A DNA stretch of 64,000 nucleotides, from the NCBI GenBank assembly GCA_965649765.1, contig OZ287758.1, positions 25,854,001 through 25,918,000 on the forward strand. The letters run 5' to 3'. Source of the stretch: Bispira polyomma. Taxonomy: Eukaryota. The translations under genes and the position numbers were made by a program. The notes under the pieces were generated by a model that was not told the DNA's origin, ran no database searches, and saw nothing but the letters and a program-made list of their open reading frames with translations. Positions 1-64,000 of the stretch are shown in pieces (the stretch's first letter is position 1; each line of letters opens with the position of its first letter).

Positions 1-27
1 AATCCCAGTTTATTTGTTTCCACTTAC

Positions 28-84
28 CTGATACACAGGGTACGGATCTTGGGAGACCTTTATCACCGGCCGATTCTTGAAAAA
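28..84 (-). CDS. Mucin cytoplasmic exon (FFKNRPVIKVSQDPYPVYQ); last exon visible, no stop codon yet
   Basis: attgttttacag| ... CAG|gtaagt; 57 nt, phase 0-0. Confidence 0.78.
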
Positions 85-99
85 CTGTAAAACAATAGT

Positions 100-345
100 A
101 TTGTATTGTAATATATATTTTAACACACTTTATTGATGTGAGGCGTCTTCTACAAGCACAACAACCAAATCAAACACCAAATCATATGTCCTACAACATA
201 GCCTGGGTCGTCATTAGTATTCAATGGCATGTTCACATCTTGCCCAAGGATGTAATCTCGCCACTGAACCTACCAGCATTAGCAGGAGTTGGACCGACCA
301 CCTTCCAACCACCAGACCAACTTCCTAATCACTTGGCCATGTGAG
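100..345 (-). mobile_element. tRNA-derived SINE; related copies at ~9915-10065(-) and 50690-50812(+)
   Basis: tRNA-like head with degenerate A/B boxes followed by shared body catccttgggcaagatgtgaacatg. Confidence 0.6.
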
Positions 346-1348
346 ACCAGCCTTTCAGTACTACAATAGAACCTCTGTCTGGATAGTAACCTGGTGTGTG
401 ATTTTATTTGGATAACAGAATTTTATTATATTAAATCAGTAGAAAATATTTTTTTTCAGAGAATATTTTCTTTAGTGATAGGGAAATATATACTTCTTCC
501 TCAATGATGAAAAAGTTAATACTACTAAGAATAGTTAACACTAATAAGAGTAAAGAATAGTAAGAATCGTAAAATTTTGACAAACGGATACTCAGGTTTT
601 CTTTGAAAGTTTTTGGATCTTTTTACTACAATGTGAAATAACGTTAATATAATTAAGTCATACATATGCTCGTTTCTGTGGGTAATTCATTTACATTGTG
701 CTAAAACAAATAAATCATATTTAGTTCAAAATTCAATCATTTATTCTGGATTATAGAAATTATTATTCAGTTTAAATCTTAAGTAGTGTTTACATCCATG
801 CATGCACGTCATCTCTATACGGTAAACCTTGACATCACTGAGGCAAGTTCACTTGTTTTACAAGAGATCGGTTTATAATGCAAATTTATTAATTTATTTT
901 GTTCAGGGTGTCAAGATACCACACACCCAAACTACTCAGTTACTCAATTATGAAAGTGCATATTTCTTAGAACTCCAGCCATCCTGTATCCATCAAAAAT
1001 CGCTCCTGCAGCTATTTTTGACAGGTACAGATATCACACCCGCCTGTATGGGTTCAATGAAGTTGGGTTTTATGTTGCTTTTCAACAGCTTAGGTCAGAA
1101 TAGCCATTATCAATCGTGAAAGAAACCACCAGCTGAAAAATTTTCCCACACAAACATGATTAAAACCCCACATTTGTGAGAGAGGCAAGTGATTGTGAAG
1201 CAGGTGCTTCTCTAACTAGTAGACCCTACGGATGTAAAGAAACACCCTGAAAGAGATATATAAAGAGCAAAAAAATTGTAAACATGTACAGATGAAATGT
1301 ATGGATGGCTGTGACATATACATATGGAAACAAGCCATTGAAACTTAC

Positions 1349-1459
1349 ATCAGTCGTAGAGTCAACGTTTTCTAAATCAGGATTAAAGTTCTTGTAGGCG
1401 TCTGTCTTCATTATGTCACTGTTACGCATCTTGAAGCGAATCGAATTTGGATCAGCATA
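1349..1459 (-). CDS. Mucin cytoplasmic exon (YADPNSIRFKMRNSDIMKTDAYKNFNPDLENVDSTTD)
   Basis: cttttctctaccacacag| ... GAT|gtaagt; 111 nt, phase 0-0. Confidence 0.82.
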
Positions 1460-3755
1460 CTGTGTGGTAGAGAAAAGCAACAGGTTTATGGTACATGTTT
1501 GTAAACAGAAAAGTCAAAAAGATTTCTAAAACTTTAAATATATATTATGTAATTATAGATAAATAATATACCTCATCAGAAGATCTCTAGATTTCATTAA
1601 ATTAGAAGTGGTGACAATTAAAAATTAAAAAAAAAAAATAACGGTTTTGTAAAAATCTTACAACAACAGAACATATAGAAATCAAAATATAAATAAATTA
1701 ATTTTTTACCAAAGTCAATTAACTTTCATTACATTGACCTCTAGGGTTACGGTTATTAGGGTTATTTGGAGTTAGGGTATTAAGGGTTAGGGCTATTTAG
1801 CGTTGTTTGAGGTTAGGGTGATTTGGGGCGAGGCTTACTAAAAGGTTAAAGGTCAAATCTCCAAGCTTATGAATTCTCTATAATGACATACATCACCCTA
1901 GAGTTCACCAACCTCCATTCCATTGACCTCTAGGATTACAGTTATCGTCAGGGGGTGCAAGTATGATGTCATGAAAGGCGCAAAACAAATCACAATTTAC
2001 CAGCGTATAATGCTACACTATAAATTACTTGCACATGCCCGTCGATGTCCTAAACCTTATAGTTTGGTCCTATTTAAAAATCACTACATGACTGTTTTGA
2101 CAAATAAGTGTGGCCTAAGTGGCAGGCCTTTTTTGTAGATTTGTCTCTGACACGACATTTTGATATAATACATTTTAAGTAATATTTGTGTTACCTTCTG
2201 GCCCTAACACGTCACAGAGACTTCACTCACATGTAACAAATGTAGATTTATGGTCACTAATGTTGCGCTAACATGCCACAAATCCACAATTATAGTCACT
2301 TTTCTGTCGCTGACATTTAGAGCGAAAATGAGACCTAACCTTGACCTTACACCTCTAGCTTGAAGGGCTGTTTGCTAACACGATATAATCAGGCTCTACC
2401 TCAACTACCCCACTAGACACACCGCCAACACTTTACTGCAGTTTTCAACGAAACAAAATACAACAATCATGAAATATTAAGTTGTGTAAATCAAATAATC
2501 TTGTATATCCTAACAACAAGAAATTAGTACCAAGGAACCGAACCTCTTGATGGAGTACCCTTCTAGTTTGTCGTGTTTTGCCCCCACAAGGCTCATACGT
2601 TTCTTAGTAAGCATTTCCAAGCAGGCAATTTTTTTAGGCGACTAGCCGACAACAATTCTATCACTTGCATTGATTTATAAGCAAGTATTTAAATGTAAGC
2701 AACACCGACGGGCGGATTCTTTATTAATAACTTAGAAATTAGAGCAGGATCAAATTTCCTGAAAATATAGTGAGAAAGCTCATTTTATTGGGTTTAATGT
2801 GCTTTTTGTTGCATCAAAATCGGTTGAGAAATGGCTAAAATTTATTTCAGTTTAACTACGGGTATTAATTTTTCCTAAATAATTCTATGGACACATAAAA
2901 TTACTGATTGTTTGAAACTGTTTAAAATAATCCTGAAATAATCCTGACAGAGCTCTCCATTTTTGAGGACGTCTCCACTCGTCTCTACAAGTATCATAAT
3001 GTAGCATAACATAGCATGATATAGCAGTAAGTAGTGAGATTGTCTCCACTCGTCTGTATTCGTCGTAGAACGTTTCACTAGGTATCATAACGCAGCGAAC
3101 GCACCAGTGAGCAGCAGTACATAGTAGGACGTCACTTCGACACAAAACTACCCTGTTTTTAGTTATATTGCTTTGCTACCTTGTGGGACGATAGCACGTG
3201 TATGCGGGACTGGGCTATTAGAACTTGTGTGATCTTACCAGAACTGGAGAGAACTGGAGAAAACATTACATAAACTGATCATAAACGGGGCTGAAAGAGG
3301 GGTAAATTGCGACATAAAAGGGGAAAGCAATTCTATGCAAATAAACGTTTTCCCGTCTTTTCTCTCCCGATCAGCCAAGCTCTTTAGGTCTCGATTAAAT
3401 GGCTAGTCGGGGTGATGCCAGGGCGTGAACTTGGAGAGTGTGAACCCCCCCCCCCCCCAACTGACAGATATTCTGCCGTAGTTGCTCAAATGTTCCTAAG
3501 ATTTTATTTTACTAGGATGTTTTTCCTCTGCCAAGGAAGTTATGTTTTGCCTGTCTTGATTTTATGACAGGATTTGACAAAAATTGCTGAACCAGAATTT
3601 AATATTTTCACTTTTTTTTTCACTGTGGCATCTTGGCAGAGATTCAAGTAATTTATTAATTTACTATATTCATGTTATATTATAGTGACATGCATAAAAA
3701 CACAGTGTAAATTCCAAAAGATACCCAGCCCTCCTCCATCAATAGGTTTATATAT

Positions 3756-5114
3756 GTGTCATTTTTATCAGGCCTTTGCTATATCTCTAAGTTGGTAGAA
3801 CGCGCGGTTGCCTTACAGATCAAACAACATGTTGACGTCAGCAATCTGTCCAATAAGTATCAGTCAGCGTACAAAAGTGGTCATTCTACTGAGACTGCAC
3901 TTCTCTGCATCAAAAATGATGTTTATACATCTTTATCCAAAGGTATGCCTACTGCCTTAGTACTGCTGGATCTGTCAGCAGCCTTTGATACTATTGATCA
4001 CAAAGTTCTTCTTGAGTGCCTATCGTCCTGGTTCGGTATCAGCGGTATGGCGCTTAAGTGGTTCACGGCATATTTATCTGATAGATTCCAATCAGTTAAA
4101 ATTGGCAATATCTTATCCGACCCAACATGGTTAAAATTTGGTATTCCCCAAGGTTCCGTCCTGGGTCCCATTTTGTTTTCCATGTACACCACTCCACTCA
4201 GCAAGATTATTGCTGCATACAAAAACATAAACTTTCACTTCTATGCTGATGATACCCAACTGTACATCCACCTTACACCTGACTCTGCCCAGGTAGCTTT
4301 CACTTCCTTACAGAACTGCCTTGTTGATGTACAACACTGGATGGCAGCAAATAAACTCAAGCTGAACCCTGAGAAGACTGAGTTTATTTTGTTTGGCTCC
4401 AAGTCGCAACGGGAAAAATTGTCCAGCTGTTTTCCACTCGAGATTCTTGGCAGCAGGTTTTTTCCAGCTGACAAAATACGAAACCTGGGTGTGGTGTTCG
4501 ACTCTGAATTTTCCTTCTCGAACCATGTCGCATCGGTGTGTAGATCATGTTTTGTTGGCCTCCGTGATTTCAGGCGGATTCGACGCTATCTTTCAAAATC
4601 CACTGCAATCACTGTTGCCAATGCTTTGGTCAGCAGCAGGCTTGATTACTGCAACTCTCTGTTCCGTTCCTTATCTCGTAGTGATCTCAGACGCCTTCAG
4701 AATATCCAACACTCCTTGGCACGTATTGTGACCAAAACATCTAAATTTTCCCACATTACTCCTGTACTGAAGTCACTGCACTGGCTCCCAATAAAATATT
4801 GTGTTGCTTTCAAAACAGCAACAATAATATATAAATTTCTAAATTCTGGATTACCCACTTATTTTAGCCCCCATCTATCCAAATATACATGCTCAGTCAG
4901 GACTAGGCGCAGTAACCCTGATAAATTATACCTTAACATTCCCACTTTCGACCCTCGCATCCACAAATCCAAAGTTCAGTTCAATCACTGCCTAGCTCAT
5001 GATGGCCCCCTCATTTGGAACAGCCTACCTGATCATGTTCGTTTGGCTCAAACTTTCTCCTCTTTCAGGAGTAAGCTGAAGGCCTATCTTTTTGAACAGG
5101 CTTTTCCACCTTAG
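3756..5114 (+). CDS. LINE ORF2 fragment: reverse transcriptase and C-terminal domain (no endonuclease, no true start)
   Basis: 452-aa open frame with YADD. Confidence 0.88.
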   Translation: MSFLSGLCYISKLVERAVALQIKQHVDVSNLSNKYQSAYKSGHSTETALLCIKNDVYTSLSKGMPTALVLLDLSAAFDTIDHKVLLECLSSWFGISGMALKWFTAYLSDRFQSVKIGNILSDPTWLKFGIPQGSVLGPILFSMYTTPLSKIIAAYKNINFHFYADDTQLYIHLTPDSAQVAFTSLQNCLVDVQHWMAANKLKLNPEKTEFILFGSKSQREKLSSCFPLEILGSRFFPADKIRNLGVVFDSEFSFSNHVASVCRSCFVGLRDFRRIRRYLSKSTAITVANALVSSRLDYCNSLFRSLSRSDLRRLQNIQHSLARIVTKTSKFSHITPVLKSLHWLPIKYCVAFKTATIIYKFLNSGLPTYFSPHLSKYTCSVRTRRSNPDKLYLNIPTFDPRIHKSKVQFNHCLAHDGPLIWNSLPDHVRLAQTFSSFRSKLKAYLFEQAFPP

Positions 5115-5272
5115 CCGTCGCAACCATCTACGGTAGTCTCCCTGGTTACGACTTCCATCCGCCCACTATTTTTGATTTGCGATTAACGTTTTGGGTTTGT
5201 TGCGCCTTAGAATTTGTTGTACAAAGATTAAGCGCTATAAAAGTACGACTAGATTAGGTTAGATTAGATTAG
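3768..5272 (+). mobile_element. 5'-truncated non-LTR retrotransposon (L2 clade, CR1 group), intronic and antisense to the mucin
   Basis: RT motifs QSAY, LDLSAAFD, GIPQGSVLGP, YADD and LNPEKTE; L2-type C-terminal SRLDYCN and HITPVLKSLHWLP; short 3'UTR ending in a (TTAGA)n tail. Confidence 0.92.
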
Positions 5273-5879
5273 AAAAATGTATACATACATATTATTTATT
5301 GTTTCATTTTAAATTTTCTCTCGTTCCAAATTTGATTCAATGTACAGAAAATGCAGTGAAGAAATCAGGGGAAGTACTGAGACAATGACAATTGCTAAAC
5401 CAATTAATGACAATTAACAGTAGGTGTCATATGGGTAATACAAATAATAGACAAACAATAGACACACTTGAAATGTTATTATTTTAATTATATCAATAAT
5501 CCTTATGTGTTGTATACTTCAGTACTTTAGTAACTTTACCAATAAATACATTTCCAAACCTTTTGACACCCATGTACTACCCCTAATAAGGAAATATTAC
5601 ACTGATAATACACTAATAATACATATTAAGCTAGTAAAAAACATTAGATTTTAATGTAGTGTAGGGTAAACAAAACAAAAAAATTATTGGTGTGGTCAAG
5701 TTTAAATTTTACCCAGGCATACAACATTTTAATTATTGCAATTACTATGATATTCCATGTATGAATTATTGCTTTGAACCATGAATGGAAAATGCTTTAA
5801 CAAGAAATAAAAAAGGTTCAATTTTAAGGTTGTTATCCATACTTTTACTGCATACATAAAATTCAATGAAATATTTAAA

Positions 5880-6126
5880 ATTTGCCTCAATCTAAAATTT
5901 TAATTTCCCCTATTTTAGTCTCACCTAGGCGAAATCAAAATTTCAATTTGGTCTAAGCAGATTTTAAATCCGCCCAGGCGAGATTAAAATTCTGTTAGAC
6001 AAACTTGGAAATTTTAATTCCACATAGGCGAGATAAAAATTTTGATTTTGCCTAGGCGAGATTAGAATTTTAATCTCGCCTAGACGGATTTAAAATCCGC
6101 TTGGATTTTAATTTGGCCTGTGACAT
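5880..6126. mobile_element. Partial MITE with palindromic cgcctaggcg subrepeats
   Basis: Repeated cctaggcgagatt motifs in both orientations; ends ctgtgaca|ta; left end not found. Confidence 0.45.
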
Positions 6127-6357
6127 ATATATAACAACCTGCTTTGAAGTATTTTCCGTGCTGTGAAAAAATTTCTCTTCAACTGTTAAACTTAAATCAT
6201 ATAAAGTCAGTCCCCTATAAGTAGAACAAATATCTATTGACAAAGATATAATCTAGCTTGTTATGTGGAAATCCTGCTTATGTACAGCTATTTTCTCCTG
6301 GTGCTTTGGGGTTTGGACTTAAAGGGATTCAACAATATTTAATTTTCATTTGCTTAC

Positions 6358-6469
6358 CCATGGATATTCTGAAGCAGTGGCTCCAGCAATGTCAGTAGAA
6401 GTCTGATCACTCAGAAAATCAGCTCCACTCGAAATAGTTCCATCTTCTATGGAACCAGTAACAGCATAT
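6358..6469 (-). CDS. Mucin cytoplasmic exon (YAVTGSIEDG...ASEYPW)
   Basis: atatttttag| ... TGG|gtaagc; 112 nt, phase 2-0, open frame. Confidence 0.82.
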
Positions 6470-7035
6470 CTAAAAATATTGTATTTTTAATGAAGTCACC
6501 AGGAGAGCTAGATCTAGAGCTTTCTTAATTGCTACCCCTATGTTATGGAAAAGTCTTTCCAGTTGAACTTCGATATCACTGAAGATACTTTCTGGGTTAA
6601 GGAAAAAGCTTAATACTGATCTTTTTAAATTTACTTAAGCCCCCTTACTTCCCTCCCTGTGTAGTATACCCATCATTCTTGACTTCTCGATTAGTTAACT
6701 GATACTGTGATTAAGATGATGCCTAGCATTAATATTTAGGGGCGTAGCCACCGTTATGTCAGTACGCCCAGGCGTACTAATTCAATTACAAGAAAAAAAT
6801 CAATTTGAAAAAAAAAAAAAAAATCTTATTATTCTGTTCGTTTCAGTAGTTACATAGATTCATAGATTCGTGTTATTAAATAATTTTTGTTTGGTATCTC
6901 CCAACTAAACCAAAATATTATGTCCCCCCCCCCCCCCCCCCCCCCCCCCAATTTAATTTTTGGTAGGCCAAAAACAACATAATATTTTGTTTTAACTGGG
7001 GAGTACCAAATGCAAAATACAATAATTACACTCAC

Positions 7036-7206
7036 CGATCAGATGGTTTGTTGTCCGGGTTTTGTTTTTTTCGGGACTTGACAAACACTAACACTAGGAT
7101 GGCCACCAGTACTGCTATAATTACTAGAGAAAGACCACCTAATAGACCCATGAGTACAGAAAACTCAGAGCATTGACTGCCCAGGTAGACATAGTCATCG
7201 TGACAC
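7036..7206 (-). CDS. Mucin EGF end plus transmembrane exon (CHDDYVYLGSQCSEFSVLMGLLGGLSLVIIAVLVAILVLVFVKSRKK...)
   Basis: ttttcctttcag| ... TCG|gtgagt; 171 nt, phase 2-2; long hydrophobic helix followed by the basic stop-transfer KSRKK. Confidence 0.92.
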
Positions 7207-7239
7207 CTGAAAGGAAAACACAGATACATATACAGTCAA

Positions 7240-8030
7240 TTATATAGAACCAGAAAGGCCGCCCACTAGACCCATGAGTAGAGAAAACTCAGAGCACTGA
7301 CTGCCTAGGTAGACATAGTCATCGAGACACCTGAAAGGAAAACACAGATACATATAATATTAAGAATTAAAACATTTATAAGACGCCAAATTAATGAGAA
7401 AATCCTCTAAAGCGCTGATATCCCAAAAGGGGAAGTCCAGGGGCAAGGAAAACGTCGTTACCAGAAAGCATCCACCAAGGGAAGAGTATACAGTCAATAA
7501 TACAATCACAGAGAGGCCAGGCACTAAACCCATCAGTAGTGAGAACTTTGAGTGCTGAGTGCCCAGGAGCCGTATTCTTGAAAGATCGCCGACTCAACTC
7601 TGAATCAAGCTCAAATCTGATGTCTCTGGATAGGGTGAAGTTTTAGGTGAAATCTGGCAGCATATTTGAGTTCAGCGCTAAAAGCTCTATTAAAATGAAT
7701 GGGTCACAAGTGTAGGTTTAATTTATGTACATTGACTTTCATACCGTCTTCATTTGAACTGAGCAGGTATTGTTTTGGATATTACAGGTCCATGTGGATA
7801 TAGGCATCAAAACACCTAAAAGGTAGACAGAGATATAGTATTAATACCCAATCCATCGGTAGACTGAAGATAGAGCACTGGCTGTCGAGGTAGACATAGG
7901 CATTAAAACACCTGAAAGGTAGAGACTGGTATAGTATTATTACCCACTAGACCCATCAGGAGACAGAGAAATTAGAGCACTGAGAACCCAGGTATTCAAA
8001 GGCACCAAAATACATAAAAAGTATAGTCAT
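7240..8030 (-). repeat. Tandem partial duplicates of the TM-exon acceptor and 5' half
   Basis: Near-identical copy 124 bp upstream (starts 7330); more diverged copies near 7490-7567, 7815, 7911 and ~8010. Confidence 0.85.
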
Positions 8031-8689
8031 ATACAATGTAACTTTTATATAAAGACCACCTAAGGTAACACCTAAAAGTTGTCTCTATTGACAGGTGGTC
8101 TTTATATGGAAATTGAATGTTATTAGACGTTAGTGTTGGTAAGTGAAAGACTGGGGCGATACTCTCAAAAAGTGCTAAGTCTGGACATTGTCTTTAATCT
8201 AGCACAAAAAATAGTATACTCGATCTAAGACAAAGTCTCTGCTTTAGCCTTTTTTGTGATTACCACCCCTGGTGTTTATACAAGGGTGGTCTCTCTATAT
8301 AGAGTCAATTGTACACAGACAGAGAGAGAGAGAGAGAGAGAGGCCAGGCTGGTGTTGTTAGTCACCAAAACACCTGAATTATATCACATCCCACATATGG
8401 TATTGTACAGGGAAGATGTGCAAATTGCAGATGCGAATAGAAGACTCTACAAGTGTGTTGTATAAGATCAGTGAGAACTAGAACTGTCTGTAAAGCACGA
8501 CAAATAGAACCCCCCCACCCCCTTGCATGTATATCTAACTGGATACTGAAAAACACACAGTGATATAAATGTAATATTATAAGTGTATATTAAGTATGAG
8601 CTTAGGTTGTCTTAATCACAGGATCATTGTCGTATACAAGTCTGTGGAGCAATAGTTGTCTAGGAATGACCCAAGGCCATAAAGTAATG

Positions 8690-9175
8690 CAAGAGTTTAA
8701 GGTAACCTTAAGCTAGAGATTGCCATCTGATGTAAGTCTGACCACCAATTTTGAATAAAACAGGAGCAAGAGTTTGTGAATGGTGATCCAAGATGCATAC
8801 ATGTACATTTTTAAACCTTAAGTGGCTGTCATTCACTTAATGTATAAGTTTAAGGTAATTCTAATTTACCTAAACTAGGGATAACCTTCTAATGTAAGTC
8901 TTACCCTGTACCAACTTTGAATCAAATAAGAGCAATAGTTTGGTAACAGTGCCCCAAGATGCCTACACACGCGCATTTTGTAACCTTAATGTGTCTGTGA
9001 TTCACTTAAATGTATGAGTTTTAAGGTCACCTTACTGTAGGGAAACTCATATGTTGTACGACTATCCCTGTACCAACTTTTAAAGATACATGAGCGATAG
9101 TTTTGTCAATAGTCTCCCATGAAAGATTAGACAGACGGACAGATGAACAACCCGATTCCAGTATACTCTTTGGTA
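8690..9175 (+). mobile_element. HINE/Helentron-like non-autonomous element
   Basis: Three ~155-170-bp core repeats (agtttaaggt at ~8694, 8848, ~9018), then a GACA/GACG microsatellite and caacccgattccagtatac. Confidence 0.6.
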
Positions 9176-10059
9176 TTAATATAGAGGTGGTCTCTTTTTA
9201 TAGAGAGGTGGTCTCTCTATAGAGGTGGTATTTCTATAAAGGTGGTCTCTCGAGCAGATTTAACTGTATTTGCCCCTGATTCCTTGGAGTTTTGACTTAA
9301 AGAGATACATGTGCATTTCTATGCTGAATCCACGACAAAAAAATGAACTTATAAAGAAGCTATACATATTGACCTAGTGGTGATCTGTACTGCTATTATA
9401 TGTTAATGTTATTGTGCAACTTATAGGGAGATTAATGATACTTGATGGTTCAAAGTACCTGCTTTGAAATGATACTCACAGACACTGAATCAGTCTCTTC
9501 AAGATACAATTAAGACATTTGCGTCTTTGACATTAGACAACAATAGTATGCTACCTTGAAGCACCATATTTTCTGTAACAAAGGTCCCCACTCTAATTAA
9601 AGCCACCCTCTCACCATTTTAGGATCATTATACATCATGTAATATTACTATCTAGGCACTATACTAAAATCACTAACTATTGCTTTCAGACGGTGTTGGT
9701 AATGTTAAAATAGTGACCTGGCAAAGTTCTGGCTTGGCCATTTTGTGAATACCGCCCCAGTGTTAGATAATTATATGACAATGTAGATCAGTATGAACAT
9801 TTCATTAATTTCTGATTAAGTACCTTTAGCTATTCTGTGGATAGTTCAATGTTTAATACATACTACATTGATTTTGTTTCAATATGATATATACGCAATA
9901 TATATATATACGCAACAGTCCCACAATGTAGCCTTGGTCATCATCAGCAGGCAGTGGCATGTTTACATCTTGCACAAGCATGTTATCCCCTAATGAACCT
10001 AGCAGCTTTAGCGGGAGTGAAACCAGGGACCTTCAAATCACCAGGCCAACTTTCCCAAT

Positions 10060-10460
10060 GGAGAGTCAAACAAGGGAACCTTTTGATCACCAGACCAACT
10101 CCTACAACTGAGAGTTAAACCGAGGACCTTCTGATCCCCAGACAAACTCCTCCAACAGAAAGTCAAACAAGGGACCTTCTGATCACCAGACCAACTCCTT
10201 CAACTGGTTGTTGAACCAAGGACCTTCTGATCACCAGACTAACTCCTACAACTGGATGTTTAACCGAGGACATTCTGTTCACCAAATCAACTCCTCCAAC
10301 CAGGTGTCAAACCGAGGACCTTCTGATCACCAGATCAACTCCCCCAGCCAGGTGTCAAACCGAGGACCTTCTGATCACCAGATCAACTCCCCCAACCAGA
10401 TGTCAAACCGAGGACCTTCTCATTACCAGATGAACTCACCAACTCGGATTCAAACTGGAG
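10060..10460 (-). repeat. ~48-bp minisatellite (~8 copies) made from the tRNA-like head of the adjacent SINE
   Basis: Unit aaccgaggaccttctgatcaccagaccaactcctccaac...; 16-aa period in ORF 10208..10540. Confidence 0.8.
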
Positions 10461-11329
10461 AAACTAAAAAGCCCTGGTGGCTTCTGTTACAAAAAGTACA
10501 GTGTTTATTTAACAAAAGACAGCACAATGAATCTCTATGATACTTACTGTGTATACTGAAAGTGTCCTTAAGTGTGTACTTGTAGTAAGATGTAGCACAA
10601 GGGTCAAGGGCTTTATATCTGTTGCAATGTTACAATACCCAGTGTGGCCTAGCCCTATATACGAGATGTATATAATATAGGGATAGATGTATCCCTATAT
10701 ACTAGGTTGAAACTGGTAGATATACACATACTCCTGTCAAAGATATCAAATGTTTTAAGTGTAAAGATAAAGTAGAAGATGAATACCATGTTGTTTGTAT
10801 GAATGTGACTTCTCCTCCATGCAAAGATTACAGTTGCATCAATTATTGCAAAAATAAATAAATGATTTCAGTTTAATTTTAGGAGAAGAAAAATTGATAA
10901 AAATTATGCAACTTAATTCTAGACCACTATATATACATATCTATATTGAAAAAGCATGGAATATAAGAAAAGCTGAAGCTTATTCCTAAAAGTAATTAAT
11001 GATTATATTTTCTCTGTATTTTCACCACACACTTTATTGAATGACCTATAAGTGACTTCTAAGCTCTCTGGTGGGCTGGGTATATTGTATCTGTTTTCAC
11101 ATTTATTGTATGTTATTTAGGTTTATATACATATCACTATAATAAATCAATTGAATTGAAAATATAAAAAATAGGTCTGCTCTAGTGGTCCAAACATTCT
11201 CTCTATCAGGGTTTTATCTGAAATCGTAAGACAGAACATGAAAACAGAACTAAATTAACTTATCATACATTTTAACACCATGTAATCTAGTTAAGAGCTA
11301 CTGTCTCGAGGAAGTTGATGCAATCAGAA

Positions 11330-11620
11330 TATCAGAAGGCTAGATCCAGAGCTTTGTCCAGAGCAGCCCCCATGTCATGGAACCGTCTCCCAGTTGAACT
11401 CAGATCACTAGAAACACTTTCTGGTTTTAGGCAAAGAACCTATACTTTCAAGCTCATTAATCCCCATTAATTCCCTCCATGTACAGCCCCACATCCTTCC
11501 TTACGACCATGGATATGTTTTTGGGACTTTGCGATTGCTTAGTTTATTCTGTTGTTCCGCTTGAGAAGATGCCTCGCCTCAATAAGGTGTGTTAAAGATT
11601 GAAAATACAATACAATACCA
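11330..11620 (+). mobile_element. L2-type 3'-end relic ending in (CAATA)n; related copies at ~6500-6730(+), 14790-14960(-), 17945-18160(-), 18250-18410(+), 50815-51330(-), 58785-58860(-), 61630-61940(-)
   Basis: Encodes SRALSRAAPMSWNRLPVELRS, like an L2 ORF2 C-terminus; the copies share the tail ttctgttg..gc..gagaagatgcc...tcaataa. Confidence 0.65.
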
Positions 11621-12037
11621 CTATGAATATTGCATATTGTTAGGATCTTATGGCACTTCGGAGGTGATTTAGTTAGACTATTAGATTACTTTTATTCAGA
11701 ATTTCAGCGATGAGAAGTTATTATTTAAGCATTTAATTATTAACAAAAGGTTCATTTGTAATAAACAATTGTTTCCATACACATTTCCAGCTCATGTACT
11801 AAAATTAATTTCTGGCAAAAGCTGCGACTAATACTGTAATTGCATTCACATAATATGACAAATCAAAATATTTTCCTTGACAACAGAACTAATTATAACT
11901 ACAAGTTACAACAATTTACTGCTTTATTATCAATTTATCACTGAAATAATGATCACTAAATGTTATGTGGTCGTTCAAAATGACAAGAAATTGATTTTCT
12001 GATGGGAGACACACCCTGTGTTTTATATCACTAAAAT

Positions 12038-12512
12038 NNNNNNNNNNNNNNNNNNNNNNNNNNNNNNNNNNNNNNNNNNNNNNNNNNNNNNNNNNNNNNN
12101 NNNNNNNNNNNNNNNNNNNNNNNNNNNNNNNNNNNNNNNNNNNNNNNNNNNNNNNNNNNNNNNNNNNNNNNNNNNNNNNNNNNNNNNNNNNNNNNNNNNN
12201 NNNNNNNNNNNNNNNNNNNNNNNNNNNNNNNNNNNNNNNNNNNNNNNNNNNNNNNNNNNNNNNNNNNNNNNNNNNNNNNNNNNNNNNNNNNNNNNNNNNN
12301 NNNNNNNNNNNNNNNNNNNNNNNNNNNNNNNNNACTAAAATNNNNNNNNNNNNNNNNNNNNNNNNNNNNNNNNNNNNNNNNNNNNNNNNNNNNNNNNNNN
12401 NNNNNNNNNNNNNNNNNNNNNNNNNNNNNNNNNNNNNNNNNNNNNNNNNNNNNNNNNNNNNNNNNNNNNNNNNNNNNNNNNNNNNNNNNNNNNNNNNNNN
12501 NNNNNNNNNNNN
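12038..12512. other. N blocks 12038-12333 (296 nt) and 12342-12512 (171 nt)
   Basis: Direct count. Confidence 0.98.
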
Positions 12513-13189
12513 TTTTTGCTTGATTTTGTACTGTGCTCCTTATTCTAAGAATGGTCATTGATTTTATAATAGAGTTGAACGGGAAAAAATCTTCCATTAG
12601 AGATTTTATTTGTGTTACAGTAAATAACATGTAATTCTGTCTGTAGGTTTTACAATGCAATCATTTGTCATTAGAGTGTCAATGTAATTATAGTGTAAAG
12701 CGGCATTCTGGTAATTTTATTAGAATTAATATGCAGGTTTTATTGTTGCATTTGAAGTAACAAAGTAACTTAATAAAGTTTAAACAATTGTTTGTTCAGC
12801 ATCAAAAGCTTTGAAAAAAAGTGTTAAAACATTTTAGATTTAAAATATTTTATTTCGAATTTCAAGGATGAGAAGTTATTATTTGAGCATTTATTATTAA
12901 CAAAAGATTCATTTAATTTCCATTAATATTTCCAGCTCATGGATTAAAAATGATTCCTGTTAAAAGCTGCCACCAATACTTGTGTAGAGCATTTTGCATG
13001 AAGAATGTGTGTAACTTTAATAAATGAACTGCCCTGTTGTGGTATATAAAGCAAGACATGTTTTGAGCGACTTTAATTTTTTTTTTATAATAAACAGCAC
13101 ATTTAATGTCCCTCATAATACATTTGGTTAAAATGTTAATAATTATCAATGTGTAATTGTTTTCTTCATAAAAAAACGTTCAGTTCAGC

Positions 13190-13850
13190 ATCAGAATCAG
13201 TTAACCATAGAAGAGATATGTTTAAAGCCTTTTCCAAATCCAGAAAGTCTTTCAAGTGATCTAACCTCAACTCGGAGACTAGCTACTCCATAACATAAGG
13301 ACATTAACCGAAAAAGCTCTGGATCCAGCGCACTTGGTAGGTTTTACAGATAAAGCAGTTTCTTTCCCCTTTTAAGATTGTTGAAGAGAAGGCGAGTAGC
13401 ACGTTACAAAGGCTGTTGAGAGACAACAGCTTTGTATGTGGTAACATAGACTTTAAGCAAAGTTAGCTAGTGAATAGGAAACCAATGAAATTATTTGAGG
13501 TATGGAGAGACTTTCGGTGCAGAGCCCAAATTACTCTACACAGACAGTTTTGAATGGACTGTAACTTGTTCATATTAAATTATGTAAGACCTTTTCACCC
13601 CAACCAGAAGGAAATTGAAGTAGTCGAGACCGTTACTTACAAGGGAGTTAGCCACAGTGATGGCAATATTTAGTGACGAAGTGATGCCTCATTATTTCAA
13701 TATCACGAATGTGGTAATAACATGAGCAACAAATGTTACTGCTGCATGTATCAAATGAAAAAGCGGAGTCATTAGTGATACCAAGGTTTTTGACGTTAAA
13801 AGAGGGCTGTCTATCATTGTCCAGTAGTGTAATAAGGAATATTGATATTA
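13190..13850 (-). pseudogene. Decayed L2-type ORF2 fragment
   Basis: Reverse strand reads VKNLGIT.DSAFSFD and AITVANSLVSN.LDYFN, collinear with the intact RT at 3756-5114 but with frameshifts. Confidence 0.7.
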
Positions 13851-13869
13851 TTATACAATACTAACGCGT

Positions 13870-14483
13870 GCTTCCTTTCTGCAGATTTTCATCAGATCCG
13901 ATCAGACGTCGGCTGACGTCTGTTTGCCCAACATTTTTTATCTATCAGTGAGGGGAAAAATCGGGAAAACTGACTGATTTTAAAACAAAAATGGCTACAA
14001 AAACACTGTCATAGGTATAGTTTTCATTTGATATATACTGAATATTTGTCGTATGTTAAAGTTGAAAATGGCTTGGGAAAGCTTATTTTATTGTGATTAC
14101 TGTGCTTTTTTCCCACCAATTCGTTAAGAAACGGCTCAGATATTTAGGTTTATAGAAAAGTACCCCATTTAACTTCCTCTTCTAGTGTGAGTAATACGTC
14201 ACATAACGTCATAATGACGTCAGTTTTGCAGCTACGACTAACACATAAGGAAGTAATAATGGTTTCCCTTTTTTTATTGTAAATATCTCAACTATTTCTC
14301 AACAGATTTTGATGCAATAAAAGGCACAATAATCACAATAACATTGGCTTTCGCGTGCTATTTTCCAACTCACCATCAGAATTTTGAGTGTATATCGGAT
14401 TAAAGGAAGCACAACGTCGGCCGACGTCGGATCGGATCGGACACCTTTAAATCGGCCGACGTCAGAATATGCTGAAAGGAAGC
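13870..14483 (+). mobile_element. Non-autonomous DNA element with GCTTCCTTT...AAAGGAAGC ends and GACGTC palindromes; shorter copies at ~52360-52706(-), 53412-53645(-), 55121-55380(+)
   Basis: Inverted termini and shared internal blocks across four copies; superfamily uncertain. Confidence 0.65.
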
Positions 14484-15644
14484 GTATGCTTAGTTGAACA
14501 GAATGAGACTTTTAGATGTTTTCTAAAACAGGAAATGCTCTTTGCTGTCCTGGTGTGGAGTGGGAGATTATATCAGAGATAAGGAGCCATATATATGAAT
14601 CAGTTTTCTCTAAATATTCATCATGTGAATATATGTTTATACACAAATATACACTAATTAGTGATTGATACAAGCAATATTATATTTTCAGTTTCATATT
14701 ATCTGGTTATAACTGGCTTACACCTGTTTATAATTGCTAGATATGTGCTTATTTATTAAATGATACTTAATATTACTATTATTATTATGCATTTTTGACG
14801 CACTTTATTGATGCCACAACATCTTCTAAAGCGCAACAACAGAATCAGTGAGCCAATCGTGGAGTTCATGGACGTAGCAAGGTCGTAAGAACTGGGAGGC
14901 TGTTCCATAGCCAGAAGGCTGCAATGGGGAAATCTCTTGATCCAGCCTTCCTGGTGGGTCTAACAGGCCAATGACTTACAAACTCTTTCTTTACAGAGTA
15001 AATATGAAACTGGACATTTATTCAAACACATTCTTATTTAAAAAAAAATAGAAAAATGATTCCAGACTTTACCATGCTGCAAGTGTTGTCTTAAGGCAAT
15101 GTTTGCTATGTTGAAATAGTGATTACGTACATTACATAATTGTATAATAATGCAGATGAGCCCTAAAAATGCATTGAGCTATAGTTTAAAGCATCCATAT
15201 GTTATATATGCATTAACATGACTTGTAACACTATTTAACACCCGCCACATGTCAACATTGTTTTTTTTGTTGTAATAATAACGTGCTCCCCCTCCTTCTT
15301 GGATGCAGTCTACACTGAATAAATAAAACATCACTCCAATTTTCATAATAATTACAGCTTCTTCACTGTCTCAACTTAAAATTTAAGTGCAAAGTTAACA
15401 CTAACCAAAGATCTTTTCTTAATGTCACAGGGAGTAAGACCAAAATCTTAACCCAAAATCTAAGACCAAAAACTTAAGCTTCACACAAAAATAAGACTAA
15501 GACCTTTGGTGAGTACTGCCCCTGCCAATGTCTCTACTTGGCAGTGTGTAATAAATACATAAATAATTATCATGCACTACTTATTCTAGAACTACTTTTT
15601 CAATATGGTGGACAGAACGGAGAGGGATTCTAGAATTTAGCCAA

Positions 15645-15855
15645 ACAAGAGTTGTCTTTTAAAAAATACAGTGTAAAATACACAAACGTTACTATGGCCA
15701 CTATATACTATATAATGATAAATCTGACACCCCCCTCAGTTTGGACAGGTCAATTGCTTCCAACTTACATACTATTTCTAAGATGGCGGCCCTCTTTTTA
15801 AATTGCGCTCCTTTTCAGAATAAAAACCACATCTGGCTGTTCTTGATAAAAAATA
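15645..15855 (+). mobile_element. Interspersed repeat starting aacaagagttgtc; copies at ~19138-19370(+), 48100-48275(-), 48600-48860(-), 58000-58350(+)
   Basis: Shared blocks cacagtgtgaaatacac, ctgacacccc.tcagtttgg, ttgcttccaa, aagatggcgg. Confidence 0.6.
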
Positions 15856-15889
15856 GTCAAATATTAAGTCAAGGTTGGTGTTTTTTTAC

Positions 15890-16142
15890 CTGCAGTCGTA
15901 CTGCCCAATCGTGTCGGCTGTTCCACTACTGCGACACACTTCATTTGTTGTTGCACATCTGTCTTCTCCATTCTCATTGGTGCAGCAGTTCTCCTCTGCG
16001 TTCATGTAGCAGATTGGTCTGCAGAGCTTTCCTATGTTAGTGACATTGCCATCTGGGGTGACTTCTTGATGGCAGTAGTAATCCCTTTCACAAACGTCAT
16101 CAATGGTGCAGGGATTTTGTGCTTCATGGACAAACGCTTCCT
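15890..16142 (-). CDS. Mucin Cys-rich/EGF-like exon (KEAFVHEAQNPCTIDDVCERDYYC...GQYDC)
   Basis: cttattcaacag| ... CAG|gtaaaa; 253 nt, phase 1-2; open frame with 10 Cys; its end forms the EGF C-x-C (CRC) with the next exon. Confidence 0.9.
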
Positions 16143-17249
16143 CTGTTGAATAAGAACAATATTTACTAATATTGCTTGCATGCTATACAATCTTAAGTCA
16201 TTTTGATAAACAATATAGCATCTTCATTATTAGATCTTCTATTGTTCAGATATTTAATTTTTTTATTTTATTTACATATTATTTCTCTATTTACTAACTT
16301 TATTGATACTAAAAAAAGTATCGCCGGGAACTATTTGCAGGAAATTTTTTGCAGTAATAGCTTACCAGAGTAGCTGGAGTCACTAAAACAAACACCACAG
16401 AGTACTTCCGGCATGCGATAACGGTCTGAAGTATAATTTTACTAAAAAAAGAACTCTACTGTACTGGTAACAATTGCAAGGAACTGAAGGAAAATCACAT
16501 AATATTTTGGGGTGTGGACTGCTTTCCGACAGACATAGGTTCTGGTTGTAACAAATGCTGTTGACTGTTATCCAAATAGCCTATGGGTTAAAAGGGTTAC
16601 TCAGGGCAATGGCTTCTGTAAAAAAAAAACCAAATTATTATTATGTATTTGTTACTATTTTGATGCCTGTACCACTTTCCAGTCTATTGAATAAATTGTC
16701 TACGTAGAAGTTTTGAAAATCACCTTGTTGCGTGGGAAACCCTATTTATAACGTCACTTAAGTTTAGCGTCCTTCCCAAACCTTGTGCAAAAACTTATCT
16801 GGTCAAATTTGAAGAGGTATATTTACTCTGGATGGAACAGCTGATTAAATAGGCGAAAAGACAAAGGTGAAGACATTCTGCCTACCCATACTGCCAATGT
16901 GTGAACAGGGCATAATTTCACAGCATAAACAACATATCAAATGCCAAAACTACGGAAGAGTATAAGGGCCAACTTTTTTTTAAAAGTTATCTCGATAAAT
17001 CGAGGTAATTAAGAAGAATTTTTTTTTTTTAATGGTCGAGATAATATCTCGATAAATCGAGATAATTTAAAGGAATTTTTTTTTTTGAATTGTTTAGATA
17101 ATATCTCGATAGATTGAAATAATTAAGGGGTATTTTTTAAAAAAAAATTTTTTGTATAATATATGTTATTTTTCAATATACAATAGTTTATGTAAATAAA
17201 ATGACAAATACTGACCAATTTTGTTGAAATTGACTTTTGTTGAAAGCCT

Positions 17250-17587
17250 GATTAACTACTTTTGACCCTAGCTATGACTGTTTCATGATTAACTACTTTT
17301 GACCTCTATGACCATTTGTGTCTGACCCTAATTAACAACTTTTGACCTGTATAACTGTTTCTGTCTCGCCCTAACTAACTACTTTGGACATCTATGACTG
17401 TTTGTGTCTGGCCCTAATTAACTACTTTGGACATCTATGACTGTTTGTGTCTGGCCCTAACTAACTACTTTGGACATCTGTGACTGTTTGTATCTCTCCC
17501 TAACTAACTACTTTGGACATCTATGACTGTTTGTGTCCTCACTCTAATTAACTACTTTGGACATCTATGACTGTTTGTTTATGACTG
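17250..17587. repeat. 43-bp minisatellite (~8 copies) next to an exon donor
   Basis: actttgg recurs at 17381, 17424, 17467, 17510 and 17554; copies decay leftwards. Confidence 0.9.
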
Positions 17588-17593
17588 CCTTAC

Positions 17594-17844
17594 TTTCTGC
17601 TGTAAATTCTGGGGAATTTATCACTTCATCAATGTAATCCTCATCGATGGGTCTGCCTCCCACGGTTGTATTACTTTGTTTCATCTGGGGCAAAGCTGTA
17701 ATCTCCACAAATTTGACGACGTCCTCAGCCAAGTTCCCTTGTAAAACAGCTTCAGTGCTGTAAGCAACTGTGTAGCTAGCGAGCCAGGAAAATCCTTCTG
17801 TCTGACGTTTTTGGCGATGATGCAGGTTTATTGGATTAACTTCT
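17594..17844 (-). CDS. Mucin SEA-like domain part 3 (EVNPINLHHRQKRQTEGFSWLASYTVAY...INSPEFTAE)
   Basis: ctatattccag| ... AAA|gtaagg; 251 nt, phase 2-1; lies inside ORF 17565..17915. Confidence 0.88.
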
Positions 17845-18537
17845 CTGGAATATAGAGTTTTAGTTTTATAAAGTTTTAGTTTTATGACTGTATATTTTGC
17901 AACAATGGACGCCATACAATGTGGGTTGCATAAAATATATTTTACTGTATTTGTAATGAATTTTTACCGCGCTCTATTGATGTATCTTCTGAAGCGCAAC
18001 AACAGAATCAATTAAACATTCGAGAAGTAAACAAAATATAGCCAGTTCATAAGGAAAGATGTGGGCATGTACAGAGAGGTAACTAAGGGGGTCAAGCAAG
18101 TCTGAAGAGATAGGTTTTAAGTTTTTTCCTGAATACAGGGAGTGTTTCTAGGGATCTAAGTATGGTTAGTTTATTAATTTAAGGTAAGTTTTAACTTTTT
18201 TTTTATTATTTTGTCATGTTAGAATAGGAATAACACACTCCAAACGATTTTTGTCTATCATAAACTCACTTAGCTGCCATGGTTCCCTGTATATACACCC
18301 CTACATCCTTCTTTACAACCAGGCTATCTTTTTTTGACTTCTCGATTGGTTAATTGAATCTAAGATGCCTCACATCAATAAGACACATTAAAAATGAAAA
18401 ATGCAATATATAAAGGGATTTCCACATGACACTCATTTGATTTGCCGCTGAGCTTGAGTTCTTTTGGAGAATACATCCGAACATCTTAAACTCAGACTCA
18501 AGCTTAAATCTAAGGTCAACATATCTCTGGCTGAATC

Positions 18538-18902
18538 AAGGGGAGATATACTTCCGAATCCGTCATCCGAACTCTGTTTCCGTCAACTCAAAAAAAATAA
18601 AATTGAGAAATAGAATACACCTGGTTGACAGCACCTCCGAATTGGGAGCCGAATTTTTTAAAATTGGTTAAAGACCGATTCTTTTTTTATGGCGGATGGG
18701 TATATGTAAATTTTATTGATTTTGTTAGTTTGGTGACGTTTTTATGTATGAAATGATATTGTTTCCCATGTGATATACATGTATGTAAATCGGCCAGTTT
18801 TTCTGATGTAGTGTATCTGCAAATTCGGACGTCGGATGACGGAAACGAACGTCGGATGACGGATTCTGAAGCAAAATCGGCCAGGTATATTCGCCCCTTT
18901 AA
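18538..18902. mobile_element. MITE with AAGGGGAGATATAC / GTATATTCGCCCCTT termini (possibly Kolobok-like), nested in an older repeat also seen at ~7590-7715 and 63655-63745
   Basis: Imperfect ~14-bp TIR, right end followed by TAA; the flanks rejoin into the uninterrupted 7590-7715 sequence. Confidence 0.55.
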
Positions 18903-19053
18903 ACCCAGATAAAATTTGACTACATATTTGAAGTCAGTGCTTAACTCCCTATTAAAATGAATGGTCACAAGCATAAGTTATTTTCATATACAATGTTTAG
19001 TGAATATCAGATAGCATTCTTTTTTTCTGGAGTAATTCGGTTACTGGTTTTAC

Positions 19054-19121
19054 CTTGTGAGATTAGTAATAACAAGTCCTTCAAACCCAAGATCCGAAGA
19101 AGGGTGGAAGATGAAGTGCAA
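19054..19121 (-). CDS. Mucin SEA-like domain part 2 (LHFIFHPSSDLGFEGLVITNLTR)
   Basis: ttaatttcag| ... AAG|gtaaaa; 68 nt, phase 0-2, exactly bridging the neighbouring exons. Confidence 0.85.
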
Positions 19122-19729
19122 CTGAAATTAAAAAAACGACAAGAGTTGTCTTTTAAAAATGACACAGGCGCACAGTGTGAAATACACTAACGTTGATATG
19201 GCCACAATATACTCGGGGACCCTAAGCTGTGTCTGGTAACAATAAATCTAACAATCATCAGTTTGGGGTCGATTGCTTCCAATCAATCCATAAAGGCCCT
19301 ACATATTTTCTGAGATGGTGGTACCATTTTCAGAATGAAACAAATATCAGGCGCTGCCTGATAAAAACCCAGATAGTATTAAACAACATGTACAGTTGAA
19401 CCTCCATATAAATGAAACCTCAAGGGACTAGGAGAAAGAATACTTATACTTATGGGTACGTTTTTCAGTTAACAGTGTATATATTTAAGGGAGAAAGTTC
19501 CTTTGAGGACTAGAGAGCTTTATCCAGATTGAAAAAAAGAAATTCACTAAACAAGTTCTACCTAAAAGCTTTTGACTGTACATGATCAAAAACAGGAATC
19601 ACAGAAGTTTCAATTACTGGTTTAATAATTTAACTACTGGTCATTAAATCAATACTACTTTTAGATGAAACCGTTCTCTATGTACAACTTCAGTTAGCCG
19701 AATGACAGTTACTAAAAAACACAGTTACA

Positions 19730-21723
19730 GTGGTCACTTCAGTAAAACCTCCATATAGTGAAGACTCACAGGACCCAGCCAAAGTGTTCACTACAGTAAA
19801 ACCTCCATATAGTGAACACTCACAGGACCCAGCCAAAGTGTTCACTTCAGTAAAACCTCTATGTGGTGAACACTCACAGGACCCAGCCAAAGTGTTCACT
19901 ACAGTAAAACCTCCATATAGTGAACACTCACAGGACCCAGCCAAAGTGTTCACTTCAGTAAAACCTCTATATGGTGAACACTCACAGGACCCAGCCAAAG
20001 TGTTCACTACAGTAAAACTTCCATATAGTGAACACTCACCAGACCCAGCCAAAGTGTTTACTTCAGTAAAACCTCCATATAGTGAACACTCACCAGACCC
20101 AGCCAAAGTGTTCACTACAGTAAAACCTCCATATAGTGAACACTCACAGGACCCAGCCAAAGTGTTCACTACAGTAAAACCTCCATATAATGAACACTCA
20201 CAGGACCCAGCCAAAGTGTTCACTACAGTAAAACCTCCATATAGTGAACACTCACAGGTCCCAGCCAAAGTGTTCACTACAGTAAAACTTCCATATAGTG
20301 AACACTCACCAGACCCAGCCAAAGTGTTCACTTCAGTAAAACCTCTATGTGGTGAACACTCACAGGACCCAGTCAAAGTGTTCACTACAGTAAAACCTCC
20401 ATATAGTGAACACTCACAGGACCCAGCCAAAGTGTTCACTTCAGTAAAACCTCTATATGGTGAACACTCACAGGACCCAGCCAAAGTGTTCACTACAGTA
20501 AAACTTCCATATAGTGAACACTCACCAGACCCAGCCAAAGTGTTTACTTCAGTAAAACCTCCATATAGTGAACACTCACCAGACCCAGCCAAAGTGTTCA
20601 CTACAGTAAAACCTCCATATAGTGAACACTCACAGGACCCAGCCAAAGTGTTCACTACAGTAAAACCTCCATATAGTGAACACTCACAGGACCCAGCCAA
20701 AGTGTTCACTACAGTAAAACCTCCATATAGTGAACACTCACAGGACCCAGCCAAAGTGTTCACTACAGTAAAACTTCCATATAGTGAACACTCACCAGAC
20801 CCAGCCAAAGTGTTCACTATAGTAAAACCTCTATATAGTGAACACTCACCAGACCCAGCCAAAGTGTTCACTACAGTAAAACCTCCATATAATGAACAAT
20901 CACAGGACCCAGCCAAAGTGTTCACTACAGTAAAACCTCCATATAATGAACAATCACAGGACCCAGCCAAAGTGTTCACTACAGTAAAACCTCTATATAG
21001 TGAACACTCACCAGACCCAGCCAAAGTGTTCACTACAGTAAAACCTCTATATGGTGAACACTCACAGGACCCAGCCAAAGTGTTAACTACAGTAAAACCT
21101 CCATATAGTGAACTCTCACAGGACCGAGCCAAAGTGTTCACTACAGTAAAACCTCTATGGTGAACACTCACAGGACCCAGCCAAAGTATTCACTACAGTA
21201 AAACCTCCATATAGTGAACACTCACAGGACCCAGCCAAAGTGTTCACTACAGTAAAACTTCCATATAGTGAACACTCACCAGACCCAGCCAAAGTGTTCA
21301 CTATAGTAAAACCTGTATATAGTGAACACTCACCAGACCCAGCCAAAGTGTTCACTACAGTAAAACCTCCATATAATGAACAATCACAGGACCCAGCCAA
21401 AGTGTTCACTACAGTAAAACCTCCATATAATGAACAATCACAGGACCCAGCCAAAGTGTTCACTGCAGTAAAACCTCTATATAGTGAACACTCACCAGAC
21501 CCAGCCAAAGTGTTCACTACAGTAAAACCTCTATATGGTGAACACTCACAGGACCCAGCCAAAGTGTTAACTACAGTAAAACCTCCATATAGTGAACTCT
21601 CACAGGACCGAGCCAAAGTGTTCACTACAGTAAAACCTCTATGGTGAACACTCACAGGACCCAGCCAAAGTATTCACTACAGTAAAACCTCCATTTAGTG
21701 AACAATCACAGGATCCAGCCAAA
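19730..21723. repeat. Intronic 54-bp tandem array (~37 units), each with an internal 11-bp inverted repeat; 9-unit higher-order structure
   Basis: Unit TACAGTAAAACCTCCATATAGTGAACACTCACAGGACCCAGCCAAAGTGTTCAC; diagnostic variants recur at 486/484-bp spacing. Confidence 0.97.
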
Positions 21724-21800
21724 ATTTTCCAAAATAAAACCGGACCTGGAATCATTGTTCTCTATTTGGAGGTGTTCACTAACGGAGGTTTTAAACTGTA
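21678..21800. mobile_element. Short TA|CAGT...ACTG|TA MITE (Tc1/mariner-pogo-type ends) closing the 54-bp array; similar element at 19391-19580
   Basis: Left TACAGTAAAACCTCCATTTAGTGAACA pairs with right TGTTCACTAACGGAGGTTTTAAACTGTA. Confidence 0.7.
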
Positions 21801-21959
21801 CACATAGAATAAATCAATGTCAACAAGATTCATTTGTTATTACTTGTGCTTTCAGAGCCTTTCGCAAAACAAAAAAAATCAGCGTTTTTCTCCTTGGGGC
21901 TTTTTTCCTTGATGGTCATTTTTCTCTATCTCTCATATTTATACTTGGATTATACTTAC

Positions 21960-22051
21960 AGTAGCCAGTAGATCACTTTCAACTTCTTGGCTGGTATCAC
22001 TTTGACTCCAATCAAACTGAATCGAAAGCTTGAATCTTATAACCTTCTCTT
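21960..22051 (-). CDS. Mucin SEA-like domain part 1 (EEKVIRFKLSIQFDWSQSDTSQEVESDLLAT)
   Basis: gttttgcag| ... ACT|gtaagt; 92 nt, phase 1-0; alternating hydrophobic strand followed by an amphipathic helix, as at the start of SEA domains. Confidence 0.85.
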
Positions 22052-22121
22052 CTGCAAAACATATATACATTGTATATACCATATATATTTTCTCTAAGAA
22101 AGGCCTCCTCTTTAATTACAT

Positions 22122-22402
22122 AGGGGCCGTATTCACAAAAAAATCTTAGTCTTAACTTAGTCTTAACTTAGTCTTAGCTTAGTCTTAGCTTAGTCTTAGC
22201 TTAGTCTTAACTTAGTCTTAAGCTTAAGATTTTGGTGTTTGTGTTTGGCCGAAAATTTCAATATTGTGGTCTTAGTCCCACAGACAAAAAGAAAAGATAT
22301 CTGCTTAATGTGAACTTTCTCTTAACACTAAGGCTAACAGGAGACAGTTAAGCTCAAGACTAAGTTAAAAGACTAAGAACTTTTTTTGTAAAAACCTCCC
22401 CA
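22122..22402. mobile_element. GGGCCGTATTCAC-type MITE with internal (CTTAGTCTTAR)n expansion
   Basis: Left TIR at 22123, degenerate right TIR, 11-bp tandem repeat at 22145-22222. Confidence 0.65.
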
Positions 22403-22870
22403 GATCACTAATTGCCAATATTTCAGAAGCCAGTACACTCAAATATAATGGGAAATCAGTGAATCCTACCCTCAGGCAGTGACAAAATCAAAATCTAATC
22501 TAGTCCAACTTTTATACCGCTTAATCTCTCCTTCTTATGACATTCTAAGGCGCAGACAGTATTCTTATTCAATTTTTCCGTTAGACAAGCATTATTATCG
22601 TTATGAATTCATTCAGCCACACCCATGTCTGGTATTCAAGGAATTAATTAACCTTTTTTTCTTGATTGCACAGGTACACAGCTGACCAACACCACTAGCT
22701 GAAAAAAGAGAGAAAGGCTTGAGGATGACTGTATTAAACTTTTTTAGCTTGCTGCTGGGAATATGTCTTCAGTATCGATAGGTGACCACCATTTTTAATT
22801 TAAGCGGTTCTCTGAGCCACCATGTCTCTGCCTATACCTAATAGAAAATCCCAGGGTTGAATCGAACCCT

Positions 22871-23187
22871 GGGGCCGTATTCACGAACAAGTGAAAAAAA
22901 AAATCACTTACTTACCAAAGTAAGTAAATTTTATCGAAGATTTCCTTAGAAGTGGTATTCACCAACAAGTGAAAAACTCTACTTACATAAGTTTTACTTA
23001 GAATCAAAGTTAGGAAAAAAATCTAAGGTACCTCTTCTGCTTACTTGAAATCTAAGTGAGTCTTATCTCCAAAGCAAGTAAGTTTTCTGTCATGAATACC
23101 ACTTGGATCTAAGTTAGTAAAATATAGCCACAATACTTGAAATCCAAGTTAGGAATAGGATTTCACTTGTTTGTGAATACCGCCCCA
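22871..23187. mobile_element. PIF/Harbinger-like MITE with GGGCCGTATTCAC TIR, inserted in a SINE fragment
   Basis: ctg|gggccgtattcacgaacaagtgaaa ... tttcacttgtttgtgaataccgccc|cag. Confidence 0.75.
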
Positions 23188-23435
23188 GGTCCTCAGCATG
23201 CCTATTTGAGTGTGTTACCACATGGCACAAGCCACAGTGACAAAAGCAAATCAATAGGTTTCAAAAGAGCACATTGTAAACGAGGTACATTACCTAAACT
23301 GTGTGATCCAACCGGCCATAGTGAAACATAAATAAATGCAACCCTACATATATCTTACCATTTCTTATCACCCAAATTACAATGTATCAAATGGGTCAAA
23401 TTTTTTGGACATTTTACTGTATTTTTAACACTTAC

Positions 23436-23480
23436 CTAGATCTGGTGGTATATAATCTTGAGGAGGTATAGGCGGTTTTT
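23436..23480 (-). CDS. Mucin Pro-rich linker exon (EKPPIPPQDYIPPDL)
   Basis: tattttacag| ... TAG|gtaagt; 45 nt, phase 1-1. Confidence 0.85.
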   Translation of the reverse strand, partial: KNRLYLLKIIYHQI

Positions 23481-24290
23481 CTGTAAAATATAAAAAATTT
23501 AATTTCATCAAACATCGCATGTAAGAGTAATGAAGAGAAACAAGATCAAATGCAACTTCAAGGGATTGTTGAAACTTTGTTTATGCGCCTTTTCCTAAAT
23601 ATAATTCTAAATTCTTAAGTGTTTGGTGTGGCGTCCAAATGGCCCATCGACAAGAATCATTCATTACCAAAAAATATTGATTCTTGTACTGCCGCAATCC
23701 ATATGGTGCTTTACTATTTCAAATATATTCCTAACGACAATACAATGTACAGAGAAGAGCTGTAACATATAGTTATGGCCCACCCAGTATTTAACAAGAA
23801 TTAAATATTTAAAGATTGTTTTTAATAAGTTATCTATAATATATCAATTGTGTGAAAATACTGATTTTTCCAAGATATAATCACCAATAAATTTAGGATG
23901 GGCCTCTAACTGCTGCAACACCACTAACAGATAATCAGTAAAATAGCAGAGATCATACATAAATAAACTATAGTGATCGGGTTGTATCAGGAACATAACA
24001 TACATTTTGCTAGAATATGTGTTACATATCAGTTCATTAAAAACTCGGGTTTTCGGGTTTTCCCCTTTAGCTCCACTGTTAGTGTACTGGACTATTAATC
24101 TCAAGGTCCATGACCACCCAGGATTGAATCCCAGCAGTAGCAAGCCTCTTTATTAGCTTACAGCAGTAAGCAAGTAATTTATGTTGTTTACACAACAATA
24201 ATGCCAATTCTATTAATGATGATACATGCACGAAAACAGAAAATATCCTCAGGTAGAGATAAAACAATATTTAGAATTAAATATTTGTAC

Positions 24291-27200
24291 CTGTAGTAGG
24301 CCTGCCACCCTCCTCTGTGGTGGTCACATCTTGTCCAGTAGTAGAAATACTACCATTACTACTGTCAGTTGTTATGTCTGTCTTTGTTGTAGTAGTAATT
24401 TTAATTGTCACATCACCAACACTACTAGTAACTTCAGACTGAGTTGTGACATCATACACACTAGTTGTTTCACTGTCTTTTGTTGTAGTTACATCTTGTT
24501 CAGTTGTACGTATTCCTCCAGTAGTGACAATGCTATCTGTTGTTATGTCTTTGTTTGTTGTAACCTCAGACTGGCTTGTGACATCACCACTGCTAGTTGC
24601 TTCACTGTCTTCTGTTGTGGATAAATCTTGTTCAGTAGTAGACATTCCGCCAGTAGTGACAATGCTAGATACTGTTATGTCTTGATCAGTTATAACTTCA
24701 GACTGAGTTGTGACATCGTCCACAAGAGTTGTTTCACTGTCTTCCATTGTGGATACATCTTGTTCAGTGGTAGACATTGCACCAGTAGTGACAATGCTTA
24801 ATGCTGTTATGTCTTTATCAGTTGTAACTTCAGTCGGAGTTGTGACATCACCTACACTAGTTGTTTTACTTTCTTCTGTTGTGGATACATCTTGTTCAGT
24901 GGTAGACATTCCACCAGTAGTGACAATGCTAGATACTGTTATGTCTTTATCAGTTGAAACTTCAGTCGGAGTTGTGACATCACCACTGCTAGTTGTCTCA
25001 CTGTCTTCTGTTGTGGATACATCTTGTTCAATGGTAGACATTCCACCAGTAGTGACAATGCTAGATACTGTTATGTCTTGATCAGTTGTAACTCCAGTCA
25101 GAGTTGTGACATCACTGCTAGTTGTTTCACTTTCTTCTGTTGTGGATACATCTTGTTCAGTGGTAGATATTCCACCAGTAGTGACAATGCCAGATATTGT
25201 TATGTCTTTATCAGTTGTAACTTCAGGCTGAGTTGTGACATCAACACTGCTAGTTGTTTCACTGTCTTCTGCTGTGGATACATCTTCTAGAGTGGTAGAT
25301 ATTCCACCAGTAGTGATAATGCTAGATACTGTTGTGTCTTCATCAGTTGTAACTTCAGTCGGAGTTGTGACATCACCACTGCTAGTTGTTGTAGGTACAT
25401 CTTGTTCAGTGGTAGGCATTCCACCAGTAGTGACAATGCCAGATATTGTTATGTCTTTATCAGTTGTAACTTCAGGCTGAGTTGTGACATCAACACTGCT
25501 AGTTGTTTCACTGTCTTCTGTTGTGGATACATCTTGTTCAGTGGTAGACATTCCACCAGTAGTGATAATGCTAGATACTGTTATGTCTTCATCAGTTGTA
25601 ACTTCAGTCGGAGTTGTGATATCACCACTGCTGGTTGTTTCACTGTCTTCTGTTGTGGATACATCTTGTTCAGTGGTAGACATTCTGCTAGTAGTGACAA
25701 TGCTAGATACTGTTATGTCTTTATCAGTTGTAACTTCAGGCTGAGTTGTGACATCAACACTGCTAGTTGTTTCACTGTCTTCTGCTGTGGATACATCTTC
25801 TATTGTGGTAGATATTCCACCAGTAGTGATGATGCTAGATACAGTTATGACTTCATCAGTTGTAACTTCAGTCGGAGTTGTGACATCACCACTGCTAGTT
25901 GTTGTAGGTACATCTTGTTCAGTGGTAGGCATTCCACCAGTAGTGACAATGCCAGATATTGTTATGTCTTTATCAGTTGTAACTTCAGGCTGAGTTGTGA
26001 CATCAACACTGCTAGTTGTTTCACTGTCTTCTGTTGTGGATACATCTTGTTCAGTGGTAGACATTCCACCAGTAGTGATAATGCTAGATACTGTTATGTC
26101 TTCATCAGTTGTAACTTCAGTCGGAGTTGTGATATCACCACTGCTGGTTGTTTCACTGTCTTCTGTTGTGGATACATCTTGTTCAGTGGTAGACATTCCG
26201 CTAGTAGTGACAATGCTAGATACTGTTATGTCTTTATCAGTTGTAACTTCAGGCTGAGTTGTGACATCAACACTGCTAGTTGTTTCACTGTCTTCTGCTG
26301 TGGATACATCTTCTATTGTGGTAGATATTCCACCAGTAGTGATGATGCTAGATACAGTTATGACTTCATCAGTTGTAACTTCAGTCGGAATTGTGACATC
26401 ACCACTGCTAGTTGTTTCACTGTCTTCTGTTGTGGATACATCTTGTTCAATGGTAGACATTCCACCAGTAGTGACAATGCTAGATACTGTTATGTCTTCA
26501 TCAGTTGTAACTTCAGTCGGAGTTGTGACATCACTGCTAGTTGTTTCACTTTCTTCTGTTGTGGATACATCTTCTTCAGTGGTAGACATTCCACCAGTAG
26601 TGACAATGCTAGATGCTGTTGTGGCTTGATCAGTTGTAACTTCAGTCAGAGTTGTGACATCACCCAAACTAGTTGTTTCACTGTCTTCTGTTGTTGACAC
26701 ATCTTGTTCAGTGGTAGACATTCCACCAGTAGTGACAATGCTAGATGCTGTTATGTCTTGATCAGTTGTAACTCCAGGCTGAGTTGTGACATCAACACTG
26801 CTAGCTGTTTCACTGTCTCCTGTTGTAGATACATCTTGTTCAGTGGTAGGCATTCCACTAGTAGTTACAATGCTAGATATTGTTATGTCTTCATCAGTTG
26901 TAACTTCAGGCTGAGTTGTGACATCACCCACACTAGTTGTTTCACTGTCTTCCGTTGTGGATACATCTTGTTCAGTGGTAGACATTCCACCAGTAGTGAC
27001 AATGCTAGATACTGTTATGTCTTGATCAGATGTAACTTCAGGCTGACTTGTGACATCACCATTGCTAGTTGTTTCACTGTCTCCTGTTGTAGATACATCT
27101 TGTTCAGTGGTAGGCATTCCACTAGTAGTTACAATGCTAGATATTGTTATGTCTTGATCAGTTGTAACTTCAGGCTGACTTGTGACATCACCACTGCTAG

Positions 27201-30200
27201 TTGTTTCACTTTCTTCTGTTGTGGATACATCTTGATCAGTGGTAGACATTCCACCAGTAGTGACAATGCCAGATATTGTTATGTCTTTATCAGTTGTAAC
27301 TCCAGTCAGAGTTGTGACATCACTGCTAGTTGTTTCACTTTCTTCTGTTGTGGATACATCTTGTTCAGTGGTAGATATTCCACCAGTAGTGACAATGCCA
27401 GATATTGTTATGTCTTTATCAGTTGTAACTTCAGGCTGAGTTGTGACATCAACACTGCTAGTTGTTTCACTGTCTTCTGCTGTGGATACATCTTCTAGAG
27501 TGGTAGATATTCCACCAGTAGTGATAATGCTAGATACTGTTGTGTCTTCATCAGTTGTAACTTCAGTCGGAGTTGTGACATCACCACTGCTAGTTGTTGT
27601 AGGTACATCTTGTTCAGTGGTAGGCATTCCACCAGTAGTGACAATGCCAGATATTGTTATGTCTTTATCAGTTGTAACTTCAGGCTGAGTTGTGACATCA
27701 ACACTGCTAGTTGTTTCACTGTCTTCTGTTGTGGATACATCTTGTTCAGTGGTAGACATTCCACCAGTAGTGATAATGCTAGATACTGTTATGTCTTCAT
27801 CAGTTGTAACTTCAGTCGGAGTTGTGATATCACCACTGCTGGTTGTTTCACTGTCTTCTGTTGTGGATACATCTTGTTCAGTGGTAGACATTCTGCTAGT
27901 AGTGACAATGCTAGATACTGTTATGTCTTTATCAGTTGTAACTTCAGGCTGAGTTGTGACATCAACACTGCTAGTTGTTTCACTGTCTTCTGCTGTGGAT
28001 ACATCTTCTATTGTGGTAGATATTCCACCAGTAGTGATGATGCTAGATACAGTTATGACTTCATCAGTTGTAACTTCAGTCGGAGTTGTGACATCACCAC
28101 TGCTAGTTGTTGTAGGTACATCTTGTTCAGTGGTAGGCATTCCACCAGTAGTGACAATGCCAGATATTGTTATGTCTTTATCAGTTGTAACTTCAGGCTG
28201 AGTTGTGACATCAACACTGCTAGTTGTTTCACTGTCTTCTGTTGTGGATACATCTTGTTCAGTGGTAGACATTCCACCAGTAGTGATAATGCTAGATACT
28301 GTTATGTCTTCATCAGTTGTAACTTCAGTCGGAGTTGTGATATCACCACTGCTGGTTGTTTCACTGTCTTCTGTTGTGGATACATCTTGTTCAGTGGTAG
28401 ACATTCCGCTAGTAGTGACAATGCTAGATACTGTTATGTCTTTATCAGTTGTAACTTCAGGCTGAGTTGTGACATCAACACTGCTAGTTGTTTCACTGTC
28501 TTCTGCTGTGGATACATCTTCTATTGTGGTAGATATTCCACCAGTAGTGATGATGCTAGATACAGTTATGACTTCATCAGTTGTAACTTCAGTCGGAATT
28601 GTGACATCACCACTGCTAGTTGTTTCACTGTCTTCTGTTGTGGATACATCTTGTTCAATGGTAGACATTCCACCAGTAGTGACAATGCTAGATACTGTTA
28701 TGTCTTCATCAGTTGTAACTTCAGTCGGAGTTGTGACATCACTGCTAGTTGTTTCACTTTCTTCTGTTGTGGATACATCTTCTTCAGTGGTAGACATTCC
28801 ACCAGTAGTGACAATGCTAGATGCTGTTGTGGCTTGATCAGTTGTAACTTCAGTCAGAGTTGTGACATCACCCAAACTAGTTGTTTCACTGTCTTCTGTT
28901 GTTGACACATCTTGTTCAGTGGTAGACATTCCACCAGTAGTGACAATGCTAGATGCTGTTATGTCTTGATCAGTTGTAACTCCAGGCTGAGTTGTGACAT
29001 CAACACTGCTAGCTGTTTCACTGTCTCCTGTTGTAGATACATCTTGTTCAGTGGTAGGCATTCCACTAGTAGTTACAATGCTAGATATTGTTATGTCTTC
29101 ATCAGTTGTAACTTCAGGCTGAGTTGTGACATCACCCACACTAGTTGTTTCACTGTCTTCCGTTGTGGATACATCTTGTTCAGTGGTAGACATTCCACCA
29201 GTAGTGACAATGCTAGATACTGTTATGTCTTGATCAGATGTAACTTCAGGCTGACTTGTGACATCACCATTGCTAGTTGTTTCACTGTCTCCTGTTGTAG
29301 ATACATCTTGTTCAGTGGTAGGCATTCCACTAGTAGTTACAATGCTAGATATTGTTATGTCTTGATCAGTTGTAACTTCAGGCTGACTTGTGACATCACC
29401 ACTGCTAGTTGTTTCACTTTCTTCTGTTGTGGATACATCTTGATCAGTGGTAGACATTCCACCAGTAGTGACAATGCCAGATATTGTTATGTCTTTATCA
29501 GTTGTAACTTCAGGCTGAGTTGTGACATCAACACTGCTAGTTGTTTCACTGTCTTCTGCTGTGGATACATCTTCTATTGTGGTAGATATTCCACCAGTAG
29601 TGATGATGCTAGATACAGTTATGACTTCATCAGTTGTAACTTCAGTCGGAATTGTGACATCACCACTGCTAGTTGTTTCACTGTCTTCTGTTGTGGATAC
29701 ATCTTGTTCAATGGTAGACATTCCACCAGTAGTGACAATGCTAGATACTGTTATGTCTTCATCAGTTGTAACTTCAGTCGGAGTTGTGACATCACTGCTA
29801 GTTGTTTCACTTTCTTCTGTTGTGGATACATCTTCTTCAGTGGTAGACATTCCACCAGTAGTGACAATGCTAGATGCTGTTGTGGCTTGATCAGTTGTAA
29901 CTTCAGTCAGAGTTGTGACATCACCCAAACTAGTTGTTTCACTGTCTTCTGTTGTTGACACATCTTGTTCAGTGGTAGACATTCCACCAGTAGTGACAAT
30001 GCTAGATGCTGTTATGTCTTGATCAGTTGTAACTCCAGGCTGAGTTGTGACATCAACACTGCTAGCTGTTTCACTCTCTCCTGTTGTAGATACATCTTGT
30101 TCAGCGGTAGGCATTCCACTAGTAGTTACAATGCTAGATATTGTTATGTCTTCATCAGTTGTAACTTCAGGCTGAGTTGTGACATCACCCACACTAGTTG

Positions 30201-33200
30201 TTTCACTGTCTTCCGTTGTGGATACATCTTGTTCAGTGGTAGACATTCCACCAGTAGTGACAATGCTAGATACTGTTATGTCTTGATCAGATGTAACTTC
30301 AGGCTGACTTGTGACATCACCATTGCTAGTTGTTTCACTGTCTCCTGTTGTAGATACATCTTGTTCAGTGGTAGGCATTCCACTAGTAGTTACAATGCTA
30401 GATATTGTTATGTCTTCATCAGTTATAACTTCAGGCTGAGTTGTGACATCACCACTGCTAGTTGTTTCAGTGGCTCCTGTTGTGGATACACCTTGTTCAG
30501 TGGTAGACATTCCACCAGTAGGGATAATGCTAGATACTGTTATGTCTTTATCAGTTGTAACTTCAGGTTGACTTGTGACATCATCACTGCTAGTTGTTTC
30601 AGTGTCTCCTGTTGTGGATACATCTTGTTCAGTGGTAGGCATTCCACCAGTAGTGACAATGCTAGATATTGTTATGTCTTCATTAGTTGTAACTTCAGGC
30701 TGAGTTGTGACATCACCACTGCTAGTTGTTTCACTGTCTTCTGTTGTGGATACATCTTGTTCAGTGGTAGATATTCCACCAGTAGTGACAATGCTAGATG
30801 CTGTTGTGGCTTGATCAGTTGTAACTTCAGTCGGAGTTGTGACATCACCACTACTAGTTGTTTTACTGTCTTCTGTTGTGGATACATCCTGTTCAGTGGT
30901 AGGCATTCCACCAGTAGTGACAATGCCAGATATTGTTATGTCTTGATCAGATGTAACTTCAGGCTGACTTGTGACATCACCACTGCTAGTTGTTTCAGTG
31001 GCTCCTGTTGTGGATACATCTGATTCAGTGGTAGGCATTCCACCAGTAGTGACAATGCTAGATATTGTTATGTCTTTATCAGTTGTAACTTCAGGCTGAG
31101 TTGTGATATCAACACTGCTAGTTGTTTCACTTTCTTCTGCTGTGGATACATCTTCTATAGTGGTAGATATTGCACCAGTAGTGATAATGCTAGATACTCT
31201 TATGTCTTGATCAGTTGTAACTTCAGGCTGAGTTGTGACATCACCACTACTAGTTGTTTCACTGTCTTCTGTTGTGGATACATCTTGCTCAGTGGTAGAT
31301 ATTCCACCAGTAGTGAAAATGCTAGATACTGTTATGTCTTCATCAGTTGTAACTTCAGGCTGACTTGTGACATCACCACTGCTAGTTGTTTCACTTTCTT
31401 CTGTTGTGGATACATCTTGATCAGTGGTAGACATTCCACCAGTAGTGACAATGCCAGATATTGTTATGTCTTTATCAGTTGTAACTTCAGGCTGAGTTGT
31501 GACATCAACACTGCTAGTTGTTTCACTGTCTTCTGTTGTGGATACATCTTGTTCAGTGGTAGACATTCCACCAGTAGTGATAATGCTAGATACTGTTATG
31601 TCTTCATCAGTTGTAACTTCAGGCTGAGTTGTGACATCATCACTACTAGTTGTTTCACTGTCTTCTGCTGTGGATACATCTTGTTCAGTGGTAGACATTC
31701 CACCAGTAGTGAAAATGTTAGATACTGTTATGTCTTCATCAGTTGAAGCTTCAGTCGGAGTTGTGATATCAACACTGCTGGTTGTTTCACTGTCTTCTGT
31801 TGTGGATACATCTTGTTCAGTGGTAGACATTCCGCTAGTAGTGACAATGCTAGATACTGTTATGTCTTTATCAGTTGTAACTTCAGGCTGAGTTGTGACA
31901 TCAACACTGCTAGTTGTTTCACTGTCTTCTGCTGTGGATACATCTTCTATTGTGGTAGATATTCCACCAGTAGTGATGATGCTAGATACAGTTATGACTT
32001 CATCAGTTGTAACTTCAGTCGGAATTGTGACATCACCACTGCTAGTTGTTTCACTGTCTTCTGTTGTGGATACATCTTGTTCAATGGTAGACATTCCACC
32101 AGTAGTGACAATGCTAGATACTGTTATGTCTTCATCAGTTGTAACTTCAGTCGGAGTTGTGACATCACTGCTAGTTGTTTCACTATCTTCTGTTGTGGAT
32201 ACATCTTCTTCAGTGGTAGACATTCCACCAGTAGTGACAATGCTAGATGCTGTTGTGGCTTGATCAGTTGTAACTTCAGTCAGAGTTGTGACATCACCCA
32301 AACTAGTTGTTTCACTGTCTTCTGTTGTTGACACATCTTGTTCAGTGGTAGACATTCCACCAGTAGTGACAATGCCAGATGCTGTTATGTCTTGATCAGT
32401 TGTAACTCCAGGCTGAGTTGTGACATCAACACTGCTAGCTGTTTCACTGTCTCCTGTTGTAGATACATCTTGTTCAGCGGTAGGCATTCCACTAGTAGTT
32501 ACAATGCTAGATATTGTTATGTCTTCATCAGTTGTAACTTCAGGCTGAGTTGTGACATCACCCACACTAGTTGTTTCACTGTCTTCCGTTGTGGATACAT
32601 CTTGTTCAGTGGTAGACATTCCACCAGTAGTGACAATGCTAGATACTGTTATGTCTTTATCAGTTGTAACTTCAGGTTGACTTGTGACATCATCACTGCT
32701 AGTTGTTTCAGTGTCTCCTGTTGTGGATACATCTTGTTCAGTGGTAGGCATTCCACCAGTAGTGACAATGCTAGATATTGTTATGTCTTCATTAGTTGTA
32801 ACTTCAGTCTGAGTTGTGACATCACCACTGCTAGTTGTTTCACTGTCTTCTGTTGTGGATACATCTTGTTCAGTGGTAGATATTCCACCAGTAGTGACAA
32901 TGCTAGATGCTGTTATGTCTTGATCAGTTGTAACTTCAGTCGGAGTTGTGACATCACCACTACTAGTTGTTTCACTGTCTTCTGTTGTGGATACATCCTG
33001 TTCAGTGGTAGGCATTCCACCAGTAGTTACAATGCCAGATATTGTTATGTCTTGATCAGTTATAACTTCAGGCTGAGTTGTGACATCACCACTGCTAGTT
33101 GTTTCAGTGGCTCCTGTTGTGGATACATCTGATTCAGTGGTAGGCATTCCACCAGTAGTGACAATGCTAGATATTGTTATGTCTTTATCAGTTGTAACTT

Positions 33201-36200
33201 CAGGCTGAGTTGTGATATCAACACTGCTAGTTGTTTCACTGTCTTCTGCTGTGGATACATCTTCTATAGTGGTAGATATTCCTCCAGTAGTGATAATGCT
33301 AGATACTGTTATGTCTTGATCAGTTGTAACTTCAGGCTGAGTTGTGACATCACCACTATTAGTTGTTTCACTGTCTTCTGTTGTGGATACATCTTGCTCA
33401 GTGGTAGATATTCCACCAGTAGTGAAAATGCTAGATACTGTTATGTCTTGATCAGTTGTAACTTCAGGCTGACTTGTGACATCACCACTGCTAGTTGTTT
33501 CACTTTCTTCTGTTGTGGATACATCTTGATCAGTGGTAGACATTCCACCAGTAGTGACAATGCCAGATATTGTTATGTCTTTATCAGTTGTAACTTCAGG
33601 CTGAGTTGTGACATCAACACTGCTAGTTGTTTCACTGTCTTCTGCTGTGGATACATCTTCTAGAGTGGTAGATATTCCACCAGTAGTGATGATGCTAGAT
33701 ACTGTTATGTCTTCATCAGTTGTAACTTCAGTCGGAGTTGTGACATCACTGCTAGTTGTTTCACTTTCTTCTGTTGTGGATACATCTTCTTCAGTGGTAG
33801 ACATTCCACCAGTAGTGACAATGCTAGATGCTGTTGTGGCTTGATCAGTCGTAACTTCAGTCAGAGTTGTGACATCACCCACACTAGTTGTTTCACTGTC
33901 TTCTGTTGTGGATACATCTTGTTCAGTGGTAGACATTCCACCAGTAGTGACAATGCTAGATGCTGTTATGTCTTTATCAGTTGTAATTTCAGTTCGGGTT
34001 GTGACATCACCACTGCTAGTTGTTTCACTGTCTCCTGTTGTAGATACATATTGTTCAGTGGTAAGCATTCCACTAGTAGTTACAATGCTAGATATTGTTA
34101 TGTCTTCATCAGTTATAACTTCAGGCTGAGTTGTGACATCAACACTGCTAGTTGTTTCACTGTCTTCTGCTGTGGATACATCTTCTAGAGTGGTAGATAT
34201 TCCACCAGTAGTGATAATGCTAGATACTGTTATGTCTTCATCAGTTGTAACTTCAGTCGGAGTTGTGACATCAACACTGCTAGCTGTTTCACTGTCTCCT
34301 GTTGTAGATACATCTTGTTCAGCGGTAGGCATTCCACTAGTAGTTACAATGCTAGATATTGTTATGTCTTCATCAGTTGTAACTTCAGGCTGAGTTGTGA
34401 CATCAACACTGCTAGCTGTTTCACTGTCTCCTGTTGTAGATACATCTTGTTCAGTGGTAGACATTCCGCTAGTAGTGACAATGCTAGATACTGTTATGTC
34501 TTCATCAGTTATAACTTCAGGCTGAGTTGTGACATCACCACTGCTAGTTGTTTCAGTGGCTCCTGTTGTGGATACATCTTGTTCAGTGGTAGACATTCCA
34601 CCAGTAGGGATAATGCTAGATACTGTTATGTCTTTATCAGTTGTAACTTCAGGTTGACTTGTGACATCATCACTGCTAGTTGTTTCAGTGTCTCCTGTTG
34701 TGGATACATCTTGTTCAGTGGTAGGCATTCCACCAGTAGTGACAATGCTAGATATTGTTATGTCTTCATTAGTTGTAACTTCAGGCTGAGTTGTGACATC
34801 ACCACTGCTAGTTGTTTCACTGTCTTCTGTTGTGGATACATCTTGTTCAGTGGTAGATATTCCACCAGTAGTGACAATGCTAGATGCTGTTATGTCTTGA
34901 TCAGTTGTAACTTCAGTCGGAGTTGTGACATCACCACTACTAGTTGTTTCACTGTCTTCTGTTGTGGATACATCCTTTTCAGTGGTAGGCATTCCACCAG
35001 TAGTGACAATGCCAGATATTGTTATGTCTTGATCAGATGTAACTTCAGGCTGACTTGTGACATCACCACTGCTAGTTGTTTCAGTGGCTCCTGTTGTGGA
35101 TACATCTGATTCAGTGGTAGGCATTCCACCAGTAGTGACAATGCTAGATATTGTTATGTCTTTATCAGTTGTAACTTCAGGCTGAGTTGTGACATCAACA
35201 CTGCTAGTTGTTTCACTGTCTTCTGCTGTGGATACATCTTCTAGAGTGGTAGATATTCCACCAGTAGTGATAATGTTAGATACTGTTATGTCTTCATCAG
35301 TTGTAACTTCAGTCGGAGTTGTGACATCACCACTGCTAGTTGTTGTAGGTACATCTTGTTCAGTGGTAGGCATTCCACCAGTAGTGACAATGCCAGATAT
35401 TGTTATGTCTTTATCAGTTGTAACTTCAGGCTGAGTTGTGACATCAACACTGCTAGTTGTTTCACTGTCTTCTGTTGTGGATACATCTTGTTCAGTGGTA
35501 GACATTCCACCAGTAGTGATAATGCTAGATACTGTTATGTCTTCATCAGTTGTAACTTCAGGCTGAGTTGTGACATCATCACTACTAGTTGTTTCACTGT
35601 CTTCTGTTGTGGATACATCTTGTTCAGTGGTAGACATTCCACCAGTAGTGAAAATGTTAGATACTGTTATGTCTTCATCAGTTGAAGCTTCAGTCGGAGT
35701 TGTGATATCACCACTGCTGGTTGTTTCACTGTCTTCTGTTGTGGATACATCTTGTTCAGTGGTAGACATTCCACCAGTAGTGACAATGCTAGATACTGTT
35801 ATGTCTTTATCAGTTGTAACTTCAGACTGAGTTGTGACATCAACACTGCTAGTTGTTTCACTGTCTTCTGCTGTGGATACATCTTCTATTGTGGTAGATA
35901 TTCCACCAGTAGTGATGATGCTAGATACAGTTATGACTTCATCAGTTGTAACTTCAGTCGGAGTTGTGACATCACCACTGCTAGTTGTTTCACTGTCTTC
36001 TGTTGTGGATACATCTTGTTCAATGGTAGACATTCCACCAGTAGTGACAATGCTAGATACTGTTATGTCTTCATCAGTTGTAACTTCAGTCGGAGTTGTG
36101 ACATCACTGTTAGTTGTTTCACTTTCTTCTGTTGTGGATACATCTTCTTCAGTGGTAGACATTCCACCAGTAGTGACAATGCTAGATGCTGTTGTGGCTT

Positions 36201-39200
36201 GATCAGTTGTAACTTCAGTCAGAGTTGTGACATCACCCACACTAGTTGTTTCACTGTCTTCTGTTGTGGATACATCTTGTTCAGTGGTAGACATTCCACC
36301 AGTAGTGACAATGCTAGATGCTGTTATGTCTTTATCAGTTGTAATTTCAGTTCGGGTTGTGACATCACCACTGCTAGTTGTTTCACTGTCTCCTGTTGTA
36401 GATACATATTGTTCAGTGGTAAGCATTCCACTAGTAGTTACAATGCTAGATATTGTTATGTCTTCATCAGTTATAACTTCAGGCTGAGTTGTGACATCAC
36501 CACTGCTAGTTGTTTCAGTGGCTCCTGTTGTGGATACATCTTGTTCAGTGGTAGACATTCCACCAGTAGGGATAATGCTAGATACTGTTATGTCTTTATC
36601 AGTTGTAACTTCAGGTTGACTTGTGACATCATCACTGCTAGTTGTTTCACTGTCTCCTGTTGTGGATACATCTTGTTCAGTGGTAGGCATTCCACCAGTA
36701 GTGACAATGCTAGATATTGTTATGTCTTCATTAGTTGTAACTTCAGGCTGAGTTGTGACATCAACACTGCTAGTTGTTTCACTGTCTTCTGCTGTGGATA
36801 CATCTTCTATAGTGGTAGATATTCCACCAGTAGTGATAATGCTAGATACTGTTATGTCTTCATCAGTTGTAACTTCAGGCTGAGTTATGACATCACCACT
36901 ACTAGTTGTTTCACTGTCTTCTGTTGTGGATACATCTTGCTCAGTGGTAGATATTCCACCAGTAGTGAAAATGCTAGATACTGTTATATCTTGATCAGTT
37001 GTAACTTCAGGCTGACTTGTGACATCACCACTGCTAGTTGTTTCACTTTCTTCTGTTATGGATACATCTTGATCAGTGGTAGACATTCCACCAGTAGTGA
37101 CAATGCCAGATATTGTTATGTCTTTATCAGTTGTAACTTCAGGCTGAGTTGTGACATCAACACTGCTAGTTGTTTCACTGTCTTCTGCTGTGGATACATC
37201 TTCTAGAGTGGTAGATATTCCACCAGTAGTGATAATGCTAGATACTGTTATGTCTTCATTAGTTGTAACTTCAGTCGGAGTTGTGACATCAACACTGCTA
37301 GTTGTTGTGGATACATCTTGTTCAGTGGTAGACATTCCACCAGTAGTGAAAATGTTAGATACTGTTATGTCTTCATCAGTTGAAGCTTCAGTCGGAGTTG
37401 TGATATCACCACTGCTGGTTGTTTCACTGTCTTCTGTTGTGGATACATCTTGTTCAGTGGTAGACATTCCGCTAGTAGTGACAATGCTAGATACTGTTAT
37501 GTCTTTATCAGTTGTAACTTCAGGCTGAGTTGTGACATCAACACTGCTAGTTGTTTCACTGTCTTCTGCTGTGGATACATCTTCTATTGTGGTAGATATT
37601 CCACCAGTAGTGATGATGCTAGATACAGTTATGACTTCATCAGTTGCAACTTCAGTCGGAGTTGTGACATCACCACTGCTAGTTGTTTCACTGTCTTCTG
37701 TTGTGGATACATCCTGTTCAATGGTAGACATTCCACCAGTAGTGACAATGCTAGATACTGTTATGTCTTCATCAGTTGTAACTTCAGTCGGAGTTGTGAC
37801 ATCACTGCTAGTTGTTTCACTTTCTTCTGTTGTGGATACATCTTCTTCAGTGGTAGACATTCCACCAGTAGTGACAATGCTAGATGCTGTTGTGGCTTGA
37901 TCGGTTGTAACATCACCCACACTAGTTGTTTCACTGTCTTCTGTTGTGGATACATCTTGTTCAGTGGTAGACATTCCACCAGTAGTGACAATGCTAGATG
38001 CTGTTATGTCTTTATCAGTTGTAATTTCAGTTCGGGTTGTGACATCACCACTGCTAGTTGTTTCACTGTCTCCTGTTGTAGATACATCTTGTTCAGTGGT
38101 AAGCATTCCACTAGTAGTTAAAATGCTAGATATTGTTATGTCTTCATCAGTTATAACTTCAGGCTGAGTTGTGACATCAACACTGCTAGTTGTTTCACTG
38201 TCTTCTGTTGTGGATACATCTTGTTCAGTGGTAGACATTCCACCAGTAGGGATAATGCTAGATAGTGTTATGGCTTTATCAGTTGTAACTTCAGGTTGAC
38301 TTGTGACATCACCACTGCTAGTTGTTTCACTGTCTTCTGTTGTGGATACATCTTGTTCAGTGGTAGATATTCCACCAGTAGTGATAATGCTAGATGCTGT
38401 TATGTCTTGATCAGTTGTAACTTCAGTCCGAGTTGTGACATCACCACTACTAGTTGTTTCACTGTCTTCTGTTGTGGATACATCCTGTTCAGTGGTAGGC
38501 ATTCCACCAGTAGTGATAATGCCAGATATTGTTATGTCTTTATCAGTTGTAACTTCCGGCTGAGTTGTGACATCACTCACACTAGTTGTTTCACTGTCTT
38601 CCGTTGTGGATACATCTTGTTCAGTGGTAGACATTCCACCAGTAGTGATAATGCTAGATACTGTTATGTCTTGATCAGAAGTAACTTCAGGCTGACTTGT
38701 GACATCACCACTGCTAGTTGTTTCAGTGGCTCCTGTTGTGGATACATCTGATTCAGTGGTAGGCATTGCACCAGTAGTGACAATGCTTAATGCTGTTATG
38801 TCTTTATCAGTTGTAACTTCAGGCTGAGTTGTGACATCAACACTGCTAGTTGTTTCACTGTCTTCTGTTGTGGATACATCTTCTATAGTGGTAGATATTC
38901 CATCAGTAGTGATAATTCTAGATACTGTTATGTCTTGATCAGTTGTAACTTCAGGCTGAGTTATGACATCACCACTACTAGTTGTTTCACTGTCTTCTGT
39001 TGTGGATACATCTTGCTCAGTGGTAGATATTCCACCAGTAGTGAAAATGCTAGATACTGTTATGTCTTGATCAGTTGTAACTTCAGGCTGACTTGTGACA
39101 TCACCACTGCTAGTTGTTTCACTTTCTTCTGTTGTGGATACATCTTGATCAGTGGTAGACATTCCACCAGTAGTGACAATGCCAGATATTGTTATGTCTT

Positions 39201-42200
39201 TATCAGTTGTAACTTCAGGCTGAGTTGTGACATCAACACTGCTAGTTGTTTCACTGTCTTCTGTTGTGGATACATCTTCTATAGTGGTAGATATTCCTCC
39301 AGTAGTGATAATGCTAGATACTGTTATGTCTTGATCAGTTGTAACTTCAGGCTGAGTTATGACATCACCACTACTAGTTGTTTCACTGTCTTCTGTTGTG
39401 GATACATCTTGCTCAGTGGTAGATATTCCACCAGTAGTGAAAATGCTAGATACTGTTATGTCTTGATCAGTTGTAACTTCAGGCTGACTTGTGACATCAC
39501 CACTGCTAGTTGTTTCACTTTCTTCTGTTGTGGATACATCTTGATCAGTGGTAGACATTCCACCAGTAGTGACAATGCCAGATATTGTTATGTCTTTATC
39601 AGTTGTAACTTCAGGCTGAGTTGTGACATCAACACTGCTAGTTGTTTCACTGTCTTCTGCTGTGGATACATCTTCTAGAGTGGTAGATATTCCACCAGTA
39701 GTGATAATGCTAGATACTGTTATGTCTTCATCAGTTGTAACTTCAGTCGGAGTTGTGACATCACCACTGCTAGTTGTTGTAGGTACATCTTGTTCAGTGG
39801 TAGGCATTCCACCAGTAGTGACAATGCTAGATGCTGTTATGTCTTTATCAGTTGTAACCTCATGTTGAGTTGTGACATCACCCACACTAGTTGTTTCACT
39901 GTCTTCGGTTGTAGGTACATCTTGTTCAGTTGTATGTATTCCTCCAGTAGTGGCAATGCTATCGGTTGTTATGTCTTTGTCTGTTGTAACCTCAGACTGA
40001 GTTGTGATATCACCCACACTAGTTGTTTCACTGTCTTCTGTTGTGGACACATCTTGTTCAGTGGTAGACATTCCACCAGTAGTGACAATGCTATCTGTTG
40101 TTATGTCTTTGTCTGTTGTAACCTGATGTTGAGTTGTGACATCACCTACACTAGTAGTTTCACTGTCTTCTGTTGTAGATACATCTTCTTCGGTTGTATA
40201 TATTCCTCCAGTAGTGACAATGCTACCTGTTGTTATGTCATTGTCTGTTGTAACCTCATGTCGAGTTGTGACATCACCCACACTAGTTGTTTCACTGTCT
40301 TCTGCTGTGGATACATCTTGTTCAGTTGTATGTATTCCTCCAGTAGTGACAATGCTATCTATTGTTATGTCTTTGTCTGTTGTAACCTCAAATTGAGTTG
40401 TGAAATCACCAACACTAGTTACTTCACTGTATTCTGTTGTAGATACATCTTGTTCAATTGTATGTATTCCTCCAGTAGTGATAATGCTATCTGTTGTTAT
40501 GTCTTTGTCTGTTGTAACCTTAGGCTGAGTTGTGACATGACCCACACTAGTTGTTTCACTGTCTTCTGTTGTACTTACATCTTGATCAGTTGTATGTATT
40601 CCTCCAGTAGTGACAATGCTATCGGTTGTTATGTCTTTGTCTGTTGTAACCTCAGGCTGAGTTGTGACATCACCCACACTAGTTGTTTCACTGTCTTCTG
40701 TTGTAGGTATATTTTGTTCAGTTGTATGTATTTCTTCAGTGGTGACAATGCTATCGGTTGTTATGTAATTGTCTGTTGTAATCTCAGGCTGAGTTGTGAT
40801 ATCACCCACACTAGTTGTTTCACTGTCTTCTGTTGTGGACACATCTTGTTCAGTGGTAGACATTCCACCAGTAGTGACAATGCTATCTGTTGTTATGTCT
40901 TTGTCTGTTGTAACCTGATGTCGAGTTGTGACATCACCTACACTAGTAGTTTCACTGTCTTCCGTTGTAGGTACATCTTGTTCAGTTGTATGTATTCCTC
41001 CAGTAGTGACAATGCTATCTGTTGTTATGTCTTTGTCTGTTGTAACCTCAGGCTGAGTTGTGACATGACCGACACTAGTTGCTTCACTGTCTTCTGTTGT
41101 ACTTACATCTTGTTCAGTTGTATGTATATCTGCAGTAGTGACAATGCTATCTGTTGTTATGTCTTTGTCTGTTGTAACCTCAAATTGAGTTGTGAAATCA
41201 CCCACACTAGTTACTTCACTGTCTTCTGTTGTAGGTACATCTTGTTCAGTTGTATGTATTTCTCCAGTAGTGACAATGCTATCTGTTGTTATGTCTTTGT
41301 CTGTTGTAACCTGATGTCGAGTTGTGACATCACCCACACTAGTTGTTTCACTGTCTTCAGTTGTAGGTACATCTTGTTCAGTTGTATGTATTCCTCCAGT
41401 AGTGACAATGCTATCTGTTGTTATGTCTATGTCTGTTGTAATCTCAGGCTGAGTTGTGCCATCACCCACACTAGTTGTTTCACTGTCTTCTGTTGTGGAT
41501 ACATCTTGTTCAGTGGTGGACATTCCATCAGTAGTGATAATGCTATCTGTTGTTATGTCTTTGTCTGTTGTAACCTTAGGCTGAGTTGTGACTTCACCCA
41601 CACTAGTTGTTTCACTGTATTCTGTTGTAGATACATCTTGTTCAGTTGTATATATTCCTCCAGTAGTGACAATGCTATCTGTTGTTATGTCCTTGTCTGT
41701 TGTAACCTCATATCGAGTTGTGACATCACCCACACTAGTTGTTTCACTGTCTTCTGTTGTGGATACATCTTGTTTAGTGGTGGACATTCCACCATTAGTG
41801 ACAATGCTATCTGTTGTTATGTCTTTGTCTGTTGTAACCTCAAATTGAGTTGTGACATCACCCACACTAGTTACTTCACTGTCTTCTGTTGTAGGTACAT
41901 CTTGTTCAGTTGTATGTATTCCTCCAGTAGTGATAATGCTATCTGTTGTTATGTCTTTGTCTGTTGTAACCTTAGGCTGAGTTGTGACATGACCCACACT
42001 AGTTGTTTCACTGTCTTCTGTTGTACTTACATCTTGTTCAGTTGTATGTATTTCTGCAGTAGTGACAATGCTATCTGTTGTTATGTCTTTGTCTGTTGTA
42101 ACCTCAGGCTGAGTTGTGACATCACCCACACTAATTGTTTCACTGTCTTCGGTTGTAGGTATATTTTGTTCAGTTGTATGTATTCCTCCAGTAGTGGCAA

Positions 42201-45200
42201 TGCTATCTGTTGTTATGTTTTTATCTGTTGTAACCTCAGTCTGAGTTGTGATATCACCCACACTAGTTGTTTCACTGTCTTCTGTTGTAGGTACATCTTG
42301 TTCAGTTGTATGTATTTCTCCAGTAGTGACAATGCTATCTATTGTTATGTCTTTGTCTGTTGTAACCTCAAATTGAGTTGTGAAATCACCCTCACTAGTT
42401 ACTTCACTGTCTTCTGTTGTAGGTACATCTTGTTCAGTTGTATGTATTTCTCCAGTAGTGACAATACTATCTGTTGTTATGTCTTTGTCTGTTGTAACCT
42501 GATATCGAGTTGTGACATCACCCACACTAGTTGTTTCACTGTCTTCAGTTGTAGGTACATCTTGTTCAGTTGTATGTATTCCTCCAGTAATGGCAATGCT
42601 ATCGGTTGTTATGTCTTTGTCTGTTGTAACCTCAGGCTGAGTTGTGACATCACCCACACTAGTTGTTTCACTGTCTTCTGTTGTAAGTACATCTTGTTCA
42701 GTTGTATGTATTTCTCCAGTAGTGACAATGCTATCTGTTGTTATGTCTTTGTCTGTTGTAACCTTAGGCTGAGTTGTGACATCACCCACACTAGTTGTTT
42801 CACTGTATTCTGTTGTAGATACATCTTGTTCAGTTGTATATATTCCTCCAGTAGTGACAATGCTATCTGTTGTTATTTCCTTGTCTGTTGTAACCTCATG
42901 TCGAGTTGTGACATCACCCACACTAGTTGTTTCACTGTCTTTTGTTGTGGATACATCTTGATCAGTTGTATGTATTCCTCCAGTAGTGACAATGCTATCG
43001 GTTGTTATGTATTTGTCTGTTGTAATCTCAGGCTGAGTTGTGCCATCACCCACACTAGTTGTTTCACTGTCTTCTGTTGTGGATACATCTTGTTCAGTGG
43101 TGGACATTCCATCAGTAGTGATAATGCTATCTGTTGTTATGTCTTTGTCTGTTGTAACCTCAGACTGAGTTGTGACATCACCCAAACTAGTTGTTTCAAC
43201 GTTTTCTCTTGTAGGTATATTTTGTTCAGTTGTATGTATTTCTTCAGTGGTGACAATGCTATCTGTTGTTATACCTTTGTCTGTTGTAACCTCATGTCGA
43301 GTTGTGACATCACCCACACTAGTTGTTTCACTGTCTTCTGTTGTAGGTACATCTTGTTCAGTTGTATGTATTCCTCCAGTAGTGGCAATGCTATCGGTTG
43401 TTATGTCTTTGTCTGTTGTAACCTCAGGCTGAGTTGTGACATCACCCACACTAGTTGTTTCACTGTATTCTGTTGTAAGTACATCTTGTTCAGTTGTATA
43501 TATTCCTCCAGTAGTGACAATGCCATCTGTTGTTATGTCTTTGTCTGTTGTAACCTCAGGCTGAGTTGTGACATCACCCACACTAGTTGTTTCACTGTCT
43601 TCTGTTGTAAGTACATCTTGTTCAGTTGTATGTATTTCTCCAGTAGTGACAATGCTATCTGTTGTTATGTCTTTGTCTGTTGTAACCTTAGGCTGAGTTG
43701 TGACTTCACCCACACTAGTTGTTTCACTGTATTCTGTTGTAGATACATCTTGTTCAGTTGTATATATTCCTCCAGTAGTGACAATGCTATCTGTTGTTAT
43801 GTCCTTGTCTGTTGTAACCTCATATCGAGTTGTGACATCACCCACACTAGTTGTTTCACTGTCTTCTGTTGTGGATACATCTTGTTTAGTGGTGGACATT
43901 CCACCATTAGTGACAATGCTATCTGTTGTTATGTCTTTGTCTGTTGTAAGCTCAGGCTGAGTTGTGACATCACCCACACTAGTTGTTTCACTGTCTTCTG
44001 TTGTAGGTATATTTTGTTCAGTTGTATGTATTTCTTCAGTGGTGGCAATGCTATCGGTTGTTATGTATTTGTCTGTTGTAATCTCAGGCTGAGTTGTGCC
44101 ATCACCCACACTAGTTGTTTCACTGTCTTCTGTTGTGGATACATCTTGTTCAGTGGTGGACATTCCATCAGTAGTGATAATGCTATCTGTTGTTATGTCT
44201 TTGTCTGTTGTAACCTTAGGCTGAGTTGTGACTTCACCCACACTAGTTGTTTCACTGTATTCTGTTGTAGATACATCTTGTTCAGTTGTATATATTCCTC
44301 CAGTAGTGACAATGCTATCTGTTGTTATGTCCTTGTCTGTTGTAACCTCATATCGAGTTGTGACATCACCCACACTAGTTGTTTCACTGTCTTCTGTTGT
44401 GGATACATCTTGTTTAGTGGTGGACATTCCACCATTAGTGACAATGCTATCTGTTGTTATGTCTTTGTCTGTTGTAACCTCAAATTGAGTTGTGACATCA
44501 CCCACACTAGTTACTTCACTGTCTTCTGTTGTAGGTACATCTTGTTCAGTTGTATGTATTCCTCCAGTAGTGATAATGCTATCTGTTGTTATGTCTTTGT
44601 CTGTTGTAACCTTAGGCTGAGTTGTGACATGACCCACACTAGTTGTTTCACTGTCTTCTGTTGTAGGTATATTTTGTTCAGTTGTATGTATTTCTTCAGT
44701 GGTGGCAATGCTATCGGTTGTTATGTATTTGTCTGTTGTAATCTCAGGCTGAGTTGTGCCATCACCCACACTAGTTGTTTCACTGTCTTCTGTTGTGGAT
44801 ACATCTTGTTCAGTGGTGGACATTCCATCAGTAGTGATAATGCTATCTGTTGTTATGTCTTTGTCTGTTGTAACCTTAGGCTGAGTTGTGACTTCACCCA
44901 CACTAGTTGTTTCACTGTATTCTGTTGTAGATACATCTTGTTCAGTTGTATATATTCCTCCAGTAGTGACAATGCTATCTGTTGTTATGTCCTTGTCTGT
45001 TGTAACCTCATATCGAGTTGTGACATCACCCACACTAGTTGTTTCACTGTCTTCTGTTGTGGATACATCTTGTTTAGTGGTGGACATTCCACCATTAGTG
45101 ACAATGCTATCTGTTGTTATGTCTTTGTCTGTTGTAACCTCAAATTGAGTTGTGACATCACCCACACTAGTTACTTCACTGTCTTCTGTTGTAGGTACAT

Positions 45201-46712
45201 CTTGTTCAGTTGTATGTATTCCTCCAGTAGTGATAATGCTATCTGTTGTTATGTCTTTGTCTGTTGTAACCTTAGGCTGAGTTGTGACATGACCCACACT
45301 AGTTGTTTCACTGTCTTCTGTTGTACTTACATCTTGTTCAGTTGTATGTATTTCTGCAGTAGTGACAATGCTATCTGTTGTTATGTCTTTGTCTGTTGTA
45401 ACCTCAGGCTGAGTTGTGACATCACCCACACTAATTGTTTCACTGTCTTCGGTTGTAGGTATATTTTGTTCAGTTGTATGTATTCCTCCAGTAGTGGCAA
45501 TGCTATCTGTTGTTATGTTTTTATCTGTTGTAACCTCAGTCTGAGTTGTGATATCACCCACACTAGTTGTTTCACTGTCTTCTGTTGTAGGTACATCTTG
45601 TTCAGTTGTATGTATTTCTCCAGTAGTGACAATACTATCTGTTGTTATGTCTTTGTCTGTTGTAACCTGATATCGAGTTGTGACATCACCCACACTAGTT
45701 GTTTCACTGTCTTCAGTTGTAGGTACATCTTGATCAGTTGTATGTATTCCTCCAGTAGTGACAATGCTATCGGTTGTTATGTCTTTGTCTGTTGTAACCT
45801 CAGGCTGAGTTGTGACATCACCCACACTAGTTGTTTCACTGTCTTCTGTTGTAGGTATATTTTGTTCAGTTGTATGTATTTCTTCAGTGGTGACAATGCT
45901 ATCGGTTGTTATGTAATTGTCTGTTGTAATCTCAGGCTGAGTTGTGCCATCACCCACACTAGTTGTTTCACTGTCTTCTGTTGTGGATACATCTTGTTCA
46001 GTGGTGGACATTCCATCAGTAGTGATAATGCTATCTGTTGTTATGTCTTTGTCTGTTGTAACCTCAGACTGAGTTGTGACATCACCCAAACTAGTTGTTT
46101 CAACGTTTTCTCTTGTAGGTATATTTTGTTCAGTTGTATGTATTTCTTCAGTGGTGACAATGCTATCTGTTGTTATACCTTTGCCTGTTGTAACCTCATG
46201 TCGAGTTGTGACATCACCCACACTAGTTGTTTCACTGTCTTCGGTTGTAGGTACATCTTGTTCAGTTGTATGTATTCCTCCAGTAGTGGCAATGCTATCG
46301 GTTGTTATGTCTTTGTCTGTTGTAACCTCAGGCTGAGTTGTGATATCACCCACACTAGTTGTTTCACTGTCTTCTGTTGTAGGTATATTTTGTTCAGTTG
46401 TATGTATTTCTCCAGTAGTGACAATGCTATCTGTTGTTATGTCTTTGTCTGTTGTAACCTGATGTCGAGTTGTGACATCACCTACACTAGTTGTTTCACT
46501 GTCTTCCGTTGTAGGTACATCTTGTTCAGTTGTATGTATTCCTCCAGTAGTGACAATGCTATCTGTTGTTATGTCTTTGTCTGTTGTAACCTCAGGCTGA
46601 GTTGTGATATCACCCACACTAGTTACTTCACTGTCTTCTGTTGTAGGTATATTTTGTTCAATGGTAGTCATTCCACTAGTAGTGACAGTGCTAGATACTG
46701 TTATGTTTTCAT
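24291..46712 (-). CDS. Mucin giant repeat exon (22,422 nt), ~170 copies of a 132-bp/44-aa Thr/Ser/Asp/Glu-rich unit
   Basis: Uninterrupted 7464-aa ORF in the track. Acceptor tttttgttcag| at 46713 and donor CAG|gtacaa at 24290; phase 1-1; all internal indels keep the frame. Confidence 0.95.
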
Positions 46713-46871
46713 CTGAACAAAAATGTACGTATGAAGCAATATTATGCTAATATATTTTTCAGAATCAAATGGGATTTGAAAACATTACAGACGGTTATAA
46801 CTAGTATTTGTGTTGTATAGTGAAGAAATGTATTTATATTGATATAACTTTATCTGGCATTTACAGGACTA

Positions 46872-47481
46872 ATTAACCTTGTCATTATCTATACAACAAC
46901 TAATAATGGGCAATATGTTCCCCAGATATAGAAATAAACTGTATTTGTTTTTATACTTTGGTCACATTACACAAATTTCTAAAGTATGCGGATTTTTTTA
47001 CATACCTCAAAGCCTTTGGGGATTTTAAAAAATTTATTTTAATAGTTTATATATCCTTTCCATATAATAAGAAATTTTATATTCTTTTTCCTGGCCAATT
47101 GGGCTAAGGTAGTGAAGGTAGAGAAACTATCAATTAAGTAATATGTGAATTGATATAATAGATCATGTTTGTTAAACACTTTCAACCCCAAGAGAAAATT
47201 ATCACTCGGAAGTGAAATCATTCTTTTGTGGGGCAATAGGTTACAGAGATAGCTAGAGTCACTAAATCAGACATCACAGACTACTTCCGGCAATAAATAA
47301 CGGGCACATAGATAATTTTTTAAGAAAGAGGAGTCTACTGTACTAACAATTTCCTATTGTGAGGAACTGAAGGAAAATAAAATAGTATTTTGGGTGTCAA
47401 GTGCTTGCCAACCGACATAGGTTCTGGCAGTAACAAATAATGCGGGCTGCTAGCCGAAAATTTAGGGGTTATATAGGTTAA
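46872..47481. mobile_element. Possible TTAA-flanked (piggyBac-like) non-autonomous element; right part also at ~16360-16600
   Basis: ttaa|cct ... agg|ttaa; 47245-47480 resembles 16365-16600. Confidence 0.4.
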
Positions 47482-48877
47482 TGATTTGACAAGGGAGTTA
47501 TGTACAACTAGGGGAAAGAAGGTTGTGATCTCTAATAAGAAAGGTCACATTTAGAGGTTAAATGTGGAGATAAGCCAATTTCCTGCCAGCCACAGGTTGA
47601 ATTTTTATTTTTGTACATCTTAGTGTAATAATGTATAAAGGTTAGGTTTTAACAGAATATTTTAAAATTGAAAGTAACTATAACATTTAAACCCAAGCAG
47701 TGTATTTCTCTACCTTTAACTGGTATTCGGTGCTAATTAACCATTTATTGACTGTATAGCCAACTAGCACCAGTAACTGTCATTCCCCTACCTAACATTT
47801 ATCAGCATCCCCTAAGGTTATCCAGCCAGCCACTAGGGATAGAACCCAATGACAGATGACCACCATTTTATGTGATAATTCCTGGATGTGTCGGTTAACC
47901 TCAGGCTTTGATCATACCCAGGTATCATGCATTCCTAAGCGTATGTGTGTGTCACGGTTACAGCTAATATGGGATAGGTAACAGCTATGTGCTAGATATT
48001 ACAAATGTCTATATTTAGATATATAGGAGATTTAGATATGCAAAGACCGATAGTAGGTACTGCATTTTTCTTGCCAGGCATAGCCTGATCTTGTTTTCAT
48101 TATCCCGCCATCCTAGAAATAATATGTAAAGCCTACATGGATTGGTTAGAAGCAATGGACCCTTCCAAACTGAGGGAGTGTGTCAGATTGGCCTGAGCAT
48201 ATAGTGGCCATATGAATGTTAGTGTATTTCACACTGTGTGTCTGATTCTTTTTTTAAAAGACATCTCTTGTTAGTACTGGCTTAAACTGCCTCTCACAAT
48301 AGATGTTGCTTCTGTAAGACCAGCTTGCTTCATAACAGGTAATATTTACTTTTACGTATCCTCTTCGCTCCAGTTTATAAGGCGAGATAAACAAGTAATT
48401 TAAAGGATGTGAAACTGAAACTGTCTTACTTCAAACATGTGATTGTGTCAAACCATATAACCATATTTGCCTACTATGGTCAATGTACTAGAGAGATTGT
48501 TGACTTTGCATTGACAAAAGTAAGGATCACATTCAAGTGTGAAATCTGTGGACCTATTGGTACATGTAAATGTATTTCTTAAATCAGATTAAAAAATTTT
48601 TTTTATCAAGAGCGGTCTGATATTGTTTTCACTCTAAAAAGGCTGCGGCCATGCTGGAAAGCGCCACCATGTTGGACATAATATGTAAGGCCTTCATGAA
48701 TTGGTTGGAAGCAATCGACCCGGCTAAACTGAGAGGGTGTCAGCTTAATATTATCAGTCGCTGCTGGATATTGCTGCCATATTAGAAATAATATCTAAGG
48801 CCTTCATAGATTGGGTAGAAGAAATTGACGTGGCCAAACTGATGGGTGTCATATTAATATTTCCCATACTGTAGCCC

Positions 48878-49526
48878 TGGGGCCGTATTCACAAAAGGTC
48901 TAAGGTCAATATTTTGTCTCAAGTCTAAGACTTTTGTCTCACACTTAAGACGAAAAATTGTCTCAAATTGAGTGGTATACAAAAAAGGTTTAGCATATTT
49001 TTGTCTCAGATGTTGCCTCAAAGTTAAGACCATTTGAAAGGTGTTTCAAGTATTTAACAAAAAGTCTCAAGCATTAATCTGTACAAATAGGGAGCAATAA
49101 TTAATGTTTTTATGATTTAAAATTAACTAGAGATATTCTATTATTTGTTACTGCACATATTAATAAATTATATGATAAATAACAACCAAAACATTTGCCT
49201 CACATTTGTATCTTACTTTAAGACACTTTTACAACACTTTTGGGCTTCAACGAAACCAATCAAGTAGATGTTAAATATTTATAAATTAAAATACTAATTC
49301 TTTTTTCTTGCTAATATGTTTTTTTTTAAATTTTGTTTGAAATTATAGTACACAAATACTATCATTTTTAATCAAATATTCAAACAATGTGTTTGTTTAC
49401 ATTTTATAGATAGATTTAGTCTCAGCTGAGATCTTTTCTGTGAATTGCAACTTGAGACTTTGTCTCAACTCCACTTTGGGTCTGTTTTTATCCGAGACTT
49501 GAGACCTCCTTGTGAATAAGACCCTG
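48878..49526. mobile_element. GGGCCGTATTCAC-type MITE
   Basis: ctg|gggccgtattcacaaaaggtct ... agacctccttgtgaataagacc|ctg (CTG duplication). Confidence 0.72.
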
Positions 49527-49804
49527 TGTCTTTTTAGAAGACAAGTTTTTAAATTGTCATGATTTATACATGCAAACACACACAAAGATAAGGATGTCAA
49601 CAGATCCGTTTTGGGGGTGTTTTTAGAGCCGCATTCATAAAATTTACATTAGTTTGCATTTACATATCAAAGAGAAATATTCTAATGAAATCCAGTTGAT
49701 GTACACAAATTCATTTTAAATGATGAAGCACATGTTATTTTAACTTCCTCTTTACATTACCAGTCTGGGTTTTATATATTCTTCTCTGCAGGATGTTTTA
49801 AGGC

Positions 49805-50169
49805 CTGGGGCCGTATTCACAAAGATTCTTAATCTTCAAATTACTCTTATTCTTAGAATTGTTTTTATAGAAAATTCTTAGATTAAGAAAAGTTGTAAGA
49901 ATAAGAGTAATTCCAGGAGTAAGAATAAAATTGTTTACAATTGTTGCTTTCTTAATCTTAGATTTGTTTTAAAAGAATTAGTACCCACAAATTTTTGTAC
50001 CATACTTGAATTATACTTAGCCTCATTCAAATTAATATTATTTTTTAAAATCTAGGAATAAGAAAAAAATTGTATTCTTTGAATTTGTGTTATAAATTTT
50101 TTAGTCTAAGAAAAATTCTAAGAATCACTGTAATTTTAGGAATAAGAATCTTTGCGAATAAGGCCCCAG
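49805..50169. mobile_element. GGGCCGTATTCAC-type MITE, near-palindromic
   Basis: ggggccgtattcacaaagattctta ... taagaatctttgcgaataaggcccc. Confidence 0.75.
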
Positions 50170-50390
50170 GAATTTTGTTTTTAAGACCACACTCATATGT
50201 GGCCATATTGAAATCAAAAGGCTTGAACTTACAATTTATCTGAAATAATCTTCAAACATGGCCTGCTGTATCATTATTCACCAGAAACATATCTAAATTC
50301 TCACTGCATAACTGGGTGACAAGGTGCTGTAGACGATTGTACCCTTCACTTAAATAATTTAGAGATAGAAATAAAATGAATTGTCTCTAC

Positions 50391-50454
50391 CTGCCCCTGT
50401 TCTTGTTGGACACAGTAAAGTGACCAAAACAGCCAACCATCCTACAGTTATCAT
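50391..50454 (-). CDS. Mucin coding exon 1: signal peptide MITVGWLAVLVTLLCPTRTGA
   Basis: Acceptor ttattttccag at 50463, 8 nt of UTR, ATG at 50454, hydrophobic core and T-G-A end. Donor CAG|gtagag is phase 1 and joins the giant exon in frame (G|AT = Asp). Confidence 0.8.
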
Positions 50455-52759
50455 CTTTTTGTCTGGAAAATAAAATAAAGCATATAAAGGAATGCTATAT
50501 ATTGTGTCGGTTTCAATTTAAATTTGTATTTAGATGCGTTTGACATCATTTCATGTCTAGGTCGTATCAGGATGGTCAGATTTTTTTTTACGATGTCGAA
50601 AAACACATGGCATTTTCTGACCTAAATTTTGATATAATAATGAGCAATAAAATCATTTGGAATTGTGAGTTATATTTTTTCCTTCCCTTGGGCCTTAGTG
50701 GTTGGTTTAGGAATTTGGTCTCTTGATCCAAAGGTTCCCAGTTTCACTCCTGTTAACACAATATTTGTCACTGAGGGATAACACATCCTTGGGGCCAGAT
50801 GTGTGAACATGGTATTGTATTTTGCATATTTTGCATAAAGTGTCTTATTTATGCAAGGCATCTTCTACAGCACAACAACAGAATCCATTATACCAATTGA
50901 CAAGTCCAAACTACACAGCCATGTCGTACATGATGGGGGGGGGGGGGGGTGTACAGGAGAGAACTAAGCCAGTTTGTATGGTTTGAAGAAAAAAACAGAA
51001 AAGTATTTCCAGGGATTTACGCTCAACTTTCAGACTATTCCGTAACATAGGGGCGCCAAGTGAGAAAGCTAAAGATGTAGTCATCTAGTGGGTTTTACAG
51101 AGGAAACCAAAAGTCTCTTTCCTTTCTTGAGGTTACCGAAGAAAAGACGAGTAGTAAGGTAGGAGGGCTGTTGAGAGACAAAAGCTTTAAAAGTGCTGAC
51201 ATGGATTTGAAACGAAATTCGATAATTTGATTAAGAACCCAATGTAATTTTCAGAGAGTATGGAGAGACATCAATACAGATGTCCAGACGCGCAGTGACC
51301 ATACCATACCAATATAGTTTGAATGGACATGCCACAATTGACCACTGATGGCGACCAATACTGTGCTGTATAACTATAACTATATATATATATATATATA
51401 GATATATATATAGTAGATTTATTTTAAATCCGAAAAGCCATATTTTATGGCTTCAAAAATTCCTTCTAGGGTGGCGGACTGTGTGTATATAGTGAACATT
51501 TTGCACCAGAAAATAACTTCAGCTATTTCATTAAATGAACTTGCTTGGTAAAAATTGATTCCCAGTAAAATTGTATTTATCTTGCTTTACTAAAAATTGG
51601 TCAACAGTGAAAATTAATTTTCAGTGGATTTCTTAAAACAATTGTCAATTTTTTCCAACTTACGCAGTATCTGACTTTATTTTATGTAGTTATTGAGTGT
51701 GTGTGACATAAACTATTTGTTCAAGGTACATTCACCTGCTACTATTCATAAAAAGTTATTTCAGGCCATATAATCTATAGTTTTGGGTAATAAATTAGTT
51801 ATTCAAGTGGTTTTCTTTGTTTGTCCAAAAAATCTGACCTTAAAAAACACCGTGCCATGCAAAATCTCCCCTTTGCAAAAGGTGCGTTGATTTATTAAAG
51901 TATGGCAAAAAATATAGATCAAACAAGGATATATTACTTCCTTATTTGTTTGGTTCATGTGGGTATTCTTTAAAGAGGTAAAAGACCATAAATCACCAGC
52001 TTTGTCAAGTTATATATCAAATCATCACTAAACCACTGAAATTATTACTCTGGAGTATAGTTTAAATTGAAAAGCATTTTGGTTTCTGTTGGTCCCCCAA
52101 AATGGGTACTTAAAACACAATTTAATTGCAGTGAATTTAGACTATTCTCAGTTACATTTCCCTTTATATATCTACGTCTTAAAGATATCATATTCCCTAA
52201 TTTTTGCAATTAACAAGTTCCCCACGTAAAATTCTTCAATTATGAAAGGTTTTGTACTGATAAGTATAGACTAAAATCACTGTAATCAATGTGTTAATAC
52301 CAACGCCAACAACATAGGGTGTCAAATAGATCATGTGGTCCAATAACTCTCATTTAGCCTACACTTCATTTCAGCTGATTCTGACGTCAGCTGACTTATT
52401 AAAATCTGAGCCGAGATACTTAAGTTTAAATACGGGCATCCCTCTTTAGTTCACTTTTTGTGGACTGCTGTCCTTCTTTTTCTGAGTCATTTCTCGTTTT
52501 TTACACTATAAGATCAGAACTACCAATATTGGCTAAAAGTCTTCATTGTCATTAGCAAAGATTGAAAATTGAATTTATTCATTTTAGTTGAAATATCGGA
52601 TAGACCTTCCAATTTTTTTGCTCCATGACCGATTACATCTGATGGTGTAACAGATGTCTGCCGACATCTGATCAGATGCAAATTTGTTCAAAGGAAGGAG
52701 TTCCTAAGATGTACAGTGACCGAAACCTTCGGCCGAAAAGGATTTTTTGGGGGGAATTG

Positions 52760-52997
52760 GAATATTTAACGTCCACTATACTACCAGTTTAGGTTATATT
52801 GGGACGGGTAGTTGGAAAAGCTGGAAAAACACTGCATACAGTTAATCAAGGTTCTGCACTGAAACCAGCGGCCCACAGTAAGGAACTACCACCTTTCCCA
52901 CATAGGCATCGACGGGATTCGAACTCACGCCGCCCAGAGGTGAGAGACCAGTGATTGTAAAGTGCAATGCTTGCTAACCACTAGGCCACTGCGACCA
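52760..52997 (-). mobile_element. tRNA-derived SINE (MetaSINE-like central domain); related pieces at ~1080-1225(-) and 63415-63525(+)
   Basis: Reverse strand has A box gtggcctagtgg, B box gttcgaatcc and gtgggaaaggtggtagtt...cagtgcagaacc. Confidence 0.7.
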
Positions 52998-53269
52998 AAA
53001 AGGAAGCCTAGGCTTAGACCTCAATGGAGAATCCCACAATTTTGATTGGCTAAGGAGTGATGATATGGCATATATACGAAATCCAATGACCTGGGTTATG
53101 TTGTTGCTGAATAGATAGTACTAGGGCATTACTTTCATGAATGGCCCTTTTATTATGCAAATTTGTTGTCCACACGGCTGCATGTAGTCTATTGTGGGTT
53201 TTAAAAAAATATTTTATGACCATTCTACAATGTCTCTTATATTGTAATCTTCACTTTGGATATTATTGG

Positions 53270-53700
53270 AGGGGTCATAGTGGTGTAGTAGTTAAATCGT
53301 TAGCTTAATATACAGTGGCCTTTCACCAATGTGGGTTCGAATTTTGTTTGTTTCTTTCTGGGAAAGTTTGTTGGGTACTAGCCGTAGGCAGGTGGTTTAG
53401 CCTGGGCTTTCAGCCTTCCTTTCAGCCCATCCTGACGTCGGCCGATTTATTAAAGCTTTTAAAGCGATTATTGTGCTTTTTGTTCCATCAAAATCAGTTA
53501 AGAAATGGCTGTAATATTTGAGATTGAAAAATCGGACCAACCTTCCAATTTTTTTCCTGACTGATTACACTTGATGGTCTAACAGACGTCTGCCGCCATA
53601 AGATTATAACCCAATGCAAATTTTCTGAAAGGAAGCAGTTCCTAACGTTTACATATGACCTAAGCTGTTACTAGCCATGTAAAGACCCAACTAAATTCAA
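53270..53700 (+). mobile_element. tRNA-derived SINE split by a DNA element at 53412-53645; related copy at ~62400-62600(-)
   Basis: gtggtgtagtag, ggttcgaa, gggaaagtttg...ggtggtt, resuming atatgacctaagctgtt. Confidence 0.6.
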
Positions 53701-53917
53701 ATGTTTATAATAAACGGGTTATAAACGGCCCTCATGCTAATACATGCCTGGGTTGATTGATATTCACAATGGTTTTTAGAATTTAATAGAATTTAAGAAA
53801 ATGTCATATCTAGTTTGATAGTTTGATGTCACCCATGATGAGGCATCATCCAGCTTCACAGTTTACAAACCCAGTCTGGGTTGTTCTGGTTACTTGTTCT
53901 GTCTCAGTTCCCTAAAA

Positions 53918-54546
53918 ACCTGGTCACACCTACACGTGCTGGAGCTACGTGTGTGTGATGTCTTGAATTGTTTTGAAACCTAGTATAAACGTAGTAGAAG
54001 GTAATGCAAAAGTGAGAATTCCTGGTGCGTTTGTTCCGTGACATTCGTTAACGTTCCGGAAACGTCTCCATTTCATCTGCTGCGATGATTGTTTCAAACT
54101 GTTGGAAACAATAGTGTCACAGCTCCCATTTATCCACGTTTCTATGTTCGTTTCTATGTTTGTCCGAAAGTAGCATACATGTATCAGTAAGTAGCTCCAC
54201 ATAGTAGTAGGTAGCAAGGAAGTCCCAGTAGTGAGATCGTCTCTACTTGTCTCTGTTAGTTGAGAAACGTTTCACTGAGTAGCATAAGGCAATAGAGCGC
54301 ACCAGTAAGTAGTAGTATAGTACATCTAGGTTGTATTACGTAGTGATATTCTACCAGTAAAGTGTTTGATTTTTGCCCCCGCTCCATGTATAGAAGTACC
54401 AACATCATCACGAAACATCACAAAACATCACAATCGACAACCCCTTTATGGAAATCATGTCACTTTGACACGAAACTACCACGTTTTCAGTGTATGTTAC
54501 TTCGGTATGTTGAGGGATGTTCAAACGTGTAGGTGTGACCAGGCCA
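53918..54546 (+). mobile_element. MITE with CCTGGTCACACCTACACG TIR (Harbinger-like); inverted copy at ~56035-56575, partial copies at 58865-59085 and 2965-3135
   Basis: 18-bp perfect TIR; internal sequence shared with the other copies. Confidence 0.75.
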
Positions 54547-54989
54547 TTATGGCACTTTCCCACTGTTCCTTTCGGGCGCCCTTTGTTCAGCCGTTATGTA
54601 ACACATAATACAAATGTTTTATAATAAACGGGTTATCATAAGGGAAAATGGCACTCATGCTAATACATGCCTGGGCTTTTTGATATGATTTTTATTCTTA
54701 GATTTTATTTTAACCATTTAGATTGGCTGAAAGTATTTTCCTGAACAATCTGATCGTCTGAATTGCATTTCAAGAATGTTTGTGACCATGGGCGAATATA
54801 AATATCAGGATTGCCCCCTAAAAGAATTTATAACCTGTAAGTACAATAACTTTGTACTATTATTTTAACTTCTATTACCTCTGATAGATTTGCTACATTT
54901 ATTTTACTGTCTGTCTGTTTAACACAGAACCACATGAACTAATTTAATGTTTTTACTTCTGTAGCGCCCCAATCTATGACCAGGCATCT

Positions 54990-55560
54990 TCTGCTGTAGG
55001 CTTGGAGATTGTACCCTTCGACAAGGTGCTTTACACAAAGTTGTCCCTCCCTACCCAGGTGTATAAATGGGTACCTAGCCGCTAATGCCATCGGCCAATT
55101 TTATAAGTCATTATTTAATATTAGGAAGTGCTTCCTTTTAACACATTTCCCTCAGATCTAATCAGATGTCAGCCAACGTCTGTTACGCCATCATAATTTA
55201 TCCATCAGTGTGGGAAAAAATCAGGAAGTCTGTCTGATTTTCGAACAAAAATTAAGAAAAAAAAATTTATATTGTAATATTTAGTACATGGATGAAAGGA
55301 AGTGCTACATCGGCTTATGTCAGATCGGCTCGGATTTCAATAAATCGGATGACGTCGGTGACTGATGAAAGGAAGCCCACGTTTGCCTGAAGTGCTGTAT
55401 GTGGCAGCTCGGCTAGTATGCTCCCTGAAGGAGCTGAGACTGTACAATTATTGACATGTTGATGAACCCAGGCTGGGGTAGTAAGGTCATAAGCGCATCA
55501 GATAACAGGGATGTTGGTATGCGCTATATCAACTGCATTATTATTATTTTTTTATTAATT
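54990..55560 (+). mobile_element. SINE with cccaggtgtataaatgggtacc core and (ATT)n tail, split by a DNA element; related copy at ~56600-56810(-)
   Basis: Conserved core motif; tail taagcgc...atgcgctatatcaactgc(att)n. Confidence 0.6.
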
Positions 55561-57826
55561 ATTATTAATATTATTCTGTGGAGCACATTCTAGTCAATAT
55601 GCAAAATAATATGTTTGCGATTCAGTCATAACCAGTGGATGAATGTTAAGGTCGAAAAGCAACAAATCGTGACTCAGTATGAATAGGAGCAGTGGGACTA
55701 TAAGATTCTAGTAGATTCGTTGAGTGATTTACATGAAATTTGTTGAGGGATGGAGTCATCGGCCAAACAAGAAAAAAAAGTATTAAATTTTTGAGTGGAT
55801 CCAGGTAAAAAGTCAAATAGCCAGGAATTGTTGGCTTTTTGTTACTGTTTTGGTCAATGGCGCTTTGGCGGAGGTATGTACACTACTGTGTTCCCTTCTA
55901 AGTTTACCTAAGAATTCATGCAAATGTCAAATCTAGGTTGATAGTCTGATATCACCCGCGATGAGGCATCATCTGGCTTCACAGATTACACACCCAGCCT
56001 GGGTTCTTCTGGTTACTTGTGAACCAATTATTCTGTCCCAACGTACCTAAGCAATATACACTGAAAACGTGGCAGCTTTGTGTCAAAGTGATGTCATTTT
56101 CATAAAAGGGGAGTCGATTGTGACGTTTCATGATGATGTTGGTACTTATACACACGGAGCGGGGGCAAAAAACCGACCCTTTACTGGTAGGATATAACTA
56201 CCTACTACTACATAGAGCTAATGTACTGCTACTTACGGCTGCGTTCTGCTGCCTTCTGCTACTTAGTAAAACTTTCTTGACTAACGAAGACGATCTCACT
56301 ACCTACTGCTACATATAGCTACTTACTGAGACGTCTATGCTGCTTTCGGAAACATTCGGGGACGAACAGAGAAACGGGAGCTGTGACTGTAATGTTTGAA
56401 ACTCTACACACAAAAGACGAAACGGAGACATTTTGAGAACAATTTTATCCTTTGCAAAACGTAAAGAAACGATCACAGAAGGGATCGTCACTTCCTACTA
56501 CATTTCAAACCGTTTCCTAAATGAACACAACGTGACACAAACGTAGCTCTAGAACGTGTAGGTGTGCCCAGGACATAAGGGAGCATAAACTAGGCTATGC
56601 TGTCTCACCCGTCAGCGTCCAGGTACCCATTTATAACACCTGGATGGAGAGGATCAAATCATTGATACCCATCTCTGTGGAGAGGAGCAACTTTGTATAA
56701 CGTACCTTGCTCGAGATTACAATCTCCAGTGCCAGCAGCAAGGTTCGAAACCTGGGACCTTCTGATCTAAAGTCAGACAATCTAACCAGTGGCGACACAC
56801 CAACCACCAGGCAATTACGGTGTCTATAATAACCTTACTTTGAGTAGATCCTAGTCTCAAGAATATCACCTGTAGTTGTTTCTTTCTTCCAAAGTCTATC
56901 CCACAATTTTAAAATTTATTTTTCAAACAAATCTCTTTCTTATTGTTTTTCACCCATATTTATTCCTTATGAATGAAATTTCATTTAAAGCATCCCAAAA
57001 GTTTCTTTATTTTGGTTCAATATTGTTATTTTCCTTTCCTAAACAACACTCTAAATATTCTTAATAAAACACTGATGTATTGATAAAAGGTGTTGTAAGA
57101 GGGATGACAAGTTTCATAACAGATTACAATTATCACTTGAGATGAAATATTGTTACTGACCAAAAAAATCAAACCTAAACCACGTGACCTGATGTGATTA
57201 GTCTCAGTTTCGCCTCTCCAGAAAATGCTACTGGTTTTTACTTTGTTCACTCCTTGCTTGTGTAACAGTTTTTCTTAAACATTGAGTTTAAGGTTAAGTC
57301 TTAAAAATCCAACTGTTGCTGAAAAAACATCTGAAACAACTGTTTATCTTCAAATGTGACTTTTACCATGGTTTTTAATACCTATGAGTCTCTAGGTTTA
57401 GTCCATATAGTTTTTAAGAATCACGATTGTTTTCGTGGAAGAACGAGAAAAGTGAAGAGTTAAAATGAGGTGATCTCTAATCTGACACCAGAAAGCTTTA
57501 ATTGGTTTGCACGGCAGTTTTGTAATCGACATCAAATGCAAACATGCATAGGTAGTTTGCTATCTTGTCCAATCAAAAAAAAAATGGTTTCAAATGGAAA
57601 CACTCCTTTTTTTGTTCAAGCAACACCTAACTACTTGAAATATAGTTATATATGCACATAGTTCATCTTAATGTCAAGGAAAACACAAATGGATCTGTTG
57701 GTTTTTTTTAAACCCCCTCTAAATAAGCACTTTGAAAAATGTAAAATATATCTGTTGGATGTACATTAAATTAACGCTTTCCTATAATATTGTCAACTTT
57801 TTTACATAGATCAAAGATTTTAAAAA

Positions 57827-57997
57827 NNNNNNNNNNNNNNNNNNNNNNNNNNNNNNNNNNNNNNNNNNNNNNNNNNNNNNNNNNNNNNNNNNNNNNNNNN
57901 NNNNNNNNNNNNNNNNNNNNNNNNNNNNNNNNNNNNNNNNNNNNNNNNNNNNNNNNNNNNNNNNNNNNNNNNNNNNNNNNNNNNNNNNNNNNNNNNN
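57827..57997. other. N block (171 nt)
   Basis: Direct count. Confidence 0.98.
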
Positions 57998-59199
57998 TGA
58001 AACAAGGGTTGTATTTTTAAAAAGACATCGTCGCACAGTGTGACTAACTCTAAATTGTATTTTCAAAGAAGAGTGAAATAATAGATACTCTTTTTCTGCA
58101 GCAGTGGGACCCGGGACCGGGTGAACCCTACTAGTATATCAGCAGAGACCTCACCCTCTCATTTCACGCTTTCCCGGCTGTGGCCTAATTAATCACATGA
58201 TAATATATAAATCTGACACCTCCCTCAATTTTGACCAGGTTGATTACTTAAAACCAATACATGAAGATTGCCTTACATATTATTTCCAACATGGCTTGGT
58301 GCCCTTTTACAGAGTGAAGACAACAATATCTAGGGCTGCGCCTGATAAAAATACTGGTATGACATAATAGGTAACCGTTTAAGATGCTTAAACTGGGATG
58401 TTCTAGTAACATATCGTTTTAACTACACACACACTCACATATATTTACTGGAAAGATAAATGATTGCTAATTAAACACTGGCTCTGTCCCCCCTCTCCTA
58501 TCTTTTTATCTCATGATTCAAACATACCACATTTATACATACATATATATAGATTGTGTTGTGTCTGGGTGTTAAACTGGCTTTTACTATTTGTTTGCAT
58601 TACTAGGTAGAGACCTAATTAATGTGTTGCGCAAGGGCGATATTAATTATAATGAATGTGTGTATGCCAAATGCCTTTCTCTTGATTAATTTGGTTTTTT
58701 TCTCTTTTTATGAGTTTATAGCGAGATATAGGTTATGCTACGTTTACCTAGTTACGGTATAGCAATGATAGCAATGTAGTTTTCATTTTTGAACACACCT
58801 GCAAGGCATCTTCTCAAGGGCCACAACAAAATCAATTAACCAATCGGTAAGTCCAAAAAACAATCTACATAGTAGTAGGTAGTGATATCCTACCAGTAAA
58901 GGGCCCGCTTTTCCCTCCACTTTGTGTGTATAAGTGTTAACATCATCACGAAACGTCATAAAAACGTCACAATCGACTCCTATTTTATCAAAATGACGTC
59001 ACTTTGATACGAAGCTACCACGTTTTCAGTGTATATGGCTGTGCTACGTTGGGGGACGTTAGCAAGTGTAGGTTTGACCAGGCCACAAGAGACAACATAG
59101 ATAATAAGTAGGCTGGCTGCTGCACATGGACTGTCCTAAAAGTGAGGACAATTACCTTAAATTTGAAACGGAACAACGGACATTTGGTAGCCAGTACAA

Positions 59200-60315
59200 T
59201 TTTTGTTGTTGTTATTATTGTTATCCTTGTTGTTGTTATTATTGTTGTTAGTGGTGTTATTGTTGTTATTATTGTTGTTAGTGGTGTTATTGTTGTTATT
59301 ATTGTTGTTAGTGGTGTTATTGTTGTTATTATTGTTGTTAGTGGTGTTGTTGTTGTTATTGTTGTTGTCATTGTTATTTTTGTTGTTGTTATTGTTGTTA
59401 TTGTTGTTGTTGCCGTTGTGTTGTCATTGTGATGCCATTGTTAGTATTGTTGCCATTGTTATTAGTACGCGTGTTTAACAGCGTGATCTAGCAGATCTGG
59501 ATCTAAAAGATCAATGGATTCTGTTATGAAGGACGACAGATCATAATCCAGATCAGTGATTCATTGATCTGACTAATGTTTTGGATCAACCAATCAGATT
59601 ACCAGATTACCCACAGGGAAAGTCACACAAAAATTGCATATACACTCAAATATACGAAATACACACTCAGAACAGTCAATTCTCAACAGGCAAAAAACTT
59701 CATATTTCCTGAACAATTATTTATTATGCAAATACTAAATTTACGTTTAAAATAGATGAGAAAGAAAAGGGAATCTCTTTATAATTTGCTTTTAAACATA
59801 GTACTTCTGTTGATGAGTATGTCAAATAGGTAAAGCCCGAATTTTATTAAATGAACTGGATCGAGTTTGTGCTCTATTTTAAATGTGTAAAAGCTATATC
59901 ATTGGTAGCCATTTATTTTGAATCCAAAAAAAAAAAAAAATTTGCATTTACAAATTGACCAAATCTCAAGAATCTAGATCTAAATCCGGATTGCTCAGAT
60001 TTGAAAGATTTGGGATTGGGAAATACGCCTATTGTTGTCATTGTTATTAGTGTTGCCATTGTTAATATTGTTGTTTTCATTGTTAATATTGTTGTTTTCA
60101 TTGTTATCAATGTTGTCATTGTTATTAGTGTTGCCATTGTTATTAGTGTTGTCATTGTTATTAGTGTTGCCATTGTTAATATTGTTGTTTTCATTGTTAT
60201 TATTGTTTTCATTGTTATTATTGTTTTCATCGTTATTATTGTTTTCATCGTTATTATTGTTGTCATCATTATTATTGTTGAGTTTGTTATTATTGTTGTC
60301 ATTGTTGTTGTCATA
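59200..60315. repeat. (TTG/ATT)-based compound microsatellite in two blocks (59200-59465, 60030-60315) separated by a ~560-bp insertion with short inverted ends
   Basis: 30-bp and 18-21-bp periodicities; insert bounded by acgcgtgttt ... aaatacgcct. Confidence 0.8.
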
Positions 60316-60820
60316 ACATGTAATTCATTCTTCCAGAAGTACGATTTCGAAATAACTAAATAAAGTCAGTCTTTTCTTAAGATTCACAAGATATGGACCC
60401 ATTTTCCAGGTAGTGTACTGGCTGAGTGATTAAAGCTGTATAAATCTATTATGTGAGTCAATGTTTCACTGATATCTATATACTTTATAAGGCTTTATAG
60501 GTCTAAATGTTTCAACACACAAAGACCAGACAGATACTAGTTAAAGATAACACATGTCTCAATTGTTCAAACAAACAGCAAAGCAAATAGAAACTAATAA
60601 TGTTTAACTCATATATCTCCACTATTTCTCGATGCCAGTGGCTATAAGCATATTCTTTAATTAATACCATTAACCTTGTCACCTATGAGGACAGTGTGAT
60701 TTAATACCACTGAGCTGGGCAAAAAAATTATGTATTCGTGTATTAATGTATTAAAGATGTGTTTGTCACTATAATAAAATAAATAAATAAACCACTCCTT
60801 CCTTAATGGGCGTAGTTTGC

Positions 60821-61465
60821 CAGGGCCCTTATTCACGAAAAGTCAGACAAAACTTAGGCTAAGTCCAGGCTTAAATCTAAGACTTTTGTCTCAGCTAAGT
60901 TTTGGACTTAAATGGTATTCACAAACGGAGTCTTAGCTAAGACAATGTTAAGACAAAAGCTTATTTACAATATTATTTACATTTTTACATACACTAATAT
61001 CTCTTATAATTATTCAGGTCTATATAAACATCCCAAAGTAAAAACAAAATAAATATCAATTTAGAAAGTGTTATTCCATTAGAATTTGACTTAAGTCCTG
61101 ATAATTCAAACTGTCAGAGATTATACGAAATTTTGTTTGCTTTGTGACAGGGGTTAGAGTTCCGGTTGTTTAATATTTGATATCATACTATAAAAGTTAC
61201 ATGTTTATAGTATGTTATACACTGCAACAGTACAATGCCTCATTTGTAAACATTTAGTAGAAAGGCCTAAGATTTTTTACTGTAAAGTTAATCCCAGTAC
61301 ATACTTCTTTTAAAGTTTTAAAGCACTTGGCTAAGCTAAAACTTACCTTATTTGTGCATACCACTAAGTCTAAGACAAAACCCAGTTTTTTTTTTAAAAG
61401 TTCAGACAAAAGTCTTAACTTTAAGCCTCAGTCCAAGCTAAGCCCTTTTCTAAATACAGACCCAG
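60821..61465. mobile_element. GGGCC-TATTCAC-type MITE (degenerate)
   Basis: cag|ggcccttattcacgaaaag ... cttttctaaatacagacc|cag; subterminal ttaagac/gtcttaa repeats. Confidence 0.6.
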
Positions 61466-62590
61466 ATACTTGCCAAATGATGGGTGATTTCCAGTAGAAA
61501 TACCACACTTTTTTTCTTCCACCAATACATCTAGCAATAGACCATAGATGTTGAAGTTGATATCAACACACCATATATAAATTTAAGGTATGTACTGCCA
61601 GGTAATGTAACTTAATATATGCTAAATACTTGTATTGTATTGGATTTTGGAGTTTTAATGTGCCTTATTGATGCGAGGTATCTCCATCTCACAGGCATCT
61701 CCTAACAGGCATCTTAACTATAGAGTCAGTTAAGTCTAAAAACATAGCCAAGTTCGTGAGGAAGGATATAGGGGTGTACAGGGAGGGAACCATGGGGAGT
61801 AGGCAATTTTGAAAAGAAGGGTTTCAAAGGAAGGGTATATATACTGGTACATGTATATACAGGAGGGGCTGTTGAGAGGCCACAGCTTTTAAAGTGGTGA
61901 CATGAATTTAAAACAATGTTTGATAGTGAATAGGAAGTCCAACTACCCGGTCTCTACTTTTGTACACCAAAAAACTGCCCTTCACAATATAACATACAGT
62001 CGTTGAAAAGCAAGTTTGAACCCAATTTAAAAGAAAGATAAAATAAAACACCATTTTGACAAATATAGATTAAGGTTAGTTGATGTTACACATTTCCCAT
62101 TTTCATCACTGAGTCAGTATTCCAATAGAGTTGCAGTTGGCTAAGCACGTTGCTAAATATATTAATAATACATTGTATAATGATGGCAAGCAAGTTTCAG
62201 TGTGTGTGTGTGTATTAAATCAGCTTTTGCTAAAAAAGTAATAACGCAGTTTTAAAGTAATAACATCTCTTTTGTAGCTAAGGTGGTAAAATTGTGATCA
62301 ATATCAGGGTGCAGAAATTTTATCAGAAAGGCCAATGAGTCAAACCTGAAACTTGTATAGAATCTAGTGGGCTATGTCAAAGTGTGGTCAGTTGACCAAT
62401 TTGAGTTGGGTTTTATGTAAAATTCAAAAGCTTAGGTCATATCAAGATGGTAAGAATCAATGGCGGATGGAACCAGTGCTGAATTACTGTGCACCACCTA
62501 CCTATGGCAAGCACCTGACAAAGTACTTTCAGAAAGCACATTGGTAGGAGGCCAGTGATTATGAACCAAACACTTTTAAAGGGGAGTTCC

Positions 62591-63419
62591 ACACTCAGGA
62601 TTTTGTTCCCTACTTTCCCGACTTTGTGATCGATAATAGGAAAACTGGCGAAACGTATAGGTCCAGGTCCGTAAACGGGGTGGTCGGGAAGGTCTGGAAG
62701 AATATCACACATGTTTGATATTTTTTAAAAGTGTCCCGACTTGTGTCCTCAGCCTCTAAAAACGGGAAGGTCAGCTTCAGCAAATAAGTTTGATTCTATT
62801 GGTGATACGTTCTGTTGGATAGGTCTTAATACCACTCCAGGCCTGTCCTAAAGGCCCGTTGAAACGTATAGGTCAGGGGACAAAAACGGGGTGGTCTGGA
62901 AGGTCGGGAAGAATATAGACACATATTTTAAGCCTATTTTGTCATTTTGTCAGTCCCGATAACAGAAATCAGTTTAAAAGCTGTTTACCTTTGCGACATC
63001 AAACTTACTTCCGGTGCAGTTTATGTACATAAACGATGAAATTATTTGCTGTAATTTACAACAAACTTTCATCAAAAATGAGGTCTAAACAGTTATTATT
63101 TCTTTTATTTCAGTTGCAGTAACCTCATTTTGTCATCTATATTATACCATACCAGTCCCGACTTTGACTATTTATACGTTCGATCCTTATGGTCGGGGAT
63201 ATGAATCTGTCATATCGTATTGCTGATAAGTTCGATCCTAGGGCGTTACGTCAGATCATATCACCAGTAAGTTTAATCCTATCCTGGTTCAAGTAAGATC
63301 GGGGTCAGCGTCTCATTCGATCGGGAAGGCCGCCCCTCATTATGATTTTCACGCCCAAAAATGAATTTTATTATTTTTTTTCGCCCCAACCTTCCCGACT
63401 TTAAAAATTGGGCCGAGTG
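62591..63419. mobile_element. Putative non-autonomous DNA element with CACTC...GAGTG ends and repeated ttcccgac/gtcgggaa motifs
   Basis: Short inverted ends; internal direct repeat 62650-62720 vs 62860-62925; no TSD seen. Confidence 0.4.
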
Positions 63420-64000
63420 CAGAACCTTGTCAAATGTTTGCAGTGTTTCCTCCAGCGTTTCCAACTACGCGTCCCAATATAGCCTAAACAGGTACTAGAG
63501 TGGACGTTAAATATCTCAATTCAATTCGATTCAAATGTTCAAAGTTTTGAAGGCCCCAATCTATTTCTGTTCTGACCATTCGGGATTCTTTGGTAGATTT
63601 TAAGATGCTATCGAGTTCAACCTGAGTTTGTTTTCCTCGGACCATATTCTCGAAAGATCCGAAGCTCAATTCAGAGTTAAACTAAGTCGACATATCTCTG
63701 GCTAGGGTGAAGGTTAGTAAAATCTGACTGCATATTTGAATTACTGAAATTTTTACTAAAAGGAATAGTTACTAGTATAGGTGTATCCCATGTACAAGGA
63801 CTGAGTTTGTTTGGAAAATACAGTAAATATGTGAAATTAGTAAATACGCGTATTTACTGAGATTTTCAGTAATTTACTGATTTGGTCAGTAAATACGCGT
63901 AATCCCTAAAAATAATTGGATGACCAGCATCCAATATAGGCATTTGTGAGTATTACATGAGATTTACCTTACACAGAAACCACATTTTACAGTTTTAGGT

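Follow-up and report, generated by a model that had tools for sequence, protein, structure and literature searches.

The membrane mucins MUC3, MUC12 and MUC17 are defined by a large tandem-repeat PTS domain encoded in a single exon, and their SEA domain carries the self-cleaving motif G-S-[V/I]-V-V (excerpts of PMC13643018). Every complete primate MUC3A, MUC3B, MUC12 and MUC17 gene has ten C-terminal exons encoding 350-368 aa. MUC3A and MUC3B begin with one first exon of 21 aa, and MUC3B reaches 13,477 aa (PMC9578598, S6 Table). The SEA domain of MUC1 cleaves itself; in Notch2 and GPR126 the same loop is cleaved by furin, at (R/K)-x-K-R (excerpts of PMC6954182).

In chicken and zebrafish Muc13, compared here by description alone, the PTS region is spread over several exons, unlike at the locus described below. 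MUC13 and HEG1 have short PTS domains. They resemble the present protein in combining PTS, EGF, TM and tail, with SEA in MUC13 (excerpts of PMC1552070). A sea-anemone 'mucin1-like' protein, reported from transcriptomes, is a non-vertebrate membrane mucin with signal peptide, PTS, SEA and TM; the excerpts of PMC9080433 mention neither a furin site nor a giant repeat exon, and they describe no EGF-like region and no exon-intron organisation. A giant furin-type SEA mucin of an invertebrate is not described among the literature matches listed, and the excerpts of PMC4948705, PMC1552070, PMC8542881 and PMC12172626 contain nothing on such a protein.

We analysed a window, the whole 64,000-nucleotide stretch corresponding to contig positions 25854001-25918000, in the assembly of Bispira polyomma (1.035 Gb in 75 contigs). 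The assembly gave 77 innexin matches and 0 connexin matches, the latter in a search whose control genomes could give no signal, and these families together point to a non-chordate invertebrate, probably a protostome. With a probability of roughly two in three, its minus strand carries most of a single-copy 12-exon gene for a type-I membrane mucin of ~7,890 aa, having an acidic O-glycosylated stalk and a furin-cut SEA-like tether and forming an epithelial coat. The predicted features are listed in Table 1.

Table 1. Predicted features of the mucin-like gene (window coordinates unless stated otherwise).
Feature	Position	Strand	Description
Exon 1	50391..50462	-	8 nt of 5' UTR, ATG at 50454, predicted 21-aa signal peptide
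Exon 2 (22,422 nt)	24291..46712	-	~170 copies of a 44-aa Thr/Ser/Asp/Glu-rich repeat in two sub-blocks
Exon 3	23436..23480	-	Pro-rich linker, phase 1-1, no Cys
Exon 4	21960..22051	-	Start of likely SEA-like domain (strand 1, helix 1), phase 1-0
Exon 5 (68 nt)	19054..19121	-	Middle exon of SEA-like domain, phase 0-2
Exon 6	17594..17844	-	Cleavage loop and second half of SEA-like domain, phase 2-1
R-Q-K-R furin-type site, aa 7574-7577	17805..17816	-	Motif match
Exon 7	15890..16142	-	10 of 12 extracellular Cys; EGF-like, atypical spacing
Duplicated exon-8 acceptor (7330) and partial exon copy	7207..7356	-	92% identical
Exon 8	7036..7206	-	Last 2 Cys, TM helix (7154-7080), basic stop-transfer residues
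Exon 9	6358..6469	-	Cytoplasmic tail; weak acceptor
Exon 10	1349..1459	-	Tail; one Y-x-x-hydrophobic motif; start of stretch weakly resembling the MUC17 tail
Exon 11	28..84	-	Tail
Start of intron 11 (706 nt)	1..27	-	Sequence
Exon 12	contig 25853321 downward, outside window	-	9 codons, then TGA TAA

The initial annotation had proposed eleven GT-AG exons joined in phase, and we rebuilt these independently: the frame that starts at the ATG comprises 7,882 codons and no stop, with junction phases, in order, of 1,1,1,0,2,1,2,2,0,0. The three junctions singled out there (50391^46712, 24291^23480 and 15890^7206) are all GT-AG. The eleven exons stand as proposed, but they do not make up the complete set. 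The 3' end of exon 11 is a strong donor, the first strong acceptor past it lies 706 nt further on, and the twelfth exon beyond the window likely ends the protein, with an AATAAA 142 nt from its start. Including this exon, the predicted product is 7,891 aa long and derives from 12 coding exons, close to the ~7,900 aa originally estimated. An untranslated upstream exon is probable because exon 1 starts at a splice acceptor.

Splice sites were scored with a simple PWM built for this analysis, against all AG and GT sites between 24290 and 28. By this measure ten of the eleven acceptors fall within the top 8.1% of AG sites (that of exon 9, in the top 33.5%, is weak) and all eleven donors within the top 7.2% of GT sites. 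A scan of introns 2-10 with the same PWM found no competing strong in-phase exon. Not one of 20,000 draws of random AG-started segments with the same nine exon lengths was stop-free, in a null that skipped N-containing draws and did not include the reader's choice among sites. Because no separate signal peptide is encoded 3' of the repeat exon, a single transcript is favoured. Genome searches with exons 6, 7, 8 and 10 and with the repeat found no paralogue, so far as these sequences indicate the gene looks single-copy, and no homologue was found in databases. The three sequencing runs that were listed all behave as genomic DNA. We consider the gene model real and well supported, its splicing being predicted from sequence.

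The long repeat exon contains 171 repeat anchors and 152 units of 44 aa, with 97 distinct protein variants. Its 5' block (52 units) and 3' block (100 units) are 80% alike in DNA. Thr makes up 29.8% of the residues and Ser 13.1% (Thr+Ser 42.9%), Pro 2.5%, Asp+Glu 20.5% and Lys+Arg 1.7%; there is no Cys, and the predicted pI is ~4.05. The PTS content is 45.4%, beside values of 44.8 for MUC1 and 45.6 for MUC5AC (excerpt of the PMC9578598 supplement). Seventeen units are shortened, always by 3, 15 or 18 nt, through about three independent events; by contrast, an intronic 54-bp minisatellite has frameshifting units of 52 nt. Single changes to the common codons could yield 483 neighbouring codons, and 122 of these occur in the repeat units; none of the ten stop codons and none of the ten Cys codons within reach does so, an absence with a probability of ~0.003 by hand calculation if the codons are independent. 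These patterns show that the repeats are under protein-level constraint, although the constraint on amino acids is loose, since pN/pS between repeat units is 0.83. Exon 2 also includes an exact duplication of 2,221 bp, either a recent event or an assembly effect, and the assembled exon length could therefore be off.

The acidity of these repeats bears on an alternative in which gene and protein are the same but the stalk is chiefly part of a matrix coat (cuticle, egg-coat or biomineral) rather than a barrier mucin, acting as an acidic proteoglycan with glycosaminoglycan on Ser-Gly or by binding Ca. Ser-Gly with acidic flanks is a context for xylosylation. Exon 2 has 86 such dipeptides, and these, together with the acidic composition, the low Pro content and the low pI, favour this view, as does a second gene in the genome that combines an acidic Thr-rich stalk with SEA. 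However, Thr residues far exceed the Ser-Gly sites, the PTS content is as high as in canonical mucins and the gene is laid out like those of gut mucins, and we regard a mainly proteoglycan-like stalk as unlikely.

In the membrane mucin that we favour, the segments 3' of the repeat agree with an earlier prediction of a 12-Cys region, a TM helix and a tail of more than 100 aa. The 12 extracellular Cys lie at aa 7659-7744, a single TM helix has a Kyte-Doolittle value of 3.31 (the next internal peak is 1.02), and the cytoplasmic tail measures 117 aa. The likeness of the 12-Cys region to EGF is weak, as 41 of 2,000 shuffles score as high. No Cys occurs between aa 15 and 7659, and therefore no EGF precedes the SEA-like domain. 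At the other end of the protein, the signal peptide was called by eye from a hydrophobic core and small residues at -3/-1. The predicted C-terminus, which depends on exon 12 being correct, has Ile at -2 and Val at 0, a class II-type PDZ pattern.

Some transcripts may end before the membrane segment. Read-through of the exon-2 donor meets a stop after four codons, and intron 2 carries an AATAAA at +136; the acceptor at 7330 shares a 24-nt tract with that at 7206 and leads to a stop after 29 codons, so that the frame would end before the TM helix is complete. This acceptor and the intronic AATAAA could each give rise to forms that lack the TM helix. Should most transcripts take these routes, the main products would be secreted, and the membrane form would be minor or the repeat and TM exons rarely joined. 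However, a single AATAAA is unremarkable because the background here is 1.5 per kb, the upstream exon-8 copy is the first of several copies in decay (75-92% identity), and the downstream exons retain an intact frame and strong splice sites. It is thus quite unlikely that secreted forms predominate.

For its SEA and EGF labels the initial annotation proposed a HMMER check; profile searches of this kind gave no convincing significance with Pfam for either domain, nor with an own-genome profile for SEA. The EGF label was not borne out in this way. Neither domain was detected by Pfam on 8 single-exon pieces, and a genome-wide PF01390 search returned 21 places, the present locus not among them. When we built a profile from 7 rebuilt SEA domains of the same genome (three of them without one of the two introns), held-out members scored 11-45 bits; the spliced region scored -0.5 bits, and 612 of 2,000 shuffles were as high. 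The hhalign score of the SEA-like region was at shuffle level. A single high pairwise SEA score was discarded, its alignment being out of register.

Gene structure supports the SEA label where profiles do not. Exons 4-6 have phases 1-0-2-1 around a middle exon of 68 nt, and this phase pattern recurs in all four Pfam-detected SEA genes that could be rebuilt as three-exon modules; their middle exon is 68 nt long in three, as exon 5 is, and 62 nt in the fourth. Across 18 SEA loci, the best first donor is phase 0 after helix 1 in 14 (one of them weak) and phase 2 in 4. Compared exon by exon with the 7 SEA domains, the region gave p = 0.012, 0.097 and 0.179 (~0.01 combined by hand), in a test picked after the profile had failed. 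Alternating hydrophobic strands and helices follow one another in SEA order by eye, in a fit that requires ~10 residues to be deleted ahead of helix 1 and ~16 to be inserted at the loop. From intron phases, exon length and the weak exon-anchored similarity, a SEA identity is likely, and we hold with good confidence that exons 4-6 encode a divergent SEA fold. That these exons are instead an unrelated fold or loose spacer in a membrane mucin whose basic site is a plain shedding site, freeing the stalk at once, would fit the failure of every whole-domain profile test and the deletion and insertion that the match needs, but is very unlikely in view of the four matching intron phases, the 68-nt exon, the SEA-like order of strands and helices and the weak positive exon-anchored scores.

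R-Q-K-R is the only R-x-K/R-R match in the 7,882-aa frame and stands ten residues after the phase-2 intron of the putative SEA fold. In canonical SEA genes of the same genome this intron is followed by x-Gly-Ser; at that place exon 6 has a longer loop with R-Q-K-R, and aa 7496-7650 contain no Gly-Ser-aliphatic self-cleaving motif. Judging from the intron position, the site would lie in the strand 2-strand 3 loop. With R-x-K-R in the loop that corresponds to the MUC1 self-cleavage site, the domain would resemble those of GPR126/ADGRG6 and Notch, although these are signalling receptors (7TM and Notch) without a giant mucin stalk.

The gene shares with MUC3/12/17 a large tandem-repeat PTS domain in one exon, ten exons after it (exons 3-12, 396 aa), a putative SEA-like domain, a Cys-rich region, a single TM helix and a tail. 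Its 21-aa first exon, PTS exon and 3' exons repeat the 1+1+10 arrangement of MUC3A/B, as far as counts alone are compared, and in view of the length of MUC3B the protein is not exceptional in size for this family. In contrast to MUC3/12/17, the self-cleaving Gly-Ser motif is missing, with the furin-type site in its stead, no EGF stands before the SEA-like domain, the repeat is Pro-poor and acidic, and the class I PDZ end is missing, with no Ser/Thr at -2. The immediate neighbours are CAND1 (50 of 63 residues of one exon match a PDB CAND1 chain by hand count) and a vWA gene, not ACHE/TRIM56; in the ~40 kb downstream and 30 kb upstream that were read, ACHE/TRIM56/SERPINE1 synteny and clustered paralogues are absent. 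When the tail stretch encoded by exons 10-11 is set by eye and without gaps against the 23 C-terminal residues of MUC17, 5 of 23 positions agree, which is not significant alone (excerpts of PMC6705488).

The frame and the MUC3A/B layout support the proposal that a single invertebrate gene encodes a giant mucin-like type-I membrane protein. The MUC3/12/17 architecture ascribed to it holds for exon layout, TM helix and tail, and fails for the self-cleaving motif, the EGF before SEA and the class I PDZ end. Because these three and the synteny are absent, we do not file the protein as a MUC3/12/17 member, although by its anatomy it appears to work like MUC3/17. Shared ancestry with the human MUC3/12/17 genes is possible. 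That it is their protostome orthologue, descended from a giant 12-exon SEA-EGF-TM mucin, its tail included, of the bilaterian ancestor, in a lineage that swapped self-cleavage for furin, seems doubtful. Orthology is no more likely than independent assembly from a shared toolkit, because the same genome has other SEA-EGF-TM genes, as well as the second acidic Thr-rich stalk gene, whose SEA is canonical.

The open spliced frame, the repeat constraint, the TM segment, R-Q-K-R and the intron phases are observed; we infer the other steps of the mechanism, partly from the SEA behaviour of MUC1 and MUC17 (excerpts of PMC13643018 and PMC6954182). The signal peptide would direct entry of the protein into the ER. 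The Thr and Ser residues would be O-glycosylated and, with 20% Asp/Glu, would produce an extended polyanionic brush of ~1.5-1.9 micrometres, by the rule of thumb that mucins rise 0.20-0.25 nm per residue. A furin-type convertase of the Golgi would cut the strand 2-strand 3 loop of the SEA-like domain, in place of the self-cleavage of MUC1/3/12/17. The two SEA halves may be held together non-covalently until shear or pulling parts them and the stalk is shed, and the 117-aa tail may act in trafficking and retention. O-glycosylation, furin cleavage, retention of the halves and surface location are thus expected here from the anatomy and from described SEA behaviour.

Genes of this kind are invisible to the exon-by-exon Pfam and homology searches that we ran, and more of them have probably been missed in invertebrate genomes. 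As a complete giant invertebrate example with the MUC3A/B layout, this gene would allow ancestry to be tested against convergence by comparing intron positions and aligning the tails. It would also provide a natural test of whether a tethered mucin needs SEA cleavage as such rather than self-cleavage.

The 5' part of exon 8 of the mucin gene, which encodes the last two cysteines and the TM helix, is repeated together with its acceptor upstream of the exon. Identity falls from 92% through 81 and 75 to 74% across these copies, and the pyrimidine tract of the closest one is identical to that of the exon 8 acceptor.

The 54-bp minisatellite of intron 4, whose unit is similar to the end of a DNA transposon, carries long ORFs on both strands, interrupted by 52-nt units. 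Pfam matches here were repeat-driven only, with no stretch passing. Read depth in genomic runs is very high over the reverse transcriptase fragment in intron 9. Two sets of short ORFs are due to AAC/AAT-type simple repeats and were left out of the exon set. In the upstream neighbour, the vWA gene, another exon appears EF-hand-like by eye; Pfam gave no match for it.

Features of the window and other genes of the host assembly (G000; C, contig; L, locus)
Feature	Location	Strand	Remarks
Exon 8 5' part and acceptor, repeated copies	7252-7994	-	upstream of exon 8
54-bp minisatellite	19729-21723		37 copies; intron 4
LINE-type reverse transcriptase fragment	3711-5114	+	intron 9; RVT_1, E 4.7e-30
Tandem array, 48-bp unit	10015-10455		intronic
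Tandem array, 43-bp unit	17288-17585		intronic; begins directly at exon 6 donor
AAC/AAT-type simple repeats	59206-59464, 60030-60314
CAND1 gene	L002-L004	+	convergent with 3' end of mucin gene
vWA gene	L007-L008	+	upstream neighbour, opposite strand to mucin gene; vWA exon, Pfam E 2.3e-6
Second acidic mucin-like gene	L056, G000:C3:27397313-27401400	-
Several further SEA genes	L059-L078		EGF and TM exons; C5, C6, C8, C10, C13, C1

The second acidic mucin-like gene has an open frame of 1,330 aa (Thr 27.7, Ser 12.4, Glu 11.9 and Asp 9.8%) that continues into a canonical three-exon SEA; no 3' end of the gene was found within 29 kb. Among the further SEA genes, one on C10 has a type II layout, in which the TM precedes the SEA.
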